Positions 1 to 64,000 of a stretch of DNA of 64,000 nucleotides are shown here, one piece after another. The notes beneath the pieces are model-generated. The model saw only the letters and a program-made list of their open reading frames with translations. It searched no databases and had not been told where the DNA came from. The stretch is taken from NCBI GenBank assembly GCA_036229005.1, contig JAZAMN010000025.1, positions 1-64,000 on the forward strand, in the 5' to 3' direction. Each line of letters starts with the position of its first letter. Position 1 is the first letter of the stretch. The position numbers and the translations under genes were made by a program. Source of the stretch: Myxococcota bacterium. GTDB taxonomy: Bacteria; Myxococcota_A; UBA796; CAJQPC01.

Positions 1-1449
1 CGCCCCCAGCGCGCCGCCCCGCCGCCGCCCCCACCCAGCGCGTCTGCTTCAGCCGGTCCTCGTCGACCCCAGAGGGCTCCGGTTGCGGCGAGCCAGGACC
101 AGCCCAGGTCGGTGAGGAGGAGTGTGTCGGTGGCCCCACAGCCGCCCCCACCTCCTGCACCTGCAGCCCCCACACCACCCCGTCGCACCGCCCCCCCCAG
201 CGAGGACAGGCGATCCGCGGGCCGCTGGTCCAAGCCCACCGGGCGTCGGCGTCAGCGCAGCATGGAGGGGGAGGACCTCTCCTCGCCGACCACCACGGCG
301 GGCTTCCGGCTCTCCGCGCAGGAGCAGGCCGAGGTCTCGCAGCCGGCGGAGCGGCGTCCGCGGCGGGCACCTGGGGATCACCGACCCCGGCGGGCGGAGC
401 GCCCCAGCTTCGAGACCCCTGATATGGCCGCGGTCGAGCAGCGGGAGCCTCAGCGCGCGCACCCGCAGGAGGCCTTGGGTGAGCGCCAGGCGCCGCCCGA
501 GAAGGCCACGCGCAGCGCCTCGGATGTGATCGAGCAGATCCTGCAGGCCAGCTCCTCCGGGGACCGACCGGTGGAGGCCGCGCCGCCCCTGCGCACGCCT
601 GAGCCCGACCCCGCGCCGGCTTCGCTGGAGGAGGCCTTCGGCGTGCCGCGGCACGGCTTCGGGTTCGGAACCGGGCTGGAGGGGCCGCCCACTGGACCGC
701 TGCCGGACGACACCCACGACGCCATCGAGCGCACCCTGGACCCGGCCGCCGGGGTCTCCCACCGCGAGACCACGATGGAGCTGCCGGAGCGGGGGACCTC
801 GGGCGCGGCACACCACCCCCCGAGCCGGGACCGGGGCACCGAGCCCTTGCCGGTGGTGGAGGAGACCCCCGAGCGCACCGAGACCCCACCTCAGCCCCTG
901 CCGCTGACCCTGGGCACGCCGCTGAGGCCCCAGGGGCGCACGCCGGACCTGATCCCGCCCAGCCAGGGGGGAAAGGGGCGGGCCTTCCTGCTCAAGCGCG
1001 GGCTGGACGCCCGGCCCATCAAGACGCGCATCCCGCGGGCCTTCACCCTGGCGGAGGCGGTGAGCTTCCTGGTGGGGAACGTGGTGCCCGTGCGCCTGGA
1101 CCTGCAGGGGCGCCTGCTCTTTGGCTACCGCCTGGGGCCCGAGAGCGGCCCGGCGCCCGGCAGCACGCTGGTCTCGGACTTCGAGGAGGGGAGCGTGCTG
1201 GTGCTGCACCCCGTCCCCGCGGAGGAGGTCTGGGTGCAGGTCGAGGTCCGCTCGGGCACGCCGGCGCGCTTCCGGGTGCCGGTGAACCTGGCCATGAGCG
1301 CCGCGAGCGTGACCGACGCGCTGGCCGGGTGGATGCAGCTCCCCCCGGGACGCTGGGCGCTGCGCCATCAGGAGCGCGTGCTCTCCCCCCACCTGCTCCT
1401 GGCTGAGCTGGACCTGCGCGAGGAGCCGAGCCTGGTGCTTGCGCGATGA
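1..1449 (+). CDS. 5'-truncated Pro-rich low-complexity protein with two C-terminal ubiquitin-like (YukD/EsaB-type beta-grasp) domains
   Basis: Frame is open from base 1 with no stop before 112. C-terminal VWVQVEVRSGTPARFRVPVNLAMSAASVTDALAGWMQLPPGRWALRHQERVLSPHLLLAELDLREEPSLVL fits the YukD/EsaB pattern, and a similar weaker unit precedes it. ATGA overlap with the next gene. Confidence 0.6.
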   Translation, partial: RPQRAAPPPPPPSASASAGPRRPQRAPVAASQDQPRSVRRSVSVAPQPPPPPAPAAPTPPRRTAPPSEDRRSAGRWSKPTGRRRQRSMEGEDLSSPTTTAGFRLSAQEQAEVSQPAERRPRRAPGDHRPRRAERPSFETPDMAAVEQREPQRAHPQEALGERQAPPEKATRSASDVIEQILQASSSGDRPVEAAPPLRTPEPDPAPASLEEAFGVPRHGFGFGTGLEGPPTGPLPDDTHDAIERTLDPAAGVSHRETTMELPERGTSGAAHHPPSRDRGTEPLPVVEETPERTETPPQPLPLTLGTPLRPQGRTPDLIPPSQGGKGRAFLLKRGLDARPIKTRIPRAFTLAEAVSFLVGNVVPVRLDLQGRLLFGYRLGPESGPAPGSTLVSDFEEGSVLVLHPVPAEEVWVQVEVRSGTPARFRVPVNLAMSAASVTDALAGWMQLPPGRWALRHQERVLSPHLLLAELDLREEPSLVLAR

Positions 1450-3086
1450 GCAGTCGGGAACGCTGGGACGTGGTCCTCTACTTCGCGGAGGGCCCGATGA
1501 GCCTCCGCGGGGACATCGTGTGCCGCGGGCCCGTGGTGCGCATGGGGGCCAACCCGGGACCGGGCGGCCTCAAGATCGAGGGCTACCGGGGCCTGGATGA
1601 CCGCCAGGCGGTGATCTCGGCCTATGACGGGGCGACCGTGTCCATCGCGCCGGTGGGCAGCAACCAGGTGCGCGTGAGCCCGCACCCCCACGTGGACTGG
1701 CGGGAGATCCAGCCCATCCGGGGACCCCAGTACCTGACCCCCGAGAGCGCCTTCCACCTGGGGCCGCCAGGGCGTGGCTGCACGGTGTGGTTCGTGGAGG
1801 CCCGCAAGCTGGGCGACTGGGAGCAGGCGCGGGTGCTCTCCGACGCGGCGGATGTGAACCCGGACGTCCAGCCCTCCGAGGTGCGGGAGCTCAAGAGCTC
1901 CAAGTGGCCGGTGTGGTTCGTGCCCTCGCTGGTGGTGATGGCGATGCTGATCTCGGTGGCCCTGGTGGCGCCCTGGTTCGGCCAGCTCATCGCGCCGCCC
2001 AAGCTGCTGGGCCCGGTGGACGAGGGCGTGGAGTACATCCAGGAGCCCCTGGACCTGGCGCTGGGCACCCAGGTCGACCTGGAGCTGTACCAGGGCTTCG
2101 AGCAGCCCTGGGTGGAGTTCGTGGTGATCCCCAACATGGAGGTCTCCGGCGACACCGACCTGCAGGACCCCGAGAACTTCGACCAGCGCCTGCTCAAGTT
2201 CAGCGCGGGCTACGCCAAGCAGATCGCGTCCGGCCAGAGCTTCTGGAAGCGCCTGGACGACATCCGCTACGACTACGCCGAGGTCGTGAAGATGCTGCGG
2301 GACGAGAAGATGCCCGAGGCCTTCGCCGGCGTGCCCTATGTCGAGTCGGTGTATCGACCGGACCCGGTCTCGCCGGTGTGCGCGGCGGGCTGGTGGCAGT
2401 TCATGCCCGAGGTCGGAAACCGCCTGGATCTGCGCATCGAGCAGTGCACCCTGCGGGGCAGCGCCGAGCGCTGGCAGCCCACCGCCATCGTGCCGCCCAA
2501 GGGCATCCTCAAGACCGCCCGCTACATCAACCGCAGCGACGCGAACTGTGGGCTGGGGGGCACCGGGCGGCCTGACCGCAACTGCTGCCTGATCAGCGCC
2601 TGCGAGGTCGACGAGCGCGAGGACCTGGCCAAGTCCACCCGGGCGGCCATCGGGCTCTTCTCCGAGGCCTGGAACGCGCCGCTGGCCCGGGACTCGGGCG
2701 CCGCCGTGCAGATCGCCATCGCGGCCCACAACGCGGGCTGGGACAACGAGGCCATCGACGGCAACCGCAAGCCCCGCAACCTGCGGCCCGCCTACGAGCG
2801 CTGGCTGGATCGGCAGGGCCTGGACCGGGACCCGAGCTTTGTGGGGGAACAGATCCGCTGCGAGGGAAACGACTTCCGCGACAGCGACTCCTGCGGCGCG
2901 GTGCTGCACCAGCACACCCAGCACTACACCTACAAGGCCCTTGCCATCCACTTCCTGGCCGTCTGCTACTACGCCACCAACTACCCGGATGACCCCGTGT
3001 TCGCGGACTGGAAGGGCTTCACCGGTCGGGAGGGCTACTGCCGCCAGATCGACGTGCCCACCCGCGAGAAGGTCCAGAGCTGGTGA
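1446..3086 (+). CDS. Degenerate FHA domain + transmembrane helix + MltD/SLT-type lytic transglycosylase
   Basis: SLT motifs PYVES (catalytic Glu), AAGWWQFMP, VDER and AAHNAG. TM segment VWFVPSLVVMAMLISVALVAPWF. N-terminal FHA-like beta pattern (VVRMG...DDRQAVI...GSNQV...AFHLG). Confidence 0.75.
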   Translation: MSSRERWDVVLYFAEGPMSLRGDIVCRGPVVRMGANPGPGGLKIEGYRGLDDRQAVISAYDGATVSIAPVGSNQVRVSPHPHVDWREIQPIRGPQYLTPESAFHLGPPGRGCTVWFVEARKLGDWEQARVLSDAADVNPDVQPSEVRELKSSKWPVWFVPSLVVMAMLISVALVAPWFGQLIAPPKLLGPVDEGVEYIQEPLDLALGTQVDLELYQGFEQPWVEFVVIPNMEVSGDTDLQDPENFDQRLLKFSAGYAKQIASGQSFWKRLDDIRYDYAEVVKMLRDEKMPEAFAGVPYVESVYRPDPVSPVCAAGWWQFMPEVGNRLDLRIEQCTLRGSAERWQPTAIVPPKGILKTARYINRSDANCGLGGTGRPDRNCCLISACEVDEREDLAKSTRAAIGLFSEAWNAPLARDSGAAVQIAIAAHNAGWDNEAIDGNRKPRNLRPAYERWLDRQGLDRDPSFVGEQIRCEGNDFRDSDSCGAVLHQHTQHYTYKALAIHFLAVCYYATNYPDDPVFADWKGFTGREGYCRQIDVPTREKVQSW

Positions 3087-3826
3087 GGAATCGACTCTGG
3101 GCGGTGCTGGGCTTCTCTCTGGGGCTCATCGGGCTGAACGGCTACCTGCTGCATCAGGAGGAGGAGGTCTACTTCTCCCACATGGCGGCGCAGGACAAGG
3201 AGGCCGAGGTGCTGCTGTCCCGGGCCACCGACCCGCTTGGGGACCGCTACCAGACGGACAAGACCCAGCGCGAGGAGGACTTCAAGGCCTGGGGCCTGGA
3301 CGAGACCCAGGTCGCCATGACCATGAAGACCCTGCGGGGCATCGACGGGCAGCACCAGAAGCGCATCAGCGCGTGGTTCACCAACCCCAGCGAGCCCGAC
3401 GACCTGCGCGAGTACCTCTGCGGCGACGGCGGCAAGAAGCCCCGCTACTGGGGCATGGCCCTGCTGGTGGTGACCGACAGCTCGGGGGAGCGCCGGCGGG
3501 TCCTGGATCCCGGGCGCACCTCGGAGCTCGAGGAGCAGGAGTGGTCCGTGCGCGCGCCCATCGACCGGGTCTACTCCCAGGTGGAGCTGGACCTGGAGCG
3601 CAAGGACGACGCCACCCGGATGGGGGTCGCGGCCATCATGGGCGGCCACGAGAACCTGGTGCTGGAGCGCACCAAGCCCTTCGGCTCGGGGTTGGTCGGC
3701 GGGTGGTCCTGGTCGGGCGCCATGGCCCTCTCCGCGGGGCTGGAGGACCGGGTGCTCACGTACTTTGCGCTCCTGCACCTGGTGCTGGAGGAGGCCTGGA
3801 GCGAGGGCGGCTTCTGCCACCAGTGA
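3083..3826 (+). CDS. Hypothetical protein with N-terminal membrane anchor
   Basis: GTGA overlap with the upstream gene, high GC3, hydrophobic N-terminus RNRLWAVLGFSLGLIGLNGYLL. Confidence 0.7.
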   Translation: MRNRLWAVLGFSLGLIGLNGYLLHQEEEVYFSHMAAQDKEAEVLLSRATDPLGDRYQTDKTQREEDFKAWGLDETQVAMTMKTLRGIDGQHQKRISAWFTNPSEPDDLREYLCGDGGKKPRYWGMALLVVTDSSGERRRVLDPGRTSELEEQEWSVRAPIDRVYSQVELDLERKDDATRMGVAAIMGGHENLVLERTKPFGSGLVGGWSWSGAMALSAGLEDRVLTYFALLHLVLEEAWSEGGFCHQ

Positions 3827-3837
3827 TGGCCGCGGCG

Positions 3838-3843
3838 TATACT
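3838..3843 (+). promoter_or_regulatory. Putative sigma70-type -10 hexamer TATACT upstream of the kinase
   Basis: TANNNT match in the 34-bp gap before ATG 3861; TA-containing hexamers are rare in this GC-rich DNA. Confidence 0.4.
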
Positions 3844-3860
3844 CCCGCGCAGTCTCGGAG

Positions 3861-6080
3861 ATGCACCCCTTGAAGGCCCGCCGCCGCTTCCGCTTCATCA
3901 AGGAGCTGGCCTCTGGAGGCTTCGGCAAGGTCTACCTGGCCGAGGTCACCACGGCCGAAGGCTTCTCGTCGGTGGTCGCCATCAAGGTGCTCCACGGCAA
4001 GTGGTCCGCGCACACCGAGATCGTCAAGCGGGCCCGCGACGAGGCCCGCCTGCTGGGGCGCCTCCGCCACCGCAACATCGTGCGCGTCGAGGACCTCACC
4101 TCCATCCAGGGCCAGGCCGCCATCGTCATGGAGTACCTGGAGGGGGTCGACTTCAAGACCCTGGTCAACCACCTGGTCAAGCGGGGCGACCGGGTCGCTC
4201 TGCGCACGGCCTTCGAGGCGGTCGGGGCGGTCGCAGGCGCGCTGTGGGCCGCCTGGGAGCAGGTCCCGCTGCAGGGCGGCGAGCCCCTGCGCCTGATCCA
4301 CCGCGACGTGAAGCCCTCCAACATCATGTTGACGGTCGAAGGGGACGTGAAGCTCCTGGACTTCGGCACCGCCCGCGGCAACTTCGAGAACCGCGAAGCG
4401 CACACCCAGGCCCTGGCCTTCGGGTCGCAGGCCTACATGCCCCCCGAGCGCATGATGGGCGAGCCGGACACCCCCGCGGGGGACGTCTTCTCCCTGGGCG
4501 TGACCGCCTTCGAGGTCCTGGCGGGCGGGGCCTTCGGCAAGCTCTACCTGCGCGAGGAGCGCTACGAGCAGGCTCTGGACGAGCGCCTGGGCAGCCTGAA
4601 CCTTGGGGAGCTGGATCCCGAGCTCGCCCGCCGGGTCACGGGCACTCTGCGCGCCATGCTGGCCTACGAACCCACCCACCGGCCCAGCGCGCAGCAGGTC
4701 GTGGAGATCATGGAGATCCTGGCCGACGAGTCCCGGGACGCCGGGCCCCGCCGCTTCGCCCGCACCTGGGTCAAGTCCGCCATGGAGGAGCTCAAGCACA
4801 CGCCGGAGGGCCCCACCCTCGAGGGCCAGTCCCTGGCCGAAGACCGCGCGACCGGCAGCTTCAGCCCCAGCAGCGCGCCCGCGCTCGGTGACGCGCCCCC
4901 CACCTCCTTCGCCGAGGAGGCCCCCGATCCGCTGACGCCGATGATCCCGCCGCCCCCGCCGCTTGAGGAGGCCCGCACCTACTACCCGGGTGACGACGAG
5001 CCGCCTCTGGTCGCAGGCGCCGAGCTCCCTGTGGGGCCTCCGCTGGCCGCGCCGCCTCGGGAGGGCCGTCCGTCCGGTCGCCCGGTGACCCTGCCCCCGC
5101 TGGATCAGCTCCCGCGGGACCCGGTGGGGCGGGACCTGGACAAGGTGGAGACGGTCCTGGATCCCGAGGCCGCCCGGCGGGCCTTCGAGCCTCAAGAGCA
5201 GGCCGCGACCCAGCGCCTGGATCCACCGCCCCCGCTGGCCCCCCCGAGCCTGGACGATCCCGACGCCACCCGGCAACGTCCAGGCTGGCGGCCGGCGCCG
5301 CCCACCGCTGCGCTCCCGCCTCCGCCCAACAGCGCGCCCCGCGTGAGCAAGCCGCCCACTGTAGCCCCCGCCGTCTCCCTCCCCAGCGTCCCCAGCGGGG
5401 AGCTTCAGCCGGTGGACGAGGGGCTGCTGGGCCCTACAGAGCGGATGCCCGTCACCCCTCTGGCTGGGGATCCCCCTCCGCCACCCCCGTCGCTCCCTGG
5501 CAAAGACGAGGCCACACTTCCGCGGCAGGAGTTCCAGGCGGCCGAGGCTGCGGAGCCGGCCCGGGCTACCTCGCCGGAGCCGCCCAGTGCTGATCTGCGC
5601 CCGACGCCTTCCGGGTCTGGTGGTGGAGCCGGGCGCATGCTGGCGGTCCTGGCCGCTGCCTTCCTGCTGACCGTGATCGTGGCCGGCGGGCTGGGGTTCT
5701 GGTGGGTGCAGCAGCAGAAGCAGGCGCCGGTGCAGACGCCGCCGACCACGGATGTCGCGGGGACCGAGACCCCCACCACGCCCGACCCGCCGCCCGAAGT
5801 GGACCTGAGCGCGGCGCCCGCCAAGGGCACGGGGCACCTCAAGCTGGAGCTGCCTGCCAGCGGCGCGGGGACCTTGACCCTCTCCGGTATGGGTTACAAG
5901 CAGGAGGTCCCGGGGCAGGCGCTGGTCGCGCTGGCCGACGTGCCCAAGGGAACGCTGCGCACCAAGCTGCGTGGCGGCGACAACTCGCACCGCGGCACCT
6001 TGGACGTGGAAGAGGGCAAGACCTGCACGTGGAAGCTCCCCGATCTGGACAGCGAGTGGCAGCGGGTGGGCTGCGACTGA
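3861..6080 (+). CDS. Hanks-type membrane Ser/Thr protein kinase with Pro-rich linker, TM helix and small PEGA-like exported domain
   Basis: LASGGFGKV, VAIK, HRDVKPSN, DFG, YMPPE and DVFSLG motifs all intact; TM LAVLAAAFLLTVIVAGGLGFWW. Confidence 0.93.
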   Translation: MHPLKARRRFRFIKELASGGFGKVYLAEVTTAEGFSSVVAIKVLHGKWSAHTEIVKRARDEARLLGRLRHRNIVRVEDLTSIQGQAAIVMEYLEGVDFKTLVNHLVKRGDRVALRTAFEAVGAVAGALWAAWEQVPLQGGEPLRLIHRDVKPSNIMLTVEGDVKLLDFGTARGNFENREAHTQALAFGSQAYMPPERMMGEPDTPAGDVFSLGVTAFEVLAGGAFGKLYLREERYEQALDERLGSLNLGELDPELARRVTGTLRAMLAYEPTHRPSAQQVVEIMEILADESRDAGPRRFARTWVKSAMEELKHTPEGPTLEGQSLAEDRATGSFSPSSAPALGDAPPTSFAEEAPDPLTPMIPPPPPLEEARTYYPGDDEPPLVAGAELPVGPPLAAPPREGRPSGRPVTLPPLDQLPRDPVGRDLDKVETVLDPEAARRAFEPQEQAATQRLDPPPPLAPPSLDDPDATRQRPGWRPAPPTAALPPPPNSAPRVSKPPTVAPAVSLPSVPSGELQPVDEGLLGPTERMPVTPLAGDPPPPPPSLPGKDEATLPRQEFQAAEAAEPARATSPEPPSADLRPTPSGSGGGAGRMLAVLAAAFLLTVIVAGGLGFWWVQQQKQAPVQTPPTTDVAGTETPTTPDPPPEVDLSAAPAKGTGHLKLELPASGAGTLTLSGMGYKQEVPGQALVALADVPKGTLRTKLRGGDNSHRGTLDVEEGKTCTWKLPDLDSEWQRVGCD

Positions 6081-6973
6081 CCCTGCTCCTGCTGCTCCCG
6101 GCTCCGGCCTGGGCAGGGGACTTCGAGGCCGAGCTTGGCCTGGCGCGCGCGGCGGTCCTGGAGGGGGACGCCAAGGCCGCGGACAAGCACGTGGACGCCG
6201 CGCGGGACGCGGTGGAGAGCACCCAGACGGTGATCCTGGCGGATCAGGCGGCCAGTCCCAGCTTCTACCGGGGCGTGTTGGCCTTCCAGGCGGGGGACAG
6301 CGACGCGGCGATGGACCACTGGCGCCGCACCCTGACCATCGCGCCGCGCTTTGTGGTGGACGTGGAGCTGCTCCCGCAGGAGGACGGACAGGACCTCTTC
6401 GAGGCGCTGCGCTCCGAGATGCAGCAGGCCCCCATGTCGCCCCCGGGGGTGGACGACGAGGCGGTGGGCGTGCGCGTCTACGTCTCCGGGCAGCTCATGC
6501 ACAGCTACGATCTGGTCTACCAGGGCGAGCAGCTCGTGCAGGTCCTGTGCCCCGACGATGCCCTGCATAGCTGGTGGCACGTCTATGGCGACGCGCCCGA
6601 CTACGCGGCGGCCTGCGCGCTCCCGCGGCAGAGCCTGAGCGTCCGGGGGCAGGACCCCGCGGACACACCGGCCCTGAGCGCGGATCGCGACGGGAGCCTG
6701 CTGCCCTACGCGCTGCTGGGAGGCGGCGCGCTGCTCGTGGCGGGAGGGGCGACCGCGCAGCTCGCCCTGGCGCGCCCGGCCTATGCCCAGGTGGAGGCCG
6801 CCCGGGCCGCGCCGGACACGGTGAGCCGGGAGCAGGCAGACCAGCTCAGTGCGGACTTCAACCGGGCCCGCTGGGCCGCTCTGGGGCTCTACGCCGCTGG
6901 CGGTGTGGTGATCGGCAGCACGCTGGTGGTCGGCGTGGATGGCCAGGGCGTCGTGCTCCAGGGGAGCTTCTGA
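6056..6973 (+). CDS. Exported TPR-like protein with C-terminal hydrophobic hairpin
   Basis: Signal-like LRLTLLLLLPAPAWA; TPR-like FYRGVLAFQAGDSDAAMDHWRRTLTIAP; two Gly-rich hydrophobic C-terminal segments. GTG start is uncertain. Confidence 0.6.
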   Translation: MAAGGLRLTLLLLLPAPAWAGDFEAELGLARAAVLEGDAKAADKHVDAARDAVESTQTVILADQAASPSFYRGVLAFQAGDSDAAMDHWRRTLTIAPRFVVDVELLPQEDGQDLFEALRSEMQQAPMSPPGVDDEAVGVRVYVSGQLMHSYDLVYQGEQLVQVLCPDDALHSWWHVYGDAPDYAAACALPRQSLSVRGQDPADTPALSADRDGSLLPYALLGGGALLVAGGATAQLALARPAYAQVEAARAAPDTVSREQADQLSADFNRARWAALGLYAAGGVVIGSTLVVGVDGQGVVLQGSF

Positions 6974-8193
6974 TGGGCGAGCAGCAGGTCCCCGAGGCGC
7001 TCCGGGCCGTGGTCCAGTCCGCGCTGGAGCGGCAGGAGGTCGCCGACTGGGAGGGCGCCGCGCGCGCCTGGCGTTCGCTGCAGGAGGGCGCCGCCGAGCG
7101 GGGCCACGAGGCGCTGGAGCTGGACGCCTGGGTGCGCCTGGCGGACGTGCTCCGGCGCGCCGACCGGCCCCGGGAGGCCCTGGACGCGCTGGAGCAGGCG
7201 CTGGCCCGGCACCCGGATGAGATCCAGACCCAGCTCCTGCGCATCCAGACCGCCGCGCTGCTGCTGGACACCGGCTCGCTGGAGCAGGCCGAGGCCCGCG
7301 CGCGGAGCTGCGTCGCGGCGTCCCAGGGCCCTCTGCAGGCCATGGCGCTGGACTCGCTGGCCGCCGCGCTGGCCACCCGCGGGGACCGCCTGGCGCTGGC
7401 CGAGGTCGTGCGGGAGCTTGAGTCCATCGGGCAGGGGCCCGCTGCGCTGGCCGGGCGCTTCCGCCGGGCGCGCCTGGACCGCCTGGAGGGCCACCTGGCC
7501 GAGGCCGAGCAGGGGCTGGCCAGCATCGCGGACGCCCTGGACGGGGTGGAGGGGGCCGCCGGTGCTTCGGGCGCCGCGCTCACCCAGCTCGCCCAGCTCG
7601 CGCTGCTGCGCGGCGCCTTCGCCGACACCGAGCTGCTGCTGGCCGCCGCCGAGAAGGCCTGGACCCAGGCCGGGCGGGACGTCGGCAACATGGAGGTCCT
7701 GGCCCTGCGCGCCGAGCTGGCCGTGGAGCGGGGGGCGCTGACCTTCCTGCCGGGCTGGCTGGACACCGCCGTCCGCTACGCAGAGGAGCGGGGCCTGGTG
7801 CTGCTGGAGGCCCGCCTGCGCCGGGTGCGCGGCCTCTGTCGCCTTCGAGCGGGCTCCAAGGCCGGGCACGCCGATCTGGACGCCTCGCTGCTGCTGGCCT
7901 CCCAGGCGGGCGCCCCATTCCTGGCCGGCCGCACCCGCCTGGAGCGCGCCCGTGAGGGCCTGGGACCGGGCGGCCGCGAGGCCAGCATCGGCGAGCTGGA
8001 GCGGGCGCTGGACGAGCTCACGGGCGACCGCATCTGGGCCGCCCGCGCGCGCATCTCCCTGGCCCAGGCCCTGAACGAGGCGGGCGAGCGGGGGCAGGCC
8101 ATCGAGCACGCCACCGCCGCGCTGGCCGCCTTCACCGCGGCGGGCCTGGACCGCGACGAGGCCACCGCCCGCGCCTTCCTCGAGGCGCGGTAG
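6973..8193 (+). CDS. Cytoplasmic TPR/helical-repeat protein
   Basis: TGATG overlap with the upstream gene; repeated A/L/E-rich TPR-like units such as LADVLRRADRPREALDALEQAL and LAQALNEAGERGQAIEHATAAL. Confidence 0.7.
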   Translation: MGEQQVPEALRAVVQSALERQEVADWEGAARAWRSLQEGAAERGHEALELDAWVRLADVLRRADRPREALDALEQALARHPDEIQTQLLRIQTAALLLDTGSLEQAEARARSCVAASQGPLQAMALDSLAAALATRGDRLALAEVVRELESIGQGPAALAGRFRRARLDRLEGHLAEAEQGLASIADALDGVEGAAGASGAALTQLAQLALLRGAFADTELLLAAAEKAWTQAGRDVGNMEVLALRAELAVERGALTFLPGWLDTAVRYAEERGLVLLEARLRRVRGLCRLRAGSKAGHADLDASLLLASQAGAPFLAGRTRLERAREGLGPGGREASIGELERALDELTGDRIWAARARISLAQALNEAGERGQAIEHATAALAAFTAAGLDRDEATARAFLEAR

Positions 8194-8208
8194 CCCCAAG
8201 CACCCGGC

Positions 8209-9621
8209 CTACTGGTCCGGCAGCTTCTCGGAGGCCGCGAACACCAGCGCGCTGTACCGGTTCAGGGCGCCGCGCTCCACCAGGGTGCCCCAGTCGCGGG
8301 TGCCCTCGGCGGCGATGGCCTGCTGGACGTGCTCGCTGCCCTGGTTGTAGCCGGCCAGCGCCAGCCCCCAGTCCCCGAACTCGCCGTAGAGGTCTGAGAG
8401 CAGCGCCGCGGCCGCCTGGGTCTCGAGCTGCGGCTCCAGGCGCTCGTCCACCTGGGAGTCCACCCGCAGGCCGTAGCTGCGCGCCGTGGTCGGGATGAAC
8501 ATCCACAGCCCCTTGCCGGGGACCCCGGGCGCAGCCGAGTTGCCCTGCACGCCCGCGCCCAGGTTCTCGTACCCGGACTCGATCAGGGGGACCGCCGCCA
8601 GCTCCGGGGGCAGCCCCCAGGCCTCCAGCTCCGCGTGCACCATCGGCGCCCACTGGGGGTAGCGCTCCAGCCCTCGGGCCACGAAGTCGGCCAGGTCGCC
8701 CTCCATCCGGGCCCGCGCCGCGTCGGTCACCGCGTGCTCCGGCACCTGGAAGGCCGCCCGCTCCTGCACCTGGGGCAGGCGGGCCTGCCCCGCGTAGGCC
8801 ACCCCCAGCGTGCCCATAGAGCACAGCAGGCCCAGGGCCAGCAGGGGGAGGCGGGATCCAGCGTTCTTGTTCTTCTTCAGCATCAGCAGTCGTCGCTCCA
8901 GCAAGGTGGGGGTGTGCAGGCCGACCGCCACCAGCGGGCGCGCTCCGCGAGCCGCCTCCAGCAGGGCCCGGCCATAGGGGATCGGGGCCGTGTTCCGCGC
9001 CAGCAGGGCGGCGTCTACCGCAAGCTCCTCCAGATCGCGCAGGCCACGGGTCAGCAGGTGTACCGCCGGGTTCGGGAAGCACAGGGCCTTGAGCCCCAGC
9101 AGCGCCCAGGCCCAGATGGGGTCGCCCTGCCGCAGGTGTTGGAGCTCATGCCGCAGCGCCAGCCTCGAGTCTCCGCCGCCCAGCGCGACCACGGGCATCC
9201 CCGGGAGCCACGCCGACCACGCCGCCCGGTCCTGGACCACCCAGACGCCCCGGATCCGCCTGCCCGGCAGCCCATCCACACGGCGCTTGAGACCCAGCCC
9301 CGCCAAGGCCACGGCGCCCACGACCCCCAGTCCCAGCGGCCACACCGGGAGGCGGGGGAGGGAGGGGACCCGGCGTACTGCGGCTTGTGGGCCCACCACC
9401 GGGCCTGTGGACTGCGCCCTGGTCACCTCGCTGGGGGAGGGTGCAGGCGAGGACAGGCTGGGGGGCTCCCAGCTCCAGGCGGTGGGGGCGATGAGCGCGA
9501 GCACCAAGAGCCCTCGTCCCACAGTCAGCGCCAGGCGCGGCCGGGCGCTCCGAGCCAGGAGCTGGACGCCGATGGCCGCCGGAACCAGGCAGATCTGCAG
9601 CAGCAGCCACGCGCGCAGCAT
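8209..9621 (-). CDS. BlaR1-like M56 metallopeptidase fused to an MltD/SLT lytic transglycosylase
   Basis: M56 motifs LRHELQHLRQGD, FPNP, EELAVD, YGRALL, LERRL; SLT motifs PLIESGY, GLWMFIPTTARSYGL, DER, FGDWGLALAGYNQG. Start ATG 9621 overlaps the BlaI-family stop (TGATG). Confidence 0.88.
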   Translation of the reverse strand: MLRAWLLLQICLVPAAIGVQLLARSARPRLALTVGRGLLVLALIAPTAWSWEPPSLSSPAPSPSEVTRAQSTGPVVGPQAAVRRVPSLPRLPVWPLGLGVVGAVALAGLGLKRRVDGLPGRRIRGVWVVQDRAAWSAWLPGMPVVALGGGDSRLALRHELQHLRQGDPIWAWALLGLKALCFPNPAVHLLTRGLRDLEELAVDAALLARNTAPIPYGRALLEAARGARPLVAVGLHTPTLLERRLLMLKKNKNAGSRLPLLALGLLCSMGTLGVAYAGQARLPQVQERAAFQVPEHAVTDAARARMEGDLADFVARGLERYPQWAPMVHAELEAWGLPPELAAVPLIESGYENLGAGVQGNSAAPGVPGKGLWMFIPTTARSYGLRVDSQVDERLEPQLETQAAAALLSDLYGEFGDWGLALAGYNQGSEHVQQAIAAEGTRDWGTLVERGALNRYSALVFAASEKLPDQ

Positions 9622-9986
9622 CAGGACTCCCCGTCGTCTTCGAGCAGCGCGCTCAGGCGCTCCAGCTCGTCCGGGGGGAGCTCGCCGTCGTCGACGAGCT
9701 GTCGGACCAGGGCGCTCGCGGAGCCCTCGAAGAGGCTGCCCACCAGGTGCTTGAGCTGGCGGCTGCGGTAGCTGCGGCGGTCGATGCTGGGGTGGTAGCG
9801 GTGGCTGCGGCCCTCTGCCGTGGTGTGGGCGAAGCCCTTGTCCACCAGGATGCGCAGGATGGTGGAGACCGTGGTGTGCGCGCGGTCGTCGCCCAGAGCC
9901 TCGCGGGCCTCGCGGGCGGTGCTGGGGCCGTGGCTCCACAGCAGCTTCATGAGCTCGAGCTCGGTGGGGGTGAGCAGCTTGGACAT
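9621..9986 (-). CDS. BlaI/MecI/CopY family transcriptional repressor
   Basis: LTPTELELMKLLW, AHTTVSTILRILVDKG, GRSHRY and LFEGSASALVRQLV; directly upstream of the M56 gene. Confidence 0.93.
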   Translation of the reverse strand: MSKLLTPTELELMKLLWSHGPSTAREAREALGDDRAHTTVSTILRILVDKGFAHTTAEGRSHRYHPSIDRRSYRSRQLKHLVGSLFEGSASALVRQLVDDGELPPDELERLSALLEDDGES

Positions 9987-10011
9987 CGCGTCTCCGAGGG
10001 GGTGTACGGAG

Positions 10012-10055
10012 ATTAACGAAAGTCTTCGTTGATAACAACTAAGATCTTCGTTGAT
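10012..10055. promoter_or_regulatory. Two tandem palindromic operators, probable BlaI-family binding sites
   Basis: AACGAA-AGTC-TTCGTT (10015-10030) and AACTAA-GATC-TTCGTT (10037-10052), centres 22 bp apart, in an AT-rich patch just upstream of the repressor start. Confidence 0.7.
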
Positions 10056-10062
10056 TGCGCCC

Positions 10063-10093
10063 AAAAGAAAAGGCCGACGCGTCTGCGCCGGCC
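10063..10093 (-). terminator. Intrinsic terminator after the desaturase gene
   Basis: Minus strand reads GGCCGGCGC-AGAC-GCGTCGGCC followed by TTTTCTTTT. Confidence 0.8.
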
Positions 10094-10116
10094 CTCACTC
10101 AGTCAAAAGCGCAGCT

Positions 10117-11085
10117 TCAAGCGGCGGTGCTCTTGGCGAACAGGTGCCGCAGCTCGTCCGGGGGCAGGGGCTTCTCGCCGGCCATCTGCTTCCAGAACTC
10201 CCCGTGGAAGTAGTAGGGGTGCAGCTCCTGGGGCACGATCTCCTTGATCTTCTCGTGGTACGCGGGCAGCAGGTACCAGGGCACGTTCGCGTTGGCGTGG
10301 TGCTCGAAGTGGTAGTTGATCTTGAAGGGGCTGGTGAAGAACTGCAGCGGGTACAGGTAGGTGCGCGAGCGCAGGATGGGGAAGGGCTCGAACTTGAGCC
10401 CGCCGCCGTGCTCCTGGGCCTTCTTGGTGTAGTTCAGGGTCGAGGTGAAGCAGTACCCGATGTACAGCGCGCCCACGCCCCAGAAGCCGGCCATCAGGAA
10501 GGCCAGCAGGGCCAGGGGACCCAGGAAGAGCGCGCCCTTGGCCAGGCGAGCGGCGCCGCCCTCGTACTTCCCGGAGGGGTTCTGGCTCATGAAGTAGAAG
10601 GGGATCAGCCAGATCTTGGCGAACTTGGTGTAGAGCTCGCGGCCGGTGATGGGGTCGCGATCCTGGGGGTCCACGTCCTCGCAGGGGCGGGTGTGGTGGA
10701 TGGCGTGGCCCTCCTCCCAGTGCTTGATGTACTCGGTGAACACCATGGCGGAGGCGAACTTGCCGATGCGGCGGTTGAGCTCGCCCTGCTTGTCCCGGTC
10801 CTCGTCCAGCAGGTACATGTTGTGGCTGCACTCGTGGATGATCAGCACGAAGTGGCCCAGGATGACGCAGCCGATGTAGAGGCCGGCGAGCACCATCCAG
10901 ACGGGCATCAGCACGGGCGCGAAGGCCCGCAGCAGGGTGCCGATTCCCAGAACGACGGGCACGGAGCCCCAGAGAGCGGCGGTCCAGAGCAGGTTGCGGC
11001 GGTTGTGTTCTTGGACGTCCTGCTTGCGCCAGTGAAACTCGTTTCCGGCCGAGGCCGCCTTCCGCATCCAGGTGGCTTTCTTCAT
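10117..11085 (-). CDS. Membrane fatty acid desaturase family protein
   Basis: Three His boxes HECSH, HAIHH, HFEHH plus TM segments and VPWYLLP. Confidence 0.88.
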   Translation of the reverse strand: MKKATWMRKAASAGNEFHWRKQDVQEHNRRNLLWTAALWGSVPVVLGIGTLLRAFAPVLMPVWMVLAGLYIGCVILGHFVLIIHECSHNMYLLDEDRDKQGELNRRIGKFASAMVFTEYIKHWEEGHAIHHTRPCEDVDPQDRDPITGRELYTKFAKIWLIPFYFMSQNPSGKYEGGAARLAKGALFLGPLALLAFLMAGFWGVGALYIGYCFTSTLNYTKKAQEHGGGLKFEPFPILRSRTYLYPLQFFTSPFKINYHFEHHANANVPWYLLPAYHEKIKEIVPQELHPYYFHGEFWKQMAGEKPLPPDELRHLFAKSTAA

Positions 11086-11240
11086 GCTTCTCTCGTGGGC
11101 GCAGCTTCGGAAGCTACGTCGTCGTTACTTCTGGTCCTTCTATTGTGCGTTCGGATAAGGCGCCATCGCCAGCGCAACCCGCGGAAGCTGCGCAACCGCA
11201 GGGAATCGGACACATCTTGGCCCCTGGAGCCCCCCAGCCC

Positions 11241-12305
11241 ATGCAGATCGCCGCAGTCGGCCACGCCTTCCCTGACAACTACTACGACCAGGACGCGCTC
11301 ATCGCGAAGCTGATGGAGGTCTGGGGGCAGCGGCACCACAACCTCTCTCGGCTGGAGCGGATCCACCGCAATGTGCTGGTGGGCGGTCGACACCTGGCGC
11401 TGCCTCTGGACGCCTACGAGGACCTGCGGGGCTTCGGCGACGCGAACGACGCCTGGATCTCCGTCGCCGTCGAGCTCGGCGAGCGGGCCATCCGGCGCGC
11501 CCTGGAGGCAAGCGGGGTCCCCGCGGAGAAGGTGGGGGCCATCATCTTCACCTCGGTCACGGGCATCGCCACGCCCAGCATCGAGGCGCGCATCATGAAC
11601 CGCATCCCGGAGCTGCCCCGGCACCTCAAGCGCATCCCCATGTTCGGGCTGGGCTGCGTGGCGGGGGCGGCCGGGGTCGCCCGGGCGGCGGATTACGTCA
11701 AGGCCTGGCCGGATCAGGTCGCCCTGCTGCTGTCCGTGGAGCTCTGCTCGCTGACCATCCAGCGGCAGGACCTGAGCATCCCCAACCTGATCTCCTCGGG
11801 CTTGTTCGGGGATGGCGCCGCGTGCGCGGTGGTCTGTGGGGAGCAGGTGAGCCCCGGGAACTCCGAGGGCCCCCGCGTCCTCGGCACCCGCTCGGTCTTC
11901 TACTCCGACACCGAGCGCGTGATGGGCTGGGACATCGGCTCGGAGGGCTTCAAGATCGTGCTCTCCGCGGACGTGCCCCAGATGGTCACCGACAACCTGC
12001 GCGGGGACGTGGACGCCTTCCTGGAGGCCCACGGGCTCAGCCTGGACGACATCGGCTCCTTTGTGTGCCACCCCGGCGGGCCCAAGGTGCTGCTGGCCTT
12101 CGAGTCCGCCTTGGAGCGCCCCCGCGAGGCCTTTCAGCTCACCTGGGACAGCCTGCAGCAGGTGGGCAACCTGTCCAGCTCGTCGGTGCTGCTGGTGCTG
12201 CAGGAGACCATGAAGCCCGAGCACCGGCCCCCCGCCGGCAGCCTGGGCCTGATGCTCGCGATGGGCCCGGCCTTCTGCTCCGAGCTGGTGCTGCTGCAGT
12301 GGTGA
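11241..12305 (+). CDS. Type III polyketide synthase (FtpA/SrsA/BpsA-like)
   Basis: Cys-His-Asn triad motifs FGLGCVAG, CHPGGPKVL, GNLSS; VELCS; LFGDGA; MGPAF. Confidence 0.93.
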   Translation: MQIAAVGHAFPDNYYDQDALIAKLMEVWGQRHHNLSRLERIHRNVLVGGRHLALPLDAYEDLRGFGDANDAWISVAVELGERAIRRALEASGVPAEKVGAIIFTSVTGIATPSIEARIMNRIPELPRHLKRIPMFGLGCVAGAAGVARAADYVKAWPDQVALLLSVELCSLTIQRQDLSIPNLISSGLFGDGAACAVVCGEQVSPGNSEGPRVLGTRSVFYSDTERVMGWDIGSEGFKIVLSADVPQMVTDNLRGDVDAFLEAHGLSLDDIGSFVCHPGGPKVLLAFESALERPREAFQLTWDSLQQVGNLSSSSVLLVLQETMKPEHRPPAGSLGLMLAMGPAFCSELVLLQW

Positions 12306-12895
12306 TCTCCCCCAGCCAGTGGGCCTTCCTGGCGGTCTTCGCGCTGGTCGCCATCGAGCGCATCGTGGAGCTGTTCGTCTCCAAGCGCAACGCCCAGGCG
12401 GCCTTTGACCGCGGCGGCAAGGAGTACGGCCAGGGCCACTTTGGCGTGATGAAGGCGCTGCACACCAGCTTCCTGTTCGCGGCGCCCGCCGAGGTCCTCG
12501 TCTTCGACCGGCCCTTCATCCCGTGGTTGTTCGGGGCCTGTCTGGTCGGCGTGGTGGGGACGATGGTGCTGCGCTACTGGGCCATCACCTCCCTGGACGG
12601 CCGCTGGAACACCCGCGTCATCGTCGTCCCCGGCGCGCCCGCGGTCACCGGCGGCCCCTACCGCTTCCTGCGACACCCCAACTACGTGGCCGTCGTGCTG
12701 GAGCTGGCCCTGCTGCCCCTGATGCACGGCGCCTGGCTCACCGCGGCGATCTGGGGCGTGGCCAACCTGATCCTGCTCCGGGTCCGCATCCGCTGCGAAG
12801 AGCAGGCCCTGGCCGACGCCTGCGAATACGAGGCCCGAATGGGGGACCGCAGCCGCTTCGTCCCCGGGCTGCCCCCCTCCAAGGAAGAGACATGA
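12302..12895 (+). CDS. Isoprenylcysteine carboxyl methyltransferase family (FtpB/SrsB/BpsB-like O-methyltransferase)
   Basis: ELFVSKRN, EYGQGH, WNTRVIV, GPYRFLRHPNY, RIRCEEQAL; GTGA overlap with the PKS gene. Confidence 0.9.
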   Translation: MISPSQWAFLAVFALVAIERIVELFVSKRNAQAAFDRGGKEYGQGHFGVMKALHTSFLFAAPAEVLVFDRPFIPWLFGACLVGVVGTMVLRYWAITSLDGRWNTRVIVVPGAPAVTGGPYRFLRHPNYVAVVLELALLPLMHGAWLTAAIWGVANLILLRVRIRCEEQALADACEYEARMGDRSRFVPGLPPSKEET

Positions 12896-13155
12896 GCGCA
12901 CCCAGCGACGAGACCCTGCTGGCCGGCATCGCCGCCGTCGCGGCCGAGCACCTGGACCACCACGACCCCATCACGCCCCAGACCTCGCTGGTCAGCGCGA
13001 TGTCCCTGGACTCGATCCGCATGCTCACGCTGGTCGTGGAGCTGGAGAACCACTTCAAGGTCATGCTCGAAGAGGGCGACGAGCAGGGCATCGAGACGGT
13101 CGGTGACCTGATGGGGGTGTTGCGCGCGCGCATGCAGGAGCAGGCGGGTGCCTGA
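12892..13155 (+). CDS. Acyl carrier protein
   Basis: Acidic 87-aa protein with LDSIRMLTLVVELENHF (phosphopantetheine Ser) and IETVGDL; ATGA overlap. Confidence 0.9.
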   Translation: MSAPSDETLLAGIAAVAAEHLDHHDPITPQTSLVSAMSLDSIRMLTLVVELENHFKVMLEEGDEQGIETVGDLMGVLRARMQEQAGA

Positions 13156-14884
13156 GTACCAGACCCTCAACCAGGCGCTGGACGACCTGGGCCCTCAGCA
13201 GGACGCCACCCTGCGCTTTTTGGACCGGCGCGAGCGGGCCACCGAGATCCCCTGGTCCCAGATGCGCGAGCAGGCCCTGCAGGTCGCCGGACAGCTCATG
13301 GCGCTGGGGGTCGAGCACGGCGAGCGCGTCATCCTGGTGTTCGCGACCGAGCCCGACTTCTTCCGCGCCTTCTTCGGCTGCACCCTGGCCGGCGCCGTCC
13401 CGTGCCCGGTCTACCCGCCGGTGCGCCTGGGCCGGATGGAGCACTACCACGCCAAGACCGCCCGCATGGTCGCGCTCTCCGGGGCCCGCCTGATCCTGGC
13501 CGGGGACAAGGTGAAGAAGGTGCTGGGTGGTGTGGTCGAGCGCGCGCGGCCCACCCTGGGTTGCCTGCAGCTCTCCGAGCTCCCCAAGGCGGCTCCCGAC
13601 CGCCGCGAGGTCACCCCGGACGATCTCGCCATGCTCCAGTTCTCCAGCGGGACCACCGTGGACCCCAAGCCCGTGGCGCTCACCCACGGGGCCGTGAGCG
13701 CGCAGACCAACGCGCTGCTCCACCACCTGCTCCAGGACGCCAAAGATGTGCCCCAGGCCGGCGTGAGCTGGCTGCCGCTCTACCACGACATGGGCCTGAT
13801 CGGCTGCGTGTTCCCCAGCCTCTTCCACCCCGGCGACCTGACCCTGATGGGCCCCGAGGTGTTCATCGCCCGGCCGGCCATGTGGTTGCGGGCGCTGTCC
13901 AAGTACGGGGGCGTGATCTCGCCGGCCCCCAACTTTGCCTACGGGCTCTGCCTGGACCGCATCAAGGACGAGCAGCTCGAGGGCGTGGACCTCTCCGGCT
14001 GGCGCGTGGCGCTCAATGGCGCCGAGCCGGTGGCCCCCCAGGTGCTCCGGGACTTCCAGGACAGATTCGCCAAGTGGGGCTTTCAACCTGAGTCTCTCTC
14101 GCCTGTGTATGGGCTGAGCGAGGCGAGCCTGGCGGTGACCTTCTCGGATCTGGGCACACCCTTTCGGGCCACGCGCTTTGACCCCCACGCCCTGGCAGAG
14201 GGCCGCGCAGTCGAGGACAGTGAGGGCCAGGAGATCGTGTCCGTCGGCACGCCCATCCGCGGCTTCCAGGTGCAGATCCGCGACGCCGACCACCAGCACC
14301 TGCCCGACGGGCGCCTGGGCACGGTCTGGTGCACCGGCCCCAGCCTGCTGCGGGAGTACCTGGGCAACCCCGAGGCCACCGCCCGCGCCCTGGTCGACGG
14401 CTGGCTGGACACCGGGGATCAGGGCTTCATCCACGACGGCGAGCTCTACCTGAGCGGCCGCATCAAGGACCTGCTCATCCTCAACGGGCGCAACCACGCG
14501 CCGCACCCGGTGGAGCAGGCCGTGGATGGGCTGCCGGGGGTGCGCACGGGCTGCGCGGCGGCGGTGTCCTACCGGGACGAGAGCGCGGCGAGTGAGCAGC
14601 TCGTGCTCTTTGTGGAGCACGGCAGTGAGGCCTCGCCGGCGCAGATCAGTGGCATGGCGGAGGCCTGCGCAGAGGCCGTGTTGGTGGGGACGGGGCTGGT
14701 GTGCGCCCAGGTCCTCGTCCTCCCCCCGGGGACCCTGCCGCGCACCAGTTCGGGCAAGATCCGGCGCAGCGAGGCCCTGCGGCAGCACCTGGCCGGAGAG
14801 CTGGTTCCCCCCGACAAGGTGCATCTGCTGCGGGTCGCGGGGATCCTGGCGCGCAGCGCGCTGGGCTTCTGGAGAGCGCGGTGA
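13148..14884 (+). CDS. Fatty acyl-AMP ligase (FAAL)
   Basis: LQFSSGTT, SWLPLYHDMGLIG, PNFAY, NGAEP, YGLSEA, TGDQG, GRIKD, LPRTSSGKIRR. Confidence 0.92.
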   Translation: MPEYQTLNQALDDLGPQQDATLRFLDRRERATEIPWSQMREQALQVAGQLMALGVEHGERVILVFATEPDFFRAFFGCTLAGAVPCPVYPPVRLGRMEHYHAKTARMVALSGARLILAGDKVKKVLGGVVERARPTLGCLQLSELPKAAPDRREVTPDDLAMLQFSSGTTVDPKPVALTHGAVSAQTNALLHHLLQDAKDVPQAGVSWLPLYHDMGLIGCVFPSLFHPGDLTLMGPEVFIARPAMWLRALSKYGGVISPAPNFAYGLCLDRIKDEQLEGVDLSGWRVALNGAEPVAPQVLRDFQDRFAKWGFQPESLSPVYGLSEASLAVTFSDLGTPFRATRFDPHALAEGRAVEDSEGQEIVSVGTPIRGFQVQIRDADHQHLPDGRLGTVWCTGPSLLREYLGNPEATARALVDGWLDTGDQGFIHDGELYLSGRIKDLLILNGRNHAPHPVEQAVDGLPGVRTGCAAAVSYRDESAASEQLVLFVEHGSEASPAQISGMAEACAEAVLVGTGLVCAQVLVLPPGTLPRTSSGKIRRSEALRQHLAGELVPPDKVHLLRVAGILARSALGFWRAR

Positions 14885-15945
14885 GCCTGCCGGATGTGCT
14901 GATCGTGGGCGGCGGGCCGGTGGGCCTGGTCACCGCCATCCACGCAGCGCAGGCCGGCATGAAGGTGCAGCTCATCGAGGCGCGCACGCCCAGCCAGGAC
15001 GGGCTGGACAAGGCCTGCGGAGAGGGCCTGATGCCCATGGGTGTGCGGCACCTGGAGTCTCTGGGGGTGAGCCTGGAGCCCAGCGGCACGCACCCCTTCA
15101 CGGGGATCCTCTGGCAGGAGGGGGGACACCGGGCGGAGGCGACCTTTCCCCACGGGCAGGGCCTGGGGGTGCGGCGGCTCGCGCTGCATCGGGGGCTGGT
15201 GGCGCGGGCGACGGAGCTGGGCGTCGAGCTGCGCTTTGGGCTGCGGGCCCAGGCGCTGTGTCCGGGCGGCGTGTTCACCGAGGCGGGGCCCCTGAACGCG
15301 GGCTTGATCGTGGGCGCGGACGGGCTGCACTCCAAGCTGCGCAAGTGGGCGGGGCTGCACCGCGGCGTCGGGCCCACCAAGCGCTTTGGTCTGCGCCGGC
15401 ACGTGGAGCTGGCCCCCTGGACCGACCGGGTCGAGGTGCACCTGGGCCCCCAGGCCGAGTGCTACCTGACCCCCGTGGGCCCCAATGAGGTCGGCGTGGC
15501 CTTCCTGTGGTCGGGCTTCAAGGCCAACTACCACCAGCTCCTGGCGCGCTTTCCCCAGGTGGCCCAGCGGGTGGGGCAGGCTCCCCAGCGCTCTCGGGAC
15601 ATGGGCAGCGGGCCGCTGGAGCAGAGGGTGTCCAGCCCCCTGAACCTGGAACACCGCCTGGCCCTGGTAGGGGACGCCGCTGGGTATTTGGACGCGTGCA
15701 CCGGCGAGGGCCTCTCGCTGGGCTTCAAGCAGGGGCAGGCCCTGGTGCGCCTCTTTGGAGAGGGCCGGCTGGAGCGCTACCCGGCCGCCCACCGCCGCAT
15801 CGTGCGCCTGCCCTTCTGGATGATGCGCGGGCTTCTGCTGGCCGGCAGGGTGGGGCTGCGGGGCCCGATGGTGGGGGCCCTGGAGCGCATGCCGGGGCTG
15901 TTCGGGCGGGTGCTGGCCGCCAACGACGGGGTGTGGCGGCCCTGA
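14881..15945 (+). CDS. FAD-dependent oxidoreductase/monooxygenase (FtpE/SrsC-like)
   Basis: GGGPVG, DKACGEGLMP, GADGLHS, GDAAGYLDACTGEG; GTGA overlap. Confidence 0.88.
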   Translation: MSLPDVLIVGGGPVGLVTAIHAAQAGMKVQLIEARTPSQDGLDKACGEGLMPMGVRHLESLGVSLEPSGTHPFTGILWQEGGHRAEATFPHGQGLGVRRLALHRGLVARATELGVELRFGLRAQALCPGGVFTEAGPLNAGLIVGADGLHSKLRKWAGLHRGVGPTKRFGLRRHVELAPWTDRVEVHLGPQAECYLTPVGPNEVGVAFLWSGFKANYHQLLARFPQVAQRVGQAPQRSRDMGSGPLEQRVSSPLNLEHRLALVGDAAGYLDACTGEGLSLGFKQGQALVRLFGEGRLERYPAAHRRIVRLPFWMMRGLLLAGRVGLRGPMVGALERMPGLFGRVLAANDGVWRP

Positions 15946-15954
15946 GCGCGGGTT

Positions 15955-16728
15955 TCAGTCCTGCAGGGTGAAGCGCAGGGTGAGCACGAAGGTCGCGGCC
16001 TTCCGGGTGCCGTCGACGTCCTTGTAGGGGCGGAAGCGCCACTGGCTGGCGGCCTTCACCGCAGCGTCCTGGAAGGCCACGGGGCAGCGCTCGACGCGCA
16101 CCTGGGTCACCCGGCCGCGCTCGTCCACGAACATGCGCACCGAGCAGTCGCCCTCCAGGCCCAGCTCCCGGGCGCTGGCGGGGTACTGGGGGGCGACCTG
16201 GCGGGTGGGGGTGAGCTGGCTGGCGTGTACGGCGGTGGGCGCGGCCGTGCAGTCCTGGCCGCTGCCGCAGAGCACGCCGTTGGTCACGCCGCCCTTGGTG
16301 CCGCCGAACACGCCGCCGGCCTCCCCATCGGGATCGCCCATCAGGGTGCCGTCGGGGGTTCCCTTGGGTGGGGTGTCCAGGGCGGCCATGGCCGGCGCGG
16401 GGGTTGGGGTCAGGGTGTCCTCGTCTGCGGGCGCAGGGTCGGGCTCGGGCGTGGGGGCCACGGGATCTGGGGCGGTGGGGGACACCGTGTCGGGGGCCTC
16501 AGAGCCGTCCTCGACCCCCAGCTTGGGTGGCGGCGGAGGAGGGGCCGGGAGGTCGGCCAGCTCGTCGAAGTCCACCTGCACCGCCTGGACGGGGATGTGC
16601 TCCACAAGCTGACTCCCGGACATCAGCGAGGCGCTGCCCAGGGCGAGCAGGGCCAGCACCGAGAGCATCGCGGCTCCCGCCTGGCGCTTGCGGTTTCGGG
16701 GGGCGGGCTGTCCCAGGTGATCGAACAT
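15955..16728 (-). CDS. tonB: Energy transducer TonB family protein
   Basis: N-terminal TM, Pro-rich spacer with GGVxGG, C-terminal PQYPASARELGLEG...VDERGRV...QWRFRP. Confidence 0.8.
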   Translation of the reverse strand: MFDHLGQPAPRNRKRQAGAAMLSVLALLALGSASLMSGSQLVEHIPVQAVQVDFDELADLPAPPPPPPKLGVEDGSEAPDTVSPTAPDPVAPTPEPDPAPADEDTLTPTPAPAMAALDTPPKGTPDGTLMGDPDGEAGGVFGGTKGGVTNGVLCGSGQDCTAAPTAVHASQLTPTRQVAPQYPASARELGLEGDCSVRMFVDERGRVTQVRVERCPVAFQDAAVKAASQWRFRPYKDVDGTRKAATFVLTLRFTLQD

Positions 16729-16808
16729 GGAGGCTCCGGTGTGCAGCTCTGGACAAGGGGTGCGCGCTGGGGTTCCCGCTGTTCACCGGCGCGGGATATG
16801 AGCGGGGC

Positions 16809-17324
16809 ATGCTGCTGATCCTGCTGGCCTGCACGGCCCCCTCCGACACCGCCGACTCCAACCCCGCCGCGCTCCCGGAGCCCTGGGTGGACCACTACCA
16901 GGCCACCTCGGTGATCCAGGCCGGGGGCTTCTCCTTTGACGAGGAGTACCTGGTCCGGCGCATGGTGGACCCGCCCGCGGGCCGCATCGTGGAAGAGTTC
17001 ATCGCCACGGCCGACGGCACCCTGACCGAGACCACCCTGGAGATCGACGCGGACGCGGCGACCTTCACCCTGAGCTTCTCGGACGACTCCTACTCGGGGA
17101 CGGGCACGCTGGAGGGGCCGGCGTGGGCCTGGACGGGCTGGGAGAGCCACTCCGTCGCCCAGGACGGCAGCACGGTCGACTCCGTGGACACGGTGGACGA
17201 GGCGGGTGCCATCCACGCGGAGAAGGTGGGGTACAACGCCCAGGGTGAGCAGGAGTGGACCCTGGTCGAGGATCTGGCGCCCATCAGCGAGGACACCTGG
17301 ACCGAGCTGCACGGCGCCCTCTGA
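16809..17324 (+). CDS. Hypothetical acidic beta-rich lipoprotein
   Basis: MLLILLAC N-terminus; high GC3 from 16809 onward. Confidence 0.7.
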   Translation: MLLILLACTAPSDTADSNPAALPEPWVDHYQATSVIQAGGFSFDEEYLVRRMVDPPAGRIVEEFIATADGTLTETTLEIDADAATFTLSFSDDSYSGTGTLEGPAWAWTGWESHSVAQDGSTVDSVDTVDEAGAIHAEKVGYNAQGEQEWTLVEDLAPISEDTWTELHGAL

Positions 17325-17351
17325 GCCCGGGGTGCGCCTGGAGCTGAGCGC

Positions 17352-17714
17352 TCAGCAGGCGTCCAGCGTCTCCCAGCTCTCCTGGTCCCAGTCCGAAGGC
17401 AGGCAGTCTTCGTCCAGGTACCAGCCAAAGCCGTCGCCGTCGGTGGCGATGGTCGGCTCTTCGGTGCAGCCCAGGTCGGCGTCGCGGCAGCCCACGTACT
17501 CGAAGACCGCGCTGTCATCGAGGCAGTAGTCCACCCCGTCCGAGTCGGAGCCGGCCAGCTCGTTCAGCGGCTTGGCCAGGATCTCGGTGCAGCGCGGGTC
17601 GGCCTCGCAGCCGGTGGCGGAGAGCGCGGCGCAGCCCTCCAGATCGCCGTTGCAGCCTTCGGCCACGCAGACCTCGCAGGCGGTCAGCAGTCCAAGGAGC
17701 ATCGCGAGCATCAT
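17352..17714 (-). CDS. Small Cys-rich acidic lipoprotein
   Basis: MMLAMLLGLLTAC with many further Cys; ATGA overlap with the upstream gene. Confidence 0.7.
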   Translation of the reverse strand: MMLAMLLGLLTACEVCVAEGCNGDLEGCAALSATGCEADPRCTEILAKPLNELAGSDSDGVDYCLDDSAVFEYVGCRDADLGCTEEPTIATDGDGFGWYLDEDCLPSDWDQESWETLDAC

Positions 17715-18754
17715 TCCCCCCGAGGGTGTGGTGGTGTCTGGGCAGCGGAGCGCGGCTCTCTACCCCTCCGCCTGGAGAGCCCAATGTACTCCAGGCAGGT
17801 GGGATCCAGGCCCTCGATCTCCTCGGTCCACCCCTGTACCCGGGGCAGTAGCTTGCACGCTGTCCAGCGCACCTCGTCCACCGGCGAGGAGAGGGCGTCC
17901 ACGAAGAGCTCGGGGCCTGTGTCCTGGCGGTAGAACGCGCCTTCGATCAGGGCGACCTGCAGATCCACCTGGGCATCGGGGCCCAGCAGCCGCGTGCTGC
18001 CCCCGAAGCCGGCCACGTGGGGGTGGCGCTCCATGCTGGGGGGCAGGATGGGGGGCGTGTAGCGACCCAGGGTGCGCTCCAGGGGCAGAGGCTCGCCGCT
18101 GGGGCAGGGGCCGCTTCCCTCCCAGCAGGCGCGGGCGATCTGCAGGCCCTGGGGGCCGCCGGGGCCCAGGCGCATGGCCTCGATGGCCCAGGCGCTGCGG
18201 GCTTGCGCGCTGAACGCCTCGGCGTCCTGGGCGGCGGTGGGGTCGGCGCTGCCGGAGCCGACGTAGAGGTTGAACCAGGCCCGGGCCATCAGGGTGTCGA
18301 TGGCCTCGGGGGCCACGCCCGGGGGGGCGCCATCCATCGCGGACTCGATGAGGCCCTTGAACTCGGCCATCGCGGGGCCCGCGGGCTGGTCGGGGCGCAG
18401 ACCGGGCTGGCGGGGCAGGCCCCAGGCGGCGTGGGTGATGCAGTTCCGGGCGAAGTCGCCGGCCTGCGCGCACTGGCGGAGCGCCGCGTCGGTGTGGCCG
18501 GCCTTGCCGAGCTCTTCGCCGGCACGGAAGCGGCACTCGTCGGCCCAGAGGCCCTGGAGGGTGGCGCAGGTCTGGTCGACGGTGACGCTGTCTCCCCGGC
18601 CCCCCGCGCTGGCGGCGCGGGTCACAAGGCAGGTGGTGCGGGCGCCGGCCAGGGGCATCTGCTCGCAGGGGGTGCCTGCTTCCGAGGAGAGCTTGCGGGC
18701 GAGCTCCTGCGGAGAGTCGGGGGTCCCGCAGCCGGTGAGCAGCAGCCAGAACAT
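17711..18754 (-). CDS. Lipoprotein with paired-Cys helical repeats
   Basis: MFWLLLTGC; repeats CEQMPLAGARTTC, CATLQGLWADEC, CAQAGDFARNC. Start could also be GTG 18757. Confidence 0.65.
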   Translation of the reverse strand: MFWLLLTGCGTPDSPQELARKLSSEAGTPCEQMPLAGARTTCLVTRAASAGGRGDSVTVDQTCATLQGLWADECRFRAGEELGKAGHTDAALRQCAQAGDFARNCITHAAWGLPRQPGLRPDQPAGPAMAEFKGLIESAMDGAPPGVAPEAIDTLMARAWFNLYVGSGSADPTAAQDAEAFSAQARSAWAIEAMRLGPGGPQGLQIARACWEGSGPCPSGEPLPLERTLGRYTPPILPPSMERHPHVAGFGGSTRLLGPDAQVDLQVALIEGAFYRQDTGPELFVDALSSPVDEVRWTACKLLPRVQGWTEEIEGLDPTCLEYIGLSRRRGREPRSAAQTPPHPRGE

Positions 18755-19095
18755 CACGGGGCCCTCGGCGGAGGCTCTGGGGGGCGGTCGGCCTTGGGCG
18801 GGGTGGACAGGTGGGGGCGGCCGAGGACCTGCAGGCACTGGCGCTCCCCGTAGTCGTGGTGGACCTGCTTGCAGATCCAGCCCTGGTTGCGCGGGTCGGA
18901 CACCGCCAGTTCCACCAGCAGCATGTCGCGCTCCAGCGGGTCGGCGATGGTGTCGGCCTGGGCCAGGATGGCGTCGCGCTCGGCGGGCAGGTGCTGCAAT
19001 CGGCAGAGGGTGCGGGCGTCCGGCGCGGACAGGGCGGCGCACCCCGCGAAGTCGGCGGGCTCAGGCGTGCAGGCCAGCAGCAACAGGGCGATCAC
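18754..19095 (-). CDS. Small lipoprotein with paired-Cys repeats
   Basis: MIALLLLAC; CAALSAPDARTLC and CKQVHHDYGERQC; GTGA overlap with the enoyl-CoA hydratase stop. Confidence 0.65.
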   Translation of the reverse strand: MIALLLLACTPEPADFAGCAALSAPDARTLCRLQHLPAERDAILAQADTIADPLERDMLLVELAVSDPRNQGWICKQVHHDYGERQCLQVLGRPHLSTPPKADRPPEPPPRAP

Positions 19096-19913
19096 GGCTC
19101 GAAGACCTGCAGAGGGCCCCAGGGCGGGCGCACGCCCTTGCGGATGTCGCCGAAGTTCTCGCGACCCACGGCGGCCTCTCCGGAGTCGGCGCAGAGCTCG
19201 TAGGCGCGGGCCTCGATCTCCATGCGCTCGGCGGGGCCGTGGCCCAGGGCCGCCAGGGTGGCGCGCTTGAAGGCGCCGACGGCGGTGGGGGAGTTGCGGG
19301 CGACCCGCTGGGCGAGGGCCTTGGCGCGGGCCAGGCCGGCCTCTGTGTCGGGCACGATCTCCTGCACCAGGCCGATGCGCAGCGCCTCCTGGGCGTCGAT
19401 GCGCTCGCCGGTCATGCCCAGCCGCAGCGCCTGGGGCAGGCCGATGAGCTGGGCCAGCTCGGAGCTGCCGCCGGCGCCGGGGAGGATGCCCAGGCCGGTC
19501 TCGGGCAGGGCGAACACCGCGTCGGGGGTGGCGATGCGGTAGTCGCAGGTGATGCAGTATTCGCAGCCCCAGCCCAGGGCGGCGCCGCCAATCAGCCCCA
19601 CGTGGAAGAGGGGGAGCTGGCGCAGGCTGGCCAGGATGGCGCGCTGCCGGCGCACGTGGGCCTTGACCTGCTCCAGGGACCAGCCGCTGCGCTCGGTGAC
19701 GTTCGCGCCGGCCTGGAAGATGGGCGTCCCGCGGGAGGTGGTCTTGGTCGAGGTGGTGACCAGCGCGCCGACCGCGCCCGCCTGGAGCTCGGCGATGAGG
19801 ACCTCCAGGGCGTCAAGCTGGGCGCTGCCCATCTCGTTGACGCGGCCGTGGTCGAAGGTCAGCAGCGCGACGCCATCTTGGGTCTGCACCTGAAATCGGA
19901 AGGGCTCGGACAC
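19092..19913 (-). CDS. Enoyl-CoA hydratase/isomerase (crotonase) family protein
   Basis: FQAGAN, ALGWGCE, CDYRIA, FALPETGLGILPGAGG, TGERIDAQEALRIGLV. Confidence 0.9.
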   Translation of the reverse strand: MSEPFRFQVQTQDGVALLTFDHGRVNEMGSAQLDALEVLIAELQAGAVGALVTTSTKTTSRGTPIFQAGANVTERSGWSLEQVKAHVRRQRAILASLRQLPLFHVGLIGGAALGWGCEYCITCDYRIATPDAVFALPETGLGILPGAGGSSELAQLIGLPQALRLGMTGERIDAQEALRIGLVQEIVPDTEAGLARAKALAQRVARNSPTAVGAFKRATLAALGHGPAERMEIEARAYELCADSGEAAVGRENFGDIRKGVRPPWGPLQVFEP

Positions 19914-19967
19914 GCAGGCTCCGGGGAGGGGGGGACTGCTCCTTGGGTAGCACGTTAGCCCCACCGC

Positions 19968-20762
19968 ATGAGCATCCTGATGTTGCTGGCCTGTGGGCCA
20001 TCGGACTTCGACGAGGTCCACGATCTGCGCGATCTGCAGTCCCTGCTGGACAAGGGGGCCCTGGCCGGCCGCCAGGAGCTGGCCCTGCGCGATCTGGGCC
20101 TGGGCCCGGAGCTGGCGCGGGCCATCGCCGAGCACCCCGACGCCGAGAGCCTGCGCAGCCTGGATCTGCGCGGCAACGGGGTGGGGCCGCGGGGGGCGCA
20201 GGCCTTGGCGGACAGCGCGCACCTGGGCGCCCTGGAGTCGCTGAGCCTGGCGCCCGGGCGGGTACACATCGAGGGCAACCGGGTGGGCGACAAGGGCGCC
20301 CAGTTCCTGCTGGCGTCCACCGAGCTGAGCAGCCTGCGCCACCTGGACCTGGGGCAGAACGGGCTGAGCGCCGCAGGCCTGGACAGCCTGTCCTCGCCGG
20401 GGGTCCCCAGCCTCACAGAGCTGGTGCTGGACTCCAATGGCCTGGGTGATGAGGGCGCGGTGGTGCTCGCATCCAGCAACCGCCCCCTCACGACCCTGCA
20501 GCTCGGCTGGAACGGGGTGGGGGACCGCGGGGCCCAGGCTCTGGCGGATGGACCGGGCGCGGCGCACCTGCACGTGCTGCTGCTGGCCAGCAACGAGATC
20601 GGGCCGGCGGGGGGCCTGGCGCTGGCGCAGGGGGAGGCGCTGGACAGCGTGGAGGCGCTCTATCTGTCGGGGAACGCGCTGGATGAATCGTCGGAGTCGG
20701 CGTTGAAAGAGCGCTTTGGTGAGGCGCTCAAGCTGGGTGGGGGCGAGGCGACGCGGCAGTAG
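19968..20762 (+). CDS. Ribonuclease-inhibitor/GALA-type leucine-rich repeat lipoprotein
   Basis: MSILMLLAC; repeats LRSLDLRGNGVGPRGAQALA, LRHLDLGQNGL, LTELVLDSNGLGDEGA, LQLGWNGVGDRGAQALA. Confidence 0.85.
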   Translation: MSILMLLACGPSDFDEVHDLRDLQSLLDKGALAGRQELALRDLGLGPELARAIAEHPDAESLRSLDLRGNGVGPRGAQALADSAHLGALESLSLAPGRVHIEGNRVGDKGAQFLLASTELSSLRHLDLGQNGLSAAGLDSLSSPGVPSLTELVLDSNGLGDEGAVVLASSNRPLTTLQLGWNGVGDRGAQALADGPGAAHLHVLLLASNEIGPAGGLALAQGEALDSVEALYLSGNALDESSESALKERFGEALKLGGGEATRQ

Positions 20763-20768
20763 GCGGGC

Positions 20769-21767
20769 TCAGTCCGGGCGTCTGCCCTCCAGGAAGGCGG
20801 CCAGGAGCTGCTCGGCGGCGCGGGTGGGGGCGAGGTTGCCGGTCTGGACCTGGGCGCTGAGCGCGGGGAGCAGCTCGGCGACGCTCTGGCTCTCGTGGAG
20901 GGCGCGGCGCAGGCCCTGGTCGACCATCTGCCACATCCAGCGGGTGTCCTGGTCGCGGCGGCGTTGCTGGAAGGCGCCTGAGGCCTCCTGGAAGGCGCGG
21001 TGCTCCTGGAGGGCGGCCCAGACGGCGTCGATGCCTTGGCTGTGGAGGGCGCTGCAGGTGAGCACCTTGGGCTTCCAGCCCTCCTTGCCGGGGTGGAGGG
21101 TGCGCAGGGCGCTGCGGGTGGTCGTGGCGGCGCGCTTGGCGGGGAGCAGGTTGTCGCCGTCGGCCTTGTTGACCGCGAGCACGTCGGCCAGCTCCATCAG
21201 CCCGCGCTTGATGCCCTGGAGCTCGTCGCCGGCGCCGGCCAGCAGCAGGACCAGGAACACGTCGGTCATCTGGGCGACGGCCAGCTCGGACTGCCCCACG
21301 CCGACGGTCTCCACCAGGATGATGTCGTAGCCGGCGGCTTCGCAGAGCAGCAGGGCCTCGCGGGTGCGGGAGGCGACGCCGCCCAGGGTGCCCGAAGAGG
21401 GCGAAGGGCGGATGAACGCGCCCGGGTGCCGCGAGAGGCGCTCCATGCGGGTCTTGTCGCCCAGGATGCTGCCGCCGCTGCGGGTGGAGCTGGGGTCGAC
21501 GGCCAGGACGGCGACGCGATGCCCGGCCTCCACGAGCTGCATGCCCAGGGCCTCGATGAAGGTGCTCTTGCCGACGCCCGGGACCCCGGTGATCCCGACG
21601 CGGTGGGCCCGCCCGGTGTGGGGCATCAGGCGCGAGAGCAGCTCCCTGGCCTGGGTCTGGTGGCGGGCGCTGCGGGACTCAACGCGGGTGATGGACTGGG
21701 CCAGCAGGCTGCGGTCTCCCGCGAGCACACCTTGGGCCAAGACCTCGACGCTGGGACCTCTGCGCAT
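20769..21767 (-). CDS. meaB: Methylmalonyl-CoA mutase-associated GTPase MeaB/ArgK
   Basis: GITGVPGVGKST, VDPSS, GGSILGDKTRM, ETVGVGQSE, NKAD. Confidence 0.95.
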   Translation of the reverse strand: MRRGPSVEVLAQGVLAGDRSLLAQSITRVESRSARHQTQARELLSRLMPHTGRAHRVGITGVPGVGKSTFIEALGMQLVEAGHRVAVLAVDPSSTRSGGSILGDKTRMERLSRHPGAFIRPSPSSGTLGGVASRTREALLLCEAAGYDIILVETVGVGQSELAVAQMTDVFLVLLLAGAGDELQGIKRGLMELADVLAVNKADGDNLLPAKRAATTTRSALRTLHPGKEGWKPKVLTCSALHSQGIDAVWAALQEHRAFQEASGAFQQRRRDQDTRWMWQMVDQGLRRALHESQSVAELLPALSAQVQTGNLAPTRAAEQLLAAFLEGRRPD

Positions 21768-21776
21768 GGGGGCTCC

Positions 21777-22604
21777 CTAGCGCGTGGCTTCGACGCGGGC
21801 CACGAGGGCGCGGAGGGCCTGGTTGACGCGCTGGGCGGCCTCCGCGCTCACGCCGTGGCCGGCCTCCGGGATCTCCAGCAGCTCGGCCTGCAGCAGCGCC
21901 GCCAGCTCCCGGCTGTTCTGGGGGCTGACCAGCACATCCTCCGTCCCGACGATGCACTGGCTGGGCAGGTGGGCGAGCTCGGGGAGGCGGCCGCGCAGAT
22001 CGTGGGAGAACACCGCGTGGAGCTGGCTGGCCAGGGCGCTCCCGCTGGCTCTGCTCTTGGCCAGGCCCTTGGCCATCTCCCCGTCCAGCACGCCCTCAGG
22101 GCGCTCACGCAGGGTGCGCTCGGAGAAGAGCAGCCGGGCCATGGACTCCTGGCGGCTTCGCAGGTCCCGGGCTGTCTGGACCGCGACCCAGTGCTTGACC
22201 CCGGCGGGGGTGGGGCGGGCCCGACGGCCGTTGGCGGCCGAGGCGATCAGGCTCAGCGAGCGGATCGCGTTGGGCCGCTGGATGGCCATCTGCTGGGAGA
22301 TCATCCCGCCCATGGACACCCCCACCAGGTGCAGGCTGTCCCAGCCCAGGTGGTCCGCGAGCGCCCACCCGTCCGCGGCCATGTCCTGGGGGCGGTAGCG
22401 CCCGGCCGGCGCCTGGCTGCGGCCCACGCCCTTGTTGTCGAACCAGCACACCTGGTGATCCCGCGCCAGGTCCCGGATCTGCGGGTGCCAGGCGTCTCCG
22501 GTCATGGCCAGCCCCATCACCAGGAGCACGGGGGGCCCCTCACCCAGCGTGCTGTAGCCCAGGCGGTGTTGGGGGCGGGGAAGGGTTCCGGTCTGAGGCG
22601 TCAT
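21777..22604 (-). CDS. Alpha/beta fold hydrolase
   Basis: GVSMGG nucleophile elbow, DNKGVGRS, GTEDVL, AGH. Confidence 0.9.
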   Translation of the reverse strand: MTPQTGTLPRPQHRLGYSTLGEGPPVLLVMGLAMTGDAWHPQIRDLARDHQVCWFDNKGVGRSQAPAGRYRPQDMAADGWALADHLGWDSLHLVGVSMGGMISQQMAIQRPNAIRSLSLIASAANGRRARPTPAGVKHWVAVQTARDLRSRQESMARLLFSERTLRERPEGVLDGEMAKGLAKSRASGSALASQLHAVFSHDLRGRLPELAHLPSQCIVGTEDVLVSPQNSRELAALLQAELLEIPEAGHGVSAEAAQRVNQALRALVARVEATR

Positions 22605-22689
22605 CTGTCGGCTCGCTTGGATCGTTGGGGGAAACTTTCATTTGAGTTGCCGGGGCGTCCATCCGTAGCGCCGTCTGACGGAGGGGCGA

Positions 22690-23262
22690 ATGCGCTTTCT
22701 ACTTCACATGATGAAACAAGGGTATCTGGACGCGGAGGGGGTGATCTCCGCACTGCGGATCCAGGTCGACTCGGCTCCACCGCTGGGGCAGATCGCCCTC
22801 AAGCAGCGGTTGATGACTGTGCGGCAGGTCATGGACGTGATCAACCGACAGCTCGACGAGCCCAACAAGCGCTTCGGCGAGATCGCCCAGGAGCTGGGGA
22901 TCCTCAAGAAGGAGCAGGTCGAACAGCTCCTCTGTTCTCAGGCCGCCAGCCGCATGACGCCAGAGGAGGCGCTCACCAGCCTGGGCCTGGAGGCCAGCGA
23001 CGTGCTCCCCGAGTACGAGCGCTACGCCATCAGCGGAGGCGTCCGCCGCAAGCTGCTCCCTGGCTGCCCCGATCGCAACGGCGTGTGCCCCATGCGTTCG
23101 GATCGCGGCGGGCCCCGCTGCTCAGCCTTCCAGCACGCGGCTCAGCTCTCCGAGCATGCCACTGAGCCCCCGGTGGTTGACCAGGACGACGTTCTCCCCG
23201 CGGTAGAGGTCCGAGACGGCGTGGTCGAGCTCGGTGCCGCCCCAAACGACCACGCGGCTTGA
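22690..23262 (+). CDS. Stand-alone MshEN-like (putative c-di-GMP-binding) repeat protein
   Basis: PLGQIALKQRLMTVRQVMDVINRQ and RFGEIAQELGILKKEQVEQLLCSQ match the RLGxxLxxxGxIxxxQLxxALxxQ motif; GGAGGGG RBS. Confidence 0.65.
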   Translation: MRFLLHMMKQGYLDAEGVISALRIQVDSAPPLGQIALKQRLMTVRQVMDVINRQLDEPNKRFGEIAQELGILKKEQVEQLLCSQAASRMTPEEALTSLGLEASDVLPEYERYAISGGVRRKLLPGCPDRNGVCPMRSDRGGPRCSAFQHAAQLSEHATEPPVVDQDDVLPAVEVRDGVVELGAAPNDHAA

Positions 23263-24276
23263 GGTCCGAAGGTCGGCCTCGGCCTGGCGCTTCTGGCGTC
23301 GCGCGCTCCCCGAGACCAGCCTCAGCTTGAGGTCCCCCTGGGCCGCGAGCTGCTTGAGGGTCTTGCGGTAGCCCGTGCTGCCACCGACGATGCACAGCGT
23401 GTGGATCCCCAGCAGCTCGCAGGTCTCCAGCAGATCCCGGTAGCGCAGGGCCAGGCCGGTCTCGGACAGCTCGCAGCGCTCCTGCCCCACGGGGACGGCC
23501 CACTGACCGGGCTGCGGGGCCTCGGCACACTCCGGACCCACCAGCACGACCCGCTCGGACAGGAGCTGGGAGATGCGCTGATCCGGGGCCTGACGCAGGG
23601 CCAGCAGCAGCTCGGGCTCGTCGCTCTGCATCGCCTCCAGCACCAGCAGCATCTCGGCGGGCTCGAGCCCCCGGTCGGCCATCATCGCCCGCAAGCTGGG
23701 GCGGATCTGCGCCTGGGTCTGGAGCTGCTCCAGGCTCTGCCGGGAGGAGGATTGGTCCTTGCGCGCTGCGGATTCGGCCTGCACCGCTTGGGCCAGCTCG
23801 GCCTCCAACACCGCGATGCGCTCCTTGGCCCCAGCGAGGTCACGCTCGGCCTGACGACGCGCCCGTTGGTCCTGATCCGACTGGGCCCGCAGCACCTTGG
23901 CTTCGCGGCGGAGCTCCTTGGCCGTCGCCTCCGCGGCCACGGTTCGAGCGGCCAGCGCGTCGACCTCGCCCAGCAACACGCTGAGCTGTTCCTCGCGCCG
24001 GGTGGCGGCCTTGAGGAGGGCGTCGGGATCGGACTTGGGGAGTTGTACCGTCAGCTTGGGGCCGGCCTGGGCGCCCTTCTTCTTCTGCTTGCCCTTGCGC
24101 TGGCTGCCCAGGCGCTTGGCGAGCTCCGCGATCTGGGCGGGGCTGGCTTTGGGGGGCGCCTTCTTGGCGGGGGAGCGCCCGGCGCGGGACTGACCGGGGG
24201 CCTTGCCCTTGGCGGCGCCGGTGGGCGAGATGCCCAGCTCGGCCATCAGGGCGTCGAGGTCCTCGTCCTTGGCCAC
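23122..24276 (-). CDS. Coiled-coil protein with C-terminal DUF2325-like domain
   Basis: Central heptad A/E/R-rich region; C-terminal LCIVGG...VVVW..LDH...NHRGLSGM resembles DUF2325 from memory. Confidence 0.6.
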   Translation of the reverse strand: MAKDEDLDALMAELGISPTGAAKGKAPGQSRAGRSPAKKAPPKASPAQIAELAKRLGSQRKGKQKKKGAQAGPKLTVQLPKSDPDALLKAATRREEQLSVLLGEVDALAARTVAAEATAKELRREAKVLRAQSDQDQRARRQAERDLAGAKERIAVLEAELAQAVQAESAARKDQSSSRQSLEQLQTQAQIRPSLRAMMADRGLEPAEMLLVLEAMQSDEPELLLALRQAPDQRISQLLSERVVLVGPECAEAPQPGQWAVPVGQERCELSETGLALRYRDLLETCELLGIHTLCIVGGSTGYRKTLKQLAAQGDLKLRLVSGSARRQKRQAEADLRTSSRVVVWGGTELDHAVSDLYRGENVVLVNHRGLSGMLGELSRVLEG

Positions 24277-24278
24277 CC

Positions 24279-26441
24279 TCAGCCCTCCAGCAGCAGGTCG
24301 AGCAGCTCGCCAGCGGCCGCGGGGATCACGGTTCCGGGACCGAAGATCGCGACCGCGCCAGCCTCTTTGAGGGCCTTGTGGTCCTGGGGCGGGATCACGC
24401 CGCCGCAGACGATCAGGATGTCGGGGCGACCGAGCTCGTCCAGAGCCTTGCGCAGCGCGGGCACCAGGGTCAGGTGACCGGCGGCCAGGGAACTCACGCC
24501 CACCACGTGCACGTCGTTGTCGACGGCCTGCTGGGCGGACTCGCCGGGGGTCTGGAAGAGGGGGCCGATGTCCACGTCGAAGCCGATGTCGGCGAACGCG
24601 GTGGCGATCACCTTCTGGCCGCGGTCGTGGCCGTCCTGGCCCATCTTGGCCAGCAGGATGCGGGGCCGGCGGCCGTCCTCTTGCTCGAAGCGGTCGATCT
24701 TGGCCTGCAGGCTCTCCATCAGCTCCTCTCCGGTGCCAGACATTGCGGCGCGGTAGACCCCGCGGATGGACTGGGGGGTGGCCTGGTGGCGGCCAAAGGC
24801 CTTCTCCATGGCCAGGCTCATCTCGCCGACGGTGGCCTTGGCGCGGGCGGCCTCAACACACAGCGCGAGCAGGTTGTCGCTGCCCCTGGCGCCGGCCTCC
24901 AGGGCCTCCAGCGCGGCAGCCACGGCGGCCTCATCCCGCTCGGCGCGCAGCTTGGCGAGGCGGTCGAGCTGGGCCTGGCGCACGGCGGCGTTGTCCACCT
25001 TGAGCACCGGGATGTCCTCGGCCTCGTCCAGGGGGAAGCGGTTGACGCCCACCACGGACTGCTCGCCGGAGTCGATGCGCGCCTGGGTGCGGGCGGCGGC
25101 CTCCTCGATCCGGCGCTTGGGGATGCCGGCCTCGATGGCCTTGGCCATGCCGCCCAGGCCCTGGATCTCCTCCAGGTGGGCCCAGGCCTTGGCGGTCAGG
25201 TCCGCGGTCAGGGCCTCCACAAAGTGCGAGCCCGCCCAGGGGTCCACCGAGTCACAGGTGTCCGTCTCCTGCTGCAGGAAGAGCTGGGTGTTGCGGGCGA
25301 TGCGCGCGGAGAAGTCCGTGGGCAGGGCCAGGGCCTCGTCCAGCGAGTTGGTGTGCAGGGACTGGGTGTGCCCGGCGGTGGCGGCCATCGCCTCGATGCA
25401 GGTGCGGGTGACGTTGTTGTAGACGTCCTGGGCGGTGAGGCTCCAGCCGCTGGTCTGGGAGTGGGTGCGCAGCGACTGGGACTTGGCGTTCTTGGGACCG
25501 AAGCGGCCGACGAGCTCGGACCAGATCCCCCGGGCGGCGCGCAGCTTGGCGACCTCCATGAAGTAGTCCATGCCGATGGCCCAGAAGAAGCTCAGGCGCG
25601 GCGCGAAGGCGTCCACATCCAGCCCGGCGTCCACCCCGGCGTGCAGGTACTGGAGGCCGTCGGCCAGGGTGTAGGCCAGCTCCAGGTCCGCCGTCGCCCC
25701 CGCCTCCTGCATGTGGTAGCCGCTGATGCTGATGCTGTTGAAGCGCGGCATGTGCTGGGAGGTGTAGGCAAAGATGTCGGAGATGATCCGCATGCTCGGC
25801 CCGGGGGGGTAGATGTAGGTGTTCCGGACCATGAACTCCTTGAGGATGTCGTTCTGGATGGTCCCGGAGAGCTGACTTGTCGCGACGCCCTGCTCCTCGG
25901 CCGCGACGATGTAGAGCGCCATGATGGGCAGCACCGCCCCGTTCATGGTCATCGACACGCTCATCTTGTCCAGGGGGATGCCGTCGAACAGCACCCGCAT
26001 GTCCAGGATGGAGTCGATCGCCACGCCGGCCATGCCGACATCTCCGGTGACGCGCTCGTGGTCGGAGTCGTAGCCGCGGTGGGTCGCCAGGTCGAAGGCG
26101 ATGGACAGGCCCTTCTGGCCCTGCGCCAGGTTGCGGCGGTAGAAGGCGTTGGACTGCTCGGCGGTGGAGAAGCCGGCGTACTGGCGCACGGTCCAGGGCC
26201 GCATCACGTACATGCTGGCGTAGGGCCCGCGGATGTAGGGCGGCAGCCCGGGGAAGGTCCCCGTGTGGGCGTGCTGGGCGGGGCCGTAGAGCGGCTTGAC
26301 CGGGATGCCCTCGGGGGTCTCGCGGAGGGCGCTGTCAGGGCCGTGTCCGGCAGCTTGGCCAAACTCCTGGGACCAGCGGTCCGCGTCACACTGGGCGGGG
26401 CTGCTGAGCTCGAGCGAGGAGAAATCGGGGATGCGGCTCAC
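24279..26441 (-). CDS. mutB: Methylmalonyl-CoA mutase, large (B12-binding) subunit
   Basis: [35 protein letters not shown]12 motif [19 protein letters not shown] overlap with mutA. Confidence 0.97.
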
Positions 26442-28183
26442 AGGGCCTCCCAGAGATCGGTGAGCGCCGCCAAGGCATCGCAGCGCAGGTAGATGAAGGC
26501 GTCCACGCCGGCCTCGCGGAGGGCGGACTCCTGCTCGCCGGGCTTGCCGGCCAAGAGCACCCGCTGGGCGCCCGCGGACTTGAGGGCGGTGGCCAGCGCG
26601 GAGGCGTGCTCGGCGTACCCCGCGTCGCTGCCGCAGATGCAGGCCAAGCTGGCGCCGGAGTCGGCGAAGGCCTTGACGACGGAGTCCAGGTCCACGCGCT
26701 GGGGCGCGGGGGTGAATCCGCCGGCCTGCAGCAGGTTGCTGGCGAAACCCACGCGGGCGGTGTGGCTGGCGACAGGGCCGATGGCGGCCAGGAAGACGGC
26801 CGGGTTGCCCGCGGCGTCGCCGCGATCCCGCAGTTCCTCGTATGCGGACGCGTCTCTGGAGAGGGAGAGGGGGGCACAGAGCGAGGTGGTGGGGGCGGCA
26901 GTCCACAGACCCACCCGCTCCTCCCTCAGCTCGGGCCGCCGCTCGGAGAGCAGAGGGAACTCGGAGACGCCGGTGATGGGCTGACGGCGAGAGGCGATGC
27001 GGCTCTGGCGCTGGGCGCGCACCGGGGCGATCCAGTCGTGGATCCAGCCGCTCTGGAGGGCCTGCAGGTAGCCGCCCTGGCGCTCGATCTCTTGGAAGGC
27101 GGCCCAGGCGGTCTGCGCGAGCTCGGCGGTCCAGGTCTCCGGGGCGAAGGCGCCGCCGGCGGGGTCGATGACGCGGCCCAGGTGGGACTCCTCGGCCAGC
27201 ACGAGCTGGGTGTTCCGGGCGACGCGGGCGGCCAGGCGCTGGTCGGCGGGCTGGGCGCAGTCGGCGAAGGGCAGGGAGCTGATGGCCTGGGCGCCCCCGA
27301 CGGCCGCAGCGAACACGGCGGTGGTGTTGCGCAGCAGGTTGACCCAGACGTCGCGGCGGGTGGTCACGCGCCAGGAGAGCTGGGCGTGGATCACGGGGGC
27401 CCAGTCCACCCCGCAGGCCTGGGCCAGACGGGCGTGGAGCTGCCGGGCGGCGCGCAGCTTGGCGATGCCCAGGAACATGCGGGGGTCCAAGGCCAGCCGC
27501 AGCTCGGTGTTCTCGAACACCTGCTCGGGAGCGACGCCGCGGGCCTCCAGGGCGCGCAGGGTCTCGGCTTGCGCCGCCAGCCCCAGTGCGAGGTCCTGCA
27601 CCTCGCTGGCGCCTGCATGGTGGAAGGTGGTGGTCTGCAGGGCCAGAGCCCGGGTGCTGGGCCCAGACTGCTGGATGCAGGCAGCAGCCACCTCCCAGGC
27701 TTGCTCCAGCGTCCCGTCCAGGCCACCCCGCTCCGCGAGCTCGGTCAGAGGAGAGAGACCCAGGCCGCCCGAGGCTACCTGGCCCACCACCTGCGCCGCC
27801 TTGGCGCTCGCGGGCCCCACCAGATGAATGGGCGCCAGCGAGGTGTCCACGGCGGCGACCAGCGCGGAGACCAGGTCCGGGTCCTCTACGCTCAGGCCGC
27901 GCGCCCCCTTGTGGAGCTCATCGAGGGCCTGCTCCACCGAGGAGGCCGGCTGGCGAATCTCCCAGCCGTCCCGGGTCGCACCCAGCGCGCTGGCGCCGCG
28001 GCGGTAGGGGAACTGGCCGGGCAGCTCGGGGCTGTCTGGACCGTCGGTGTAGAGGGGCTGGATGTCCAGGCCCTCCAGGGTGCGGGTCACCAGGGCGCGC
28101 TCGAAGTCGCGACCGCGGAGATCCCGGTCGACGCGAGCACGCCAGTCCTGAAGGGTGGGGGAGGGGGACTGGCTGCCGGGCAT
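26438..28183 (-). CDS. mutA: Methylmalonyl-CoA mutase, small subunit
   Basis: [54 protein letters not shown]; no DxHxxG motif. Confidence 0.92.
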
Positions 28184-28185
28184 GC

Positions 28186-28818
28186 TCAACCTCGGGGACC
28201 CAGGGTGTCGGGGACGCCGGCGGGGACCGGCAGCGCGCCGTGGAAGAAGGCCTTGACGCGGCCCAGGCTGCCGCTGGCGTCGATCACGCCGCCTTCGCTG
28301 ACCAGGGGCTCGGCGAACGCGAACTCGCCCACGTCCACGGCCTCACCGGAGACGGTCTGGGCCAGGTAGACCTGGATCTGCTCGGCGTCGTCGTGGATCA
28401 GGAAGATGGGGCCGATGCCCTGCTCGTCGACGAGCATCAGGGGGGCCTCGTCGTTGGTGCGCACCCAGTGCCAGCCGGGGCAGCTCGGGGCGCTGCCTTC
28501 GACCTGCATCGCGCCGGACTCGCTGGCGGTGACCACCGCGCTCTGGGCGCCGGGGGTGACGGGGCCGAAGAACCAGGTGGGGAAGCGGGCGCCGGAGTCG
28601 TCGTCCACGCAGGTGAGGTCGTGCTCGCTGAGCTCCCGGAGGTCCGCCAGGGGCGATGCGATGCTGCCGTCCGCCTTGGCCAGGACCAGGCAGAGCACGC
28701 CGTCGCGGGCGTCGTAGGCGCGGGGGCCGACCTGGCGGGGGCGCAGGACCCAGTACCAGCCGGGCTGGCGCTTTGCGTGGTCGGAGAAATCGGTGTTGTC
28801 GGAGCGGAGCCAGGGCAT
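28186..28818 (-). CDS. Hypothetical protein with internally duplicated PGW(Y/H)WV...FxG domain
   Basis: GGAGG RBS; QPGWYWVL...WFFGPVTP and CPGWHWVR...FFHGALPVP; abuts mutA. Confidence 0.7.
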   Translation of the reverse strand: MPWLRSDNTDFSDHAKRQPGWYWVLRPRQVGPRAYDARDGVLCLVLAKADGSIASPLADLRELSEHDLTCVDDDSGARFPTWFFGPVTPGAQSAVVTASESGAMQVEGSAPSCPGWHWVRTNDEAPLMLVDEQGIGPIFLIHDDAEQIQVYLAQTVSGEAVDVGEFAFAEPLVSEGGVIDASGSLGRVKAFFHGALPVPAGVPDTLGPRG

Positions 28819-28931
28819 CAGGGGGGACCTCCCATGTCAATCAAGGGCTAACACGGACGCTGGCATCAGACGGGCACTCGGCCTGCATCCGCATCGGTTA
28901 GTTGCCCTGCCCACGCACAGCGGAGTGAAGC

Positions 28932-30593
28932 ATGCGCAGCGAGCTGTTCTCTGAACTGGAGAGCCAGGCCTTCGACATCGTGGTGGTCGGAGGCGGCATC
29001 ACCGGCTGTGGCGCCGCCCGCGACGCGGCCCGCCGGGGCCTCAAGGTCGCCATGATCGAGGCGGACGACATCGCCTCCGGGACCTCCTCCCGCTCCTCCA
29101 AGCTGGTGCACGGCGGGCTGCGCTACCTGGAGCAGTACGAGTTCAGCCTGGTGTTCGAGGCCGTCTCGGAGCGCAAGACCCTCCAGGACATCGCGCCCCA
29201 CCTGGTCAACCCGATGGGCTTCATGTTCCCCATCTACGACCACAGCCGGGTCGGGGTGAACACCCTGCGCGCGGGCCTGTGGCTCTACGACGGCCTGAGC
29301 ATGTTCCGCTCCCCCAAGCTCCACGAGGCCTTCTCCCCCAAGAAGGCCCTGGAGGTCGAGCCGCTGCTGGAGGGCAAGGGCCTCAAGGGCGTGCCCCTGT
29401 ACTGGGACTGCGCCACGGACGACGCCCGGCTCACCCTGGAGACCGCGCTGGACGCCTTGGAGGCCGGCGCCACGATCGCCACCCACACCCGCGTGACCGG
29501 CCTGGTCCACAACGAGTCCGGCCGGGTCTGCGGCGTGCGCGTGCGCGACCAGCTCCCCGGTGGCGGCCGGGAGTACACCGTCCAGACCAAGGCGGTCATC
29601 AACGCGACCGGCCCCTGGACCGACGGCCTGCGCGCCATGGCGGACGAGCACAGCAAGCTGCTGGCCCCCACCAAGGGCGTGCACATCGTGGTGCCGGCCT
29701 CGCGCCTGCCCATCAAGTACGCCGTGGTGCTCAACCACCCCGTCGACAAGCGGGTGCTGTTCGCCATCCCCTGGGGCACCGAGACCTACATCGGCACCAC
29801 CGACACCTACTTCGAGGGCGACCCCGCCGAGGTCTGCGCGGATCTGGCCGACATCGACTACCTGCTGGACGCCTCGAACAGCTACTTCCCCACCGCGGCG
29901 CTGGTGCGGGACGACGTGATCGCCACCTGGGCCGGCCTTCGCCCGCTGATCTCCCAGGAGGGCGCCAGCGAGTCCAGCGTCTCCCGCGAGCACGAGATCC
30001 ACGTCTCCAAGGACGGGCTGATCACCATCGCCGGCGGCAAGCTGACCACCTACCGACGCATGGGCGGAGAGGTCGTCTCCAAGGCCATGGACCTCATCAA
30101 GATGACCGGCGGATTCGACCAGGCCATCGAGGACCCCCGCACCGGCCGCGAGCCCCTGCCCGGCGCGGTGGGCTGGCCCGAGGACGACGACGCGAACACC
30201 GTCGCCGAGCGCATCGCCGACAAGGCCCAGGGCAAGCTCTCCCCGGAGACCGCCACTTTCCTGGCCCACCGCTACGGCACCCGGGGCGTCGACATCGCCG
30301 CGCTCGCCGTCAGCCACCAGGCCCTGCTGGAGCCCATGACGGACGGCCGCCCGGAGATCATGGCGCTGGTGGACTGGGCCGTGACCCAGGAGCTCGCGCT
30401 CACCGTGACCGACGTGCTGGAGCGGCGCACCCAGCTCTTCTTCCGAGACGTGGATCAGGGCCTGGGGGCCGTCGACAAGGTCTCCAAGCGCATGGCCGAG
30501 CTGCTGGGCTGGGACGAGCAGCGCCGCATCCAGGAGGTCGTGGACTACCAGGAGGAGGTCGCCCGCAGCCGGCGCTGGCGCAGCGAGATCTGA
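28932..30593 (+). CDS. glpD: FAD-dependent glycerol-3-phosphate dehydrogenase
   Basis: GGGITG, SGTSSRSSKLVHGGLRYLE, NATGPW, GTTD, AGLRPL, SREH, GGKLTTYR. Confidence 0.95.
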   Translation: MRSELFSELESQAFDIVVVGGGITGCGAARDAARRGLKVAMIEADDIASGTSSRSSKLVHGGLRYLEQYEFSLVFEAVSERKTLQDIAPHLVNPMGFMFPIYDHSRVGVNTLRAGLWLYDGLSMFRSPKLHEAFSPKKALEVEPLLEGKGLKGVPLYWDCATDDARLTLETALDALEAGATIATHTRVTGLVHNESGRVCGVRVRDQLPGGGREYTVQTKAVINATGPWTDGLRAMADEHSKLLAPTKGVHIVVPASRLPIKYAVVLNHPVDKRVLFAIPWGTETYIGTTDTYFEGDPAEVCADLADIDYLLDASNSYFPTAALVRDDVIATWAGLRPLISQEGASESSVSREHEIHVSKDGLITIAGGKLTTYRRMGGEVVSKAMDLIKMTGGFDQAIEDPRTGREPLPGAVGWPEDDDANTVAERIADKAQGKLSPETATFLAHRYGTRGVDIAALAVSHQALLEPMTDGRPEIMALVDWAVTQELALTVTDVLERRTQLFFRDVDQGLGAVDKVSKRMAELLGWDEQRRIQEVVDYQEEVARSRRWRSEI

Positions 30594-30685
30594 GCGCGGG
30601 CGCAGGCCCAGTAAGGAATCGGGGGGATTCCGAGCCCGGAGCAGCTTCCTAACTTGGTGTTGACATCAAACACCTGGAGGAAGAT

Positions 30686-33600
30686 GTGTCCCGAAACCCC
30701 CTGCTCATCGGCGCTGGCCTGCTCGGCCTGACCCTGCTCACCGCCTGCCCTGTGCCCGTTGGTAGCACCCACACCGTCGAGGTCGCAGCCGGCGCCATCC
30801 TGGCCGTGGACGCCCAGCCGGGCAGCTTCGAGTACTGGCTGATCGACGAGAACGACGACCTGGTGGAGCACGAGGTGCTCACCGTGACCCCTGGACTCGG
30901 TGCTCTGGTGACGGTGGAGGCCACGGATGCTCGCGGCATCTACATCACCACCCCCAGCACCGCGACGGCCCCCGACTACTCCGTGAAGTTCGAGGGCAGC
31001 GTCGAGGACAACGCGCCCGTGTCCTACCTGCAGACCGATGAGCCCGCGTTCGAGGACCTGCGGCTGGACGACGAGGCCGCGATGCTCACCAAGCACGCTG
31101 CGATGGAGGCCATGAACGACCAGGTGCTCGCGAACTGGGCGCTGGACCACACCGCCCAGTCCGACGCCCTGGTCACCCTGGCCCACGACCAGGTCACCGG
31201 GAGCCAGTCCGATCTGCAGCAGGGGCTGCTGGTCATGCAGGACAGCGACGACATCGCGGCGGCCGAGGCTGGGATCGGCGGAGACCCGCAGTGGGTGGAT
31301 GACGCCGAGGCCGCCATGGACCTGCTGCAGCCCCAGGCGGAGCTGGACGCGGGCATCGCCGAGGCGGAGCTGCTGGACCTGGAGGCCAACGCGCCGGACC
31401 CCGCGGTGCTGACCGCAGCCATCGAGGCCTGCGCCGACGACCTGGAGCTGGAGGCTCTGGAGGTCGAGGCCCTGGTGACGACCTACTACCCGGGCAGCGA
31501 CTCGGAGAAGGAGGACCCTCGTCAGGACGAGATCGACGCCAAGTACGAGCAGATCCTGGAGCCGGCGCTGGCCGAGATCGAGATCAGCATGGGCGACATC
31601 GAGGACTGCGTGATGGAGGCCATCGGCGCCGAGCCCGACCCCGCCTACACCGAGCCCTCTGATGTGCCCTACGAGGAGATCGCCGCGGACGCTGAGGCCG
31701 CCGCCGAGGTCGGCGCTGCAGGGGCGGAGACCTTCCAGACCGACCTGGAGAGCACCTGGGCCGACCAGGAGGAGGGCGAGGGCGCCATGGCCTGGGACTC
31801 CCCGGGCTGGCACGCACCCGCGGACGCTGCGGTTGCCCTCATCGAGGCCGAGATCGGCGCGGAGTTGTTCGCATCCCCCACGGGAGGCGTCGGGGGGACC
31901 ACGCCCCCGAGCGCCACGAGCGCCACCTCGCGCACCGCTTCGGCGAAGGATGACTCCAGCGCGGACGCCTGCGAGAACACCTCCTTTGTGTTCAACTTCC
32001 AGCTCCAGGGCGTGGGTGTGGTCATCGGCACGCCCTTCTCGGATGTCATGCGCGGCGCTGACGTCGACGACGGCTACGAGGTGATGGTCGGCCTCTGGGG
32101 GGACGACTGCATGAACGGCCGCGGCGGCCATGAGCTCATGCTGGGCAACTGGGGTGACGACGAGATGCACGGCGGGGACGAGCACGAGCTCATCCTGGGC
32201 GGGCACGGTGACGACACCATCTTCGCGGGGGAGGGGGCCTCCTACAGCTTCCAGATCCCGACCACGCCGCCCATCGACGTGGAGCTGGACCTGGGCTCGG
32301 TGATCTTCGGCGGCCGAGGCAATGACACCATCTCGGGCTCCGACCCCGACTACGACGAGAACGACGCTGGCGACACCGGCTACACCGACCTCATCTTCGG
32401 GGACGGCCTGACCGACGACACCGCGGGCAACGACACCATCGACGGCGGCGCGGGCATCGACTTCCTGTTCGGCCAGTGGGGCGATGACACGCTCCGCAAC
32501 CGCCTGCCCGGCGCCATCGAGATCAACGGCGTGGACTGGCCCATCGGCAGCTTCCACTTTGGCGGCAAGGGCGACGACAACATGATCGGCTCGGACCGCT
32601 TCGACCTGATGGTCGGTGGCCGCGGCGACGAGACGGCGATCGAGGGCCGCGGGGGCCTGGACATCATCCTGGCCGGCAAGGGCGATGACGTCGGCGTGGA
32701 CGGCGGCGACGGCCTGGACTTCGTGTTCGGCGGCCGCGGCGATGATGAGGTCACCGGCGGCGACGGCATCGACCTGGTCGCCGGCAACAAGGGCGACGAC
32801 ACCGTGCTCGGTGGCGCCGGGGTGTTCGACCTGGTGATGGGCGGCAGCGGCGATGACGTGGTCATGGGCGAGGACGGCATCGACTTCGTGTTCGGCCGCT
32901 CGGGGCAGGACTGGGTCTACGGAGGCGATGGGCTCTTCGATCTGGTCTTTGGCGGAACCGACCGCGACAGCGTGTTCGGTGATGACGGCATGGACCTGGT
33001 CGTGGGCGGCGAAGGACGGGACTGGATCGAGGCCGGCTCCGGCCTGGTCGATCTGGCCGTGGGCCGCTCCGAGACCGACGTGATCTACGGCAACGACGGC
33101 CTGGACGTGCTGCTCGGCAACGGCGGCTCCGACTGGATGAGCGGGGACGCGGGCATCGACCTGATCTTCGCCTCCGACGGCGACGACGTGCTCTTTGGCG
33201 GGACCGGCGTGGACGTGCTCGCTGGAGCCGACGGCGCGGACTGCCTCTGGGGCAACGACGGCCTGGACCTGGGCATCGGCGGCGACGGCCAGGATCAGCT
33301 CGTCGGCGGCGATGGTCTGGACCTGCTGCTCGGCGGGGCCGAGGGCGATGTGCTCTTTGGTGAGTCCGGCATCGACATCATGTTGGGCGGCGAAGGAGCG
33401 GACTCCCTGGACGGCGGCAGCCAGCTCGACATCATCCTGGGCGGCGCTGGCGAGGACCTGGCCTACGGCGGGACCGAGCTGGACATCGTGCTGGGCGGAG
33501 ATGAGGCCGACTGTGTGGACGGCGAAGACGGCGAGGACATCCTGCTCGGCGGCGACGGCAACGACGTGCTGCTGGACTCCATGCTGAGCTTGGGCGGCGC

Positions 33601-34177
33601 GGGCGAAGATGAGCTGGAGATCCGCCTGCTCGCCCTGGGCGGCACCGGACACGACACCATCCTGCAGCAGGGCACCGGCCGCAACTTCGTGCTCGCTGGC
33701 GACGGCAACGACACGGTCTACCAGACCCCCGATGAGTACCTGTCCCTGATCCTGGGCGGCAAGGGCGAGGACACCCTGAGCATCCCCGGCTTCGAGGCCG
33801 AGGGCTCCGGCTCCAACACAAAGGGGATCGTGCTCTCCGGAGACGGCGGCGATGAGGTCCAGGCCTCCAAGGGCAAGTGCTACGTCTTCGGCCAGGACGG
33901 CGACGACTACCTGAGCGGCGAGGTCGACGGCACCACCAGCAACGACGACCAGCGTGACTGGATCCTGGGCGGCGGCGACCACGACAAGGTCTTCGGCGAC
34001 AAGAAGGACAAGCGCGACACCCTGGTCGGCGAGGACAAGTACCGGGACGAGTGGCCCTCGGGGAGCTGGGGCAGCCTCCACAGCCCGCCGGTGCTGGGGA
34101 GCTGCGATGTCATGCCCGACACCATCACCTGTGACGCTCAGATGGAGCCGCCCGGAGACGTGGGCGCCAAGGGCTGA
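30686..34177 (+). CDS. Large acidic lipoprotein with long RTX/hemolysin-type calcium-binding nonapeptide repeat region
   Basis: Lipoprotein signal MSRNPLLIGAGLLGLTLLTAC; dozens of GGxGxDxUx units; GGAGG RBS. Confidence 0.88.
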   Translation: MSRNPLLIGAGLLGLTLLTACPVPVGSTHTVEVAAGAILAVDAQPGSFEYWLIDENDDLVEHEVLTVTPGLGALVTVEATDARGIYITTPSTATAPDYSVKFEGSVEDNAPVSYLQTDEPAFEDLRLDDEAAMLTKHAAMEAMNDQVLANWALDHTAQSDALVTLAHDQVTGSQSDLQQGLLVMQDSDDIAAAEAGIGGDPQWVDDAEAAMDLLQPQAELDAGIAEAELLDLEANAPDPAVLTAAIEACADDLELEALEVEALVTTYYPGSDSEKEDPRQDEIDAKYEQILEPALAEIEISMGDIEDCVMEAIGAEPDPAYTEPSDVPYEEIAADAEAAAEVGAAGAETFQTDLESTWADQEEGEGAMAWDSPGWHAPADAAVALIEAEIGAELFASPTGGVGGTTPPSATSATSRTASAKDDSSADACENTSFVFNFQLQGVGVVIGTPFSDVMRGADVDDGYEVMVGLWGDDCMNGRGGHELMLGNWGDDEMHGGDEHELILGGHGDDTIFAGEGASYSFQIPTTPPIDVELDLGSVIFGGRGNDTISGSDPDYDENDAGDTGYTDLIFGDGLTDDTAGNDTIDGGAGIDFLFGQWGDDTLRNRLPGAIEINGVDWPIGSFHFGGKGDDNMIGSDRFDLMVGGRGDETAIEGRGGLDIILAGKGDDVGVDGGDGLDFVFGGRGDDEVTGGDGIDLVAGNKGDDTVLGGAGVFDLVMGGSGDDVVMGEDGIDFVFGRSGQDWVYGGDGLFDLVFGGTDRDSVFGDDGMDLVVGGEGRDWIEAGSGLVDLAVGRSETDVIYGNDGLDVLLGNGGSDWMSGDAGIDLIFASDGDDVLFGGTGVDVLAGADGADCLWGNDGLDLGIGGDGQDQLVGGDGLDLLLGGAEGDVLFGESGIDIMLGGEGADSLDGGSQLDIILGGAGEDLAYGGTELDIVLGGDEADCVDGEDGEDILLGGDGNDVLLDSMLSLGGAGEDELEIRLLALGGTGHDTILQQGTGRNFVLAGDGNDTVYQTPDEYLSLILGGKGEDTLSIPGFEAEGSGSNTKGIVLSGDGGDEVQASKGKCYVFGQDGDDYLSGEVDGTTSNDDQRDWILGGGDHDKVFGDKKDKRDTLVGEDKYRDEWPSGSWGSLHSPPVLGSCDVMPDTITCDAQMEPPGDVGAKG
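32060..34040 (+). repeat. Coding tandem GGxGxD nonapeptide repeats with an 18-aa superperiod
   Basis: GGDGLDFVF-GGRGDDEVT, GGDGIDLVA-GNKGDDTVL, GNDGLDVLL-GNGGSDWMS and similar; boundaries approximate. Confidence 0.85.
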
Positions 34178-34191
34178 GCTGGATTGACCTG

Positions 34192-34224
34192 GGCGCCCGG
34201 TCCTCCGAGAGGGGGCCGGGCGTC
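34192..34224. terminator. GC-rich 14-bp hairpin between convergent genes
   Basis: GGCGCCCGGTCCTC-CGAGA-GGGGGCCGGGCGTC with G:U pairs on the + transcript; weak U tract. Confidence 0.55.
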
Positions 34225-34244
34225 TCTGCTCTGGGGCCGCTCTC

Positions 34245-35894
34245 TCAGTCCAGCAGGCCTTGGATCACCGCGGCCTCGGACTCCAGGTCCATGCTGGTCC
34301 CGATCCACGCCAGGGTGCCGTCCGGCGCCACCACAAAGTGCCGGGGGTTCCGGGCGAAGGCGTCCTCGCCGTTCTCCACGAACCACTCCCGACGCACGCT
34401 GCTGTCCGCGTCGTGCAGCACGGTCCCCTGGATGTCGGCCTCCTGAGCCCACTCCCGCGGGCGGTCCACCCCCACGCCCTCGGTGTAGACCCACACGCGC
34501 ACGAGCCCCGGCGTGTCCCCGAAGCGCTCCACGAAGAAGCCCTCGGTCGCCGCCACCTCGCTCGAACAGACCGGGCAGCCGTCCTCGAAGAGCGCGATCC
34601 AGACCACCTGACCCGCCTGGTCCGAGAGCCGCCAGAGCGCGTCGTCCAGGTCGAACTCCTCCAGCGGGGGGGCCTGCACGCCCAGCTCCATGTCCGCCCG
34701 GGAGCCCAAGCCCAGGGACACCTCCTGTTCGTCGGGGTCGTCGCTCCACAGTGCCAGGGGGGCGTCCACCTGCTCCGGCAGCGCCCAGCGCGCCATGTCT
34801 CCGGGTGCGATGCGCTGCGCCTCCAGCTCGCCTTCCTGAACCGCCGAGATCCACAGGGGCGCGGTCCCGTCGTTCCAGAGCTCCACCGTGGATCCACCAC
34901 GGGCGACCTCGGGGGTGATTCGCAGCTCCGGGGAGGCCGCGGTGGACACCAGGTCCAGGCGGTGGGGATCCGACCAGTCGGCCACCCAGATCCACCCCTC
35001 TTCGTCCTGCACGCTCTCCATGGCCGAGGTGCGCGACGGCTCCGCCCCCACAAAGCCCCCCGCGCGGTCCAGCACCACCGTGTGCGTCCAGGCCGAGGCC
35101 ACGATGCCCGCCGGCCCCAGCGACACCCCGCGCACGTTCCAGGGCCCCCGCCACTGGGCGGTCTGCTTCATGGTCCAGGGGTCGATCAGCAGCACGCCCT
35201 CGCTGCCGCACGCCAGCGCCAACCCCGCGTCGTCCGCTTCGATGTCCCGGCAGTGACCCCACAGCTCCAGGCGGGCGAGCTCCCCTCCGCTCTCCAGGTC
35301 GTGCTGCACCAGGGCCTGGGGCTCCAGGCGGAAGAGGCGGTCTTGCCAGAGCAGCACGTGGGTGGTCTGCTCGGAGAAGCTCAGCTCGGTGACCAGAGAG
35401 CCCTGCTCGTCCACCCGCCGCAGGCTCGCTCCTCGGCTCCCGCGGGCGATGGCCACCAGTCCCTGCGCACAGTCGATCCCCCCGTCGTTCCCGCCGATCT
35501 CCCAGTGACCGGTCTGCTCCGGCCCCTCCGGCCCCAGGGAGAAGCGGTAGAGGCTGCTGTGCCGGTCCACGCCCCAGAGCACCTCGCCGTCCCAGCAAGC
35601 CTGTTGCACGTTGCGCAGGGCCGTCTGACCCAGAAAGGTGGGGGTCTCAGGCGCGGACACGTCAAAGACCCAGACCCCTCCGTCTCCCTGCTTCTGCTGC
35701 CCGGTCATCACCAGCGTGGTGGGCCCCGCCATCAGCGCGTCGGTCAGCTCGATGCCCTTGTCCTGGGTCTCAAGAGAGGGCCCGGGCACCAGCGGATCCG
35801 TCCACACCCCCGGACCCCCGGAGCCCCCAGTGTCCTGTGCGCTGTCGTCCATCGGCGAGGCGCTGCGGGTGCAAGCCAGCAAGAGCAGAAGCAC
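34245..35894 (-). CDS. Lipoprotein: beta-propeller (LVIVD-like) + Ig-like domain + thioredoxin-fold redoxin domain with CPVC
   Basis: GTG-LLLLLAC; WVFDVSAPETPTFLG propeller blade; VELWNDGTAPLWI...WSDDPD Ig motif; APPLEEFDLDDALWRLSDQAGQVVWI...GCPVC...PRHFVVAPDG. Confidence 0.75.
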   Translation of the reverse strand: MLLLLLACTRSASPMDDSAQDTGGSGGPGVWTDPLVPGPSLETQDKGIELTDALMAGPTTLVMTGQQKQGDGGVWVFDVSAPETPTFLGQTALRNVQQACWDGEVLWGVDRHSSLYRFSLGPEGPEQTGHWEIGGNDGGIDCAQGLVAIARGSRGASLRRVDEQGSLVTELSFSEQTTHVLLWQDRLFRLEPQALVQHDLESGGELARLELWGHCRDIEADDAGLALACGSEGVLLIDPWTMKQTAQWRGPWNVRGVSLGPAGIVASAWTHTVVLDRAGGFVGAEPSRTSAMESVQDEEGWIWVADWSDPHRLDLVSTAASPELRITPEVARGGSTVELWNDGTAPLWISAVQEGELEAQRIAPGDMARWALPEQVDAPLALWSDDPDEQEVSLGLGSRADMELGVQAPPLEEFDLDDALWRLSDQAGQVVWIALFEDGCPVCSSEVAATEGFFVERFGDTPGLVRVWVYTEGVGVDRPREWAQEADIQGTVLHDADSSVRREWFVENGEDAFARNPRHFVVAPDGTLAWIGTSMDLESEAAVIQGLLD

Positions 35895-35945
35895 AGGGAA
35901 CTCCGGGGTCTCTGCCGGGATGCCGCCAGGGTCGCGGGGTTGCAA

Positions 35946-38474
35946 TCAGGGGGGCGCGCTCTGGTCTCGCACGAAGGCGCCCTTCACGCCGAAGATCGGC
36001 AGCGTCATCAACCCAAAGCCGTAGGCCGTGTTGCGGTCGTCGATCCCCGTGATCACCGGCTCCGGGACCCGCCGGTTGTAGACGTTCTGGATGTCCAGGT
36101 AGTACTCCAGCTCCCAGTGCTGGAGGGTCTGAAGCCGCGCCACCTTGAGGTCCAGCGCGTGGTAGGGCTGCAGCCGCGCGCTGCTCGTGTCCAGGGGGAC
36201 CTCGGTCTGGGTGAGGATGTCCAGGGCGTCGTCGGAGTCGGCCTCCCGGGGGTAGCCGGAGCCCACGCGGAAGCGCCCGGACAGGCTCCAGTTCTTGGGC
36301 AGCGACCACGCCGCCACGGCCACGAAGTAGTGGGGCTGGTCGTAGGTGAAGGGCACCCAGCCGTCCCCCGGCTCGTCCCGGCGCAGGCTGCGGCTGTAGG
36401 TGTAGGCCACCCAGCCCGAGAAGTCCCCGTAGGCCCAGCGGGAGAGCGTCTCCACGCCGTAGGCCTTGCCCTGTCCCTGGCCGGTGGACCCGTCCGACTC
36501 GAAGATGGTGAGGTCCTCCATCAGCCGGTAGTAGGCGTCCGCCTCGAAGCTCACCTGCCGCCCCCGCCAGCGCGCGCCGGCCCCCACACCGCGGCTCTGC
36601 TCCAGGTCCAGGTAGCGCCCGGTGGGCAGCCCGACGGCCCACTCGATGGGCGGGTACTGGTGGTAGATCCCCGCGTCGCCCACGAGCTGCCAGCGCTTGG
36701 AGGCCTGCACCACCGCCGAGGCCCGAGGGGAGGGGGCCCAGCGGAGCTGCTGGCCGTCCACATAGAGCGTGTCCAGGCGCCCGCCGACCACCAGGTGCGT
36801 GCCCTTGGCGTCGCCGAAGCGCAGGCTCAGGTAGGGGTCCGCCGAGGCCATCCAGGACCCCTTGGTGACGCTGGGGCAGTCGCCGTCGTCCGGGCAGTCG
36901 GTGCCCACCGAGATGCTGTAGTCGGTCAGCTCTCCGTCCAGGCCGAGCTGGTAGCCCCAGGGGGCGTCGTCCGGCGCGTCGAGCTGCAGCCGCAGGGCCC
37001 CGCTGGTGGAGTTGCGGATGTCCTGGTCGTCGGAGAAGTCCAGGTAGTAGGTGTCGTCCGCAAACACCGGCCGCACGCTGAGCGCCCCCAGCGCCGTGTC
37101 CTTCTCGATGCGGCCCAGCACGCGGTGCGTCCGGATGGTCACGCGCACCGTGTCGCCGTCCAGCCCGGTCGGCGCGTCGATCGCGTCCCGGTAGCCCAGG
37201 TAGAGCACGCCCGCGTTCTCGCCGTCCACCCGGGCCGACCAGTCGTAGAAGCGGGGGACGATGGCCGCCTGCTCCGGGGAGCTCACCGCCGACACGATGC
37301 GGTCCAGGTAGGAGCGCCGCAGGCTGGCCGCCATGCTCACGTCTTCGCCCAGGGGGACCTGCACAAAGGCCCCCGCGTGCACCAGATCCGCCCCCGCCTC
37401 GACCCGCGTCACGCCAGGGTCCAGGGTGCGGGAGGTCAGGTCCACGGCGCCCGCGATGCTGCGTCCGTAGCGCGGCCCGTAGCCGCCCGGCATGAAGTCC
37501 ACCTGCTCCACCATCGCCGGGTGCAGCACGCTGGTGAAGCCGCCCAGGTGGTAGACCAGCGGCACCCGCTGCCCGTCGATGAACACCCCCGTGTCCCGGG
37601 GCGCGCCGCCGCGCACGATCAGCCAGCCGGAGTCAAAGGGCGTCCGCACCACCCCCGGCAGGTTCTGCACCGCCCGCACCGGGTCGCCCATGGTCCCCGG
37701 GGTCGTCCGCAGCTCCGTCGCGCTCAGGGAGCGGGTGACGACCTCGGACTGCTGGCGCCGGTAGGTGCCCAGCGCGACCTGATCGCTGCCCTGGGCGTCC
37801 GCCACGAGCTGCACCTCGGCGACCTCGCCTGCGCCCAGAGTGAAGCCGACTGGAGCCAGCCGCAGGCTGGGATCCACGATCTCGATGGTGTGCTCCCCAG
37901 GCGCGAGCTCCCGCAAGCCGAACCTCCCCATCTCATCGGTCTCCCCGACGAGCTGGCCGTCCAAGAGCAGGGACACCCGCGCCGCGCTGCCGTCTCCCGC
38001 GACCACGAGCTGCACCAGCAGGTTCTCGGGGGGCGGGGGGAAGTTCCAGGAGAAGGGCAGCTCCACCTCGATGGGCTCGCCGTTCTCCATGGCAGGCGTG
38101 AAGCCCAGGTGCGGAGCGGCCTCCACCGCCAGGCTCAAGAAGGGCTCCTGACCGGCGACCGGCGTCACCTCGGCGACCTGTCCCTGGGTGTCGAGGAGGA
38201 GGAGGAGCTCGACCTGGTGGTCCACATAGGGCACACCGGCCGGCCACGGGATGGCCGGGAGCTCCAGCAGCTCGGGCATCACAAAGCCCATGGGCTCGGC
38301 GAGGTCAGGCTGGGCCGGATCCACCGGGGGCGCCTCGGGCTGCGTGACCTGCTCCGGCTGCTGGGGCTCCGTCTCTTCCGACGCAGGGGGCTCCGGCTCG
38401 GAGGGCTCCTGAGAACCTCCCCAGCCCCCCTCTTGGGCCACCAGACTCGCGAACAGAAACAGGTGTGTCGTCAC
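35946..38474 (-). CDS. TonB-dependent outer membrane receptor with N-terminal TonB_C-like and carboxypeptidase-regulatory-like domains
   Basis: Plug motifs PGTMGDPVRAVQNLPGV, LIVRGG, YHLGG, PGGYGPRYGR; barrel end LDIQNVYNR...PIFGVKGAF. GTG start inferred. Confidence 0.88.
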   Translation of the reverse strand: MTTHLFLFASLVAQEGGWGGSQEPSEPEPPASEETEPQQPEQVTQPEAPPVDPAQPDLAEPMGFVMPELLELPAIPWPAGVPYVDHQVELLLLLDTQGQVAEVTPVAGQEPFLSLAVEAAPHLGFTPAMENGEPIEVELPFSWNFPPPPENLLVQLVVAGDGSAARVSLLLDGQLVGETDEMGRFGLRELAPGEHTIEIVDPSLRLAPVGFTLGAGEVAEVQLVADAQGSDQVALGTYRRQQSEVVTRSLSATELRTTPGTMGDPVRAVQNLPGVVRTPFDSGWLIVRGGAPRDTGVFIDGQRVPLVYHLGGFTSVLHPAMVEQVDFMPGGYGPRYGRSIAGAVDLTSRTLDPGVTRVEAGADLVHAGAFVQVPLGEDVSMAASLRRSYLDRIVSAVSSPEQAAIVPRFYDWSARVDGENAGVLYLGYRDAIDAPTGLDGDTVRVTIRTHRVLGRIEKDTALGALSVRPVFADDTYYLDFSDDQDIRNSTSGALRLQLDAPDDAPWGYQLGLDGELTDYSISVGTDCPDDGDCPSVTKGSWMASADPYLSLRFGDAKGTHLVVGGRLDTLYVDGQQLRWAPSPRASAVVQASKRWQLVGDAGIYHQYPPIEWAVGLPTGRYLDLEQSRGVGAGARWRGRQVSFEADAYYRLMEDLTIFESDGSTGQGQGKAYGVETLSRWAYGDFSGWVAYTYSRSLRRDEPGDGWVPFTYDQPHYFVAVAAWSLPKNWSLSGRFRVGSGYPREADSDDALDILTQTEVPLDTSSARLQPYHALDLKVARLQTLQHWELEYYLDIQNVYNRRVPEPVITGIDDRNTAYGFGLMTLPIFGVKGAFVRDQSAPP

Positions 38475-38503
38475 GCCCAGGACAGTAGCACCCAGAGTGG
38501 GGG

Positions 38504-39775
38504 CTATTCGATGTCCATGTCGATGGAGTCCAGCTCCAAGGTCGTCATCCCCGCCAGCATGCGCGCGTTGGCGTTGCGGACCATCCGGGCCAGGTGGTGC
38601 AGAAGTCGCCACATCAGCTTGGTGGCCAGCGCGGAGTCCTGCCGCACCAGGCGCAGGAAGGCGTTGCGCCCCAGCACCAGGAAGGTGGAGTCCGCCGTGG
38701 TGCGCACGGTGGCGCTGCGGCGGGGGCTGTCGATGAAGGACATCTCGCCGAAGTAGGCGGCCGGTCCCAGGTGGGCCAGGGTCACGCCGCCGCGCAGGAT
38801 CTCGACCGCGCCCTGCTCGATGATGAAGGCCTCGCCGCCGTGCTCGTCCTCGCGGAAGAGCACCGTGTCCGCCGGGACCCGCCGGCTCTCACACATGCCC
38901 GCGACCTGAACGAGCTCGCGGTAGGTGCAGAAGGAGAAGAGATCGCAGCGGCGCAGGGCCTCGATGTGGCGGGAGGGGGCGGCGTCTTCGGGGTCTGCCT
39001 CGTCGGGCTCGGTCTGGACCTTGACCACCAGCGCGGTGATGTTGTCCCGCCCGCCGCGCTTGTTGGCGCGGGCCACCAGCTCTTCGGTCCCGCCGCCCGG
39101 GCTGCCCTCCACCGGGTCGATCATCTCGGCCGCGCCCACGTAGCCGTGCAGGCCATCCGAGCAGAGCAGCAGCGCGTCGCCCGGGGACAGCTCCAGGTGC
39201 AGCAGGTCCACCAGCACGGAGGGGAACACGCCCAGGGCGCGGGTGATGACGTTCTTGTTCTTGGCCTTCCGCGCCTGCTCGGGGGTGATCAGGCCCTCGC
39301 GGAGCTGCTCCTGGACCAGGGAGTGGTCCTCGGTCACCTGGTGGCACTCGCCGCTGCGCAGCAGGTAGATGCGCCCGTCGCCCACGTGGGCGGTGAAGGC
39401 CTGCCGGCCCACCATCAGCACCGCGTCCAGGGTGGTGCCCATGCGGCCGCCGTCTCCGGCGATGGTGGTGGAGGCCTGGTAGATCTCCTCGCAGGCGCGC
39501 TGCACCGCGTTCTGGAGCAGGGCCTGGACCGCGGCCACCGTGCCGGAGCTGGGCTGCTCGGCGTGCAGGGTCAGGGTGCGCTTGCCCGCGGCGATGGACT
39601 CGCGGACCACGGAGCAGGCCAGGGAGCTGGCGACGTCGCCGCGCTTGAAGCCGCCCATGCCGTCGCAGACCACGTACAGCCCCAGCTCAGGGTCCAGCAG
39701 GGTGCTGTCTTCGTTGTGCTTGCGGACGCGACCGACGTCGCTGGTCGCCCAGGCCTGGATGTGAGTGGGACTCAT
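38504..39775 (-). CDS. PP2C/PPM Ser/Thr phosphatase with C-terminal cyclic-nucleotide-binding domain
   Basis: DVGRVRKHNED, VCDGMGG, MGTT, HVGDGR, DHS, CSDGL, GGRDNIT; cNMP motif FGEMS...RSATV. Confidence 0.93.
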   Translation of the reverse strand: MSPTHIQAWATSDVGRVRKHNEDSTLLDPELGLYVVCDGMGGFKRGDVASSLACSVVRESIAAGKRTLTLHAEQPSSGTVAAVQALLQNAVQRACEEIYQASTTIAGDGGRMGTTLDAVLMVGRQAFTAHVGDGRIYLLRSGECHQVTEDHSLVQEQLREGLITPEQARKAKNKNVITRALGVFPSVLVDLLHLELSPGDALLLCSDGLHGYVGAAEMIDPVEGSPGGGTEELVARANKRGGRDNITALVVKVQTEPDEADPEDAAPSRHIEALRRCDLFSFCTYRELVQVAGMCESRRVPADTVLFREDEHGGEAFIIEQGAVEILRGGVTLAHLGPAAYFGEMSFIDSPRRSATVRTTADSTFLVLGRNAFLRLVRQDSALATKLMWRLLHHLARMVRNANARMLAGMTTLELDSIDMDIE

Positions 39776-40962
39776 TTGAGCTTCGCCTCCAGGGCCGCGA
39801 GCTTCTCCGAGGTCTCCCTCAGGTTGCCCGAGAGCTGCAGCAGCATGTTCCAGAGAACCTTGACGGCGAGCGTCGGCTCTCGCTTGAGGAGGGCGAAGAA
39901 GGCCTCCCTCGTGATGAGCAGCGCCTCGCCGCTCTCGGTGGCCTGCACCGTGGCGCTGCGCTCCGGCTCGTCCAGCAGGGACATCTCCCCGAAGCTGGCC
40001 CCGGGCCCCAGCTCCACCAGGGCCTGCTCGTCGCGCACGACCTGCACCTTGCCGGCCACCAGCAGGTACATCGACTTGCCGGTCTCGCCCTGCTTGAAGA
40101 GCACCTGCCCCTCGCGGAAGTGCATGGGACGGGTGATGCCGGCCAGGGCCAGCAGCTCGCGCTCGGTGCAGTAGGCGAACAGGGAGATGCGGGCCAGGGT
40201 CTCCAGGCGCCCCCCGGGCCTGCCGCTGCGGCGCCCTTGCCCCTGGAAGAGCAGGATGCCGGCGGCCAGATCCTGGCTGGGGGCGCGCTCGCGGGCCAGG
40301 GACAGCAGGCGCGCGGTCACGCCGTCTGGGCTGGGGTCGGTGGAGACCTCCCGGATGCGCAGGTCGTCCACGCTGTTGGCCACCCAGGGGCTCGCCACCA
40401 GCACGCGGTCGCTGCGGCCCATGTCCAGGGCCAGGGTCTCCGGCTCGCCCTTCCCCAGCTCGCGGGTGCGCGGGGCGCGGGTCTGGTGGACGCGGCCGCC
40501 CTCGGCCTCGCTGGCCTTGACGTGGTCGGCGGTGAGCTTGTGCACCAGCCCCTTGCGCAGCAGGAACACGGCGCCGTCGCCGATGTGGGCCACGTGCAGG
40601 GTGCCGTCCAGGATCAGGGCGACGTCCAGGGTGCAGGGGATCTCCTGGTGGCGGCGCAGCGCCAGCGCCTCCAGCTCCTTGGCGGCCAGGTGCACGGCGG
40701 TGCGCAGGACCTCCAGCGTGTGGTCCGCCTGATCGCTGCCCTCGCGGCCGCGCAGGTCCGCGATGGACTTGGCGATGTGCGCGCGCAGGGTCTGGAGCAC
40801 CCGCTTGGCGGCGGCGCCGGCCAGGTCCTCGTGCATCATCGTGGGCCTGGGATCGGCCTGAGCGATGGCCACCAGGCCCAGCTCAGGGTCCTCGACAGCC
40901 TGGGCGCCCGAGTGCTCTCGGGGGCCTGATGGCAGGGACACACAGTGGATCTCAGGGCGCAC
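39772..40962 (-). CDS. Degenerate PP2C-like domain + cyclic-nucleotide-binding domain (probable pseudophosphatase)
   Basis: Keeps DPELGL, TLD, HIGDG and LTADH, but has IAQAD and VASPW where the active paralogue has VCDG and CSDG; cNMP motif FGEMSLLDEPERSATV. Confidence 0.8.
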   Translation of the reverse strand: MRPEIHCVSLPSGPREHSGAQAVEDPELGLVAIAQADPRPTMMHEDLAGAAAKRVLQTLRAHIAKSIADLRGREGSDQADHTLEVLRTAVHLAAKELEALALRRHQEIPCTLDVALILDGTLHVAHIGDGAVFLLRKGLVHKLTADHVKASEAEGGRVHQTRAPRTRELGKGEPETLALDMGRSDRVLVASPWVANSVDDLRIREVSTDPSPDGVTARLLSLARERAPSQDLAAGILLFQGQGRRSGRPGGRLETLARISLFAYCTERELLALAGITRPMHFREGQVLFKQGETGKSMYLLVAGKVQVVRDEQALVELGPGASFGEMSLLDEPERSATVQATESGEALLITREAFFALLKREPTLAVKVLWNMLLQLSGNLRETSEKLAALEAKLK

Positions 40963-41010
40963 GCCTTCTCCTTCCGACCGCTATGGTAGAGCAACTCAGG
41001 AGTCCTGCTG

Positions 41011-42501
41011 TTGAGGCGCGTCCATCCCCAGGCCTGGATCGAGGCTGCGGCCCTGCTGCTCTTCGTGGCGCTCGCGGCCTTCTTCGTGGTCGACGCGCGG
41101 CGCTCGGAGCTGATCCCCATCCAGGCCGAGGCCCTCACCGCGGGGCCCTCGTCCGAGGCGTGGATGGGCATCTACTTCGAGGACCAGAAGGTGGGCTACG
41201 CCGTGTCCTCCCAGGCCCCCACCGTCGACGGCGGTCTGCTGCTCCGGAATCGCTCGGCCTTCGAGATCGCCGCCTTCGGACAGCTCAAGCAGGTGGTCAC
41301 CATCTCCCAGGCCGTGGTCTCCGCCGACGGCACCCTGGAGCGCTTCGAGTTCTACATGGACTCCGATCCCGTCGCCATCTCCGGCCAGGGCCGGGTCGAG
41401 GCCAGCGAGATCGTCATGCAGCTCTCCCAGGCCGGCGAGATCCAGGAGCTGCGCCTGCCCATCGACGCGCCCCCGCAGATGTCCCTGTCCCTGAGCAGCT
41501 GGCTCCAGGACCACGCGGACGAGGTGGCCGTCGGCAAGCAGTTCTCGCTGCCCTACTTCGACCCCATCACCCTCTCCCAGCAGGACATGGTGATGACCGT
41601 CTCCGGCGTCGAGGTCCTCCCCGACGGCGAGGAGGCCTACTGGCTGGAGCGCAAGGTCGGCGACATGGACAGCCGCGTGCTCATCACCCCCGCCGGCTCC
41701 GTCATCCGGGAGGAGGGCGCCATGGGCCTTGCCCTGGTGCGTCAGACCCCCCAGGAGGCCCAGTCCATGCCCCTGGGCGCCGAGCCCGTGAACATCATCT
41801 CCCTCTCCGCCGTGCCCCTGGAGGGCTACCTTGCGCTCCCCCGCACCCTGCGGCGCCTGGAGATGGAGGTGCAGGGCGTGGGCATCGAGCGCATCGCCGT
41901 GGGGGGCGTCCAGTCCGTGGTCGGTCAGCATGTCCTCGTCGATGTGCCGATGATCGAGGAGCTGCCGCGGGACCTGCCCGTCCGGGAGGTGGGGGAGGAG
42001 CAGTCCGAGTACCTCCAAGCCACTGTCTTCCTACCCATCGGACACCGGGACCTCCAGGACAAGGCAGCTCAGATCGTGGCCGACAGCGAGGACAGGCTGG
42101 CGGCGACCGAGGCGCTCAACGACTGGGTCCACGGCTACCTCATCAAGGCGCCCACCCTGTCGGTCCCCAACGCCCTGGAGGTCCTGCAGACCGGGCAGGG
42201 GGACTGCAACGAGCACACCGCGCTCTTTGTGGCGCTGGCGCGGGCCTCGGGCATCCCGGCCCGCATCGCCGCGGGGGTGGTCTACTCGGACACCCTGGGG
42301 GACGACGGGGCCTTCTACTACCACGCCTGGCCCGAGGTCTATCTGGGGCCCGAGAGCGGCTGGATCCCGGTGGACCCCACCTTCGGGCAGCTCCCCGCCG
42401 ACGCCACCCACATCAAGCTCGTGGAGGGCGATCTGGACAAGCAGGTCGAGATCATGGGCGTGATGGGCCGCCTGGGCTTCAAGCTCGTGGAGTCCATGTA
42501 G
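41011..42501 (+). CDS. Membrane-anchored transglutaminase-like cysteine protease domain protein
   Basis: GDCNEH, YHAWPEV, VDPT triad; N-terminal TM; AGGAG RBS with TTG start. Confidence 0.88.
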   Translation: MRRVHPQAWIEAAALLLFVALAAFFVVDARRSELIPIQAEALTAGPSSEAWMGIYFEDQKVGYAVSSQAPTVDGGLLLRNRSAFEIAAFGQLKQVVTISQAVVSADGTLERFEFYMDSDPVAISGQGRVEASEIVMQLSQAGEIQELRLPIDAPPQMSLSLSSWLQDHADEVAVGKQFSLPYFDPITLSQQDMVMTVSGVEVLPDGEEAYWLERKVGDMDSRVLITPAGSVIREEGAMGLALVRQTPQEAQSMPLGAEPVNIISLSAVPLEGYLALPRTLRRLEMEVQGVGIERIAVGGVQSVVGQHVLVDVPMIEELPRDLPVREVGEEQSEYLQATVFLPIGHRDLQDKAAQIVADSEDRLAATEALNDWVHGYLIKAPTLSVPNALEVLQTGQGDCNEHTALFVALARASGIPARIAAGVVYSDTLGDDGAFYYHAWPEVYLGPESGWIPVDPTFGQLPADATHIKLVEGDLDKQVEIMGVMGRLGFKLVESM

Positions 42502-42574
42502 GCGGGACCTGCGGGAGGGTGCCTGTGGGGGGCGCGTAGGGACCGAGGCCCCGGCCCCGCGCTAAACTGCGGGC

Positions 42575-43324
42575 ATGATTCGCACCCAAGGCATCCAGAA
42601 GCGCTACCGCGGCTTCCAGGCGCTGCACCCCCTGGACCTCGAGGTCCACGCCGGCGAGGTCTTCGGCTTCCTGGGCCCCAACGGCGCCGGCAAGACCACC
42701 ACGATCCGCATCCTGTCGGGCATCCTGCCGCCCACGGACGGGCGCATCTTCATCGACGGCGTGGACATGGTGGCCGACCCCGTCAGCGCCAAGGCCAAGG
42801 TCGGCTACATCCCGGACCGGCCCTACCTCTACGAGAAGCTCACCGCGCGGGAGATGCTGCAGTTCGTGGGCGGGGTCTACGGCATGGGCCGCGGGGAGAT
42901 CGACGCCCGAGGGCAGATCCTGCTGGAGGAGTACGGCCTGGGCGAGTTCGCGGACGAGCTGGTGGAGGGCTTCTCCCACGGCATGAAGCAGCGCCTGAGC
43001 CTGTGCTGCGCGATGCTGCACGAGCCCCGCCTGCTGATCGTGGATGAGCCCATGGTGGGCCTGGATCCGCGGGGGGCGCGGCAGATCAAGGAGGTGTTCC
43101 GCGGCTGGGCGGCCCGGGGCGGCACCGTGTTCTTGTCCACCCACTCCCTGGACGTGGCCCAGGAGGTCTGCGACCGGCTGGCCATCATCAACAAGGGGCG
43201 CATCGTGGCCCAGGGCACCTACGAAGAGATACGGGGAGCGGGTCGCGACGACGCCAAGGATCTGGAGGAGGTCTTCCTCCGCATCCTGGAAGAGCAGGAC
43301 ACCCCCCAAGGAGCCCCCCAATGA
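42575..43324 (+). CDS. ABC transporter ATP-binding protein (CcmA/ABC-2 type)
   Basis: GPNGAGKTT, FSHGMKQR, LIVDEP, STH. Confidence 0.93.
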   Translation: MIRTQGIQKRYRGFQALHPLDLEVHAGEVFGFLGPNGAGKTTTIRILSGILPPTDGRIFIDGVDMVADPVSAKAKVGYIPDRPYLYEKLTAREMLQFVGGVYGMGRGEIDARGQILLEEYGLGEFADELVEGFSHGMKQRLSLCCAMLHEPRLLIVDEPMVGLDPRGARQIKEVFRGWAARGGTVFLSTHSLDVAQEVCDRLAIINKGRIVAQGTYEEIRGAGRDDAKDLEEVFLRILEEQDTPQGAPQ

Positions 43325-43794
43325 CCCTCATGTTGCTCGCTGTGATCGCGTGTGCGGGCCGCCGCGAGGCGCGCCATGGGCTCAAGGCCGAGGGCCAGTA
43401 CGTGCTGGGCGAGCTGCCCGGCTGGGAGCGCCTCAAGGACGCCGGCGGGGCCGACTACGCCTGGCGCAATCCCCAGGGAGCCGTGATCTTCGCGGACTCC
43501 AACTGTGGGCCCAACTACGAGGACTCCAAGCTGGAGGACCTCACCGAGAAGCAGCTCGCTGGCATCTCCGAGGGAGAGCCGCTGCTGTCCACCCCCCTGA
43601 GCCTCGCCGAGCGCAGCGCCCTCCAGGAGCAGTACCTGGGGCGCCTGGATGGGGTGCCCGTCGCCCTGGGCATCACCGTGGTCAAGAAGCACTTCTGCGT
43701 GTACGACTTCGTCCTGATCGCCCCCCGCGGCGCCTCCTTCGACGCCGCCTGGCCCGCCTACGCCTCCGCGGTGGAGGGCTTCGACCCCGAATGA
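43321..43794 (+). CDS. Hypothetical lipoprotein (possibly PsbP/DUF1795-like fold)
   Basis: MTLMLLAVIAC; ATGA overlap; LDGVPV...KKHFCVYDF. The fold guess is weak. Confidence 0.65.
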   Translation: MTLMLLAVIACAGRREARHGLKAEGQYVLGELPGWERLKDAGGADYAWRNPQGAVIFADSNCGPNYEDSKLEDLTEKQLAGISEGEPLLSTPLSLAERSALQEQYLGRLDGVPVALGITVVKKHFCVYDFVLIAPRGASFDAAWPAYASAVEGFDPE

Positions 43795-43801
43795 GGCGTC
43801 C

Positions 43802-44566
43802 ATGAGCAAAGCGCTGGCCCTGCTGGGGCACATCGGCGGCGTCGCGCGCCTCACCGGCCGGGTGATGCGGGAGTCCGTGCGCCCCCCCTTCGAGACCCGC
43901 CTGCTGATCCAGCACATCGACAGCTCGGGCATCGGCTCCTGGTCCATCGCCGTGCTCACCGCGGTGTTCACCGGCGCGGTCATGGCCATCCAGTTCGCGG
44001 TGGGCCTGGAGCCCTACGGCGCCAGCCTCTACACCGGCAAGCTGGTGTCCCTGGGCATCGTCAAGGAGCTGGGCCCCACCCTGACCGCCGTGCTGGTCGG
44101 GGGGCGCGTGGGCGCGGGCTACACCGCCACCATCGGCTCCATGAACGTGACCGAGCAGGTCGACGCCATCTCCGCCCTGGGCGCCGACCCGGTGCGCAAG
44201 CTCGTGGTCCCGAGGGTGCTGGCCTGTGTCATCGCGCTGCCCTTGCTCACCATCCTGGCCGACGTGGTGGGCTGCTTCGGCGGAATGCTCGTGACCATGG
44301 ACGAGGTCGGGGTGACCTGGCGCTTCTTCGTGGACCAGGTCATCGACACCCTCTCCGTGGGCGACGTGCTGCACGGCTTGGGCAAGAGCGTGTTCTTTGG
44401 CTACTTCATCGCCATCATCGGCAGCTACGTGGGCCTGAACACCCGCGGCGGCACCGAGGGCGTGGGCCGCTCGACCACCACCACCGTGGTCGCCATCTCC
44501 ATCACCGTGCTGGTGAGCAACTACCTGCTCACCAACCTCTTCTTTGCCCTGGCGCGCACCGCATGA
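43802..44566 (+). CDS. mlaE: MlaE family lipid ABC transporter permease
   Basis: KELGPTLTAVLVGGRVGA, TEQVDAISALG, LVVPRV, GGTEGVGRSTT. Confidence 0.92.
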   Translation: MSKALALLGHIGGVARLTGRVMRESVRPPFETRLLIQHIDSSGIGSWSIAVLTAVFTGAVMAIQFAVGLEPYGASLYTGKLVSLGIVKELGPTLTAVLVGGRVGAGYTATIGSMNVTEQVDAISALGADPVRKLVVPRVLACVIALPLLTILADVVGCFGGMLVTMDEVGVTWRFFVDQVIDTLSVGDVLHGLGKSVFFGYFIAIIGSYVGLNTRGGTEGVGRSTTTTVVAISITVLVSNYLLTNLFFALARTA

Positions 44567-45390
44567 GCACCCCCGTACAGGTCCAGGAGTCCGACTCCGA
44601 GCAGGCGCCCATCATCAGCTTCCGGGGCGTGAACAAGGCCTTCGGGCCCAAGGTCATCTACAAGGACCTGGACCTGGACATCTACCGGGGCGAGGTCCTG
44701 ACCGTGCTGGGCGGCTCGGGCATGGGCAAGAGCGTGATGCTCAAGATGCTCATCCGCCTGCTGGCCGCGGACGGCGGCAGCATCGAGGCCTTTGGAGAGG
44801 AGGTCACCAACATGAGCGGCCGGGCGCTGCTCAACCTGCGCCGGCGCGTGGCCATGCTCTTTCAGGGCGCGGCGCTGTTCGACTCCATGACGGTGGCCGA
44901 GAACATCAAGTACCCCCTGGTCGAGCACAACTGGGGCACCCGCGCCGAGCAGGACAAGCGCGTGGCCGAGGTGCTGGAGATGGTGGGCATGCCCGGCATC
45001 GAGAAGCTGCGCCCCAGCGAGCTCTCCGGCGGCATGAAGAAGCGCGTGGGCCTGGCCCGCTCCATCGCCGTGGAGCCCGAGGTCATCCTGTACGACGAGC
45101 CCACCACGGGCCTGGATCCGCTGAACGTCCGGCGCATCAACGGCCTCATCCTGCGCCTGCAGGAGCAGCTCGGCGTGACCAGCGTCGTGGTCACCCACGA
45201 CATGGACACCTGCTTCACCATCACCGACCGCCTTGCCTTCCTCTATGACCACAAGATGTCCTTCGTGGGCACCCTGGAGCAGGCCAAGAACACCGAGTTC
45301 GCGCCCCTCAAGGAGTTCCTGCAGGGCGGCCGCGGCGTGCTCAACGACGACCAGGTCAGCGCCCTGATCGAAGAGGGCGTCAACCAGTAG
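44563..45390 (+). CDS. mlaF: MlaF family ABC transporter ATP-binding protein
   Basis: GGSGMGKS, FQGAALFDSMTV, LSGGMKKRVGLAR, YDEPTTGLDP, VTHD. Confidence 0.92.
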   Translation: MSTPVQVQESDSEQAPIISFRGVNKAFGPKVIYKDLDLDIYRGEVLTVLGGSGMGKSVMLKMLIRLLAADGGSIEAFGEEVTNMSGRALLNLRRRVAMLFQGAALFDSMTVAENIKYPLVEHNWGTRAEQDKRVAEVLEMVGMPGIEKLRPSELSGGMKKRVGLARSIAVEPEVILYDEPTTGLDPLNVRRINGLILRLQEQLGVTSVVVTHDMDTCFTITDRLAFLYDHKMSFVGTLEQAKNTEFAPLKEFLQGGRGVLNDDQVSALIEEGVNQ

Positions 45391-45407
45391 GCCTCACCCG
45401 CCTGGGG

Positions 45408-45758
45408 TCAATTCCCAGGCAGGTGGATGTCCAGGCGCAGGGTCCCGTCGCCGAGCTGCGCGCTGCCGTGCACATCGGTCCCGCTGGGCGCGCGCTGGAC
45501 CTGGGCGTCCTGCAGGGGAAGCGCCACCCGCCAGGGCAGGGGAGGTCCACAGCGCAGCGGGGCCGAGGGCTCGTCCAGACAGAGCACCAGGGTGTCCGCC
45601 TCCAGGCCGCCTTGGAGGCCCCACAGCTCGGTCGCGCCCGCGCCATCTGGGCAGGTGAGCGTCGCCCGGCTCTTGGCCGCGTCGATGCCCGTGGAGCAGG
45701 GTACCGGCGGGGGCTTTGGGGCGCGCTGGCAGGCCAGCAGGGTGAGCAGAAGGGTCAT
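45408..45758 (-). CDS. Small hypothetical lipoprotein
   Basis: MTLLLTLLAC after a GAGGTGGAG RBS; fills the gap between mlaF and the next gene. Confidence 0.5.
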   Translation of the reverse strand: MTLLLTLLACQRAPKPPPVPCSTGIDAAKSRATLTCPDGAGATELWGLQGGLEADTLVLCLDEPSAPLRCGPPLPWRVALPLQDAQVQRAPSGTDVHGSAQLGDGTLRLDIHLPGN

Positions 45759-45856
45759 GGGGCTCCACCTCAAGCACGCCTTTGGCGGCCTCAGGCTTAC
45801 ACCGCCGCGACCAACTGCCCCTGGCATCCCAGCTCTGATCGGGGCACTCTGCAGGC

Positions 45857-47215
45857 ATGCCCTGCGCCCTCCCGCCCCCGCCCTGCGCCACCGCTGCTCT
45901 GCACGCGGCCGCGCCCGAGTGTCTGGAGGCGTGGGGGCTGCCGGAGCTGGACACCTCCGAGGCGCCTGCGCGCCCCCACCCCCCGCTCCCCGAGCTCACC
46001 GAGCGCGACAGCTACGGGACCCTGTACTCCGCGAGCTCCGAGCACCTGGTGCTGCGCTGGGATTCCGGGGTGGATGCGGAGCAGGCCCAGTCTGTCCTCG
46101 CCGATGGGGAGATCGCGCTGGAGGTGCTGGTGGAGCAGCTCGGGATGGTGGGCCCCAAGGGCGCGGACACCCACAAGCTGAACCTCTACCTGGGGGACTC
46201 GGGGGCGAACGCACCGCCGGCCTACGGGGAGGCCTACGCGTGGACCGACGCCGAGGGCTACCCGATGGTCGTGCTCTCGCCCGAGGTGCTGGCCGACTGG
46301 GAGCTGGGTCGGGTGGTGCTGGCCCATGAGCTCTTCCACGTGCTGCAGGACAACAGCCCGCACCCCTACGCCTACGAACCCGGAGCCCCCGGCGCCTGGC
46401 TCTACGAGGCGAGCGCGGTCTGGTCCGAGGCCCAGGTCTGGCCCGATGAACCCCTCACGGCGCGGTGGATCTTCGGCTGGTCGCTGCAGCCTCAGCACCC
46501 CCTGGACGCCTTCGCGTACCCCAGCTCCGGCGACATCGCGGAGTACCGGCAGTACGGGGCCTTTGCCTTCCTGCGATACCTGAGCGGTGAGCACGGGGAT
46601 GCCCTGGTCGTCGACCTCTGGACCCAGGCCAGCGACCCCGATCCGCGCGTGACCCTCTCGGACTGGCTGGACCTGGACGCCGAGCTGGCCGACTTCGCCG
46701 CTGCCGCCGTGACCTGGGATCTGGAGCAGGGCGCAGACCTGGAGGCCGCGCACCTGGCCGCCGCCGAGCGCTGGCCGCAGTGGGACGAGCGGATCGCCGC
46801 GCAGCATCGGGGGCACTCGGAGGGCTGGCAGAGCCTGGAGCTGGAGGAGCTGGGGGTGCTCTACGTGCGCTTGCATCCCTCCAGTGATGAAGAAGATGTT
46901 CGCGTTGAAGTGTCTGATTTCAATGGAGAAGTGCGTGTGGTGATCCCAGGATCCGGGGCCCACCGCCTGGCCCCTGGAGCCGACCAGACCTTCGAAGGAA
47001 CCGCCTCCGCCGACGAGGTCTGGCTGGTGCTGACCGGCAGCCATGACGGCGGGGTGCAAGCGGTGGAATACCGGCTGCGTTCGGTGAGCGCGGGCCCCAT
47101 CCAGGAGCGCGTGCAAGAGGGCTGTGGGTGCTCGGGAGAGGGCAGCGCGGCGCTGATCTGGCTCCCGCTGCTGACGCTGGGGCTGCTGAGGAGGAGACGG
47201 GAATGGAGCGCTTGA
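45857..47215 (+). CDS. Gluzincin-like metalloprotease with MYXO-CTERM sorting signal
   Basis: LAHELFHVLQ (HExxH) and WLYEASAVW third ligand; C-terminal GCGCS-hydrophobic-RRRR. Confidence 0.82.
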   Translation: MPCALPPPPCATAALHAAAPECLEAWGLPELDTSEAPARPHPPLPELTERDSYGTLYSASSEHLVLRWDSGVDAEQAQSVLADGEIALEVLVEQLGMVGPKGADTHKLNLYLGDSGANAPPAYGEAYAWTDAEGYPMVVLSPEVLADWELGRVVLAHELFHVLQDNSPHPYAYEPGAPGAWLYEASAVWSEAQVWPDEPLTARWIFGWSLQPQHPLDAFAYPSSGDIAEYRQYGAFAFLRYLSGEHGDALVVDLWTQASDPDPRVTLSDWLDLDAELADFAAAAVTWDLEQGADLEAAHLAAAERWPQWDERIAAQHRGHSEGWQSLELEELGVLYVRLHPSSDEEDVRVEVSDFNGEVRVVIPGSGAHRLAPGADQTFEGTASADEVWLVLTGSHDGGVQAVEYRLRSVSAGPIQERVQEGCGCSGEGSAALIWLPLLTLGLLRRRREWSA

Positions 47216-48951
47216 GGGAAGGGGAGCTGACCGAGCTCCCGGGGGATGTGGATGGGACGGGGCCCGGCGGCCTGAGCTGGGTGCACGCTGCGGTGATGTG
47301 GGGGCGGCGGGACACCCTGCGGCGCCTGCTGGAGGCCGGGGCCTCGCCCAAGGCCAAGACCACGGAGATGCTCCACAACGTGCAGGTCGGCGACAAGCGC
47401 GTCTCGCACCCGGAGGGCGGATGGTTCTACCGCCCCAAACCCCAGCCCCTGCTGCCGGTGGGCTTCGCGCTGGACAAGGGGGCGACGCCGCTGCACGTGG
47501 CCGCGTCGCTGGGCGATCTGGAGGCCCTGGAGCTGCTGCTGGCCCACAAGGCCCGCGGGGTCAACGACGGGGTGGGGGCGCGCCCGCTGCACCTGGCGCT
47601 GCTCAAGGGCCACCGGGCCGTCGGGCTGCGGCTGCTGGAGGGCAAGCCCAAGGTGGAGGCGCCCATCAAGGTCCGCAAGGGGCTGCTCTTCTACGACGTG
47701 GGCATGACCCCCTTGCTGGCGGCGCTGGAGGGGGGCGAGCTGGCGCTGGTCCAGGCGCTGCTGGAGCGCGGGGCGGATCCCCTGGTCCGCACCAAGGCGG
47801 GCTGCTCGGCGGCCTTCTTCGCGGCACGGGGAGGCTGCGTCCCTGCGATGGAGGCCCTGGCCGCTGCGGGGGTGAAGGTCGATGACTGCGACTACAGCAA
47901 CTTCCCCTTGGTCGAGGCCGTGGCGCGCGGGCACCTGGAGATGGTCGAGCTGCTGCTCTCGCTGGGGAGCCCCACCGCGGAGCCCGGCGGCTCACAGGCG
48001 CCGCTGCGGCTGGCGATCCGGAGCAACCAGCAGGCCATCCGCGCGGCTCTGTTGGCCGGGGGGGCGGACCCGCTCCCGGATCGCGGACCGGTGAGCGCCG
48101 CGCGGGAGGGGGACGTGGTCTACCTGCAGGCGTACCTGGCGGCCGGCGGAGACCCCGACGTGGTCGAGGGCGGGGCGACCCCCCTGATGCAGACCGCAGC
48201 GCAGGGGCACCTGGAGGCCGCGCGCGTGCTGGTCCACGGCGGCGCGGATCCGGCCCTCGGCCAGCAGGGGGGCGCGCTGGGGTGGGGCATCTCCAACGAC
48301 CACTGGGACATCGTGCAGCTCATGGTCGACGCGGGGCCCGACTGCAGCGGCGTGGACAGCTACGGCAACGGGCTGCTCTTTGGCGTCGTCATGGCCGGGA
48401 AGGAGGCGCTGGCCACCCAGATGATGGCCCTGGGGGCCGATCCCCACCAGCAGAACCGCAGCGGCCGCAGCCCCCTGGAGCTGGCCCGGGAGATGGGCCT
48501 GGAGGCGCTGGTCCGGCGCTTTGAGGGGCAGACGCCGGGGGTGGATGCGCAGGCCAAGGTCTGGAAGGCGCTGCCCCAGTCCAAGGTGCTCAGCGAGGCC
48601 ACCGGGGACGAGCCCTGGCAGGACCTGCACCAGGCCCTCTGGCAGGAGCTCGTGCCCCCCAGCGGTCCCGCACCGTCGCTCCAGGGCGAGCTCGTGCGCT
48701 GCATCGGCAGCCTGACGGACGAGGCCTACCGAAACGGCAACATCAACTGGGGAGCGCGCCACCGGGCCATGGTCGACACCCTGGAGCAGCACCTGGGCCC
48801 TGGCGCCAGCCCCGCCCTCAAGCAGGCGCTGCGGCAGCTCAGACAGCACCGGCGACCCGACCTCTCCGGCCAGGGCTCCCCGCACTACCAGGTCAGCGAG
48901 GCCGTCGTGCGCTTCTGCCTGGAGCACCGCGAGCTGAGCGCGCGCCCCTGA
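47203..48951 (+). CDS. Ankyrin repeat protein with a distinct C-terminal domain
   Basis: GATPLHVAASLG, RPLHLALLKGH, MTPLLAALEGG, ATPLMQTAAQGH; C-terminal ELVPPSG...QGELVR...NGNINW; GAGGAG RBS. Confidence 0.88.
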   Translation: MERLREGELTELPGDVDGTGPGGLSWVHAAVMWGRRDTLRRLLEAGASPKAKTTEMLHNVQVGDKRVSHPEGGWFYRPKPQPLLPVGFALDKGATPLHVAASLGDLEALELLLAHKARGVNDGVGARPLHLALLKGHRAVGLRLLEGKPKVEAPIKVRKGLLFYDVGMTPLLAALEGGELALVQALLERGADPLVRTKAGCSAAFFAARGGCVPAMEALAAAGVKVDDCDYSNFPLVEAVARGHLEMVELLLSLGSPTAEPGGSQAPLRLAIRSNQQAIRAALLAGGADPLPDRGPVSAAREGDVVYLQAYLAAGGDPDVVEGGATPLMQTAAQGHLEAARVLVHGGADPALGQQGGALGWGISNDHWDIVQLMVDAGPDCSGVDSYGNGLLFGVVMAGKEALATQMMALGADPHQQNRSGRSPLELAREMGLEALVRRFEGQTPGVDAQAKVWKALPQSKVLSEATGDEPWQDLHQALWQELVPPSGPAPSLQGELVRCIGSLTDEAYRNGNINWGARHRAMVDTLEQHLGPGASPALKQALRQLRQHRRPDLSGQGSPHYQVSEAVVRFCLEHRELSARP

Positions 48952-48952
48952 C

Positions 48953-49867
48953 TCAGTGCTGGGACTCCAGGTCCGCGTCTTCGGGCTCGGGGTTGCGGCT
49001 GCGCTTCCAGGCCGCCCGCCGCGCCCGCCGGATGTCCCGCCGCGCGTAGTTCAGGGCGTCGATCTCCGCCCCGATGAACACCGCGGAGACCAGCGAGTAG
49101 AAGAGGATCAGCAGGCCTGCCGCGGCCCCCAGCGAGCCGTAGGTGGCGCCCAGGTCGGTGACGTTGTTCACGTAGAGGTGGAAGCCCTCGAAGATGACCA
49201 CCCAGCTCACCGTCGCGAACACGCTGCCCCAGGTGCTCCAGCGCCAGCGTAGCGGCGTGTTGGCCCCCACCCGGTAGACCGCGTTCACCGCGAAGTGCCC
49301 CAGGGTGAACACCGTCGGCCAGCGCAGGATGCGGATCCACGAGGTCACGCTGGCGCTCACCCAGCCGCGGGCCTGGATGTTCTCCAGGGCGAAGTCCCCC
49401 AGCGCGAGCCCGACCAGCAGCAGCATCACGCCCAGCATCGCGCCGACGCTCATGGCGATGGCGATGCCGCGCACGATCATGAAGTTGCGGTCCTCCCGCG
49501 TGTTCCAGGCCTTGTTCACGCCCAGGATCAGCGCGTGCACGGCGCGGTGGGTGGCGTAGAGGCCCAGGCCAAAGCCCACGATGATGCGGCCGCCGGTCTC
49601 GGCGAACGCGATGCTCTGGATCTCGGTGACCAGCGCGTCCGCGAGCATCCCGGGCAGGGCCTCGCGGATCAGGTCCTCGAGCAGGTTGACCTCCTCCGCC
49701 AGGTTGAACTGCGCGAGCAGGCCGAGCAGGGCGACCAGGAAGGGGAACACCGAGAGCAGCAGGAAGTAGGCGACCTGCGCGCTGCGGTCGATGATCTCGT
49801 GCTCGCTGATCGAGTCGTTGAGGGCCTTGACGTAGTGCCAGGTCTCGCTGATGGCGGCGCGGATCAT
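48953..49867 (-). CDS. YihY/virulence factor BrkB family membrane protein
   Basis: SAQVAYFLLLSVFP, NKAW, YGSLGAAAGLLILFY, IGAE; ATGA overlap. Confidence 0.9.
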   Translation of the reverse strand: MIRAAISETWHYVKALNDSISEHEIIDRSAQVAYFLLLSVFPFLVALLGLLAQFNLAEEVNLLEDLIREALPGMLADALVTEIQSIAFAETGGRIIVGFGLGLYATHRAVHALILGVNKAWNTREDRNFMIVRGIAIAMSVGAMLGVMLLLVGLALGDFALENIQARGWVSASVTSWIRILRWPTVFTLGHFAVNAVYRVGANTPLRWRWSTWGSVFATVSWVVIFEGFHLYVNNVTDLGATYGSLGAAAGLLILFYSLVSAVFIGAEIDALNYARRDIRRARRAAWKRSRNPEPEDADLESQH

Positions 49868-51855
49868 CGCCGCACCTGCAGCTTCACGCTGCTGTAGTCC
49901 CCCGAGCGGGTCACGGGGACCTGCGCGCCGTTGGCCCAGAGCTGCGCGTCGACCACCTCTTCGGTGGTGTTGCACTCAAAGCTTCCGGAGTCGGGGTGGA
50001 CCATGCACTTGTGGGTACCGGATGCGGTGATTGCGAGCACGTGAACATCTGTGTGCAGGGAGCGGCCACCGAGCACCTCGCCGGCGAATCGCAGCGCAGA
50101 GGGCTGGCCGGCGGAGCCGGCGGCGGGAGGATCCGCAGGGGGTGGGCGCTGATCGTAGAGCTGGTAGATCCGCTGCCCACCGCCCTCCGCGAAGTCCCGT
50201 ACGTCCACGGAGTAGGGCCTCAGGACGCCGTCGAGGTGCTTGAGTTCGGCCTCTTCGTAGACGCTCAGGTCCACGACCACGTACTTGAGGCCCAGGCCGG
50301 TGAGCCACGCGAGCTCCGAGTTGTAGGCGGCCGAAGGCGCGATGGCGTCGCCGGGCACCTGCTGCCCAAAGTGCGGGAAGCTCAGGTCGCTGAGGTGCTT
50401 TGCCAGCTTGCTGTCGGGGCCGGGCTTGGGGACCAGGGTGAGCAGCCCGGGGGCCTGGAAGCTGCCCTTGTCGGCCAGGGTGGGGAAGGCCACCCGCTCG
50501 GCGCCGGTCCAGACGGGCTCCAGGCCGCCAAAGACCTCCTGGGTACTGGTGCGCGTATCGCCGGCCTGCTGTGGGCTCGCCGGGACCTGGGTGGGCAGCA
50601 TGAGCACGGTGGCGCTCTCGGGGTCTGCGGCCAGGTCCTGGACGAAGGCTGGGGGCTGCAGATCCATCAAGGGGTACACCGCCTGCAGACCTCCGGCGGC
50701 CGCGCCCCAGTTGAGCACCCACCCCCCAACGAGGACACCGAGTCCCGCATCCAGCCACCACCAGCGGCGCAGCAGGGGACCCAGGCCCGCGAGCCCGGCG
50801 GCCCCGGCCACCACCACCAGGGCGATGTAGCGGCGGGGGAAGCGCACGACGGCGCCGATGGGGCCCTCGGCCCAGAAGTGCAGGGCGCTGTGGTGTAGCG
50901 CCAGGCCCATGGCGAGCAGGGCCAGCACAGAGAGCCAGGCGTCGCGACGGAGGGCCGCCAGCGCGCCCACGCCCAGCAGGATCCAGTGGGGCCAGGGGGG
51001 CGCCCAGATGTCGGAGACCCGCCAGCCGCGGGCGCCCGGGGAGCGGGAGAGGAGCTGGAGCTGCTCCCAGGTGATCGCGTTCATCGCCTGGAGGTCGCTG
51101 CCGTCGCCCGTGCTGTCCATTCGGTCCGCCATCGAGGCGATCACGGGCCACATCAGCCCGGCCAGGGTGGCGACCCCGGCGAGCACGACGGCGGCGGCCA
51201 GCAGCAGCTCGCGGATGCCGCTCTTGGAGCGGATCAGGCTGAGGGTGGCCAGCACGCCGAGGGCGGAGAAACTGGCGTAGTACGCCGACTCCAGGCAACT
51301 GATCACAAAGAGCGCGCCGGCGATGGGCCCCCAGCCGCGCTCGCCCCGGGCGGCTCTTGCGCTGGCCCCCAGGATCAGCGGGACCCAGCCGATGCTCAGG
51401 ACCTCCAGGGTGCCGTCGCGCAATGCGCCGCCCATCAGCGGCGTGCTGGCGATCAGAACCCCAGCCAGCAGGGCCATGCCCCAGCTCCCCTTGAGGGAGC
51501 GCACCAGGAAGGCCCCCCCGAGCACCGCCAGGACGCTGTGGCCCAGCACCAGCAGGCGCAGGGCGGGCACCGGACCCAAAAGGCGCGTGGGCAGGGCCAC
51601 GGCGCTCAGGCTCAGGGCCGGGAAGGGCAGGAGCGTGACGCCGTTGGGGAAGCCGGCCTCGGCGAAACCCAGGGGCCAGGACCACCATCGCTCGCCCACC
51701 AGCCACAGGGTCCACAGGCCACGCAGGGCGTCGGAGCCGGGCTCACCCGGGATGCTGTCGGCGCTCGCCAGCAGCGGAGCGTGGAGGACAAGCGCGACGG
51801 CCAGGGCTGCGACGCAGATCAGCAGCGGCGGGAGCCAGGGGCGGAGGGAGGACAT
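49864..51855 (-). CDS. Polytopic membrane protein, probable GT-C fold glycosyltransferase
   Basis: TM1 followed by an acidic loop (GEPGSD..LW..W...FPNG), many TMs, SAYY, RFPRRY, and a C-terminal YVVV periplasmic domain. Confidence 0.55.
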   Translation of the reverse strand: MSSLRPWLPPLLICVAALAVALVLHAPLLASADSIPGEPGSDALRGLWTLWLVGERWWSWPLGFAEAGFPNGVTLLPFPALSLSAVALPTRLLGPVPALRLLVLGHSVLAVLGGAFLVRSLKGSWGMALLAGVLIASTPLMGGALRDGTLEVLSIGWVPLILGASARAARGERGWGPIAGALFVISCLESAYYASFSALGVLATLSLIRSKSGIRELLLAAAVVLAGVATLAGLMWPVIASMADRMDSTGDGSDLQAMNAITWEQLQLLSRSPGARGWRVSDIWAPPWPHWILLGVGALAALRRDAWLSVLALLAMGLALHHSALHFWAEGPIGAVVRFPRRYIALVVVAGAAGLAGLGPLLRRWWWLDAGLGVLVGGWVLNWGAAAGGLQAVYPLMDLQPPAFVQDLAADPESATVLMLPTQVPASPQQAGDTRTSTQEVFGGLEPVWTGAERVAFPTLADKGSFQAPGLLTLVPKPGPDSKLAKHLSDLSFPHFGQQVPGDAIAPSAAYNSELAWLTGLGLKYVVVDLSVYEEAELKHLDGVLRPYSVDVRDFAEGGGQRIYQLYDQRPPPADPPAAGSAGQPSALRFAGEVLGGRSLHTDVHVLAITASGTHKCMVHPDSGSFECNTTEEVVDAQLWANGAQVPVTRSGDYSSVKLQVRR

Positions 51856-51928
51856 CGGAGCCCGACTTATCCCACAGTCCTGTGAAGGGTGGAACCGACC
51901 CCCGGCGCCTGGGGTTAAACATGGTGCG

Positions 51929-54115
51929 ATGAAGATCTGTCCCAAGTGCGGCAAGACCTACCCCAACGACTCGACGGCGTTCTGCTTCAACGACGGCGTG
52001 CCCCTCAAGGCGGCCCCTCAAGAGAGCAGCCCCGCCGAGGCTGAACCTGCTGCGGAGGCGGCTCCAGAGGCCGCTGTCCCCAAGGACGCGGGTGTCCCCG
52101 CTGCTGGGCTCCCTGGTGCTGGGCTCCCCGGTGCTGGGCTCCCCGCTGCCGGCGCGTCCAAGCGCCCCCGGGGCGGCCTCTTCTCGGCGCCCAGCCCACT
52201 GCAGGCCCTGGATGCGCCGCTCCCGGCCGTGTCCAGCCACACCCTCTTGCCGGATGACTTCGAGGCCGAGGCGCCCGCCGCGGTGCAGCTCGGTCCCCAC
52301 CAGCTCGGCAGCTCCATTCTCGCGACCCCTCAGCTCCTGCTCTTTGCCCTGGCAGACGGCCGCGCCGCGTGGGTGCACCCGCCGGATCGCCCCGGGCGTG
52401 AGCGCTTTGTCAAGCGTGTGGAGCTCGCGCGGCGGGGCGGTGACCCCAGCCTGCTGCGGGTTCAGGACCAGGGCGAGCACCAGGGCGTGGCCTACGCCGT
52501 GGTCGCCCGACCCGCGGGCCACGACCTCGCCTCGCTGATGGCCGGGCTCCGCGCCAAGGGAATCGAGCGCCTGGAGGCCCCCTACGTCTGGGAGCTCGGG
52601 CGCGCTCTGGCCGGAGCGCTCGCCGGCCTCCACCGCGTGCAGGACGGCGGCGTCGTCGGGGATCTGGCCCCTGGGCGCGTGTTCGTCGACCCCGAGGGGC
52701 GCATCCAGCTCCTGGCCCTGGTCGGGCCCACCCCGGCCCTGCCGCTCAACGACGAGCTGGACCGCTGGGCGCGCCTGGCCCCCGAGCAGTGCATGCGGCC
52801 GGAGTCCGTGGACGCCCGCGCCGATCTCTTCGCCCTGGGCTGCCTGCTCTGGACCCTGCTCACCGGCCGCCAGCACCACCTCAAGTCGGACCGCATCTCC
52901 ACCATCAAGGCCCTCGCCGAGGGGCCCCCGGTGGACCTGGCCTCGCCGCTGCACGCGCTCCTGGCCCGCTGCATGGACCCCGACCCGGAGCGTCGCCCCC
53001 AGAGCGCCGCGGCGCTGTTGGACGCCCTCAAGCAGATCGGCCAGGCCGACAAGGCCCACTGGGGCGCGCTGATCGCCCAGGCCTTCCCCGCCGGGGCCCC
53101 CGCCCTGAGCGGTGCGGAGCTGGAGCGGGTCAACGGCGTGCTGGACATCCTGCGCGGGGTGGCGCCGCTGCCCCAGGTCGCCGAGCACGCACCCGAGATG
53201 CCCGACTGGCCCGCCCCCAAGGCCGCGCCCGAGCCTGCGGTGGAGCCCGAGCCGACTCCCGAGCCCGCCGCGGAGCCCGAGACCCCTGAGCCCGAGGCCG
53301 CCGAGCCTGAGGCCGCCGAGCCGGAGGCAGCCAGCCTGACCTCGTCGGCGCCCGATGTGGCTGAGGTGGAGGAGCCCCCCGAGAGCGAAGATGGTGGGGA
53401 CGATGACTCCCTCGCGGGCGGGTTCTTCTCCGACCCGGCCCCCTCCGAGCCGCCGCCTGTCGCGGAGACCCCCGAGCCGCCCATCACCCCTCAGCGCTCC
53501 TGGGGGCTGCCCATCGCCGGGGCCCTGCTCGGTGTGCTCCTGCTCGGCGCCGCCGGCTACCTGACCTGGTCGTCCATGCAGGAAGAGGGGGGTGCGCCCG
53601 CCGGGGTCCCCAGCGCCGTCCAGGACGCCCCCAAGCCCCCAAAGGTGGAGCCGCCGCCTGCCCCTCCGGTCGATGAGGATCAGGTCCAGGAGGAGGAGGA
53701 GCAGCCCCCCTCCGAGCCGGAGACCACACCCCCCCAGGACGCGCAGCCCACCAACACCCCGGCAGCTCCGTCCACCGACGAGGCCACCTCGGCGCAGACC
53801 CTCCGCGCCCAGGACTCGCGGGCGTCCACGACCCGCTCCAGCGGGGGCAGCAGCCGGCGAGGCAGCACCTCGGAGACCCCGGCTGAGCCCGCGACCACGC
53901 CCAACAGCGGCGCAGCGCTCAACACCGCTGGGGGCACCGCCACCGACGGCCGCAGCATCGGCTCCGGAGCCCGCAGAGGCGGCGGCCGGGCAGAGGAGCC
54001 CAAGGAGGACGAAGGCTGGGAGGCCTCCCCCTGGGGTGCCTCGCAGGAGCAGCCCGCTTCCGAGCAGCCCGCCTCCGGTGGCGAGGACGACAACCCCTGG
54101 GGTGAGGTCGAGTGA
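51929..54115 (+). CDS. Membrane pseudokinase with N-terminal zinc ribbon and low-complexity exported tail
   Basis: MKICPKC...FCFNDG; kinase C-lobe APE, DARADLFALG, DPDPERRP; HRD replaced by VGD and DFG replaced by ALV; TM LPIAGALLGVLLLGAAGYL. Confidence 0.8.
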   Translation: MKICPKCGKTYPNDSTAFCFNDGVPLKAAPQESSPAEAEPAAEAAPEAAVPKDAGVPAAGLPGAGLPGAGLPAAGASKRPRGGLFSAPSPLQALDAPLPAVSSHTLLPDDFEAEAPAAVQLGPHQLGSSILATPQLLLFALADGRAAWVHPPDRPGRERFVKRVELARRGGDPSLLRVQDQGEHQGVAYAVVARPAGHDLASLMAGLRAKGIERLEAPYVWELGRALAGALAGLHRVQDGGVVGDLAPGRVFVDPEGRIQLLALVGPTPALPLNDELDRWARLAPEQCMRPESVDARADLFALGCLLWTLLTGRQHHLKSDRISTIKALAEGPPVDLASPLHALLARCMDPDPERRPQSAAALLDALKQIGQADKAHWGALIAQAFPAGAPALSGAELERVNGVLDILRGVAPLPQVAEHAPEMPDWPAPKAAPEPAVEPEPTPEPAAEPETPEPEAAEPEAAEPEAASLTSSAPDVAEVEEPPESEDGGDDDSLAGGFFSDPAPSEPPPVAETPEPPITPQRSWGLPIAGALLGVLLLGAAGYLTWSSMQEEGGAPAGVPSAVQDAPKPPKVEPPPAPPVDEDQVQEEEEQPPSEPETTPPQDAQPTNTPAAPSTDEATSAQTLRAQDSRASTTRSSGGSSRRGSTSETPAEPATTPNSGAALNTAGGTATDGRSIGSGARRGGGRAEEPKEDEGWEASPWGASQEQPASEQPASGGEDDNPWGEVE
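52103..52143 (+). repeat. Three 15-bp tandem repeats encoding AGLP(G)
   Basis: GCTGGGCTCCC at 52103, 52118 and 52133. Confidence 0.8.
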
Positions 54116-54145
54116 CCCTGGGTTGAGCGTCAAAGGGCTGGCGTT

Positions 54146-54595
54146 CTACCTTGGGTTTCGCCAGCGCTCCTGCAGGGCGCTGCGCTCCACCACCGAGACC
54201 AGCGCGGTGCGGCCGCTGAGCCCCCGCCGGCGGTTCAGGACCAGCTTGGCCAGGGCGTAGAGCTTGAAGAAGCGGCGCAGGCCGCGCAGCTCCGCGGCGG
54301 TGGGGGCGTGGTCGCTGGCGATCAGCTTGTCGTCGACCGCGCCCGCGTCGAAGAAGCGCACGACCCCCACCACGGGCAGGTCGTAGCGGGTCCCAGCGCG
54401 CAGGCGCGGGCCCAGGACCACCACGTCCTGCGGGTCCCCGTCGGCGCCGGGCAGCTCGGGCACGCAGCCGTAGTTGTAGGGGGAGGGCAGGGGGGAGATG
54501 AAGTCCACCGAGCCCCCCTCGTGCAGCTCCCGCTTGACGAAGCCCCCCTTGGGGACCTCGATCAGCACCTGCACACGCTCGGGGAGGGAGTTCAT
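54146..54595 (-). CDS. ppa: Family I inorganic pyrophosphatase (short form)
   Basis: IEVPKG, PYNYGCVP, DGDPQDVVV, DAGAVDDKLIA. Confidence 0.85.
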   Translation of the reverse strand: MNSLPERVQVLIEVPKGGFVKRELHEGGSVDFISPLPSPYNYGCVPELPGADGDPQDVVVLGPRLRAGTRYDLPVVGVVRFFDAGAVDDKLIASDHAPTAAELRGLRRFFKLYALAKLVLNRRRGLSGRTALVSVVERSALQERWRNPR

Positions 54596-54650
54596 GCCCA
54601 GGACCTATCCCCACGGCGGCGGGCTATGCTACCCGCAGATGGAGGACCCC

Positions 54651-55193
54651 ATGCGATACACCGCGCTGCCCCTGGCGGCCCTGTGCCTGTTGGCCCTGAG
54701 CGCCTGTGACAACGGCGACGGAAACTTCACCACCACCACCGACGGCCCCGACGTGGTCGAGGGGAACGGCGACCTGAGCCTGGAGGTCGCGACCCTGGTG
54801 TGGGAGGACCTGGAGGCCGGCAAGACCGTCGGCAACACCCTGGCCTTCGAGAACGTGGGCGACCTGAACCTGGTGATCTACGAGGCCCGCGTCATCGACT
54901 CGGCCGGCGGCGTGTTCTACCTGGGCGAGACCGAAGACGTCGTCGTGGCCCCCGGCGGCACCTTCGACATGACCGTCACGGCCACCCTGCCCGGCGACCA
55001 GCCCAAGTACGGCACCCTGCGCGTCAAGACCAACGACCTGGACTACCTGGAGTTCACTGTCGACCTGGAGGCCTACCCCACCGGCTGGGGCGTCGACACC
55101 GGCGACACGGGTGACACCGCGGACACGGGTGACACCGCAGACACGGGCGGCTCCGACACGGGCGGCTCCGACTCCGGCGACTCCGGCGAGTGA
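54651..55193 (+). CDS. Lipoprotein with Ig-like (ASH/DUF1573-like) domain and DTG/DSG repeat tail
   Basis: MRYTALPLAALCLLALSAC; FENVGDLNLVI...GTLRVKTND; TATGCT -10 and GGAGG RBS upstream. Confidence 0.8.
   Translation: MRYTALPLAALCLLALSACDNGDGNFTTTTDGPDVVEGNGDLSLEVATLVWEDLEAGKTVGNTLAFENVGDLNLVIYEARVIDSAGGVFYLGETEDVVVAPGGTFDMTVTATLPGDQPKYGTLRVKTNDLDYLEFTVDLEAYPTGWGVDTGDTGDTADTGDTADTGGSDTGGSDSGDSGE
55095..55190 (+). repeat. Coding D-(T/S)-(G/A) tandem repeat
   Basis: DTGDTGDTADTGDTADTGGSDTGGSDSGDSGE. Confidence 0.85.
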
Positions 55194-56020
55194 GGCTGCG
55201 CAGCGCCGGGCGCTGGAGCGCATCGGAGCTCGGCTTCCCCGCGCACGCCACCTTCCGCGTGCTCCAGGCCCTCCCCCAGGGGGGCCTCGCGGCGGGCTGC
55301 GACTACGGCATGGCCCTGTATCAGGGCGGTCGTTGGCGCCCCTTCCCTTTCCCCCAGGGCGCCCGCCGCGAGATGCGCGCCATCCTGGACGCCGCGTGGC
55401 TGGACGGCACCCTCCACCTGGTCAGCGAGCGCGGCAGCTTCCAGTGGTCCCCCGGTGACGCCCAGGCCCAGGGGCGCGGTCTGCCCAAGGACGGAGCCGG
55501 CGGCTACGACGACCTGCGCGCGGTCCACGCTGCCCCCAGCGGGCTCCTCCGCGCCTGGCGCAGCCACCTGGAGGGCGCCGAGGGCCCTCCGGAGTGCCTC
55601 TCCTTCGTCACCGGCTGGCAGCAGCGCGTGTTCGCGGGCACCCGGGACGGACAGCTCTGGGAGCTCGGCGTCGGCCCCATCCGCAGCTTCGAGCGCGAGG
55701 GCAAGGGCCGCCCCGTCCGCCACCTCAGCATGGGGGCCGGGCACCTGTGGGCCGCCGCCGCCGGTGCGCTCTGGCGCTGGGACGGCAGCACCTGGACCCG
55801 CCGAGAGGGGGAGCCCTACGCCCTGACCACCGACCCCCGCGAGCGCCTCTGGTCTCTGGAGCGAGGGGCTCTGTGGTGCTCGGAGCTTGGGGATCCACCC
55901 ACCCCCATCGACTGGCCCCTGGAGCGCCCCTGGCAGCTCTGCGCCAGCGAGGACAGGCTGTGGATCGGCCGCCGCGGCGGGATCGAGCGCGTGGTGGTGG
56001 AGGTCGGCTACTCGCCCTGA
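55190..56020 (+). CDS. Hypothetical Trp-rich beta-propeller-like protein
   Basis: GTGA overlap; repeated blade-like units VFAGTRDGQLW, LWAAAAGALWRWDG, LWIG. Confidence 0.6.
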   Translation: MRLRSAGRWSASELGFPAHATFRVLQALPQGGLAAGCDYGMALYQGGRWRPFPFPQGARREMRAILDAAWLDGTLHLVSERGSFQWSPGDAQAQGRGLPKDGAGGYDDLRAVHAAPSGLLRAWRSHLEGAEGPPECLSFVTGWQQRVFAGTRDGQLWELGVGPIRSFEREGKGRPVRHLSMGAGHLWAAAAGALWRWDGSTWTRREGEPYALTTDPRERLWSLERGALWCSELGDPPTPIDWPLERPWQLCASEDRLWIGRRGGIERVVVEVGYSP

Positions 56021-57600
56021 CCGAACGCGGTGTCCTTCGGCCGCCAGATCCACGCCGGCTTCACCCGCCACCCCGTGCGCGTGCGCATCGCGGTCCCCCG
56101 CACCCCCTGGGGCCACGAGATCTTCTCGGCCTTGAGGTAGTCCTCCTGGAAGCCGTACTTGAGCGGCTTGTCCGCGCAGAGCACCGCGTCCCAGCGGTGG
56201 GCCTGGAAGCCCTCGGTCATCACGCTGGGCTCCTGGTAGAGCGGCCCGCGCTTGTGCTGGATGTCCCAGAGCGCGATCAGCGGGAAGCTGGGCTCCTTCC
56301 CGGCCAGGTAGGGGTACCAGGGGAACTGCGGAGCGAACACGCTGCCCTGAATCTCCGAGAGCTGCGCGATCAGCGCGTTGCCAGCGGCCAGGTCGTCCTC
56401 GTCTGGGATCAGCCTGCCGGGATCCCAGCGGTCCTGGAAGCAGCGGGAGGTGGGGACGTTTGCGTCGAGCAGACAGATCCGCTCCTTCAAGGAGCCGTCC
56501 TTGGGGCCGTGCTTCCAGTCGTACTTGTAGCGGCCCTCGATGCCCTGCAGGCCCAGGATCAGGCTCAGGGGGATGCCCCAGGCCCAGCTCCGCTCGGCGA
56601 CGCTGGCCACCAGCATCGTGCCGCCGATCGCCATCACCCAGTGGCCGGGCATGAGCACGTTGATGAAGCCGCCGTGGTGGGCCCGCATGAGCACGCAGGC
56701 CACCAGGGCGATGCCCGTCATCACGCCCCAGTACACGCCGCCGGCGGACCAGCGCTTGCGCACCGCGTAGACCGCCAGGATGCCCAGCGCGGCCAGGTTG
56801 CTCAGGATCAGCGCGGCCAGCATCTCCTTCTCGGAGAGCGGGAAGGCGCGCTCGGCGTTGAGGGGGTGGGAGCCGGGGACCCCCAGCAGGTAGGTCAGGT
56901 AGTTGCCGTCGCTGGCGATCTGGATGGCGCCGGTGAGCACCAGCGCGGGGATCACGCTCGCCGCCGCAAAGAGCAGGGCCAGCTTGCGATCCCGCCAGAA
57001 CAGCCAGCCCACGATGCCCACGCCAAAGAGCGCGAAGTTGTGCTTGGTCAGGAAGGCCAACACCAGGAGCAGGCCGCCGGCGACCACCCCCCCGCGGGAC
57101 TCCGTGCGGCAGAGCACCAGCGACCAGGTCAGCAGGCCCATGGCCAGGGCGTCGGTGCGCACCAGCTCGTAGAAGGTGCCCGACTCGTCGTAGCAGCTCA
57201 GGTAGAGCCCGGCGGCGGCCAGCCCCCAGAGCGGCGAGCGGCCTTCGCGCCAGAGAGCGAAGATCCCGGCGGCGGCGGCGGCCAGGGTGCCCACCAACGA
57301 GATGCTGCGGCCCAGCAGGTAGGAGGGCTCGCCCAGCGCGGAGATCAGCCAGGGGTAGAAGGGCGGGTAGATGTAGGGCACCCAGTCGGGCGAGGGCGCG
57401 GCGTAGAGCGGCTGCCCCTGCTCGATGCGCAGGGCGTGCACCAGCATGCCGCCCTCCATCCACTCGATGTCAAAGGGGAAGTCCAGGCGCTGCAGGGCCA
57501 ACCCCACCACCAGCCAAGCCACCCAGAGCGCGACCAGGGCGGGGGGGAGGGCCAGCAGGTGACGCAGCCACCAGGGCGCGGGCTTGGGGGTCTCGCTCAT
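56008..57600 (-). CDS. ArnT/PMT-like GT-C fold glycosyltransferase
   Basis: IEWMEG, YIYPPFYPWL, GRSIS, LVRTD, FLTKHN and multiple TMs; ATGA overlap with fdhD. Confidence 0.72.
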   Translation of the reverse strand: MSETPKPAPWWLRHLLALPPALVALWVAWLVVGLALQRLDFPFDIEWMEGGMLVHALRIEQGQPLYAAPSPDWVPYIYPPFYPWLISALGEPSYLLGRSISLVGTLAAAAAGIFALWREGRSPLWGLAAAGLYLSCYDESGTFYELVRTDALAMGLLTWSLVLCRTESRGGVVAGGLLLVLAFLTKHNFALFGVGIVGWLFWRDRKLALLFAAASVIPALVLTGAIQIASDGNYLTYLLGVPGSHPLNAERAFPLSEKEMLAALILSNLAALGILAVYAVRKRWSAGGVYWGVMTGIALVACVLMRAHHGGFINVLMPGHWVMAIGGTMLVASVAERSWAWGIPLSLILGLQGIEGRYKYDWKHGPKDGSLKERICLLDANVPTSRCFQDRWDPGRLIPDEDDLAAGNALIAQLSEIQGSVFAPQFPWYPYLAGKEPSFPLIALWDIQHKRGPLYQEPSVMTEGFQAHRWDAVLCADKPLKYGFQEDYLKAEKISWPQGVRGTAMRTRTGWRVKPAWIWRPKDTAFGQGE

Positions 57601-58400
57601 GGGCTGTACTCGTTGCAGCGCCCGCCGCGGGCGAACCCGGCGAGCTGCATGCCGGCCTGACGCGCCAGCTCGACGGCCAGAGTGGAGGGCGCGCCCACCG
57701 CCACCAGCACGGGGATGCGGGCCATCAAGGCCTTCTGGGTGATCTCGAAGCCCGCCCGGCTGCTCACCACCAGGATGTGCCGGCTCAGGGGCATCGCGTC
57801 GTTGAGCAGCGCCCAGCCAAGCACCTTGTCCACGGCGTTGTGCCGCCCGATGTCCTCGCGCACGACCAGGAGCTCCCCCTGGATGTCGAACAGCGCGGCG
57901 GCGTGCAGGCCGCCGGTGGCCTGGAAGGTGGGCTGGTGATCCAGCATGCGCCCCGGGAGCCTGCAGAGCCGCTCGGGAGGGAGCTGCATGGGCCGGTCCA
58001 GGGGAGGGGAGCGCTTGAGGAGCTCGGAGATCCGGGTCAACCCACACACACCGCAGCTCGAGCTCGCATACGTGCTCCTCTGGGCGCTGACGAGGTCACC
58101 GGTCTGCAGCCGGGCGCCGGAGGCCAGGCGGGTGTCCACCACGTTGTCGGGGGCGCCCTTCACCATCCCCTGCAGGTCGCGCACGTGCGCCAGGGCCGCC
58201 AGATCATCGGCCCCGTCGATCAGCCCCTCGCTGTAGAGCCAGCCTGCGGCCAGCTCCCGGTCGTGGCCGGGGGTGCGCATGGTCACCACCAGCGGAGTCC
58301 CCTCGACGCGCAGCTCCAGGGGCTCTTCGACGGCGACAGCGTCCTGGGCGGGGCCAGAGAGCTCGGGGTGTCGCCGGACGGGCAGGGAGCGGTGGGTCAT
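57597..58400 (-). CDS. fdhD: Formate dehydrogenase accessory sulfurtransferase FdhD
   Basis: EEPLE, TMRTPGHD, SSCGVCG, TGGLHAA, REDIGRHNAVDK, GAPS. Confidence 0.95.
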   Translation of the reverse strand: MTHRSLPVRRHPELSGPAQDAVAVEEPLELRVEGTPLVVTMRTPGHDRELAAGWLYSEGLIDGADDLAALAHVRDLQGMVKGAPDNVVDTRLASGARLQTGDLVSAQRSTYASSSCGVCGLTRISELLKRSPPLDRPMQLPPERLCRLPGRMLDHQPTFQATGGLHAAALFDIQGELLVVREDIGRHNAVDKVLGWALLNDAMPLSRHILVVSSRAGFEITQKALMARIPVLVAVGAPSTLAVELARQAGMQLAGFARGGRCNEYSP

Positions 58401-58438
58401 TCCGGGCAGCTAACCCGCCGGCTCCCCTCGGTGGGCGC

Positions 58439-58522
58439 TCAGACCTGCTTCATGGTCCCGGCGGAGAACATGAAGATGGGCGCCTCGTAGGTGACCGAGG
58501 TGGTCTGACCCTCCTGGATCGG
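58439..58522 (-). pseudogene. Probable 3' remnant of a deleted gene
   Basis: PIQEGQTTSVTYEAPIFMFSAGTMKQV*; 26 of 27 codons end in G or C; no ATG/GTG/TTG upstream of the segment before an in-frame stop. Confidence 0.45.
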
Positions 58523-58564
58523 ACATCCGGCCTCCCGTTCAGGTTCAACGAACTCTATCGCAGG

Positions 58565-58607
58565 CTGTTCGCGTGTTCAGCTCCGCTCGGCTATAGGTTC
58601 GTTCAGT
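58565..58607 (+). promoter_or_regulatory. Two Myxococcus-type LexA (SOS) boxes upstream of recQ
   Basis: CTGTTCGCGTGTTCAGC (58565-58581, 16/17) and CTATAGGTTCGTTCAGT (58591-58607, 15/17) against the recalled consensus CTRHAMRYBYGTTCAGS. Confidence 0.65.
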
Positions 58608-58638
58608 CGCCCCGCCCTCCCGTCTCCCCACGGGACCC

Positions 58639-60984
58639 ATGGACATCCACCAGATCCTCAAGGATCGCTTTGGCTTCGAGGCCTACCGGCCCGGCCAGGA
58701 AGCGATCGTACAGCACCTCGTCGACGGGGACGATGCCCTCGTCGTCATGCCCACCGGCGCGGGAAAGTCGCTGTGCTACCAGGCCCCGGCGGTGTGCCGC
58801 GGTGGCACGACGCTGGTCGTCAGCCCCCTCATCGCCTTGATGAAGGACCAGGTCGACGCCCTCAACGCCAAGGGCATCCGGGCCACCTTCATCAACTCCT
58901 CGCTGAGCATGGAGGAGCGCCGCGACCGCACGCAGAAGCTGCTGGAGGGGCACTGGGAGCTGCTCTACGTGGCCCCCGAGCGCTTCACGCCGCGCTTCCT
59001 CAAGATGCTGCGCGGGGTGGATCTGCGCATGCTGGCGGTGGACGAGGCGCACTGCCTGAGCCAGTGGGGCCACGACTTCCGCCCCGACTACCTGCGCCTG
59101 GGGCGCGTGCGCCAGTTCCTGCTGGAGGCCGGCAAGGACCTGCCCACGGTGGCGCTCACCGCGACCGCCACGCCGCGCGTGCAGGACGACATCGTCAAGA
59201 CCCTGGGCCTGGAGCCGCGGCGCTTCATCCAGGGCTTCGACCGCGAGAACCTGGCCCTGGAGGTCGTGCAGGTCAACCGCCTCCGGGACAAGGTCGCGCT
59301 GCTCCCGGACCTGGTGCGGGGCTCGCTGTCGCTGGTCTACTGCGCCACCCGCAAGAACGTGGAGAAGGCCACCAAGGCGCTGCGTGAAGCGGGGGTGCAA
59401 GGGGTCGACTGCTACCACGGCGGGCTGCTCCCGGACGAGCGCACGCGGGTGCAGGACGCCTTCATGAGCGGCAAGCTGCGCTGCGTGGTGGCGACCAACG
59501 CCTTCGGCATGGGCGTGGACAAGGCGGACGTGCGCACCATCGTGCACTGGGACTTCCCCGGCACGGTGGAGGCCTACTACCAGGAGATCGGCCGCGCCGG
59601 GCGTGACGGCCTGCCCTCCCGCGTGGTGCTGATGTTCAACGAGAAGGACCGGCGCACGCAGGAGTTCTTCATCACCATGGGCCACCCGCCGGCGGCCTAC
59701 GTGCGCTCGGTCTTTGACCGCATCGTCGCCGAGGGCACAAACCCGGTCTTCCTGACCCGCCAGCAGATGGCCGAGCGCCTGCCGGACGACGCCGGCGGGG
59801 AGCGCACCGCGTCGAGCTGTATCTACGTGCTCCAGCGCGAGGGTTGGGTGCGCCGAATCCACCCCGCCGACCGACCCGCGCGCGTGGTGCTCTCCACCCA
59901 CCCCCCGGCAGACGCCCCCAAGGGACGCCGAGGCTTGATCCTGCAAGAGGTGCGGGAGCGCCTCAGCGAGTTCCCGGGCGACTCCCTGGAGCTCAACCCC
60001 CAGCGCATGGCCGAGGCCCTGGGCATGGAGCGCGACCAGCTCGTGGCGGCCCTGCGGGGGCTCGAAGACCGCGGCTACTTGAGCTGGCGGCCGGCCGAGC
60101 GCATCGGCGGGGTGGAGCTGCTGCGCCCCGGTCAGGAGCTGGTGCTCGACGAGCAGAGCATGCACAAGCGGCGGCAGGATGAGTTCGCCAAGCTCGACAA
60201 GATGGTGGACTACGCCTCCGCCACCTGCAGGCGCCGCTACCTGCTGGAGTACTTCGGCCAGACGCCGGCCTACGAGCGCTGCGGGACCTGCGATCTCTGC
60301 CGCTCGGGGGCCGCCATCCAGACCGGTCCGCGGGCCCTGGACGCCCAGGAGGAGGTCATCGTCCGCAAGGTGCTGGCCTGCATGGCGCGCATGGGGCGGC
60401 CCTTCTCCTCGGCCATGATCGTCAAGGTCCTGCGCGGCTCTGAAGACGCCGCCGTGCGCGGCTTCAAGTTCGAGCGCCTGAGCACCCACGGCATCCTCAA
60501 GGCCCACACCCAGGTCGAGCTCGAGCAGCTCCTGGGCGAGCTCACCCGCGCCGGCTGCGTGGACAAGCAGTACACGACCCGCATGGTGGGGGGCAGCGAG
60601 CGCAGCTACGCCGAGCTGTCGCTCACCGAGAAGGGCCTGCGCGTGATGCGTCAGCAGGAGCCGGACTTTGAGATGGTCTGGCCCAAGCTCAAGACCCGCT
60701 CCCTGCCGCGTCCGCCACCGCGCCGCCCCGGACAGCCCAAGGTCGCCTCCGATCTGCTGGTCTACCTCCGCGAGATCCGCCGCAAGGTCGCCACCGAAGA
60801 GGACGTGCCCGCCTACGTGGTCGCGCCCAACCGCACCCTCGAGGACATGGCCGCTCTGCGCCCCACAACCCGCAAGGGCATGCTCGAAGTGCACGGGATG
60901 GGCCAGCGCCGCTTCCAGCGCTACGGTCGCCCCTTTCTGGACGCCATCCGGAGCTGGACCGCCAGCGCCGCCGCTTCGGGCTGA
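58639..60984 (+). CDS. recQ: RecQ family ATP-dependent DNA helicase with winged-helix insertion, RQC and HRDC domains
   Basis: MPTGAGKSLCYQ, DEAHCLSQWGHDFRPDY, TATA, ATNAFGMG, YYQEIGRAGRDG, CRR...CGTCDLC, HRDC VPAYVV. Confidence 0.95.
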   Translation: MDIHQILKDRFGFEAYRPGQEAIVQHLVDGDDALVVMPTGAGKSLCYQAPAVCRGGTTLVVSPLIALMKDQVDALNAKGIRATFINSSLSMEERRDRTQKLLEGHWELLYVAPERFTPRFLKMLRGVDLRMLAVDEAHCLSQWGHDFRPDYLRLGRVRQFLLEAGKDLPTVALTATATPRVQDDIVKTLGLEPRRFIQGFDRENLALEVVQVNRLRDKVALLPDLVRGSLSLVYCATRKNVEKATKALREAGVQGVDCYHGGLLPDERTRVQDAFMSGKLRCVVATNAFGMGVDKADVRTIVHWDFPGTVEAYYQEIGRAGRDGLPSRVVLMFNEKDRRTQEFFITMGHPPAAYVRSVFDRIVAEGTNPVFLTRQQMAERLPDDAGGERTASSCIYVLQREGWVRRIHPADRPARVVLSTHPPADAPKGRRGLILQEVRERLSEFPGDSLELNPQRMAEALGMERDQLVAALRGLEDRGYLSWRPAERIGGVELLRPGQELVLDEQSMHKRRQDEFAKLDKMVDYASATCRRRYLLEYFGQTPAYERCGTCDLCRSGAAIQTGPRALDAQEEVIVRKVLACMARMGRPFSSAMIVKVLRGSEDAAVRGFKFERLSTHGILKAHTQVELEQLLGELTRAGCVDKQYTTRMVGGSERSYAELSLTEKGLRVMRQQEPDFEMVWPKLKTRSLPRPPPRRPGQPKVASDLLVYLREIRRKVATEEDVPAYVVAPNRTLEDMAALRPTTRKGMLEVHGMGQRRFQRYGRPFLDAIRSWTASAAASG

Positions 60985-61017
60985 CTCACCCCGGAGCGGG
61001 GGGGGTAGCATGCGCCC

Positions 61018-61683
61018 ATGCTGATCTTCCTGATGATGGCCTGCAGCCCGGTTGACCTCGTTCCGCTCTCCGAGCTGGACAGCCCTGCTGCGCGGGTCTG
61101 GCTCCAGGAGGTGGGGTCGGGTGTGAGCGTGTTCACGGACCTCTCCTTCTCCGTCAACGGCCGCTGCGGGGGCCTCTCGGATCTGGAGTTCGTCACCTTC
61201 AACGACCAGGAGGGCGACCTGCGCTTCGCCGAGAAGGTGAACGGGGAGTGTCATGGACCCCAGGCCTTCCTCACCGTCCCGGACTTCGAGGGCCCTCTGG
61301 AGATCAAGTGGGGCGCGTCTTCAGGCGAGGAGCTGCTGATCGTGGACGCAGCCACCGGCCCCACGGGCCTGGAGCTGCTCAGCCCCGCGGACGGGATCCT
61401 GGACACCGAGACCCAGGTGGTGGTGGGCTTTGACACCCCGGAGACCGTGAGCGGCGTCCGACTGATGATCCAGGGCGCCGACGGGGTCCCTCACCGGCAC
61501 GACGTGGACAGCGTCGGTCAGGAGTTCATCGTGGAGAGCACGGAGGCCACGGGCATGCTGAGCCGCGTGGAGCTCAACCTGTTGGACTGGATGCCGCCGA
61601 TCACCCAGTGCCCGGAGACCTGGGAGTGCAGCTTCTGGGAGGCTGTCTGGAGCGAGAACCTGGTGGTCCCCATCCCCGAGTAG
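61018..61683 (+). CDS. Hypothetical acidic lipoprotein
   Basis: MLIFLMMAC; two further Cys pairs; in-frame TAG 12 nt upstream fixes the start. Confidence 0.7.
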   Translation: MLIFLMMACSPVDLVPLSELDSPAARVWLQEVGSGVSVFTDLSFSVNGRCGGLSDLEFVTFNDQEGDLRFAEKVNGECHGPQAFLTVPDFEGPLEIKWGASSGEELLIVDAATGPTGLELLSPADGILDTETQVVVGFDTPETVSGVRLMIQGADGVPHRHDVDSVGQEFIVESTEATGMLSRVELNLLDWMPPITQCPETWECSFWEAVWSENLVVPIPE

Positions 61684-61725
61684 GGGCCCGAGTAGGGGCC
61701 CCGATCCGGGAACCCGGATGGGGAC

Positions 61726-62487
61726 TCAGTCCTGGCGGTAGAGCCCGCGGCCGAAGCGGTCGAAGCGGAACTCGCCCAGCACCGGGATGCCGCTCTCGCA
61801 GGCGTCGTAGCTCAGCCAGATGAAGTGGGCCTTGCCCTTGATGTTCTCGGCCGGGATGCCCTCCCAGGCGCGGGAGTCGCTGGAGTTGTCCCGGTTGTCG
61901 CCCATGCCGAACACCTGGTTCTCGGGCACCGTGAAGGGCCCGAAGTTGGCCAGCCCGGACTGCGCCAGGGGCAGGTTCCGGTAGATGTCGTGCTGCAGGT
62001 CGCCAAGCTGCTCTTTGTAGTGGGTGACCTTGGTGCTGTGGCAGGCGCTGTTGCGGAAGCTCTGGTCGCTCACCAGGGTCTGCTTCTGCTCCTCGCCGTT
62101 GATGTAGAGGACGTTGTCCTTGACCTCGATCACGTCGCCGGGGAGCCCCACCACGCGCTTGATGTAGTCCACCTCGGGGTTGGGCGGGTACTTGAACACG
62201 ATGATGTCGCCGCGCTCGGGGAGCCGGCGCTGCACCAGGTTCACGTCCATCAGGGGCAGCGGGGCCTTGAGGGCGTAGCTGAACTTGGTGACCAGCAGGT
62301 GGTCGCCGATCTCCAGTGTGGGGATCATCGAGCCGGAGGGGATGCGGAAGGGCTCCACCACGGCGGCGCGGACGCCCAGCACGATCAGGATGGCGGGCAC
62401 CCAGGTCTTGATCTGGGACCAGAACCACGCGCCGAAGCTGTCGTCTTCGCCGTCGTAGTCCAGCAGATCGGCGTCGTCCTTGGCCAT
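61726..62487 (-). CDS. lepB: Signal peptidase I
   Basis: IPSGSMIPTL, RGDIIVF, DYIKRVVGLPGD, MGDNRDNSSDSR. Confidence 0.95.
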   Translation of the reverse strand: MAKDDADLLDYDGEDDSFGAWFWSQIKTWVPAILIVLGVRAAVVEPFRIPSGSMIPTLEIGDHLLVTKFSYALKAPLPLMDVNLVQRRLPERGDIIVFKYPPNPEVDYIKRVVGLPGDVIEVKDNVLYINGEEQKQTLVSDQSFRNSACHSTKVTHYKEQLGDLQHDIYRNLPLAQSGLANFGPFTVPENQVFGMGDNRDNSSDSRAWEGIPAENIKGKAHFIWLSYDACESGIPVLGEFRFDRFGRGLYRQD

Positions 62488-62564
62488 CCAAAGCTCCCGG
62501 GAGTCTGGGACGGTTAACACCCCCAGCGAGAGCCTGTACGCTGCGAGCGGCTCCGAACATTGCG

Positions 62565-63155
62565 ATGGCCCCAGACTACGAGCACATCCGGCGTGTCCTG
62601 CAACCGCCCGCGCCCCTCCCGCCCATGCCGACCGGTCCGGTTCGGGAGGCTGCGGTGGCCCTGGTGCTGCGCCCTGGAGCCCAGGGACGCGAGCTGCTGA
62701 TGATGCAGCGGGCCGAGCGGGAGGGGGACCCCTGGTCCGGCCAGATGGCCTTCCCTGGCGGCCACCGCGAGCCCGAGGACCCGGATCTGGTCTGGACCGC
62801 GATCCGCGAGTCCCAGGAGGAGATGGGCCTGGATCTGCGCCCCACCCAGCTCCTGGGGCCGCTGCGCCCCGTCGTGAGCCCGCGCCTGCGCAGCGTGGGC
62901 CGCCAGCGCTACGTGCACGCCTACGTGTTCGGGCTGGACGCGGTCCCCGAGCTCCGCCTGAACCACGAGGTCGCCGGCGCCCACTGGTTCTCCCTGGAGC
63001 GCCTGCTGCGCGGCGATGGGCGGGGGGACTTCCCGCTTGAGTACGAAGGCCAGAGCTTCCGCATGCCCCGCGTGGATCTGCAGGGGCAGCGCATCTGGGG
63101 CATGAGCCTCAGGCTGCTCGATCAGCTCCTGGAGCGGATCCGCCAGCTTCCCTAG
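62565..63155 (+). CDS. Nudix hydrolase, CoA pyrophosphatase-like
   Basis: AAVAL, DPWSGQMAFPGG, TAIRESQEEMG, IWGMS. Confidence 0.9.
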   Translation: MAPDYEHIRRVLQPPAPLPPMPTGPVREAAVALVLRPGAQGRELLMMQRAEREGDPWSGQMAFPGGHREPEDPDLVWTAIRESQEEMGLDLRPTQLLGPLRPVVSPRLRSVGRQRYVHAYVFGLDAVPELRLNHEVAGAHWFSLERLLRGDGRGDFPLEYEGQSFRMPRVDLQGQRIWGMSLRLLDQLLERIRQLP

Positions 63156-63163
63156 GGGATGGT

Positions 63164-63985
63164 TCAGCCGCCATCCAGAGGCAGCCGCCGGTGCTCCCAG
63201 ACGGGCATGCGCGCCCGCAGCTCCCGGAGCGCCTGGAGGTCCAGGTCCGCGATGCAGAAGCCCTCGCCCGTAGCCTGCTCGGCCAGCACGCGACCCCAGG
63301 GGTCGATGATGCAGGAGTGGCCCCAGCTCTCGCGCAGGCCCTGGTCGTCGTGGGGGCCCCAGTGTCCGGGGGCCAGGACAAAGCACTGGGTCTCGATGGC
63401 CCGGGCGCGCAGCAGCACCTCCCAGTGGGCCTCCCCGGTGCGGGCGGTGAACGCGCTGGGCACGGCCAGGATCTCCGCTCCCTGGTCCCGAAGCGCCTGA
63501 TACAGCGGCGGGAAGCGCAGGTCGTAGCAGATGCTCAGCCCCAGGTGGCTGCCGGGGATGGGAGCGCTGACGATGCGATCTCCGGGCGTGGTGGTCCGCG
63601 ACTCGGAGAAGCGCACGCCGCCTGGCACGTCCACGTCGAAGAGGTGCAGCTTCCGGTAGTGGGCCTGCAGGGCGCCGCTGGGGGAGAAGAGGAGGCTGGT
63701 GTTCGCGGGGGGCCCCTGGGTGCACCGCTCGGCTACAGAGCCCACCAGCAGCGTGATCTGGAGCTCTCGTGCCAGCGAGGACCAGCGCAGCGCGCGCGGC
63801 CCATCCAGCGCCTCGGCGATGTCCGCTTTGGCCTTGTGGGGGCCCAGGTAGTCGGTGGCCTCGGGGGTGGCGATCAGCGTCGCCCCCTGGGCAGCGGCCT
63901 CCCGGATGGCGGCCTCGGAGACGCTCAGGTTGCGCTCCAGGTCGGAGCTCCCCTGGAGCTGGATGCAGGCGGCGCGTAGGTGCAT
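63164..63985 (-). CDS. Carbon-nitrogen hydrolase (Nit1/deaminated glutathione amidase-like)
   Basis: TPE, YRKLHLFD, SICYDLRFP, TGEAHWEVLLRARAIE, GHSCIIDPWG; start is near the window edge. Confidence 0.9.
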   Translation of the reverse strand: MHLRAACIQLQGSSDLERNLSVSEAAIREAAAQGATLIATPEATDYLGPHKAKADIAEALDGPRALRWSSLARELQITLLVGSVAERCTQGPPANTSLLFSPSGALQAHYRKLHLFDVDVPGGVRFSESRTTTPGDRIVSAPIPGSHLGLSICYDLRFPPLYQALRDQGAEILAVPSAFTARTGEAHWEVLLRARAIETQCFVLAPGHWGPHDDQGLRESWGHSCIIDPWGRVLAEQATGEGFCIADLDLQALRELRARMPVWEHRRLPLDGG

Positions 63986-64000
63986 GTGGGGTGTCAAGCC

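Follow-up and report, generated by a model that had tools for sequence, protein, structure and literature searches.

The window analysed here, a 64,000-nt stretch that starts at base 1 of its contig (JAZAMN010000025.1, from a Myxococcota bacterium), opens with an operon of undescribed architecture. Its three genes, O1, O2 and O3, are joined by four-nucleotide overlaps at 1446-1449 (...GCGCG-ATGA-GCAG) and 3083-3086 (...GCTG-GTGA-GGAA), exactly the ATGA/GTGA coupling described by the original prediction, which had been made from the letters of the window; the O1/O2 overlap is seen again in 12 of 15 related loci. On the 3' side of O3 the gene order is conserved too, with genes for an active receptor-type Ser/Thr kinase, for a protein with a signal peptide and for a TPR protein, the last of which marks the end of the conserved block. 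Transcription is weakly hinted at by one 265-nt contig in a metatranscriptome library. The features are as follows.

1..1449, plus strand: O1, last 482 codons of a gene for a protein of about 857 aa, covering the linker and two ubiquitin-like (Ubl) units
1..975, plus strand: O1 linker, Pro/Arg/Ala-rich and presumably disordered (composition, alignment)
976..1218, plus strand: ubiquitin-fold unit 1 of O1 (AlphaFold2 residues 14-94, pLDDT block means 86-96)
1225..1443, plus strand: ubiquitin-fold unit 2 of O1 (AlphaFold2 residues 97-169, structure alignment)
1446..3086, plus strand: O2, 546 aa, FHA-fold domain, one transmembrane helix and MltD-like lytic transglycosylase
1446..1820, plus strand: O2 residues 1-125, an FHA-fold domain predicted to lie in the cytoplasm (Foldseek, VIA, conservation)
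1911..1967, plus strand: the one transmembrane helix of O2, from residue 156 to 174 (19 residues averaging 2.48 on the Kyte-Doolittle scale)
2073..3083, plus strand: lytic transglycosylase domain of O2, predicted periplasmic (Pfam SLT, PDB profile, VIA)
2343-2348, plus strand: catalytic Glu300-Ser301 of O2 (conserved motif)
3083..3826, plus strand: O3, 247 aa, membrane-anchored orphan
3885..6080, plus strand: receptor-type Ser/Thr kinase, 731 aa (Pfam Pkinase E 6.5e-34)
6056..6973, plus strand: g6, 305 aa, signal-peptide-like N-terminus (start and N-terminus; conserved 3' of the kinase)
6985..8193, plus strand: TPR-repeat protein, 402 aa (Pfam TPR_14 28.4 bits, cut-off 23.5, E 1.9e-6)
Contig C40 of G000, about 71-1195, minus strand: N-terminal pseudokinase part of O1

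In the list of open reading frames the 5' end of O1 is open, so the gene is truncated by the contig end. That the operon might extend upstream had been anticipated, and the N-terminus of O1 was indeed found on C40: a public contig of 24,663 nt bridges window positions 1-4000 and C40 positions 97-2995 in the same frame. Because this single contig covers both pieces in frame and the reading frame is continuous in related loci (unbroken in 41 of 46), O1 is a single gene. The genes upstream of it on C40 are barely conserved, with matches in 4/78 and 1/78 loci.

The N-terminal domains of O1 match PknB, RIPK2 and Aurora (E 3e-4), and their ESM look-alikes are Pkinase clusters. The residues of catalysis have been lost, however: HRD reads HGG, the catalytic-loop Asn is Arg, DFG is GY(A/L) and the beta3 Lys is missing. 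With the Lys, the HRD Asp, the Asn and the DFG Asp gone, the domain is, by its sequence, a catalytically dead Hanks-type pseudokinase, at 66% mean pairwise identity. Directly after it, 34 of 41 sequences carry the motif G-K/A-T-x-x-L/I/M/V/F, whose conserved Thr is, by analogy, a candidate phospho-docking site, although it may do no more than cap the helix that comes next. The disordered part that follows had been called Pro/Thr/Ser-rich; its composition is in fact P 19%, R 13%, A 12%, S 8% and T 7%. Within this linker the motif [RK]W..P..RR recurs in 33 of the 41 continuous O1 orthologues, the version in the window being RWSKPTGRRRQR.

The last 170 residues of O1, modelled with AlphaFold2 on a 16-sequence alignment, form two beta-beta-alpha-beta-beta units (model residues 14-94 and 97-169; pLDDT 90.3, pTM 0.83), within a few bases of where two beta-grasp units had been placed beforehand. 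In Foldseek about 160 columns of the pair align to linear di-ubiquitin, ISG15 and the OASL tandem Ubl, di-ubiquitin and ISG15 being the best structural matches. Unit 2 superposes on the C-terminal domain of ISG15 with a VIA-align Z of 10.8 (rmsd 2.1 over 73 residues), and its remaining listed matches are ubiquitin-like or related beta-grasp folds, including EccD3 (6lar_B, Z 9.5). The pattern had been read as YukD/EsaB-like. The ubiquitin fold stands, but the structure search returned generic ubiquitin folds and the YukD-specific similarity is sub-threshold: it shows up in 3 of 16 O1 orthologues, where the top score is 20.6 bits and the cut-off 27, but not in the window's own O1 protein. Between themselves the two units share no sequence similarity, as BLASTP returned no alignment at E<=100. 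At about 39% mean identity they are the least conserved part of the operon and evolve much faster than the FHA domain (70%). A profile of the pair matched 244 proteins among 1.84 billion.

The second gene, as predicted, encodes a fusion of an FHA-fold domain and a lytic transglycosylase. Every Foldseek match listed for the N-terminal domain (ranks up to 50) is an FHA domain, the best being ArnA (5a8i, E 5e-5), and residues 5-122 superpose on the FHA chain of 6i2q with a VIA Z of 11.7 (rmsd 2.3 over 95 residues); against FHA sequence models the domain gave no match. PDB 3oun, from the mycobacterial pseudokinase/FhaA system, is also among its fold matches. With 44 invariant positions in 127 columns and a mean pairwise identity of 70%, this domain is the best conserved part of the operon, and its most conserved positions sit in what are, in canonical FHA domains, the ligand-binding loops (assigned from the model's DSSP string). 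In a weak register (hhalign probability 0.9%, E 0.064) the phosphate site departs from the canon: Gly-Arg becomes Gly-Ala and Ser-x-x-His becomes Asp-Asp-Arg-Gln, although 3 of the 16 sequences do have His. As the usual Arg and Ser are missing, classical phosphothreonine binding is doubtful. As with the Ubl pair, the architecture looks exclusive: the best 120 of 361 FHA-like matches are 526-572 aa long and have either SLT or no Pfam family, with one partial sequence in addition.

The catalytic half of O2 is recognized by Pfam SLT (24.9 bits, cut-off 21.3) and, in a profile search of the PDB, by MltD (8rhe, E 2.9e-7) and Slt70 (E 5e-5), in alignments that pair up the ES and GxWQxMP motifs; residues 224-541 superpose on MltD with a VIA Z of 11.6 over 180 residues. 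E300, S301, G315, W317, Q318, H428, N429 and G431 are invariant, and in sequence the transglycosylase motifs are retained. Six Cys residues are invariant and two more occur in at least 90% of sequences. The confinement of these eight to the C-terminal part, the lack of a signal peptide and the charges flanking the helix together indicate a topology, here inferred, with the FHA fold inside and the enzyme outside. The model of the whole protein is of middling confidence (pLDDT 67, pTM 0.58).

O3, foreseen as a membrane protein, has one N-terminal hydrophobic helix or anchor (residues 5-23, from hydropathy), a predicted periplasmic domain and two invariant Cys. It matched no Pfam or NCBIfam family and gave no usable match in the ESM Atlas; 20 homologues likewise carry no Pfam family and are unnamed or called 'hypothetical protein'. 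The receptor kinase beyond it combines an intact Hanks kinase domain, in which VAIK, HRD and DFG are all readable, with a Pro-rich linker, a transmembrane helix (residues 585-603) and a small outer domain. The next protein, g6, has a weak TPR-like signal (Pfam TPR_2 E 0.011) and a tblastn match in 40 of 78 loci, no flank criterion being applied. Of the 45 loci whose downstream flank reaches 8 kb, 31 have the TPR gene; its product scores 27.7 bits against TPR_12, under the cut-off of 30.1. Its translation shows no obvious hydrophobic segment.

The original prediction had made its reading depend on co-conservation of the three genes in related genomes, which was found: across 78 loci (including the 15 used for the overlap count), O3 is present in 76/78, the Ubl part of O1 in 68/76 and its pseudokinase in 44/45. 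Among the 66 loci where the flank is long enough, the kinase adjoins O3 in 63. Five genomes of the same order, 90-97% complete, are without O2, and in four of them the Ubl part of O1, O3 and a pseudokinase of O1 level were likewise not found. The FHA-like domain occurs in 37/43 genomes of the order versus 0/257 elsewhere in the phylum. The operon is restricted to one order of uncultured Myxococcota and is found almost throughout it; since nearly all members carry one copy, a housekeeping role is suggested, for which growth or division would be a guess. In sum, the folds, the coupling and the upstream extension of the original interpretation held, while it had missed the two parts that change the picture most, the pseudokinase at the N-terminus of O1 and the conserved active kinase downstream.

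With these parts in place, the system would be a scaffold for a periplasmic enzyme that cuts the wall, acting from the inside out and probably under the control of the kinase. Cytoplasmic O1, with its pseudokinase, linker and two Ubl units, would dock on the cytoplasmic FHA-fold domain of O2, and the receptor kinase would thereby set the place or timing of peptidoglycan cleavage; by analogy, the chances that the proteins work in this way seem about even. Docking is suggested by analogy with YukB/YukC/YukD of type VIIb secretion and PknB/MviN/FhaA of mycobacteria. The conserved Thr after the pseudokinase, once phosphorylated, could serve as the dock; alternatively, since the FHA-fold domain is without the usual Arg and Ser, the contact may be phosphate-independent. 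With the FHA domain and the pseudokinase best conserved and the Ubl units least, the pseudokinase has at least as good a claim as they do to being the FHA partner, and the divergence of the Ubl sequences (about 39% against 70%) does not hint at a contact as broad as that of YukD with YukB. In the periplasm, O3 might partner or regulate the enzyme. If true, this would be a switch by which the cell interior controls the cutting of the cell wall.

FHA domains commonly bind kinases that are encoded with them, and here a kinase adjoins the operon in nearly every locus (63/66). O1 and O2 could therefore share an operon without touching, the FHA fold binding the juxtamembrane region of the kinase, a divisome or elongasome protein or some other partner, and O1 being a separate scaffold of the kinase pathway. 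The poor conservation of the Ubl units relative to the FHA domain would fit such an arrangement. It is nevertheless rather unlikely, given that the stop of O1 overlaps the start of O2 in 12/15 loci, that the two genes are present or absent jointly, that the pseudokinase (66%) and the FHA domain (70%) are the two most conserved parts, and that in the 3/66 loci where the kinase lies away from O3, all three genes are retained. The docking of O1 on O2 also competes with the idea of a larger envelope-spanning machine (secretion, pilus or killing), of which the three proteins would be what survives or what can be seen, and in which the transglycosylase opens the wall in the manner of VirB1. Secretion systems are known to have dedicated transglycosylases and FHA-fold inner-membrane ring proteins (compare YscD, Z 8.8), and outside this operon the triad of FHA, Ubl and pseudokinase is known from type VIIb secretion. 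Yet a Pfam-type family scan of 23 ORFs up to 38.6 kb (a crude gene call listed 44) found no ATPase, secretin, pilin, WXG100 or FtsK-like family, nor any secretion, Tad/Kil or T6SS gene; the conserved block stops at the TPR gene, the C40 genes upstream are matched in 4/78 and 1/78 loci, and a single copy in almost all genomes of the order is not the pattern of an accessory machine. Such a machine is accordingly improbable. Least of all is the ubiquitin-fold pair to be expected to act as a modifier that is conjugated or cleaved off, on the pattern of the ubiquitination-like systems of bacteria. The fold is ubiquitin-like and a bacterial E1-E2-Ubl complex is among the matches (8tyz_B, Z 9.5), but O1 ends in ...SLVLAR without the C-terminal Gly-Gly, as already remarked in the original prediction, and this end varies among orthologues (LVLAR, LVLTR, LVLRT and others). 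The pair lies at or near the protein end in all 150 matches listed of the 244, in full-length forms of about 630-1216 aa, and no E1, E2 or JAB family occurs in the ORFs scanned.

The proposed scaffold has several partial counterparts. For its periplasmic domain, MltD, a family 1 membrane-bound lytic transglycosylase (8rhe, where the chain goes by the name LysM peptidoglycan-binding domain protein), is the best match in both sequence profile and structure, with Glu-Ser conserved. MltD is an outer-membrane lipoprotein, whereas O2 is anchored by an inner-membrane helix and has a predicted cytoplasmic domain and a Cys-rich insertion; a Pfam scan found no LysM match in it. In layout O2 resembles YscD of type III secretion (4a0e, Z 8.8), which joins a phosphate-independent FHA fold in the cytoplasm, one transmembrane helix and a periplasmic domain. 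In YscD the periplasmic part is a ring-building domain and not an enzyme; in O2 it is an enzyme domain, and no type III secretion genes occur in the ORFs scanned.

Control of such an enzyme by a Hanks kinase has a precedent in Enterococcus faecalis, where the PASTA kinase IreK phosphorylates MltG (PMC12369325). MltG is a single-pass membrane enzyme that cuts glycan strands outside the cell and is controlled through its cytoplasmic segment, as is proposed for O2, but its catalytic domain is of YceG type and the segment is short, with no FHA fold, pseudokinase or Ubl partner. In mycobacteria, PknB phosphorylates the tail of the MviN pseudokinase, which recruits FhaA and restrains wall synthesis (reviewed in PMC12599244). 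There, an active Hanks kinase, a pseudokinase and an FHA protein act jointly on a cell-wall enzyme, as proposed here, and the phospho-Thr lies in the tail after the pseudokinase, the very place of the conserved Thr-x-x-hydrophobic motif of O1. The arrangement is reversed, however: the MviN pseudokinase is fused to the membrane enzyme, a lipid II flippase rather than a transglycosylase, the FHA protein is soluble, and MviN has no Ubl domains. Nor, in the weak register above, does O2 have the canonical phosphate-binding Arg and Ser.

Another close parallel is type VIIb secretion, in which the FHA domains of YukB grip the Ubl protein YukD, and YukD helps the pseudokinase YukC to bind (bioRxiv 10.1101/2025.01.24.634720), so that the type VII Ubl-FHA analogy drawn originally proved apt. 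In YukB(EssC), YukC(EssB) and YukD(EsaB) of Bacillus subtilis, the N-terminal FHA region of a protein that spans the membrane, a pseudokinase and a GG-less Ubl that is not conjugated come together at the cytoplasmic face; the operon has the same three folds, which are proposed to meet likewise. There are also differences: the scan of ORFs found no FtsK-like ATPase, WXG100 or other type VII gene, the host is a diderm, unlike Bacillus, and the Ubl sequence links to YukD are sub-threshold. O2 has one FHA domain instead of two and a periplasmic lytic transglycosylase as its output, and the pseudokinase of O1, unlike YukC, is soluble, closer to ordinary Hanks kinases and fused to two Ubl units. By analogy, then, the operon uses the FHA, ubiquitin-like and pseudokinase fold triad of the type VIIb core, minus the ATPase.

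Three same-strand open reading frames (ORFs), termed O1, O2 and O3, occupy positions 1-3826 of the window, in a region where the G+C content is 68-79% (500-base windows over 1-10,000). The O1/O2 junction is ATGA and the O2/O3 junction GTGA. Three further genes follow on the same strand before one on the opposite strand:

1-1449, + strand: O1, ORF open at its 5' end
1446-3086, + strand: O2, ORF of 546 amino acids
3083-3826, + strand: O3, ORF of 247 amino acids
3885-6080, + strand: intact receptor Ser/Thr kinase, 3' of O3
6056-6973, + strand: g6, with a signal-peptide-like start, 3' of the kinase
6985-8193, + strand: tetratricopeptide (TPR) protein, 3' of g6
8209-10038, - strand: M56-peptidase/SLT protein of 609 amino acids (Pfam E 1e-16 and 3e-17)

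The window starts at base 1 of contig C25, and O1 is cut by this boundary. The corresponding ORF of relatives, terminating where O2 starts, runs to 700-1000 amino acids and opens with a conserved domain of about 330 residues. The window genome's own copy of this domain lies at the start of another contig, C40, on the minus strand, running off the contig. A single 24,663-nt contig from a public sequencing run (X1) spans both pieces, with its positions 9792-13791 corresponding to window 1-4000 (27 differences) and 13818-16716 to C40 97-2995 (39 differences). These coordinates imply that C40 1-70 overlaps window 70-1, in agreement with a weak match between the contig ends, and C40 is read in the same frame as window frame +1. 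As the X1 contig bridges the two pieces and the frame is shared, O1 is one gene of about 857 codons from an ATG at C40 1195, and the operon does continue upstream of the window, as the original prediction had suggested it might. The overlap of the contig ends (window 1-70, C40 1-96) amounts to about 70 nt within a poly-Pro (poly-C/G) repeat of O1, and the two ends disagree over the last 35 nt or so of C40. Of 78 related contigs, 29 terminate in the 1.3 kb upstream of O2, compared with 3 in the 1.3 kb downstream. The O1 linker is a systematic assembly breakpoint, so that a protein joining a pseudokinase to ubiquitin-like (Ubl) units will often be annotated as two fragments.

By sequence comparison, the N-terminal domain of O1 is probably homologous to Hanks kinases. 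It matches PknB, RIPK2 and Aurora in the PDB (E about 3e-4), reaches a sub-threshold 24.6-26.8 bits against Pfam Pkinase (PF00069; cut-off 31.7), and its ESM look-alikes are all Pkinase clusters. Aligned to PknB, it reads H-G-G for H-R-D and R for the catalytic-loop Asn, GY(A/L) for DFG (G-Y-A in this alignment) and TAVVFH in place of VAIK; the beta3 Lys, HRD Asp, catalytic-loop Asn and DFG Asp are all absent. The 11 sequences spanning the domain conserve these changes. Because the catalytic residues are lost, the domain is classed, on its motifs, as a pseudokinase. The linker, first read as rich in Pro, Thr and Ser, proves to be rich in Pro, Arg and Ala. A Thr-x-x-hydrophobic motif stands directly after the pseudokinase domain in 34 of the 41 continuous O1 orthologues, and the linker motif [RK]W..P..RR is present in 33 of the 41. 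At 808-870, the stretches SADD(L/I)I..I and SASDVI(E/D)xIL are common to closer relatives and may be short docking motifs; the rest of the linker is variable.

The last 170 residues of O1, modelled by AlphaFold2 from an alignment of 16 orthologues, form two beta-beta-alpha-beta-beta units (pLDDT 90.3, pTM 0.83). Queried with this model, Foldseek returned 135 PDB chains at E<=0.001, the top matches being linear di-ubiquitin, ISG15 and the OASL tandem Ubl, with about 160 columns aligned. A search independent of Foldseek, whose list bears mostly on unit 2, gave Z 10.8 and rmsd 2.1 over 73 residues for that unit and retrieved ubiquitin-like and related beta-grasp domains, including the EccD3 Ubl domain at Z 9.5. 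Two beta-grasp units without a C-terminal Gly-Gly had been predicted, and both the model and the C-termini agree. The proposed likeness to YukD/EsaB, for which a fold search was expected to return YukD or Ubl domains, stands at the level of fold but not of sequence: Pfam YukD (PF08817) matched three of the 16 orthologues, all below cut-off (20.6, 16.1 and 16.1 bits; cut-off 27), a ubiquitin model matched three of the 16 at E 0.03, and neither matched the O1 of the window itself. The two units show no sequence similarity to each other, and a recent tandem duplication is therefore rejected. A profile of the Ubl pair found 244 proteins among 1.84 billion representatives, lying at or near the C-terminus in all 150 proteins among the matches listed; the many short matches are most simply contig-cut fragments like the window's O1. 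Within the Ubl-coding part, a 265-nt contig from a metatranscriptome library (run X8) matches 876-1140 with 3 differences, a weak hint of transcription that may also be DNA carry-over.

The FHA fold is an eleven-stranded beta-sandwich (PF00498; SMAD/FHA fold), and the N-terminal domain of O2 adopts it in structural comparison. In the O2 model (pLDDT 67, pTM 0.58), residues 1-122 fold into a beta-sandwich whose blocks average pLDDT 56-84. Among the matches listed (ranks up to 50), Foldseek returned FHA domains throughout, with target TM-scores of at most 0.79 and a single match at E<=0.001, namely ArnA (5e-5). VIA gave a best Z of 11.7 (rmsd 2.3, 95 residues) and Z 11.7-8 for 46 chains; 47 of its 50 rows for O2 fall on model residues 1-135, nearly all titled FHA. 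Sequence searches with this domain against Pfam and the PDB returned nothing meaningful. PF00498 matched neither O2 (E<=1) nor four orthologue N-domains (E<=10), a six-frame scan of the genome placed none of its 25 FHA matches at O2, and hhalign against nine of these canonical domains gave no significant match (probability 0.9%). FHA domains bind phosphothreonine through Gly-Arg, Ser-x-x-His and Asn residues. In the sole register obtained for O2, which is weakly supported, G34-A35 stands in place of Gly-Arg and D51-D52-R53-Q54 in place of Ser-x-x-His, 3 of 16 sequences having His at the last of these positions; in that register, these phosphothreonine-binding residues are missing. Invariant positions of O2 crowd the loops that hold the ligand site in canonical FHA domains, and the invariant R32, R48, R53 and R76 could form another, candidate basic pocket.

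One hydrophobic helix (residues 156-174) separates this domain from an MltD-like lytic transglycosylase. Family 1 enzymes are recognized by a catalytic Glu in Glu-Ser, followed by G-x-W/M-Q and N-x-G motifs. In O2, the residues E300, S301, G315, W317, Q318, H428, N429 and G431 are invariant in 16 sequences, and its ES and GxWQxMP motifs line up with those of MltD and Slt70. Pfam SLT (PF01464) scores 24.9 bits against a cut-off of 21.3 (27.7 bits in one orthologue), and an O2 profile finds MltD (E 2.9e-7) and Slt70 (5e-5) in the PDB. VIA matches the enzyme domain, parts of which are modelled at pLDDT below 50, to MltD (8rhe, Z 11.6 over 180 residues) and MltF (5aa1, Z 9.4). Sequence model, catalytic motifs and fold are all those of family 1, and the fusion of an FHA-like domain to a lytic transglycosylase, already proposed from the sequence, is upheld. 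Six Cys of O2 are invariant and two more occur in at least 90% of sequences; all lie C-terminal of the helix, consistent with an N-in, C-out topology. Of 361 proteins with the FHA-like domain, the best 120 are 526-572 amino acids long and match either SLT or no family in Pfam, alongside one partial sequence; the domain is therefore known only in this architecture.

O3 pairs an anchor at its N-terminus (residues 5-23) with a domain of about 220 amino acids that has two invariant Cys. It has no family in Pfam or NCBIfam, and the ESM Atlas gave no usable match, its own O3 model being poor (pLDDT 0.37). Its 20 homologues carry either no name or just 'hypothetical protein'.

The three genes travel together. 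O2 is present in 36 of 41 related genomes (37 matches, one of them a generic SLT-core match), and the FHA-like domain occurs in 37 of 43 genomes of the same order, mostly in one copy, versus none of 257 others in a phylum sample. By tblastn across 78 loci, which include the 15 first studied and, being relatives, are not independent samples, O3 lies downstream of O2 in 76 and the Ubl part lies upstream in 68 of 76, in line with the co-conservation expected of them. These loci are drawn from genomes that represent species; all are metagenome-assembled, and most bear the label Myxococcota or 'proteobacteria'. The pseudokinase is found in 44 of the 45 loci whose flank is long enough; the counts are 63 of 66 for the kinase and 31 of 45 for the TPR protein (tblastn throughout), and g6 was matched in 40 of 78. 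A shorter query located the kinase on the contig of locus L027 (= L046). In five same-order genomes without O2, the Ubl part and O3 were found in none and an O1-grade pseudokinase in one; this is a fragmented assembly (G010) in which the operon is probably broken, and the other four are 90-97% complete. One related genome, G023 (contigs C60 and C132), holds a full-length O2 copy and, on the other of these contigs, a second that matches in two pieces and may be a duplication or a broken copy. Mean pairwise identity is 70% for the FHA domain, 66% for the pseudokinase, 59% for the SLT core, 40% for O3 and 38-40% for the Ubl units.

The gene at 8209-10038 joins a BlaR1-type M56 peptidase domain to an SLT domain, which puts a further transglycosylase, attached to a sensor-like membrane domain, directly next to the operon. 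In 15 related loci this gene is not conserved at that position, and it is therefore placed outside the unit. The genes 5' of O1 on C40 are likewise excluded, as they are divergent and matched in only 4 and 1 of 78 loci. Farther along, a fatty-acid desaturase (- strand), a type III polyketide synthase and an AMP-binding enzyme adjoin at 10117-14884 and may form a small lipid or phenolic-lipid cluster. At 20769-26906 (- strand), a MeaB GTPase gene lies near that of an 875-residue methylmalonyl-CoA mutase with a fused B12-binding domain; between them are an alpha/beta-hydrolase ORF and one that has no Pfam family. The ORF at 30686-34177 (+ strand) encodes a protein of 1163 residues that carries RTX calcium-binding repeats (Pfam E 4e-41).

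It is an open problem how bacteria keep their wall-cutting enzymes in check; for lytic transglycosylases, the controls known so far are mostly periplasmic. The operon is a compact candidate for cytoplasmic control of such an enzyme, as O2 carries its own predicted cytoplasmic protein-binding domain and is coupled in translation to a dead-kinase/Ubl scaffold, beside a receptor kinase. Databases name proteins of the O1-O3 type just 'hypothetical' or 'SLT domain-containing', two orthologues looked up by exact sequence yielded no names, and no description of an FHA-transglycosylase or a pseudokinase-ubiquitin-like fusion in Myxococcota was found in open-access papers and preprints. The domains themselves are known; neither the two fusions nor their operon nor its conservation throughout the order appear to have been described before. 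Their hosts are known here from metagenome-assembled genomes alone, and the proteins are small enough for heterologous expression, making the predicted contacts directly testable.

In the predicted topology, O2 would put its wall-cutting domain outside and its protein-binding domain inside. O1, presumably translated from one mRNA with O2 and with its stop overlapping the O2 start, would be the obvious inside partner, and the neighbouring kinase the obvious input. By their conservation, the pseudokinase and the FHA domain form the putative core contact, and the Ubl pair may serve as an accessory clasp. Published precedents make an O1-O2 contact, with or without phosphate dependence, a candidate. 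They comprise contacts of YukD, the YukB FHA domain and the YukC pseudokinase in type VIIb secretion (bioRxiv 10.1101/2025.01.24.634720), contacts of PknB, the MviN pseudokinase and FhaA in mycobacteria (PMC12599244), and direct phosphorylation of MltG by the PASTA kinase IreK, in the MltG cytoplasmic segment (PMC12369325).

A known anti-phage system is rejected, since PADLOC gave only generic kinase-domain matches, for O1 and the kinase, and nothing on O2, O3, g6 or the TPR protein. A close comparison is with the type VIIb core, whose FHA, pseudokinase and Ubl folds are all present in the operon. That core also has an FtsK/SpoIIIE-type ATPase, whereas the 23 ORFs scanned near the operon, up to 38.6 kb, contain neither this ATPase (EssC/EccC) nor WXG100 families nor other secretion-machine genes. 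Its pseudokinase is the membrane-anchored YukC, whereas O1 lacks a hydrophobic helix in its window part and resembles Pkinase rather than YukC. FHA, ubiquitin-like and pseudokinase folds can thus combine outside type VII secretion, which bears on the origin of the secretion core and on the purpose of non-conjugated ubiquitin folds in bacteria. A far-reaching and, in our estimate, rather improbable extension is that this triad, so far seen only in the Gram-positive type VIIb core, also occurs in diderm Myxococcota, rebuilt there to centre on a periplasmic lytic transglycosylase and connected to a receptor Ser/Thr kinase, as an order-wide, single-copy, inside-out switch that would license wall cutting in growth or division.

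Follow-up and report, generated by a model that had tools for sequence, protein, structure and literature searches.

Can a bacterial protein be exported and lipidated by a signal made of little more than Met, a short uncharged hydrophobic run and a Cys? Textbooks treat an n-h-c signal peptide of ~15-25 residues as a constant, and in Sec/SPase II signals the Cys usually falls at position ~15-35. The question is raised by a stretch of 64,000 nucleotides (hereafter the window) from contig JAZAMN010000025.1, in which a sequence-only reading had listed nine much shorter N-termini and proposed a second, minimal-signal pathway for them. The host is an uncultured marine myxobacterium-like bacterium.

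Nine short signals in the window

All nine N-termini were recovered at the positions first listed: the lipobox with its invariant Cys is present in 9/9, the Cys falls at position 8-13 and the residues before it include no K, R, D or E. The first belongs to a lipoprotein-like gene without a Pfam family (16809..17324, plus strand; MLLILLAC, Cys8, 16809-16832). Three minus-strand genes encode a small Cys-rich lipoprotein (17352..17714; MMLAMLLGLLTAC, Cys13), a lipoprotein (17711..18754; MFWLLLTGC, Cys9) and a small lipoprotein (18754..19095; (GTG)IALLLLAC, Cys9), and a leucine-rich-repeat lipoprotein (PF13516; MSILMLLAC, Cys9) is encoded at 19968..20762 (plus). The others are a lipoprotein with a C-terminal AhpC/TSA redoxin domain (PF00578; 34245..35894, minus; (GTG)LLLLLAC, Cys8), one with a PsbP/DcrB-like predicted fold (43321..43794, plus; MTLMLLAVIAC, Cys11), a small lipoprotein (45408..45758, minus; MTLLLTLLAC, Cys10) and a lipoprotein at 61018..61683 (plus; MLIFLMMAC, Cys9). 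The redoxin-domain gene comes after the TonB-dependent receptor gene, and the 43321 gene sits between an ABC ATPase gene and mlaE/mlaF-like genes.

Five of these starts (17714, 19095, 19968, 43321 and 61018) are each the most upstream in-frame start, as had been claimed. Those of 17714, 43321 (ATGA) and 19095 (GTGA) overlap the preceding stop, GTG being the start codon of both 19095 and 35894, and the gene starting at 18754 overlaps its upstream stop by 1 nt. At 19968 and 61018 a TAG stands in frame three codons upstream, within a -10-like box (TAGCAT, 6 nt upstream, at 61018). GGAG lies 5 nt upstream of 35894 and 4 nt upstream of 45758, and further in-frame starts occur 17 and 23 codons higher, respectively, the latter an ATG. 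A sigma-70 promoter scan of positions 16500-20200 found none. The weakest of the nine is 16809, the only start without support under our start-evidence rules; its sole upstream start is GTG 16368, within the divergent tonB gene, and the 30 codons 5' of it contain no ATG, GTG or TTG.

Longer canonical signals occur in the same window, as had been noted, and serve as internal controls: one in a lipoprotein with RTX calcium-binding repeats (30686..34177, plus; Cys21, Arg3) and one with Arg in its n-region (54651..55193, plus), the start of which may be at 54639. The TonB-dependent receptor (PF00593, PF07715; 35946..38474, minus) was also rightly described as having a short signal; this is uncharged and of the SPase-I type, and starts at GTG 38474 with TACTGT 7 nt upstream.

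Start sites, anatomy and cargo across the genome

Counted over the whole genome, the pattern of an uncharged run (no K, R, D or E) followed by a lipobox Cys at position <=13 was found at 620/5311 gene starts (11.7%) vs 29/26,599 internal Met (0.11%). A strict DNA version occurs 56 times, and 0 times when read backwards as a chance control. The same genome contains 144 canonical lipoprotein signals and ~200 short signal-peptidase-I-type signals, class counts that depend on the custom scripts used for gene calls and signal classes.

The most direct objection is that these starts are miscalled, the true N-termini being longer (from start codons that lie upstream or are non-canonical) or the proteins cytoplasmic. 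Among 739 lipobox genes, 193 could indeed use either a short or a longer charged start, and in 43 of these the longer one is better supported. Start evidence was present in 409/484 genes with only a short option (Shine-Dalgarno, SD, 284; -10-like box 83; stop overlap 129) and lacking in 75, compared with a 12% rate at 22,949 internal ATGs used as control; since the choice of starts for signal-length classification relied on this same evidence, the comparison is partly circular. SD spacing and stop overlaps speak against the objection, as do in-frame stops within 8 codons (178/677) and the non-coding character of the upstream DNA, which has an in-frame dicodon score of -1.3 against +0.54 in the mature part. 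Miscalling was rejected for most genes and is very improbable as a general account, and the short starts are almost certainly true N-termini. Leaderless translation was discarded as a cause, most short signals having an SD; a -10-like box precedes 117/697 short-signal genes, 10/144 canonical ones and 739/5395 genes overall.

The short signals resemble the canonical Sec/SPase II signal of the E. coli Lpp type, as presented in PMC9360617, in their lipobox, hydrophobic run, polar mature start and unpaired Cys. They differ in that a basic n-region is absent, the Cys lies at position 7-13 (mode 8-10) rather than 14-39, and about five bulky hydrophobic residues (4-6 in 595/620) replace the canonical mode of 7-8. 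The general lipobox is L-[LAS]-[AG]-C, with LLAC in 225/620, and signal lengths form a continuous grade from Cys7 up to the canonical. A PROSITE-like rule is passed by 136/144 canonical and 0/697 short signals, partly by construction; rule-based prediction would overlook ~80% of the lipoproteins of this organism, and the order's envelope proteins and secretome may therefore be undercounted.

Several other readings of the anatomy were set aside. Positive charge is not shifted behind the Cys (K/R in +2 to +6, 34% vs 44%). No twin-arginine motif was found and the short signals lack Arg, with separate Tat-like signals occurring elsewhere in the genome; likewise, a prepilin-type site (G|FTLIE) after a basic leader is absent from the nine, and four separate prepilins match the pattern used. 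The number of hydrophobic residues is equal after small and large residues at position 2 (p=0.73), which rejects compensation for Met removal and makes formyl or Met retention unreadable from the sequence.

The proteins behind these signals look like exported ones. Short signals precede 41/84 CxxCH (haem-c) proteins, and the DxDxDG motif is found in 129/697 short-signal proteins against 75/4031 in the comparison. The number of mature Cys, excluding that of the lipobox, is even in 475/608 short-signal, 94/125 canonical and 1553/3324 non-signal proteins; the lipobox Cys is therefore typically the unpaired one, a parity consistent with a diacylglyceryl-Cys. In a small random sample (20 of 238 eligible proteins), 13/20 matched Pfam, including two TolC-like proteins, OmpA and SBP_bac_5, and no cytoplasmic housekeeping family was among the 13 matches. 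The haem-c, disulphide-parity and outer-membrane cargo also speaks against miscalled starts. The short-signal proteins are thus very probably exported, and the lipoproteins among them, with slightly less confidence, lipidated. Together with the genome-wide lipobox and orthologues with canonical signals, this supports the idea that the peptides, by their looks, are working lipoprotein signals without an n-region. Some 15% of the genes (~620-700 lipoproteins plus ~200 SPase-I-type) carry such a signal, with normal signals alongside. Hundreds of probably exported, lipid-anchored proteins would start with ~7-10 uncharged hydrophobic residues, half the textbook length, so that the usual bacterial signal rule seems broken in this lineage.

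Distribution within the order and a candidate SecY residue

The trait is bound to one lineage, as had been supposed: it occurs, very unevenly, in 109/121 genomes of one order and hardly at all in the rest of the phylum, where the strict pattern gives 0-2 matches per genome in 12 genomes from sister orders and 0-4 in a further 203 genomes. Within the order, genome G217 has 29 strict-pattern matches, while G067 (0/11) and the members of family f4 (0-5 matches per genome) are low. Short and canonical signals interchange between close homologues: two tandem paralogues, 69% identical, carry one of each, and the orthologues of the 43321 gene range from Cys11 to Cys31, most of them, including those with longer charged signals, sharing the overlap with the upstream stop. 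The n-regions appear to have been lost gene by gene, because orthologues and tandem paralogues keep normal signals. BamD was chosen as a core-lipoprotein test, but most orthologues in the class have no lipobox and the test therefore addressed SPase-I-type signals only; BamD-like (YfiO) signals without an n-region were found in genomes G102 and G142.

A candidate for a shared change is SecY I187, a pore-ring residue (PMC2171872), which is replaced by A or S in 27/27 members of the order and is I in 3/3 sister-order genomes. The prlA alleles are located in the pore ring and permit export with defective signals (PMC7530735). The situation recalls the E. coli prlA suppressors (prlA4, F286Y/I408N), in which a pore-ring change likewise accompanies tolerance of defective signals (PMC7530735, PMC2171872). 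It differs from prlA4 in that the change is natural and order-wide and affects I187 together with T168, F192 and others, F286 and I408 being unchanged in this genome. I187 is one of five order-wide changes among 170 conserved SecY columns. A literature search found no paper testing I187A/S as a prl allele. The link to the trait is weak: 16/79 outgroup SecYs have a residue other than Ile at this position and their genomes show 0-1 pattern matches, and penetrance inside the order ranges from none to ~80% with the same residue. A causal role of the I187 change in the tolerance of short signals is accordingly a doubtful, though conceivable, proposal.

This uneven penetrance would fit a reading in which no special machinery is involved, any bacterial Sec, Lgt and LspA accepting such signals, the order having drifted and the SecY change being an unrelated lineage marker. 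The basic n-region is described as raising export efficiency, with the apolar region as the essential part (PMC9360617), and order-diagnostic columns are numerous in both SecY and SecA (23 in SecA, at roughly the SecY rate). Against drift, the strict pattern is rare in the sister-order and other phylum genomes, and the same 43321 orthologue was shortened in four separate lineages within the order; both observations fit a shared permissive change, and drift is unlikely to be the explanation.

Route of export

The sequence-only reading had attributed the signals to a second pathway with divergent Sec, Lgt or LspA components. Its true N-termini and lineage-bound trait held, whereas divergent paralogues found no support; the trait is also not limited to lipoproteins. 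SecA, SecY, Lnt and LolA each gave a single match over cut-off; Lgt gave four matches, two of them under the TIGR00544 cut-off, and LspA two, so that Lgt, LspA, Lnt and LolA are all encoded. A search of these six components identified no extra machinery limited to short-signal genomes, and a comparison of the SecA signal-binding region with a residue list showed nothing clearly linked to short signals.

A dedicated route could still be imagined, in which a lineage-specific factor, or else specialised Lgt/LspA paralogues, would recognise the tag, possibly N-formylated and hence uncharged. The surplus Lgt and LspA matches could be seen in this light, as could the Phe in LspA TM2 that is enriched in the order (19/22 vs 0/14) and the tight hydrophobic count. 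In addition, fmt, Ffh and FtsY are encoded, and SRP binding blocks deformylation in vitro in E. coli (PMC5454389), which makes a formyl-Met cap possible; two def genes are also encoded, which counts against the route. Moreover, 1-7 Lgt and 1-3 LspA matches are found alike inside and outside the order, with several copies also in sister orders and other myxobacteria, and G217 and G020 have a single LspA match each yet many short signals. Specialised Lgt/LspA paralogues were rejected on these grounds, their copy number not being specific to short-signal genomes. Multiple Lgt/LspA paralogues per genome are also known from Myxococcus xanthus (lspA1-4), two lspA copies of which are tied to a myxovirescin cluster (PMC8048626), whereas in the genomes compared here short signals do not follow the number of copies. 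The continuous grade of lengths and the shortening of the ~200 SPase-I-type signals also oppose a dedicated route, the latter pointing to a shared targeting or translocation step. Such a route is improbable. Loss of SRP was rejected as an explanation, Ffh and FtsY being encoded.

We favour, as reasonably probable, genuine minimal Sec signals served by the ordinary Sec-Lgt-LspA/LepB machinery, its threshold relaxed so far that some five bulky hydrophobic residues are enough; travel by the ordinary Sec route is in itself likely. In the order, a signal might need only Met, ~5 such residues and a lipobox or A-x-A site, and n-regions would therefore be lost gene by gene. The single SecYEG would receive the Leu-rich tag via SRP or SecA, and a permissive prl-like SecY (I187A/S with the adjoining TM4/TM5 changes) would open without a basic n-region. 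With the tag placed in the membrane's outer half, Lgt would add diacylglycerol there and LspA would cut, LepB taking the place of LspA for non-lipoproteins, and Lnt and LolA would complete maturation as usual. A rather unlikely extension is a rewritten export code, in which a 7-residue uncharged, possibly formylated tag (fMet-LLLLLA-C) would be captured by SRP, pass a naturally prl-like SecY and be processed in the outer leaflet alone, without membrane span or positive-inside rule. If true, this would amount to a naturally occurring prl system that spans the proteome, and it would show what the true minimal signal is for Sec, Lgt, LspA and LepB.

The literature search found no description of the trait, although such proteins could stand, uncommented, in the predicted-signal tables of genome surveys. 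Matched natural pairs (the 69%-identical tandem paralogues and orthologues from one genus) and the candidate SecY residue are at hand, and would let one ask what the n-region and a full h-region do and how SecY proofreads signals. The short SPase-I-type signals share with canonical Sec/SPase I signals a hydrophobic run and an A-x-A-like site before TolC-like, OmpA, TonB-dependent receptor and BamD-like proteins; they differ in being uncharged and ~9-13 residues long by the pattern used, with cleavage sites that are guesses, and 2/10 sampled proteins of this class are inner-membrane proteins. The window itself encodes a signal peptidase I (61726..62487, minus), which exceeds the TIGR02227 cut-off and is the best LepB match of the genome.

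Short signals and their start codons

The nine N-termini reported for the window by the sequence-only reading (genes starting at 16809, 17714, 18754, 19095, 19968, 35894, 43321, 45758 and 61018) were confirmed: Cys lies at positions 8–13 with no charged residue ahead of it, and the five starts claimed to be the most upstream in frame are so. As read from the sequence, two of the nine genes initiate with GTG, four starts overlap the stop codon of the upstream gene, two have GGAG 4–5 nt ahead, and in two an in-frame TAG lies three codons upstream, within a −10-like box. The start at 16809 is unsupported under our own rules (Shine-Dalgarno (SD) sequence, −10-like box or stop overlap), yet the preceding 30 codons contain no ATG, GTG or TTG. 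The short signal of the TonB-dependent receptor was also found, its start being 7 nt downstream of TACTGT, and the canonical signals at 30686 and 54651, used as controls, are real. Only two of the nine proteins have Pfam matches (LRR, AhpC/TSA), and a third is predicted to adopt a PsbP/DcrB-like fold.

The window is positions 1–64000 of contig C25. In the whole genome (6.4 Mb, 70% G+C, 94% complete; 5395 genes from our own codon-model gene caller), a lipobox-like Cys close to the start was found in 739 genes: 484 offer only a short uncharged start, 193 both types, 47 a canonical start alone, and 15 neither type. The starts of the 484 short-only genes were chosen blind to upstream signals, and 409 of them carry an SD, −10-like box or stop overlap, compared to 12% of 22,949 internal ATGs; the −10 rule was broadened after examples had been inspected, and has a background of 0.15%. 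The ten codons ahead of these 484 starts score as non-coding. Starts were then re-picked using the same three kinds of evidence, making the following class counts partly circular: 697 short lipoprotein signals (Cys at or before position 13 in 620, mode 8–10), 144 canonical lipoprotein signals, a further 367 N-termini that are short and hydrophobic (212 of these match an A-x-A-like site) and 156 SPase-I-like signals of canonical type. The genome-wide count of such N-termini gave 620 among 5311 starts vs 29 among 26,599 internal Met residues, an enrichment of about 100-fold. A single expanded family as their source is ruled out by the 533 distinct sequences among these 620 signals and the 582 sequence clusters among the 697 lipoproteins. 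The invariant part of the signal is 4–6 bulky hydrophobic residues, present in 595 of the 620, plus the lipobox.

A −10-like box 5–8 nt upstream of the start codon was observed in 739 of the 5395 genes (~14%), including those starting at 19968, 38474, 54639 and 61018 in the window, which suggests that many mRNAs may be leaderless.

Taxonomic range and exchange with canonical signals

The strict Cys8 DNA pattern has 56 occurrences in this genome, 90 in a congener and 0–42 in each of 34 other members of the order, vs 0–2 in 12 genomes of sister orders and 0–4 in 203 others of the phylum; the reversed pattern, used as control, gave 0–2 occurrences. By our own tally, the Cys9 pattern is present in 109 of 121 order genomes, with at least 10 occurrences in 49 (29 of 30 genomes in family f6, none of nine in f4). 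In DNA samples of ~200 kb per order genome (a 9.8-kb locus of G112 being left out), short signals made up 14 of 21 lipobox genes in the genome under study (G000), 8/24 in G020, 5/17 in G152, 5/20 in G050, 2/8 in G056, 2/11 in G072, 2/15 in G117, 2/16 in G147 and 0/11 in G067. Five sister-order samples (60–140 kb) gave 3/23, start evidence being absent for all three. These short signals truly depart from the textbook form of a signal peptide, and do so across the lineage.

A record titled Enterobacterales (L039, from the 11.8-Mb genome G263) encodes a SecY that is 71% identical to that of G000 and has the order-type TM5 residues; this record is probably mislabelled.

Short and normal signals are interchangeable. 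Two neighbouring paralogues on contig C52, 69% identical, carry an uncharged Cys10 signal and a Cys15 signal with Arg, respectively. Orthologues of 43321 were matched in 53 of 81 class genomes searched (0 of 19 in family f2), and in most of the 30 loci examined the start lies at the same upstream-stop overlap; an n-region is missing from the signals of G000 and G102 (Cys11), G127 (Cys13) and G077 (Cys13–14), and the signal is canonical in the same-genus G207 (Cys21) and nearly all other loci. Database homologues of 43321 are consistent with this exchange. YfiO/BamD-like orthologues have n-less signals downstream of −10-like boxes in G102 and G142, and a charged one in G000.

Unlike BamD of E. 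coli, which is a lipoprotein, most YfiO/BamD-like proteins of the class (L009–L038) carry SPase-I-type signals with no lipobox; a lipobox is present in the one from G062.

Cargo, machinery and possible route

The short-signal cargo looks like exported proteins. Among 84 CxxCH proteins, 35 are short-signal lipoproteins and six are other short-signal proteins, and DxDxDG is found in 129 of 697 short-signal lipoproteins vs 75 of 4031 non-signal proteins. An even number of Cys residues, not counting that of the lipobox, is found in 475/608 short-signal, 94/125 canonical and 1553/3324 non-signal proteins. This parity is consistent with extracytoplasmic disulphides and a first Cys engaged in something else, and is the best indirect sign of lipidation. 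Twenty proteins were drawn at random from 238 eligible ones (300–560 aa, start evidence present), and 13 had Pfam matches, including TolC-like (two), OmpA barrel, a family-5 solute-binding protein (Cys9), MopE (two), FG-GAP, beta-helix, Kelch (slightly below cut-off), DUF1592 and DUF4476. Among ten sampled SPase-I-type picks, two were inner-membrane proteins and thus false positives of that class.

The sequence-only reading had proposed a second minimal-signal pathway, possibly served by a divergent Sec, Lgt or LspA. Against it are the single SecA and SecY matches and paralogue numbers that are not order-specific. G000 has four Lgt and two LspA, and 27 genomes in and outside the order have 1–7 and 1–3, therefore copy number explains nothing. 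Lnt (over cut-off) and LolA also gave one match each, S26 peptidases six, with the best one inside the window, and Ffh, FtsY, fmt and two def are encoded. The short signals would be a variant of the Sec/SPase II signal, working alike but without the basic n-region and the usual length; a separate pathway is less likely.

Two lspA genes share a cluster with lgt (L001/L002, C8:68311-71829), and a gene for a 495-aa membrane protein lies between the two; in the congener G207 the adjoining lspA copies have no such gene between them. Three adjoining genes near this operon (C8:64370-65547, outside the window) we take, by eye, to be a toxin-antitoxin-chaperone module (HigB-type toxin, HTH antitoxin, SecB-like chaperone). 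Two divergent Lgt paralogues (L005, C21:84375-85220; L006, C52:307944-308822), in which the GRLGC motif is followed by an H-D-H stretch, score under the TIGR00544 cut-off.

We infer all steps beyond the reality of the starts, namely export, lipidation and route. Most likely, the ordinary Sec-Lgt-LspA-Lnt route would be used (LepB for non-lipoproteins), its entry threshold having been relaxed in the order's ancestor; n-regions may then have been lost gene by gene, at rates unequal among families. Because both signal classes are shortened, the targeting/translocation step that they share is implicated. The apolar region has been reviewed as essential, the basic end as aiding efficiency (PMC9360617). 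The N-terminus would remain inside the bilayer, where an end that is formylated or carries no charge would be favoured. In E. coli, deformylation is blocked in vitro once SRP has bound (PMC5454389), which keeps alive, as a possibility, the sequence-only reading's idea of a formylated N-terminus.

In SecY (E. coli numbering, via the 5abb alignment), 27 order members carry Ala (16) or Ser (11) at the I187 position, vs Ile in all three sister-order genomes, and the F192 position is T/S/A/V in the order. I187 is a pore-ring residue (PMC2171872), and the prlA alleles that permit export with defective signals lie in the pore ring, the plug and the gate (PMC7530735). Outgroups and other order-wide columns count against a simple causal link between the I187 change and the short signals. 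Non-Ile residues also occur in 16 of 79 outgroup SecYs (L039 excluded as a probable order member), in genomes with 0–1 pattern matches each, and the genome of L039 has Ala and zero matches; the change is one of five order-wide changes among 170 conserved columns, and SecA has 23 order-diagnostic columns. A Phe in TM2 of LspA (19/22 sequences in the order vs 0/14 outside) may be taken as a lead only.

A literature search, with subscription journals mostly outside its range, found no description of such short signals in any bacterium; passages of a secretome study of activated sludge (PMC11495043) mention large Myxococcota secretomes, but no short signals.

Other features of the window

The PsbP/DcrB-like lipoprotein gene lies in a single run with ABC ATPase, MlaE and MlaF-like genes (42575-45390). 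A 1163-aa lipoprotein with a canonical Sec/SPase II signal (30686-34177) contains eight stretches of RTX calcium-binding repeats, which usually accompany type I secretion. The TonB-dependent receptor (35946-38474) has a weak TonB_C-like stretch at its N-terminus, and is directly followed by a redoxin-domain lipoprotein (34245-35894). Judged by eye, the operon at 11241-15945 presumably encodes a type III polyketide synthase-like protein, a methyltransferase-like membrane protein, an acyl carrier protein, a fatty acyl-AMP ligase-like protein and an FAD oxidoreductase, and the region at 20769-26441 what we take to be methylmalonyl-CoA mutase subunits (24279-28183) and a MeaB-like GTPase (20769-21728).
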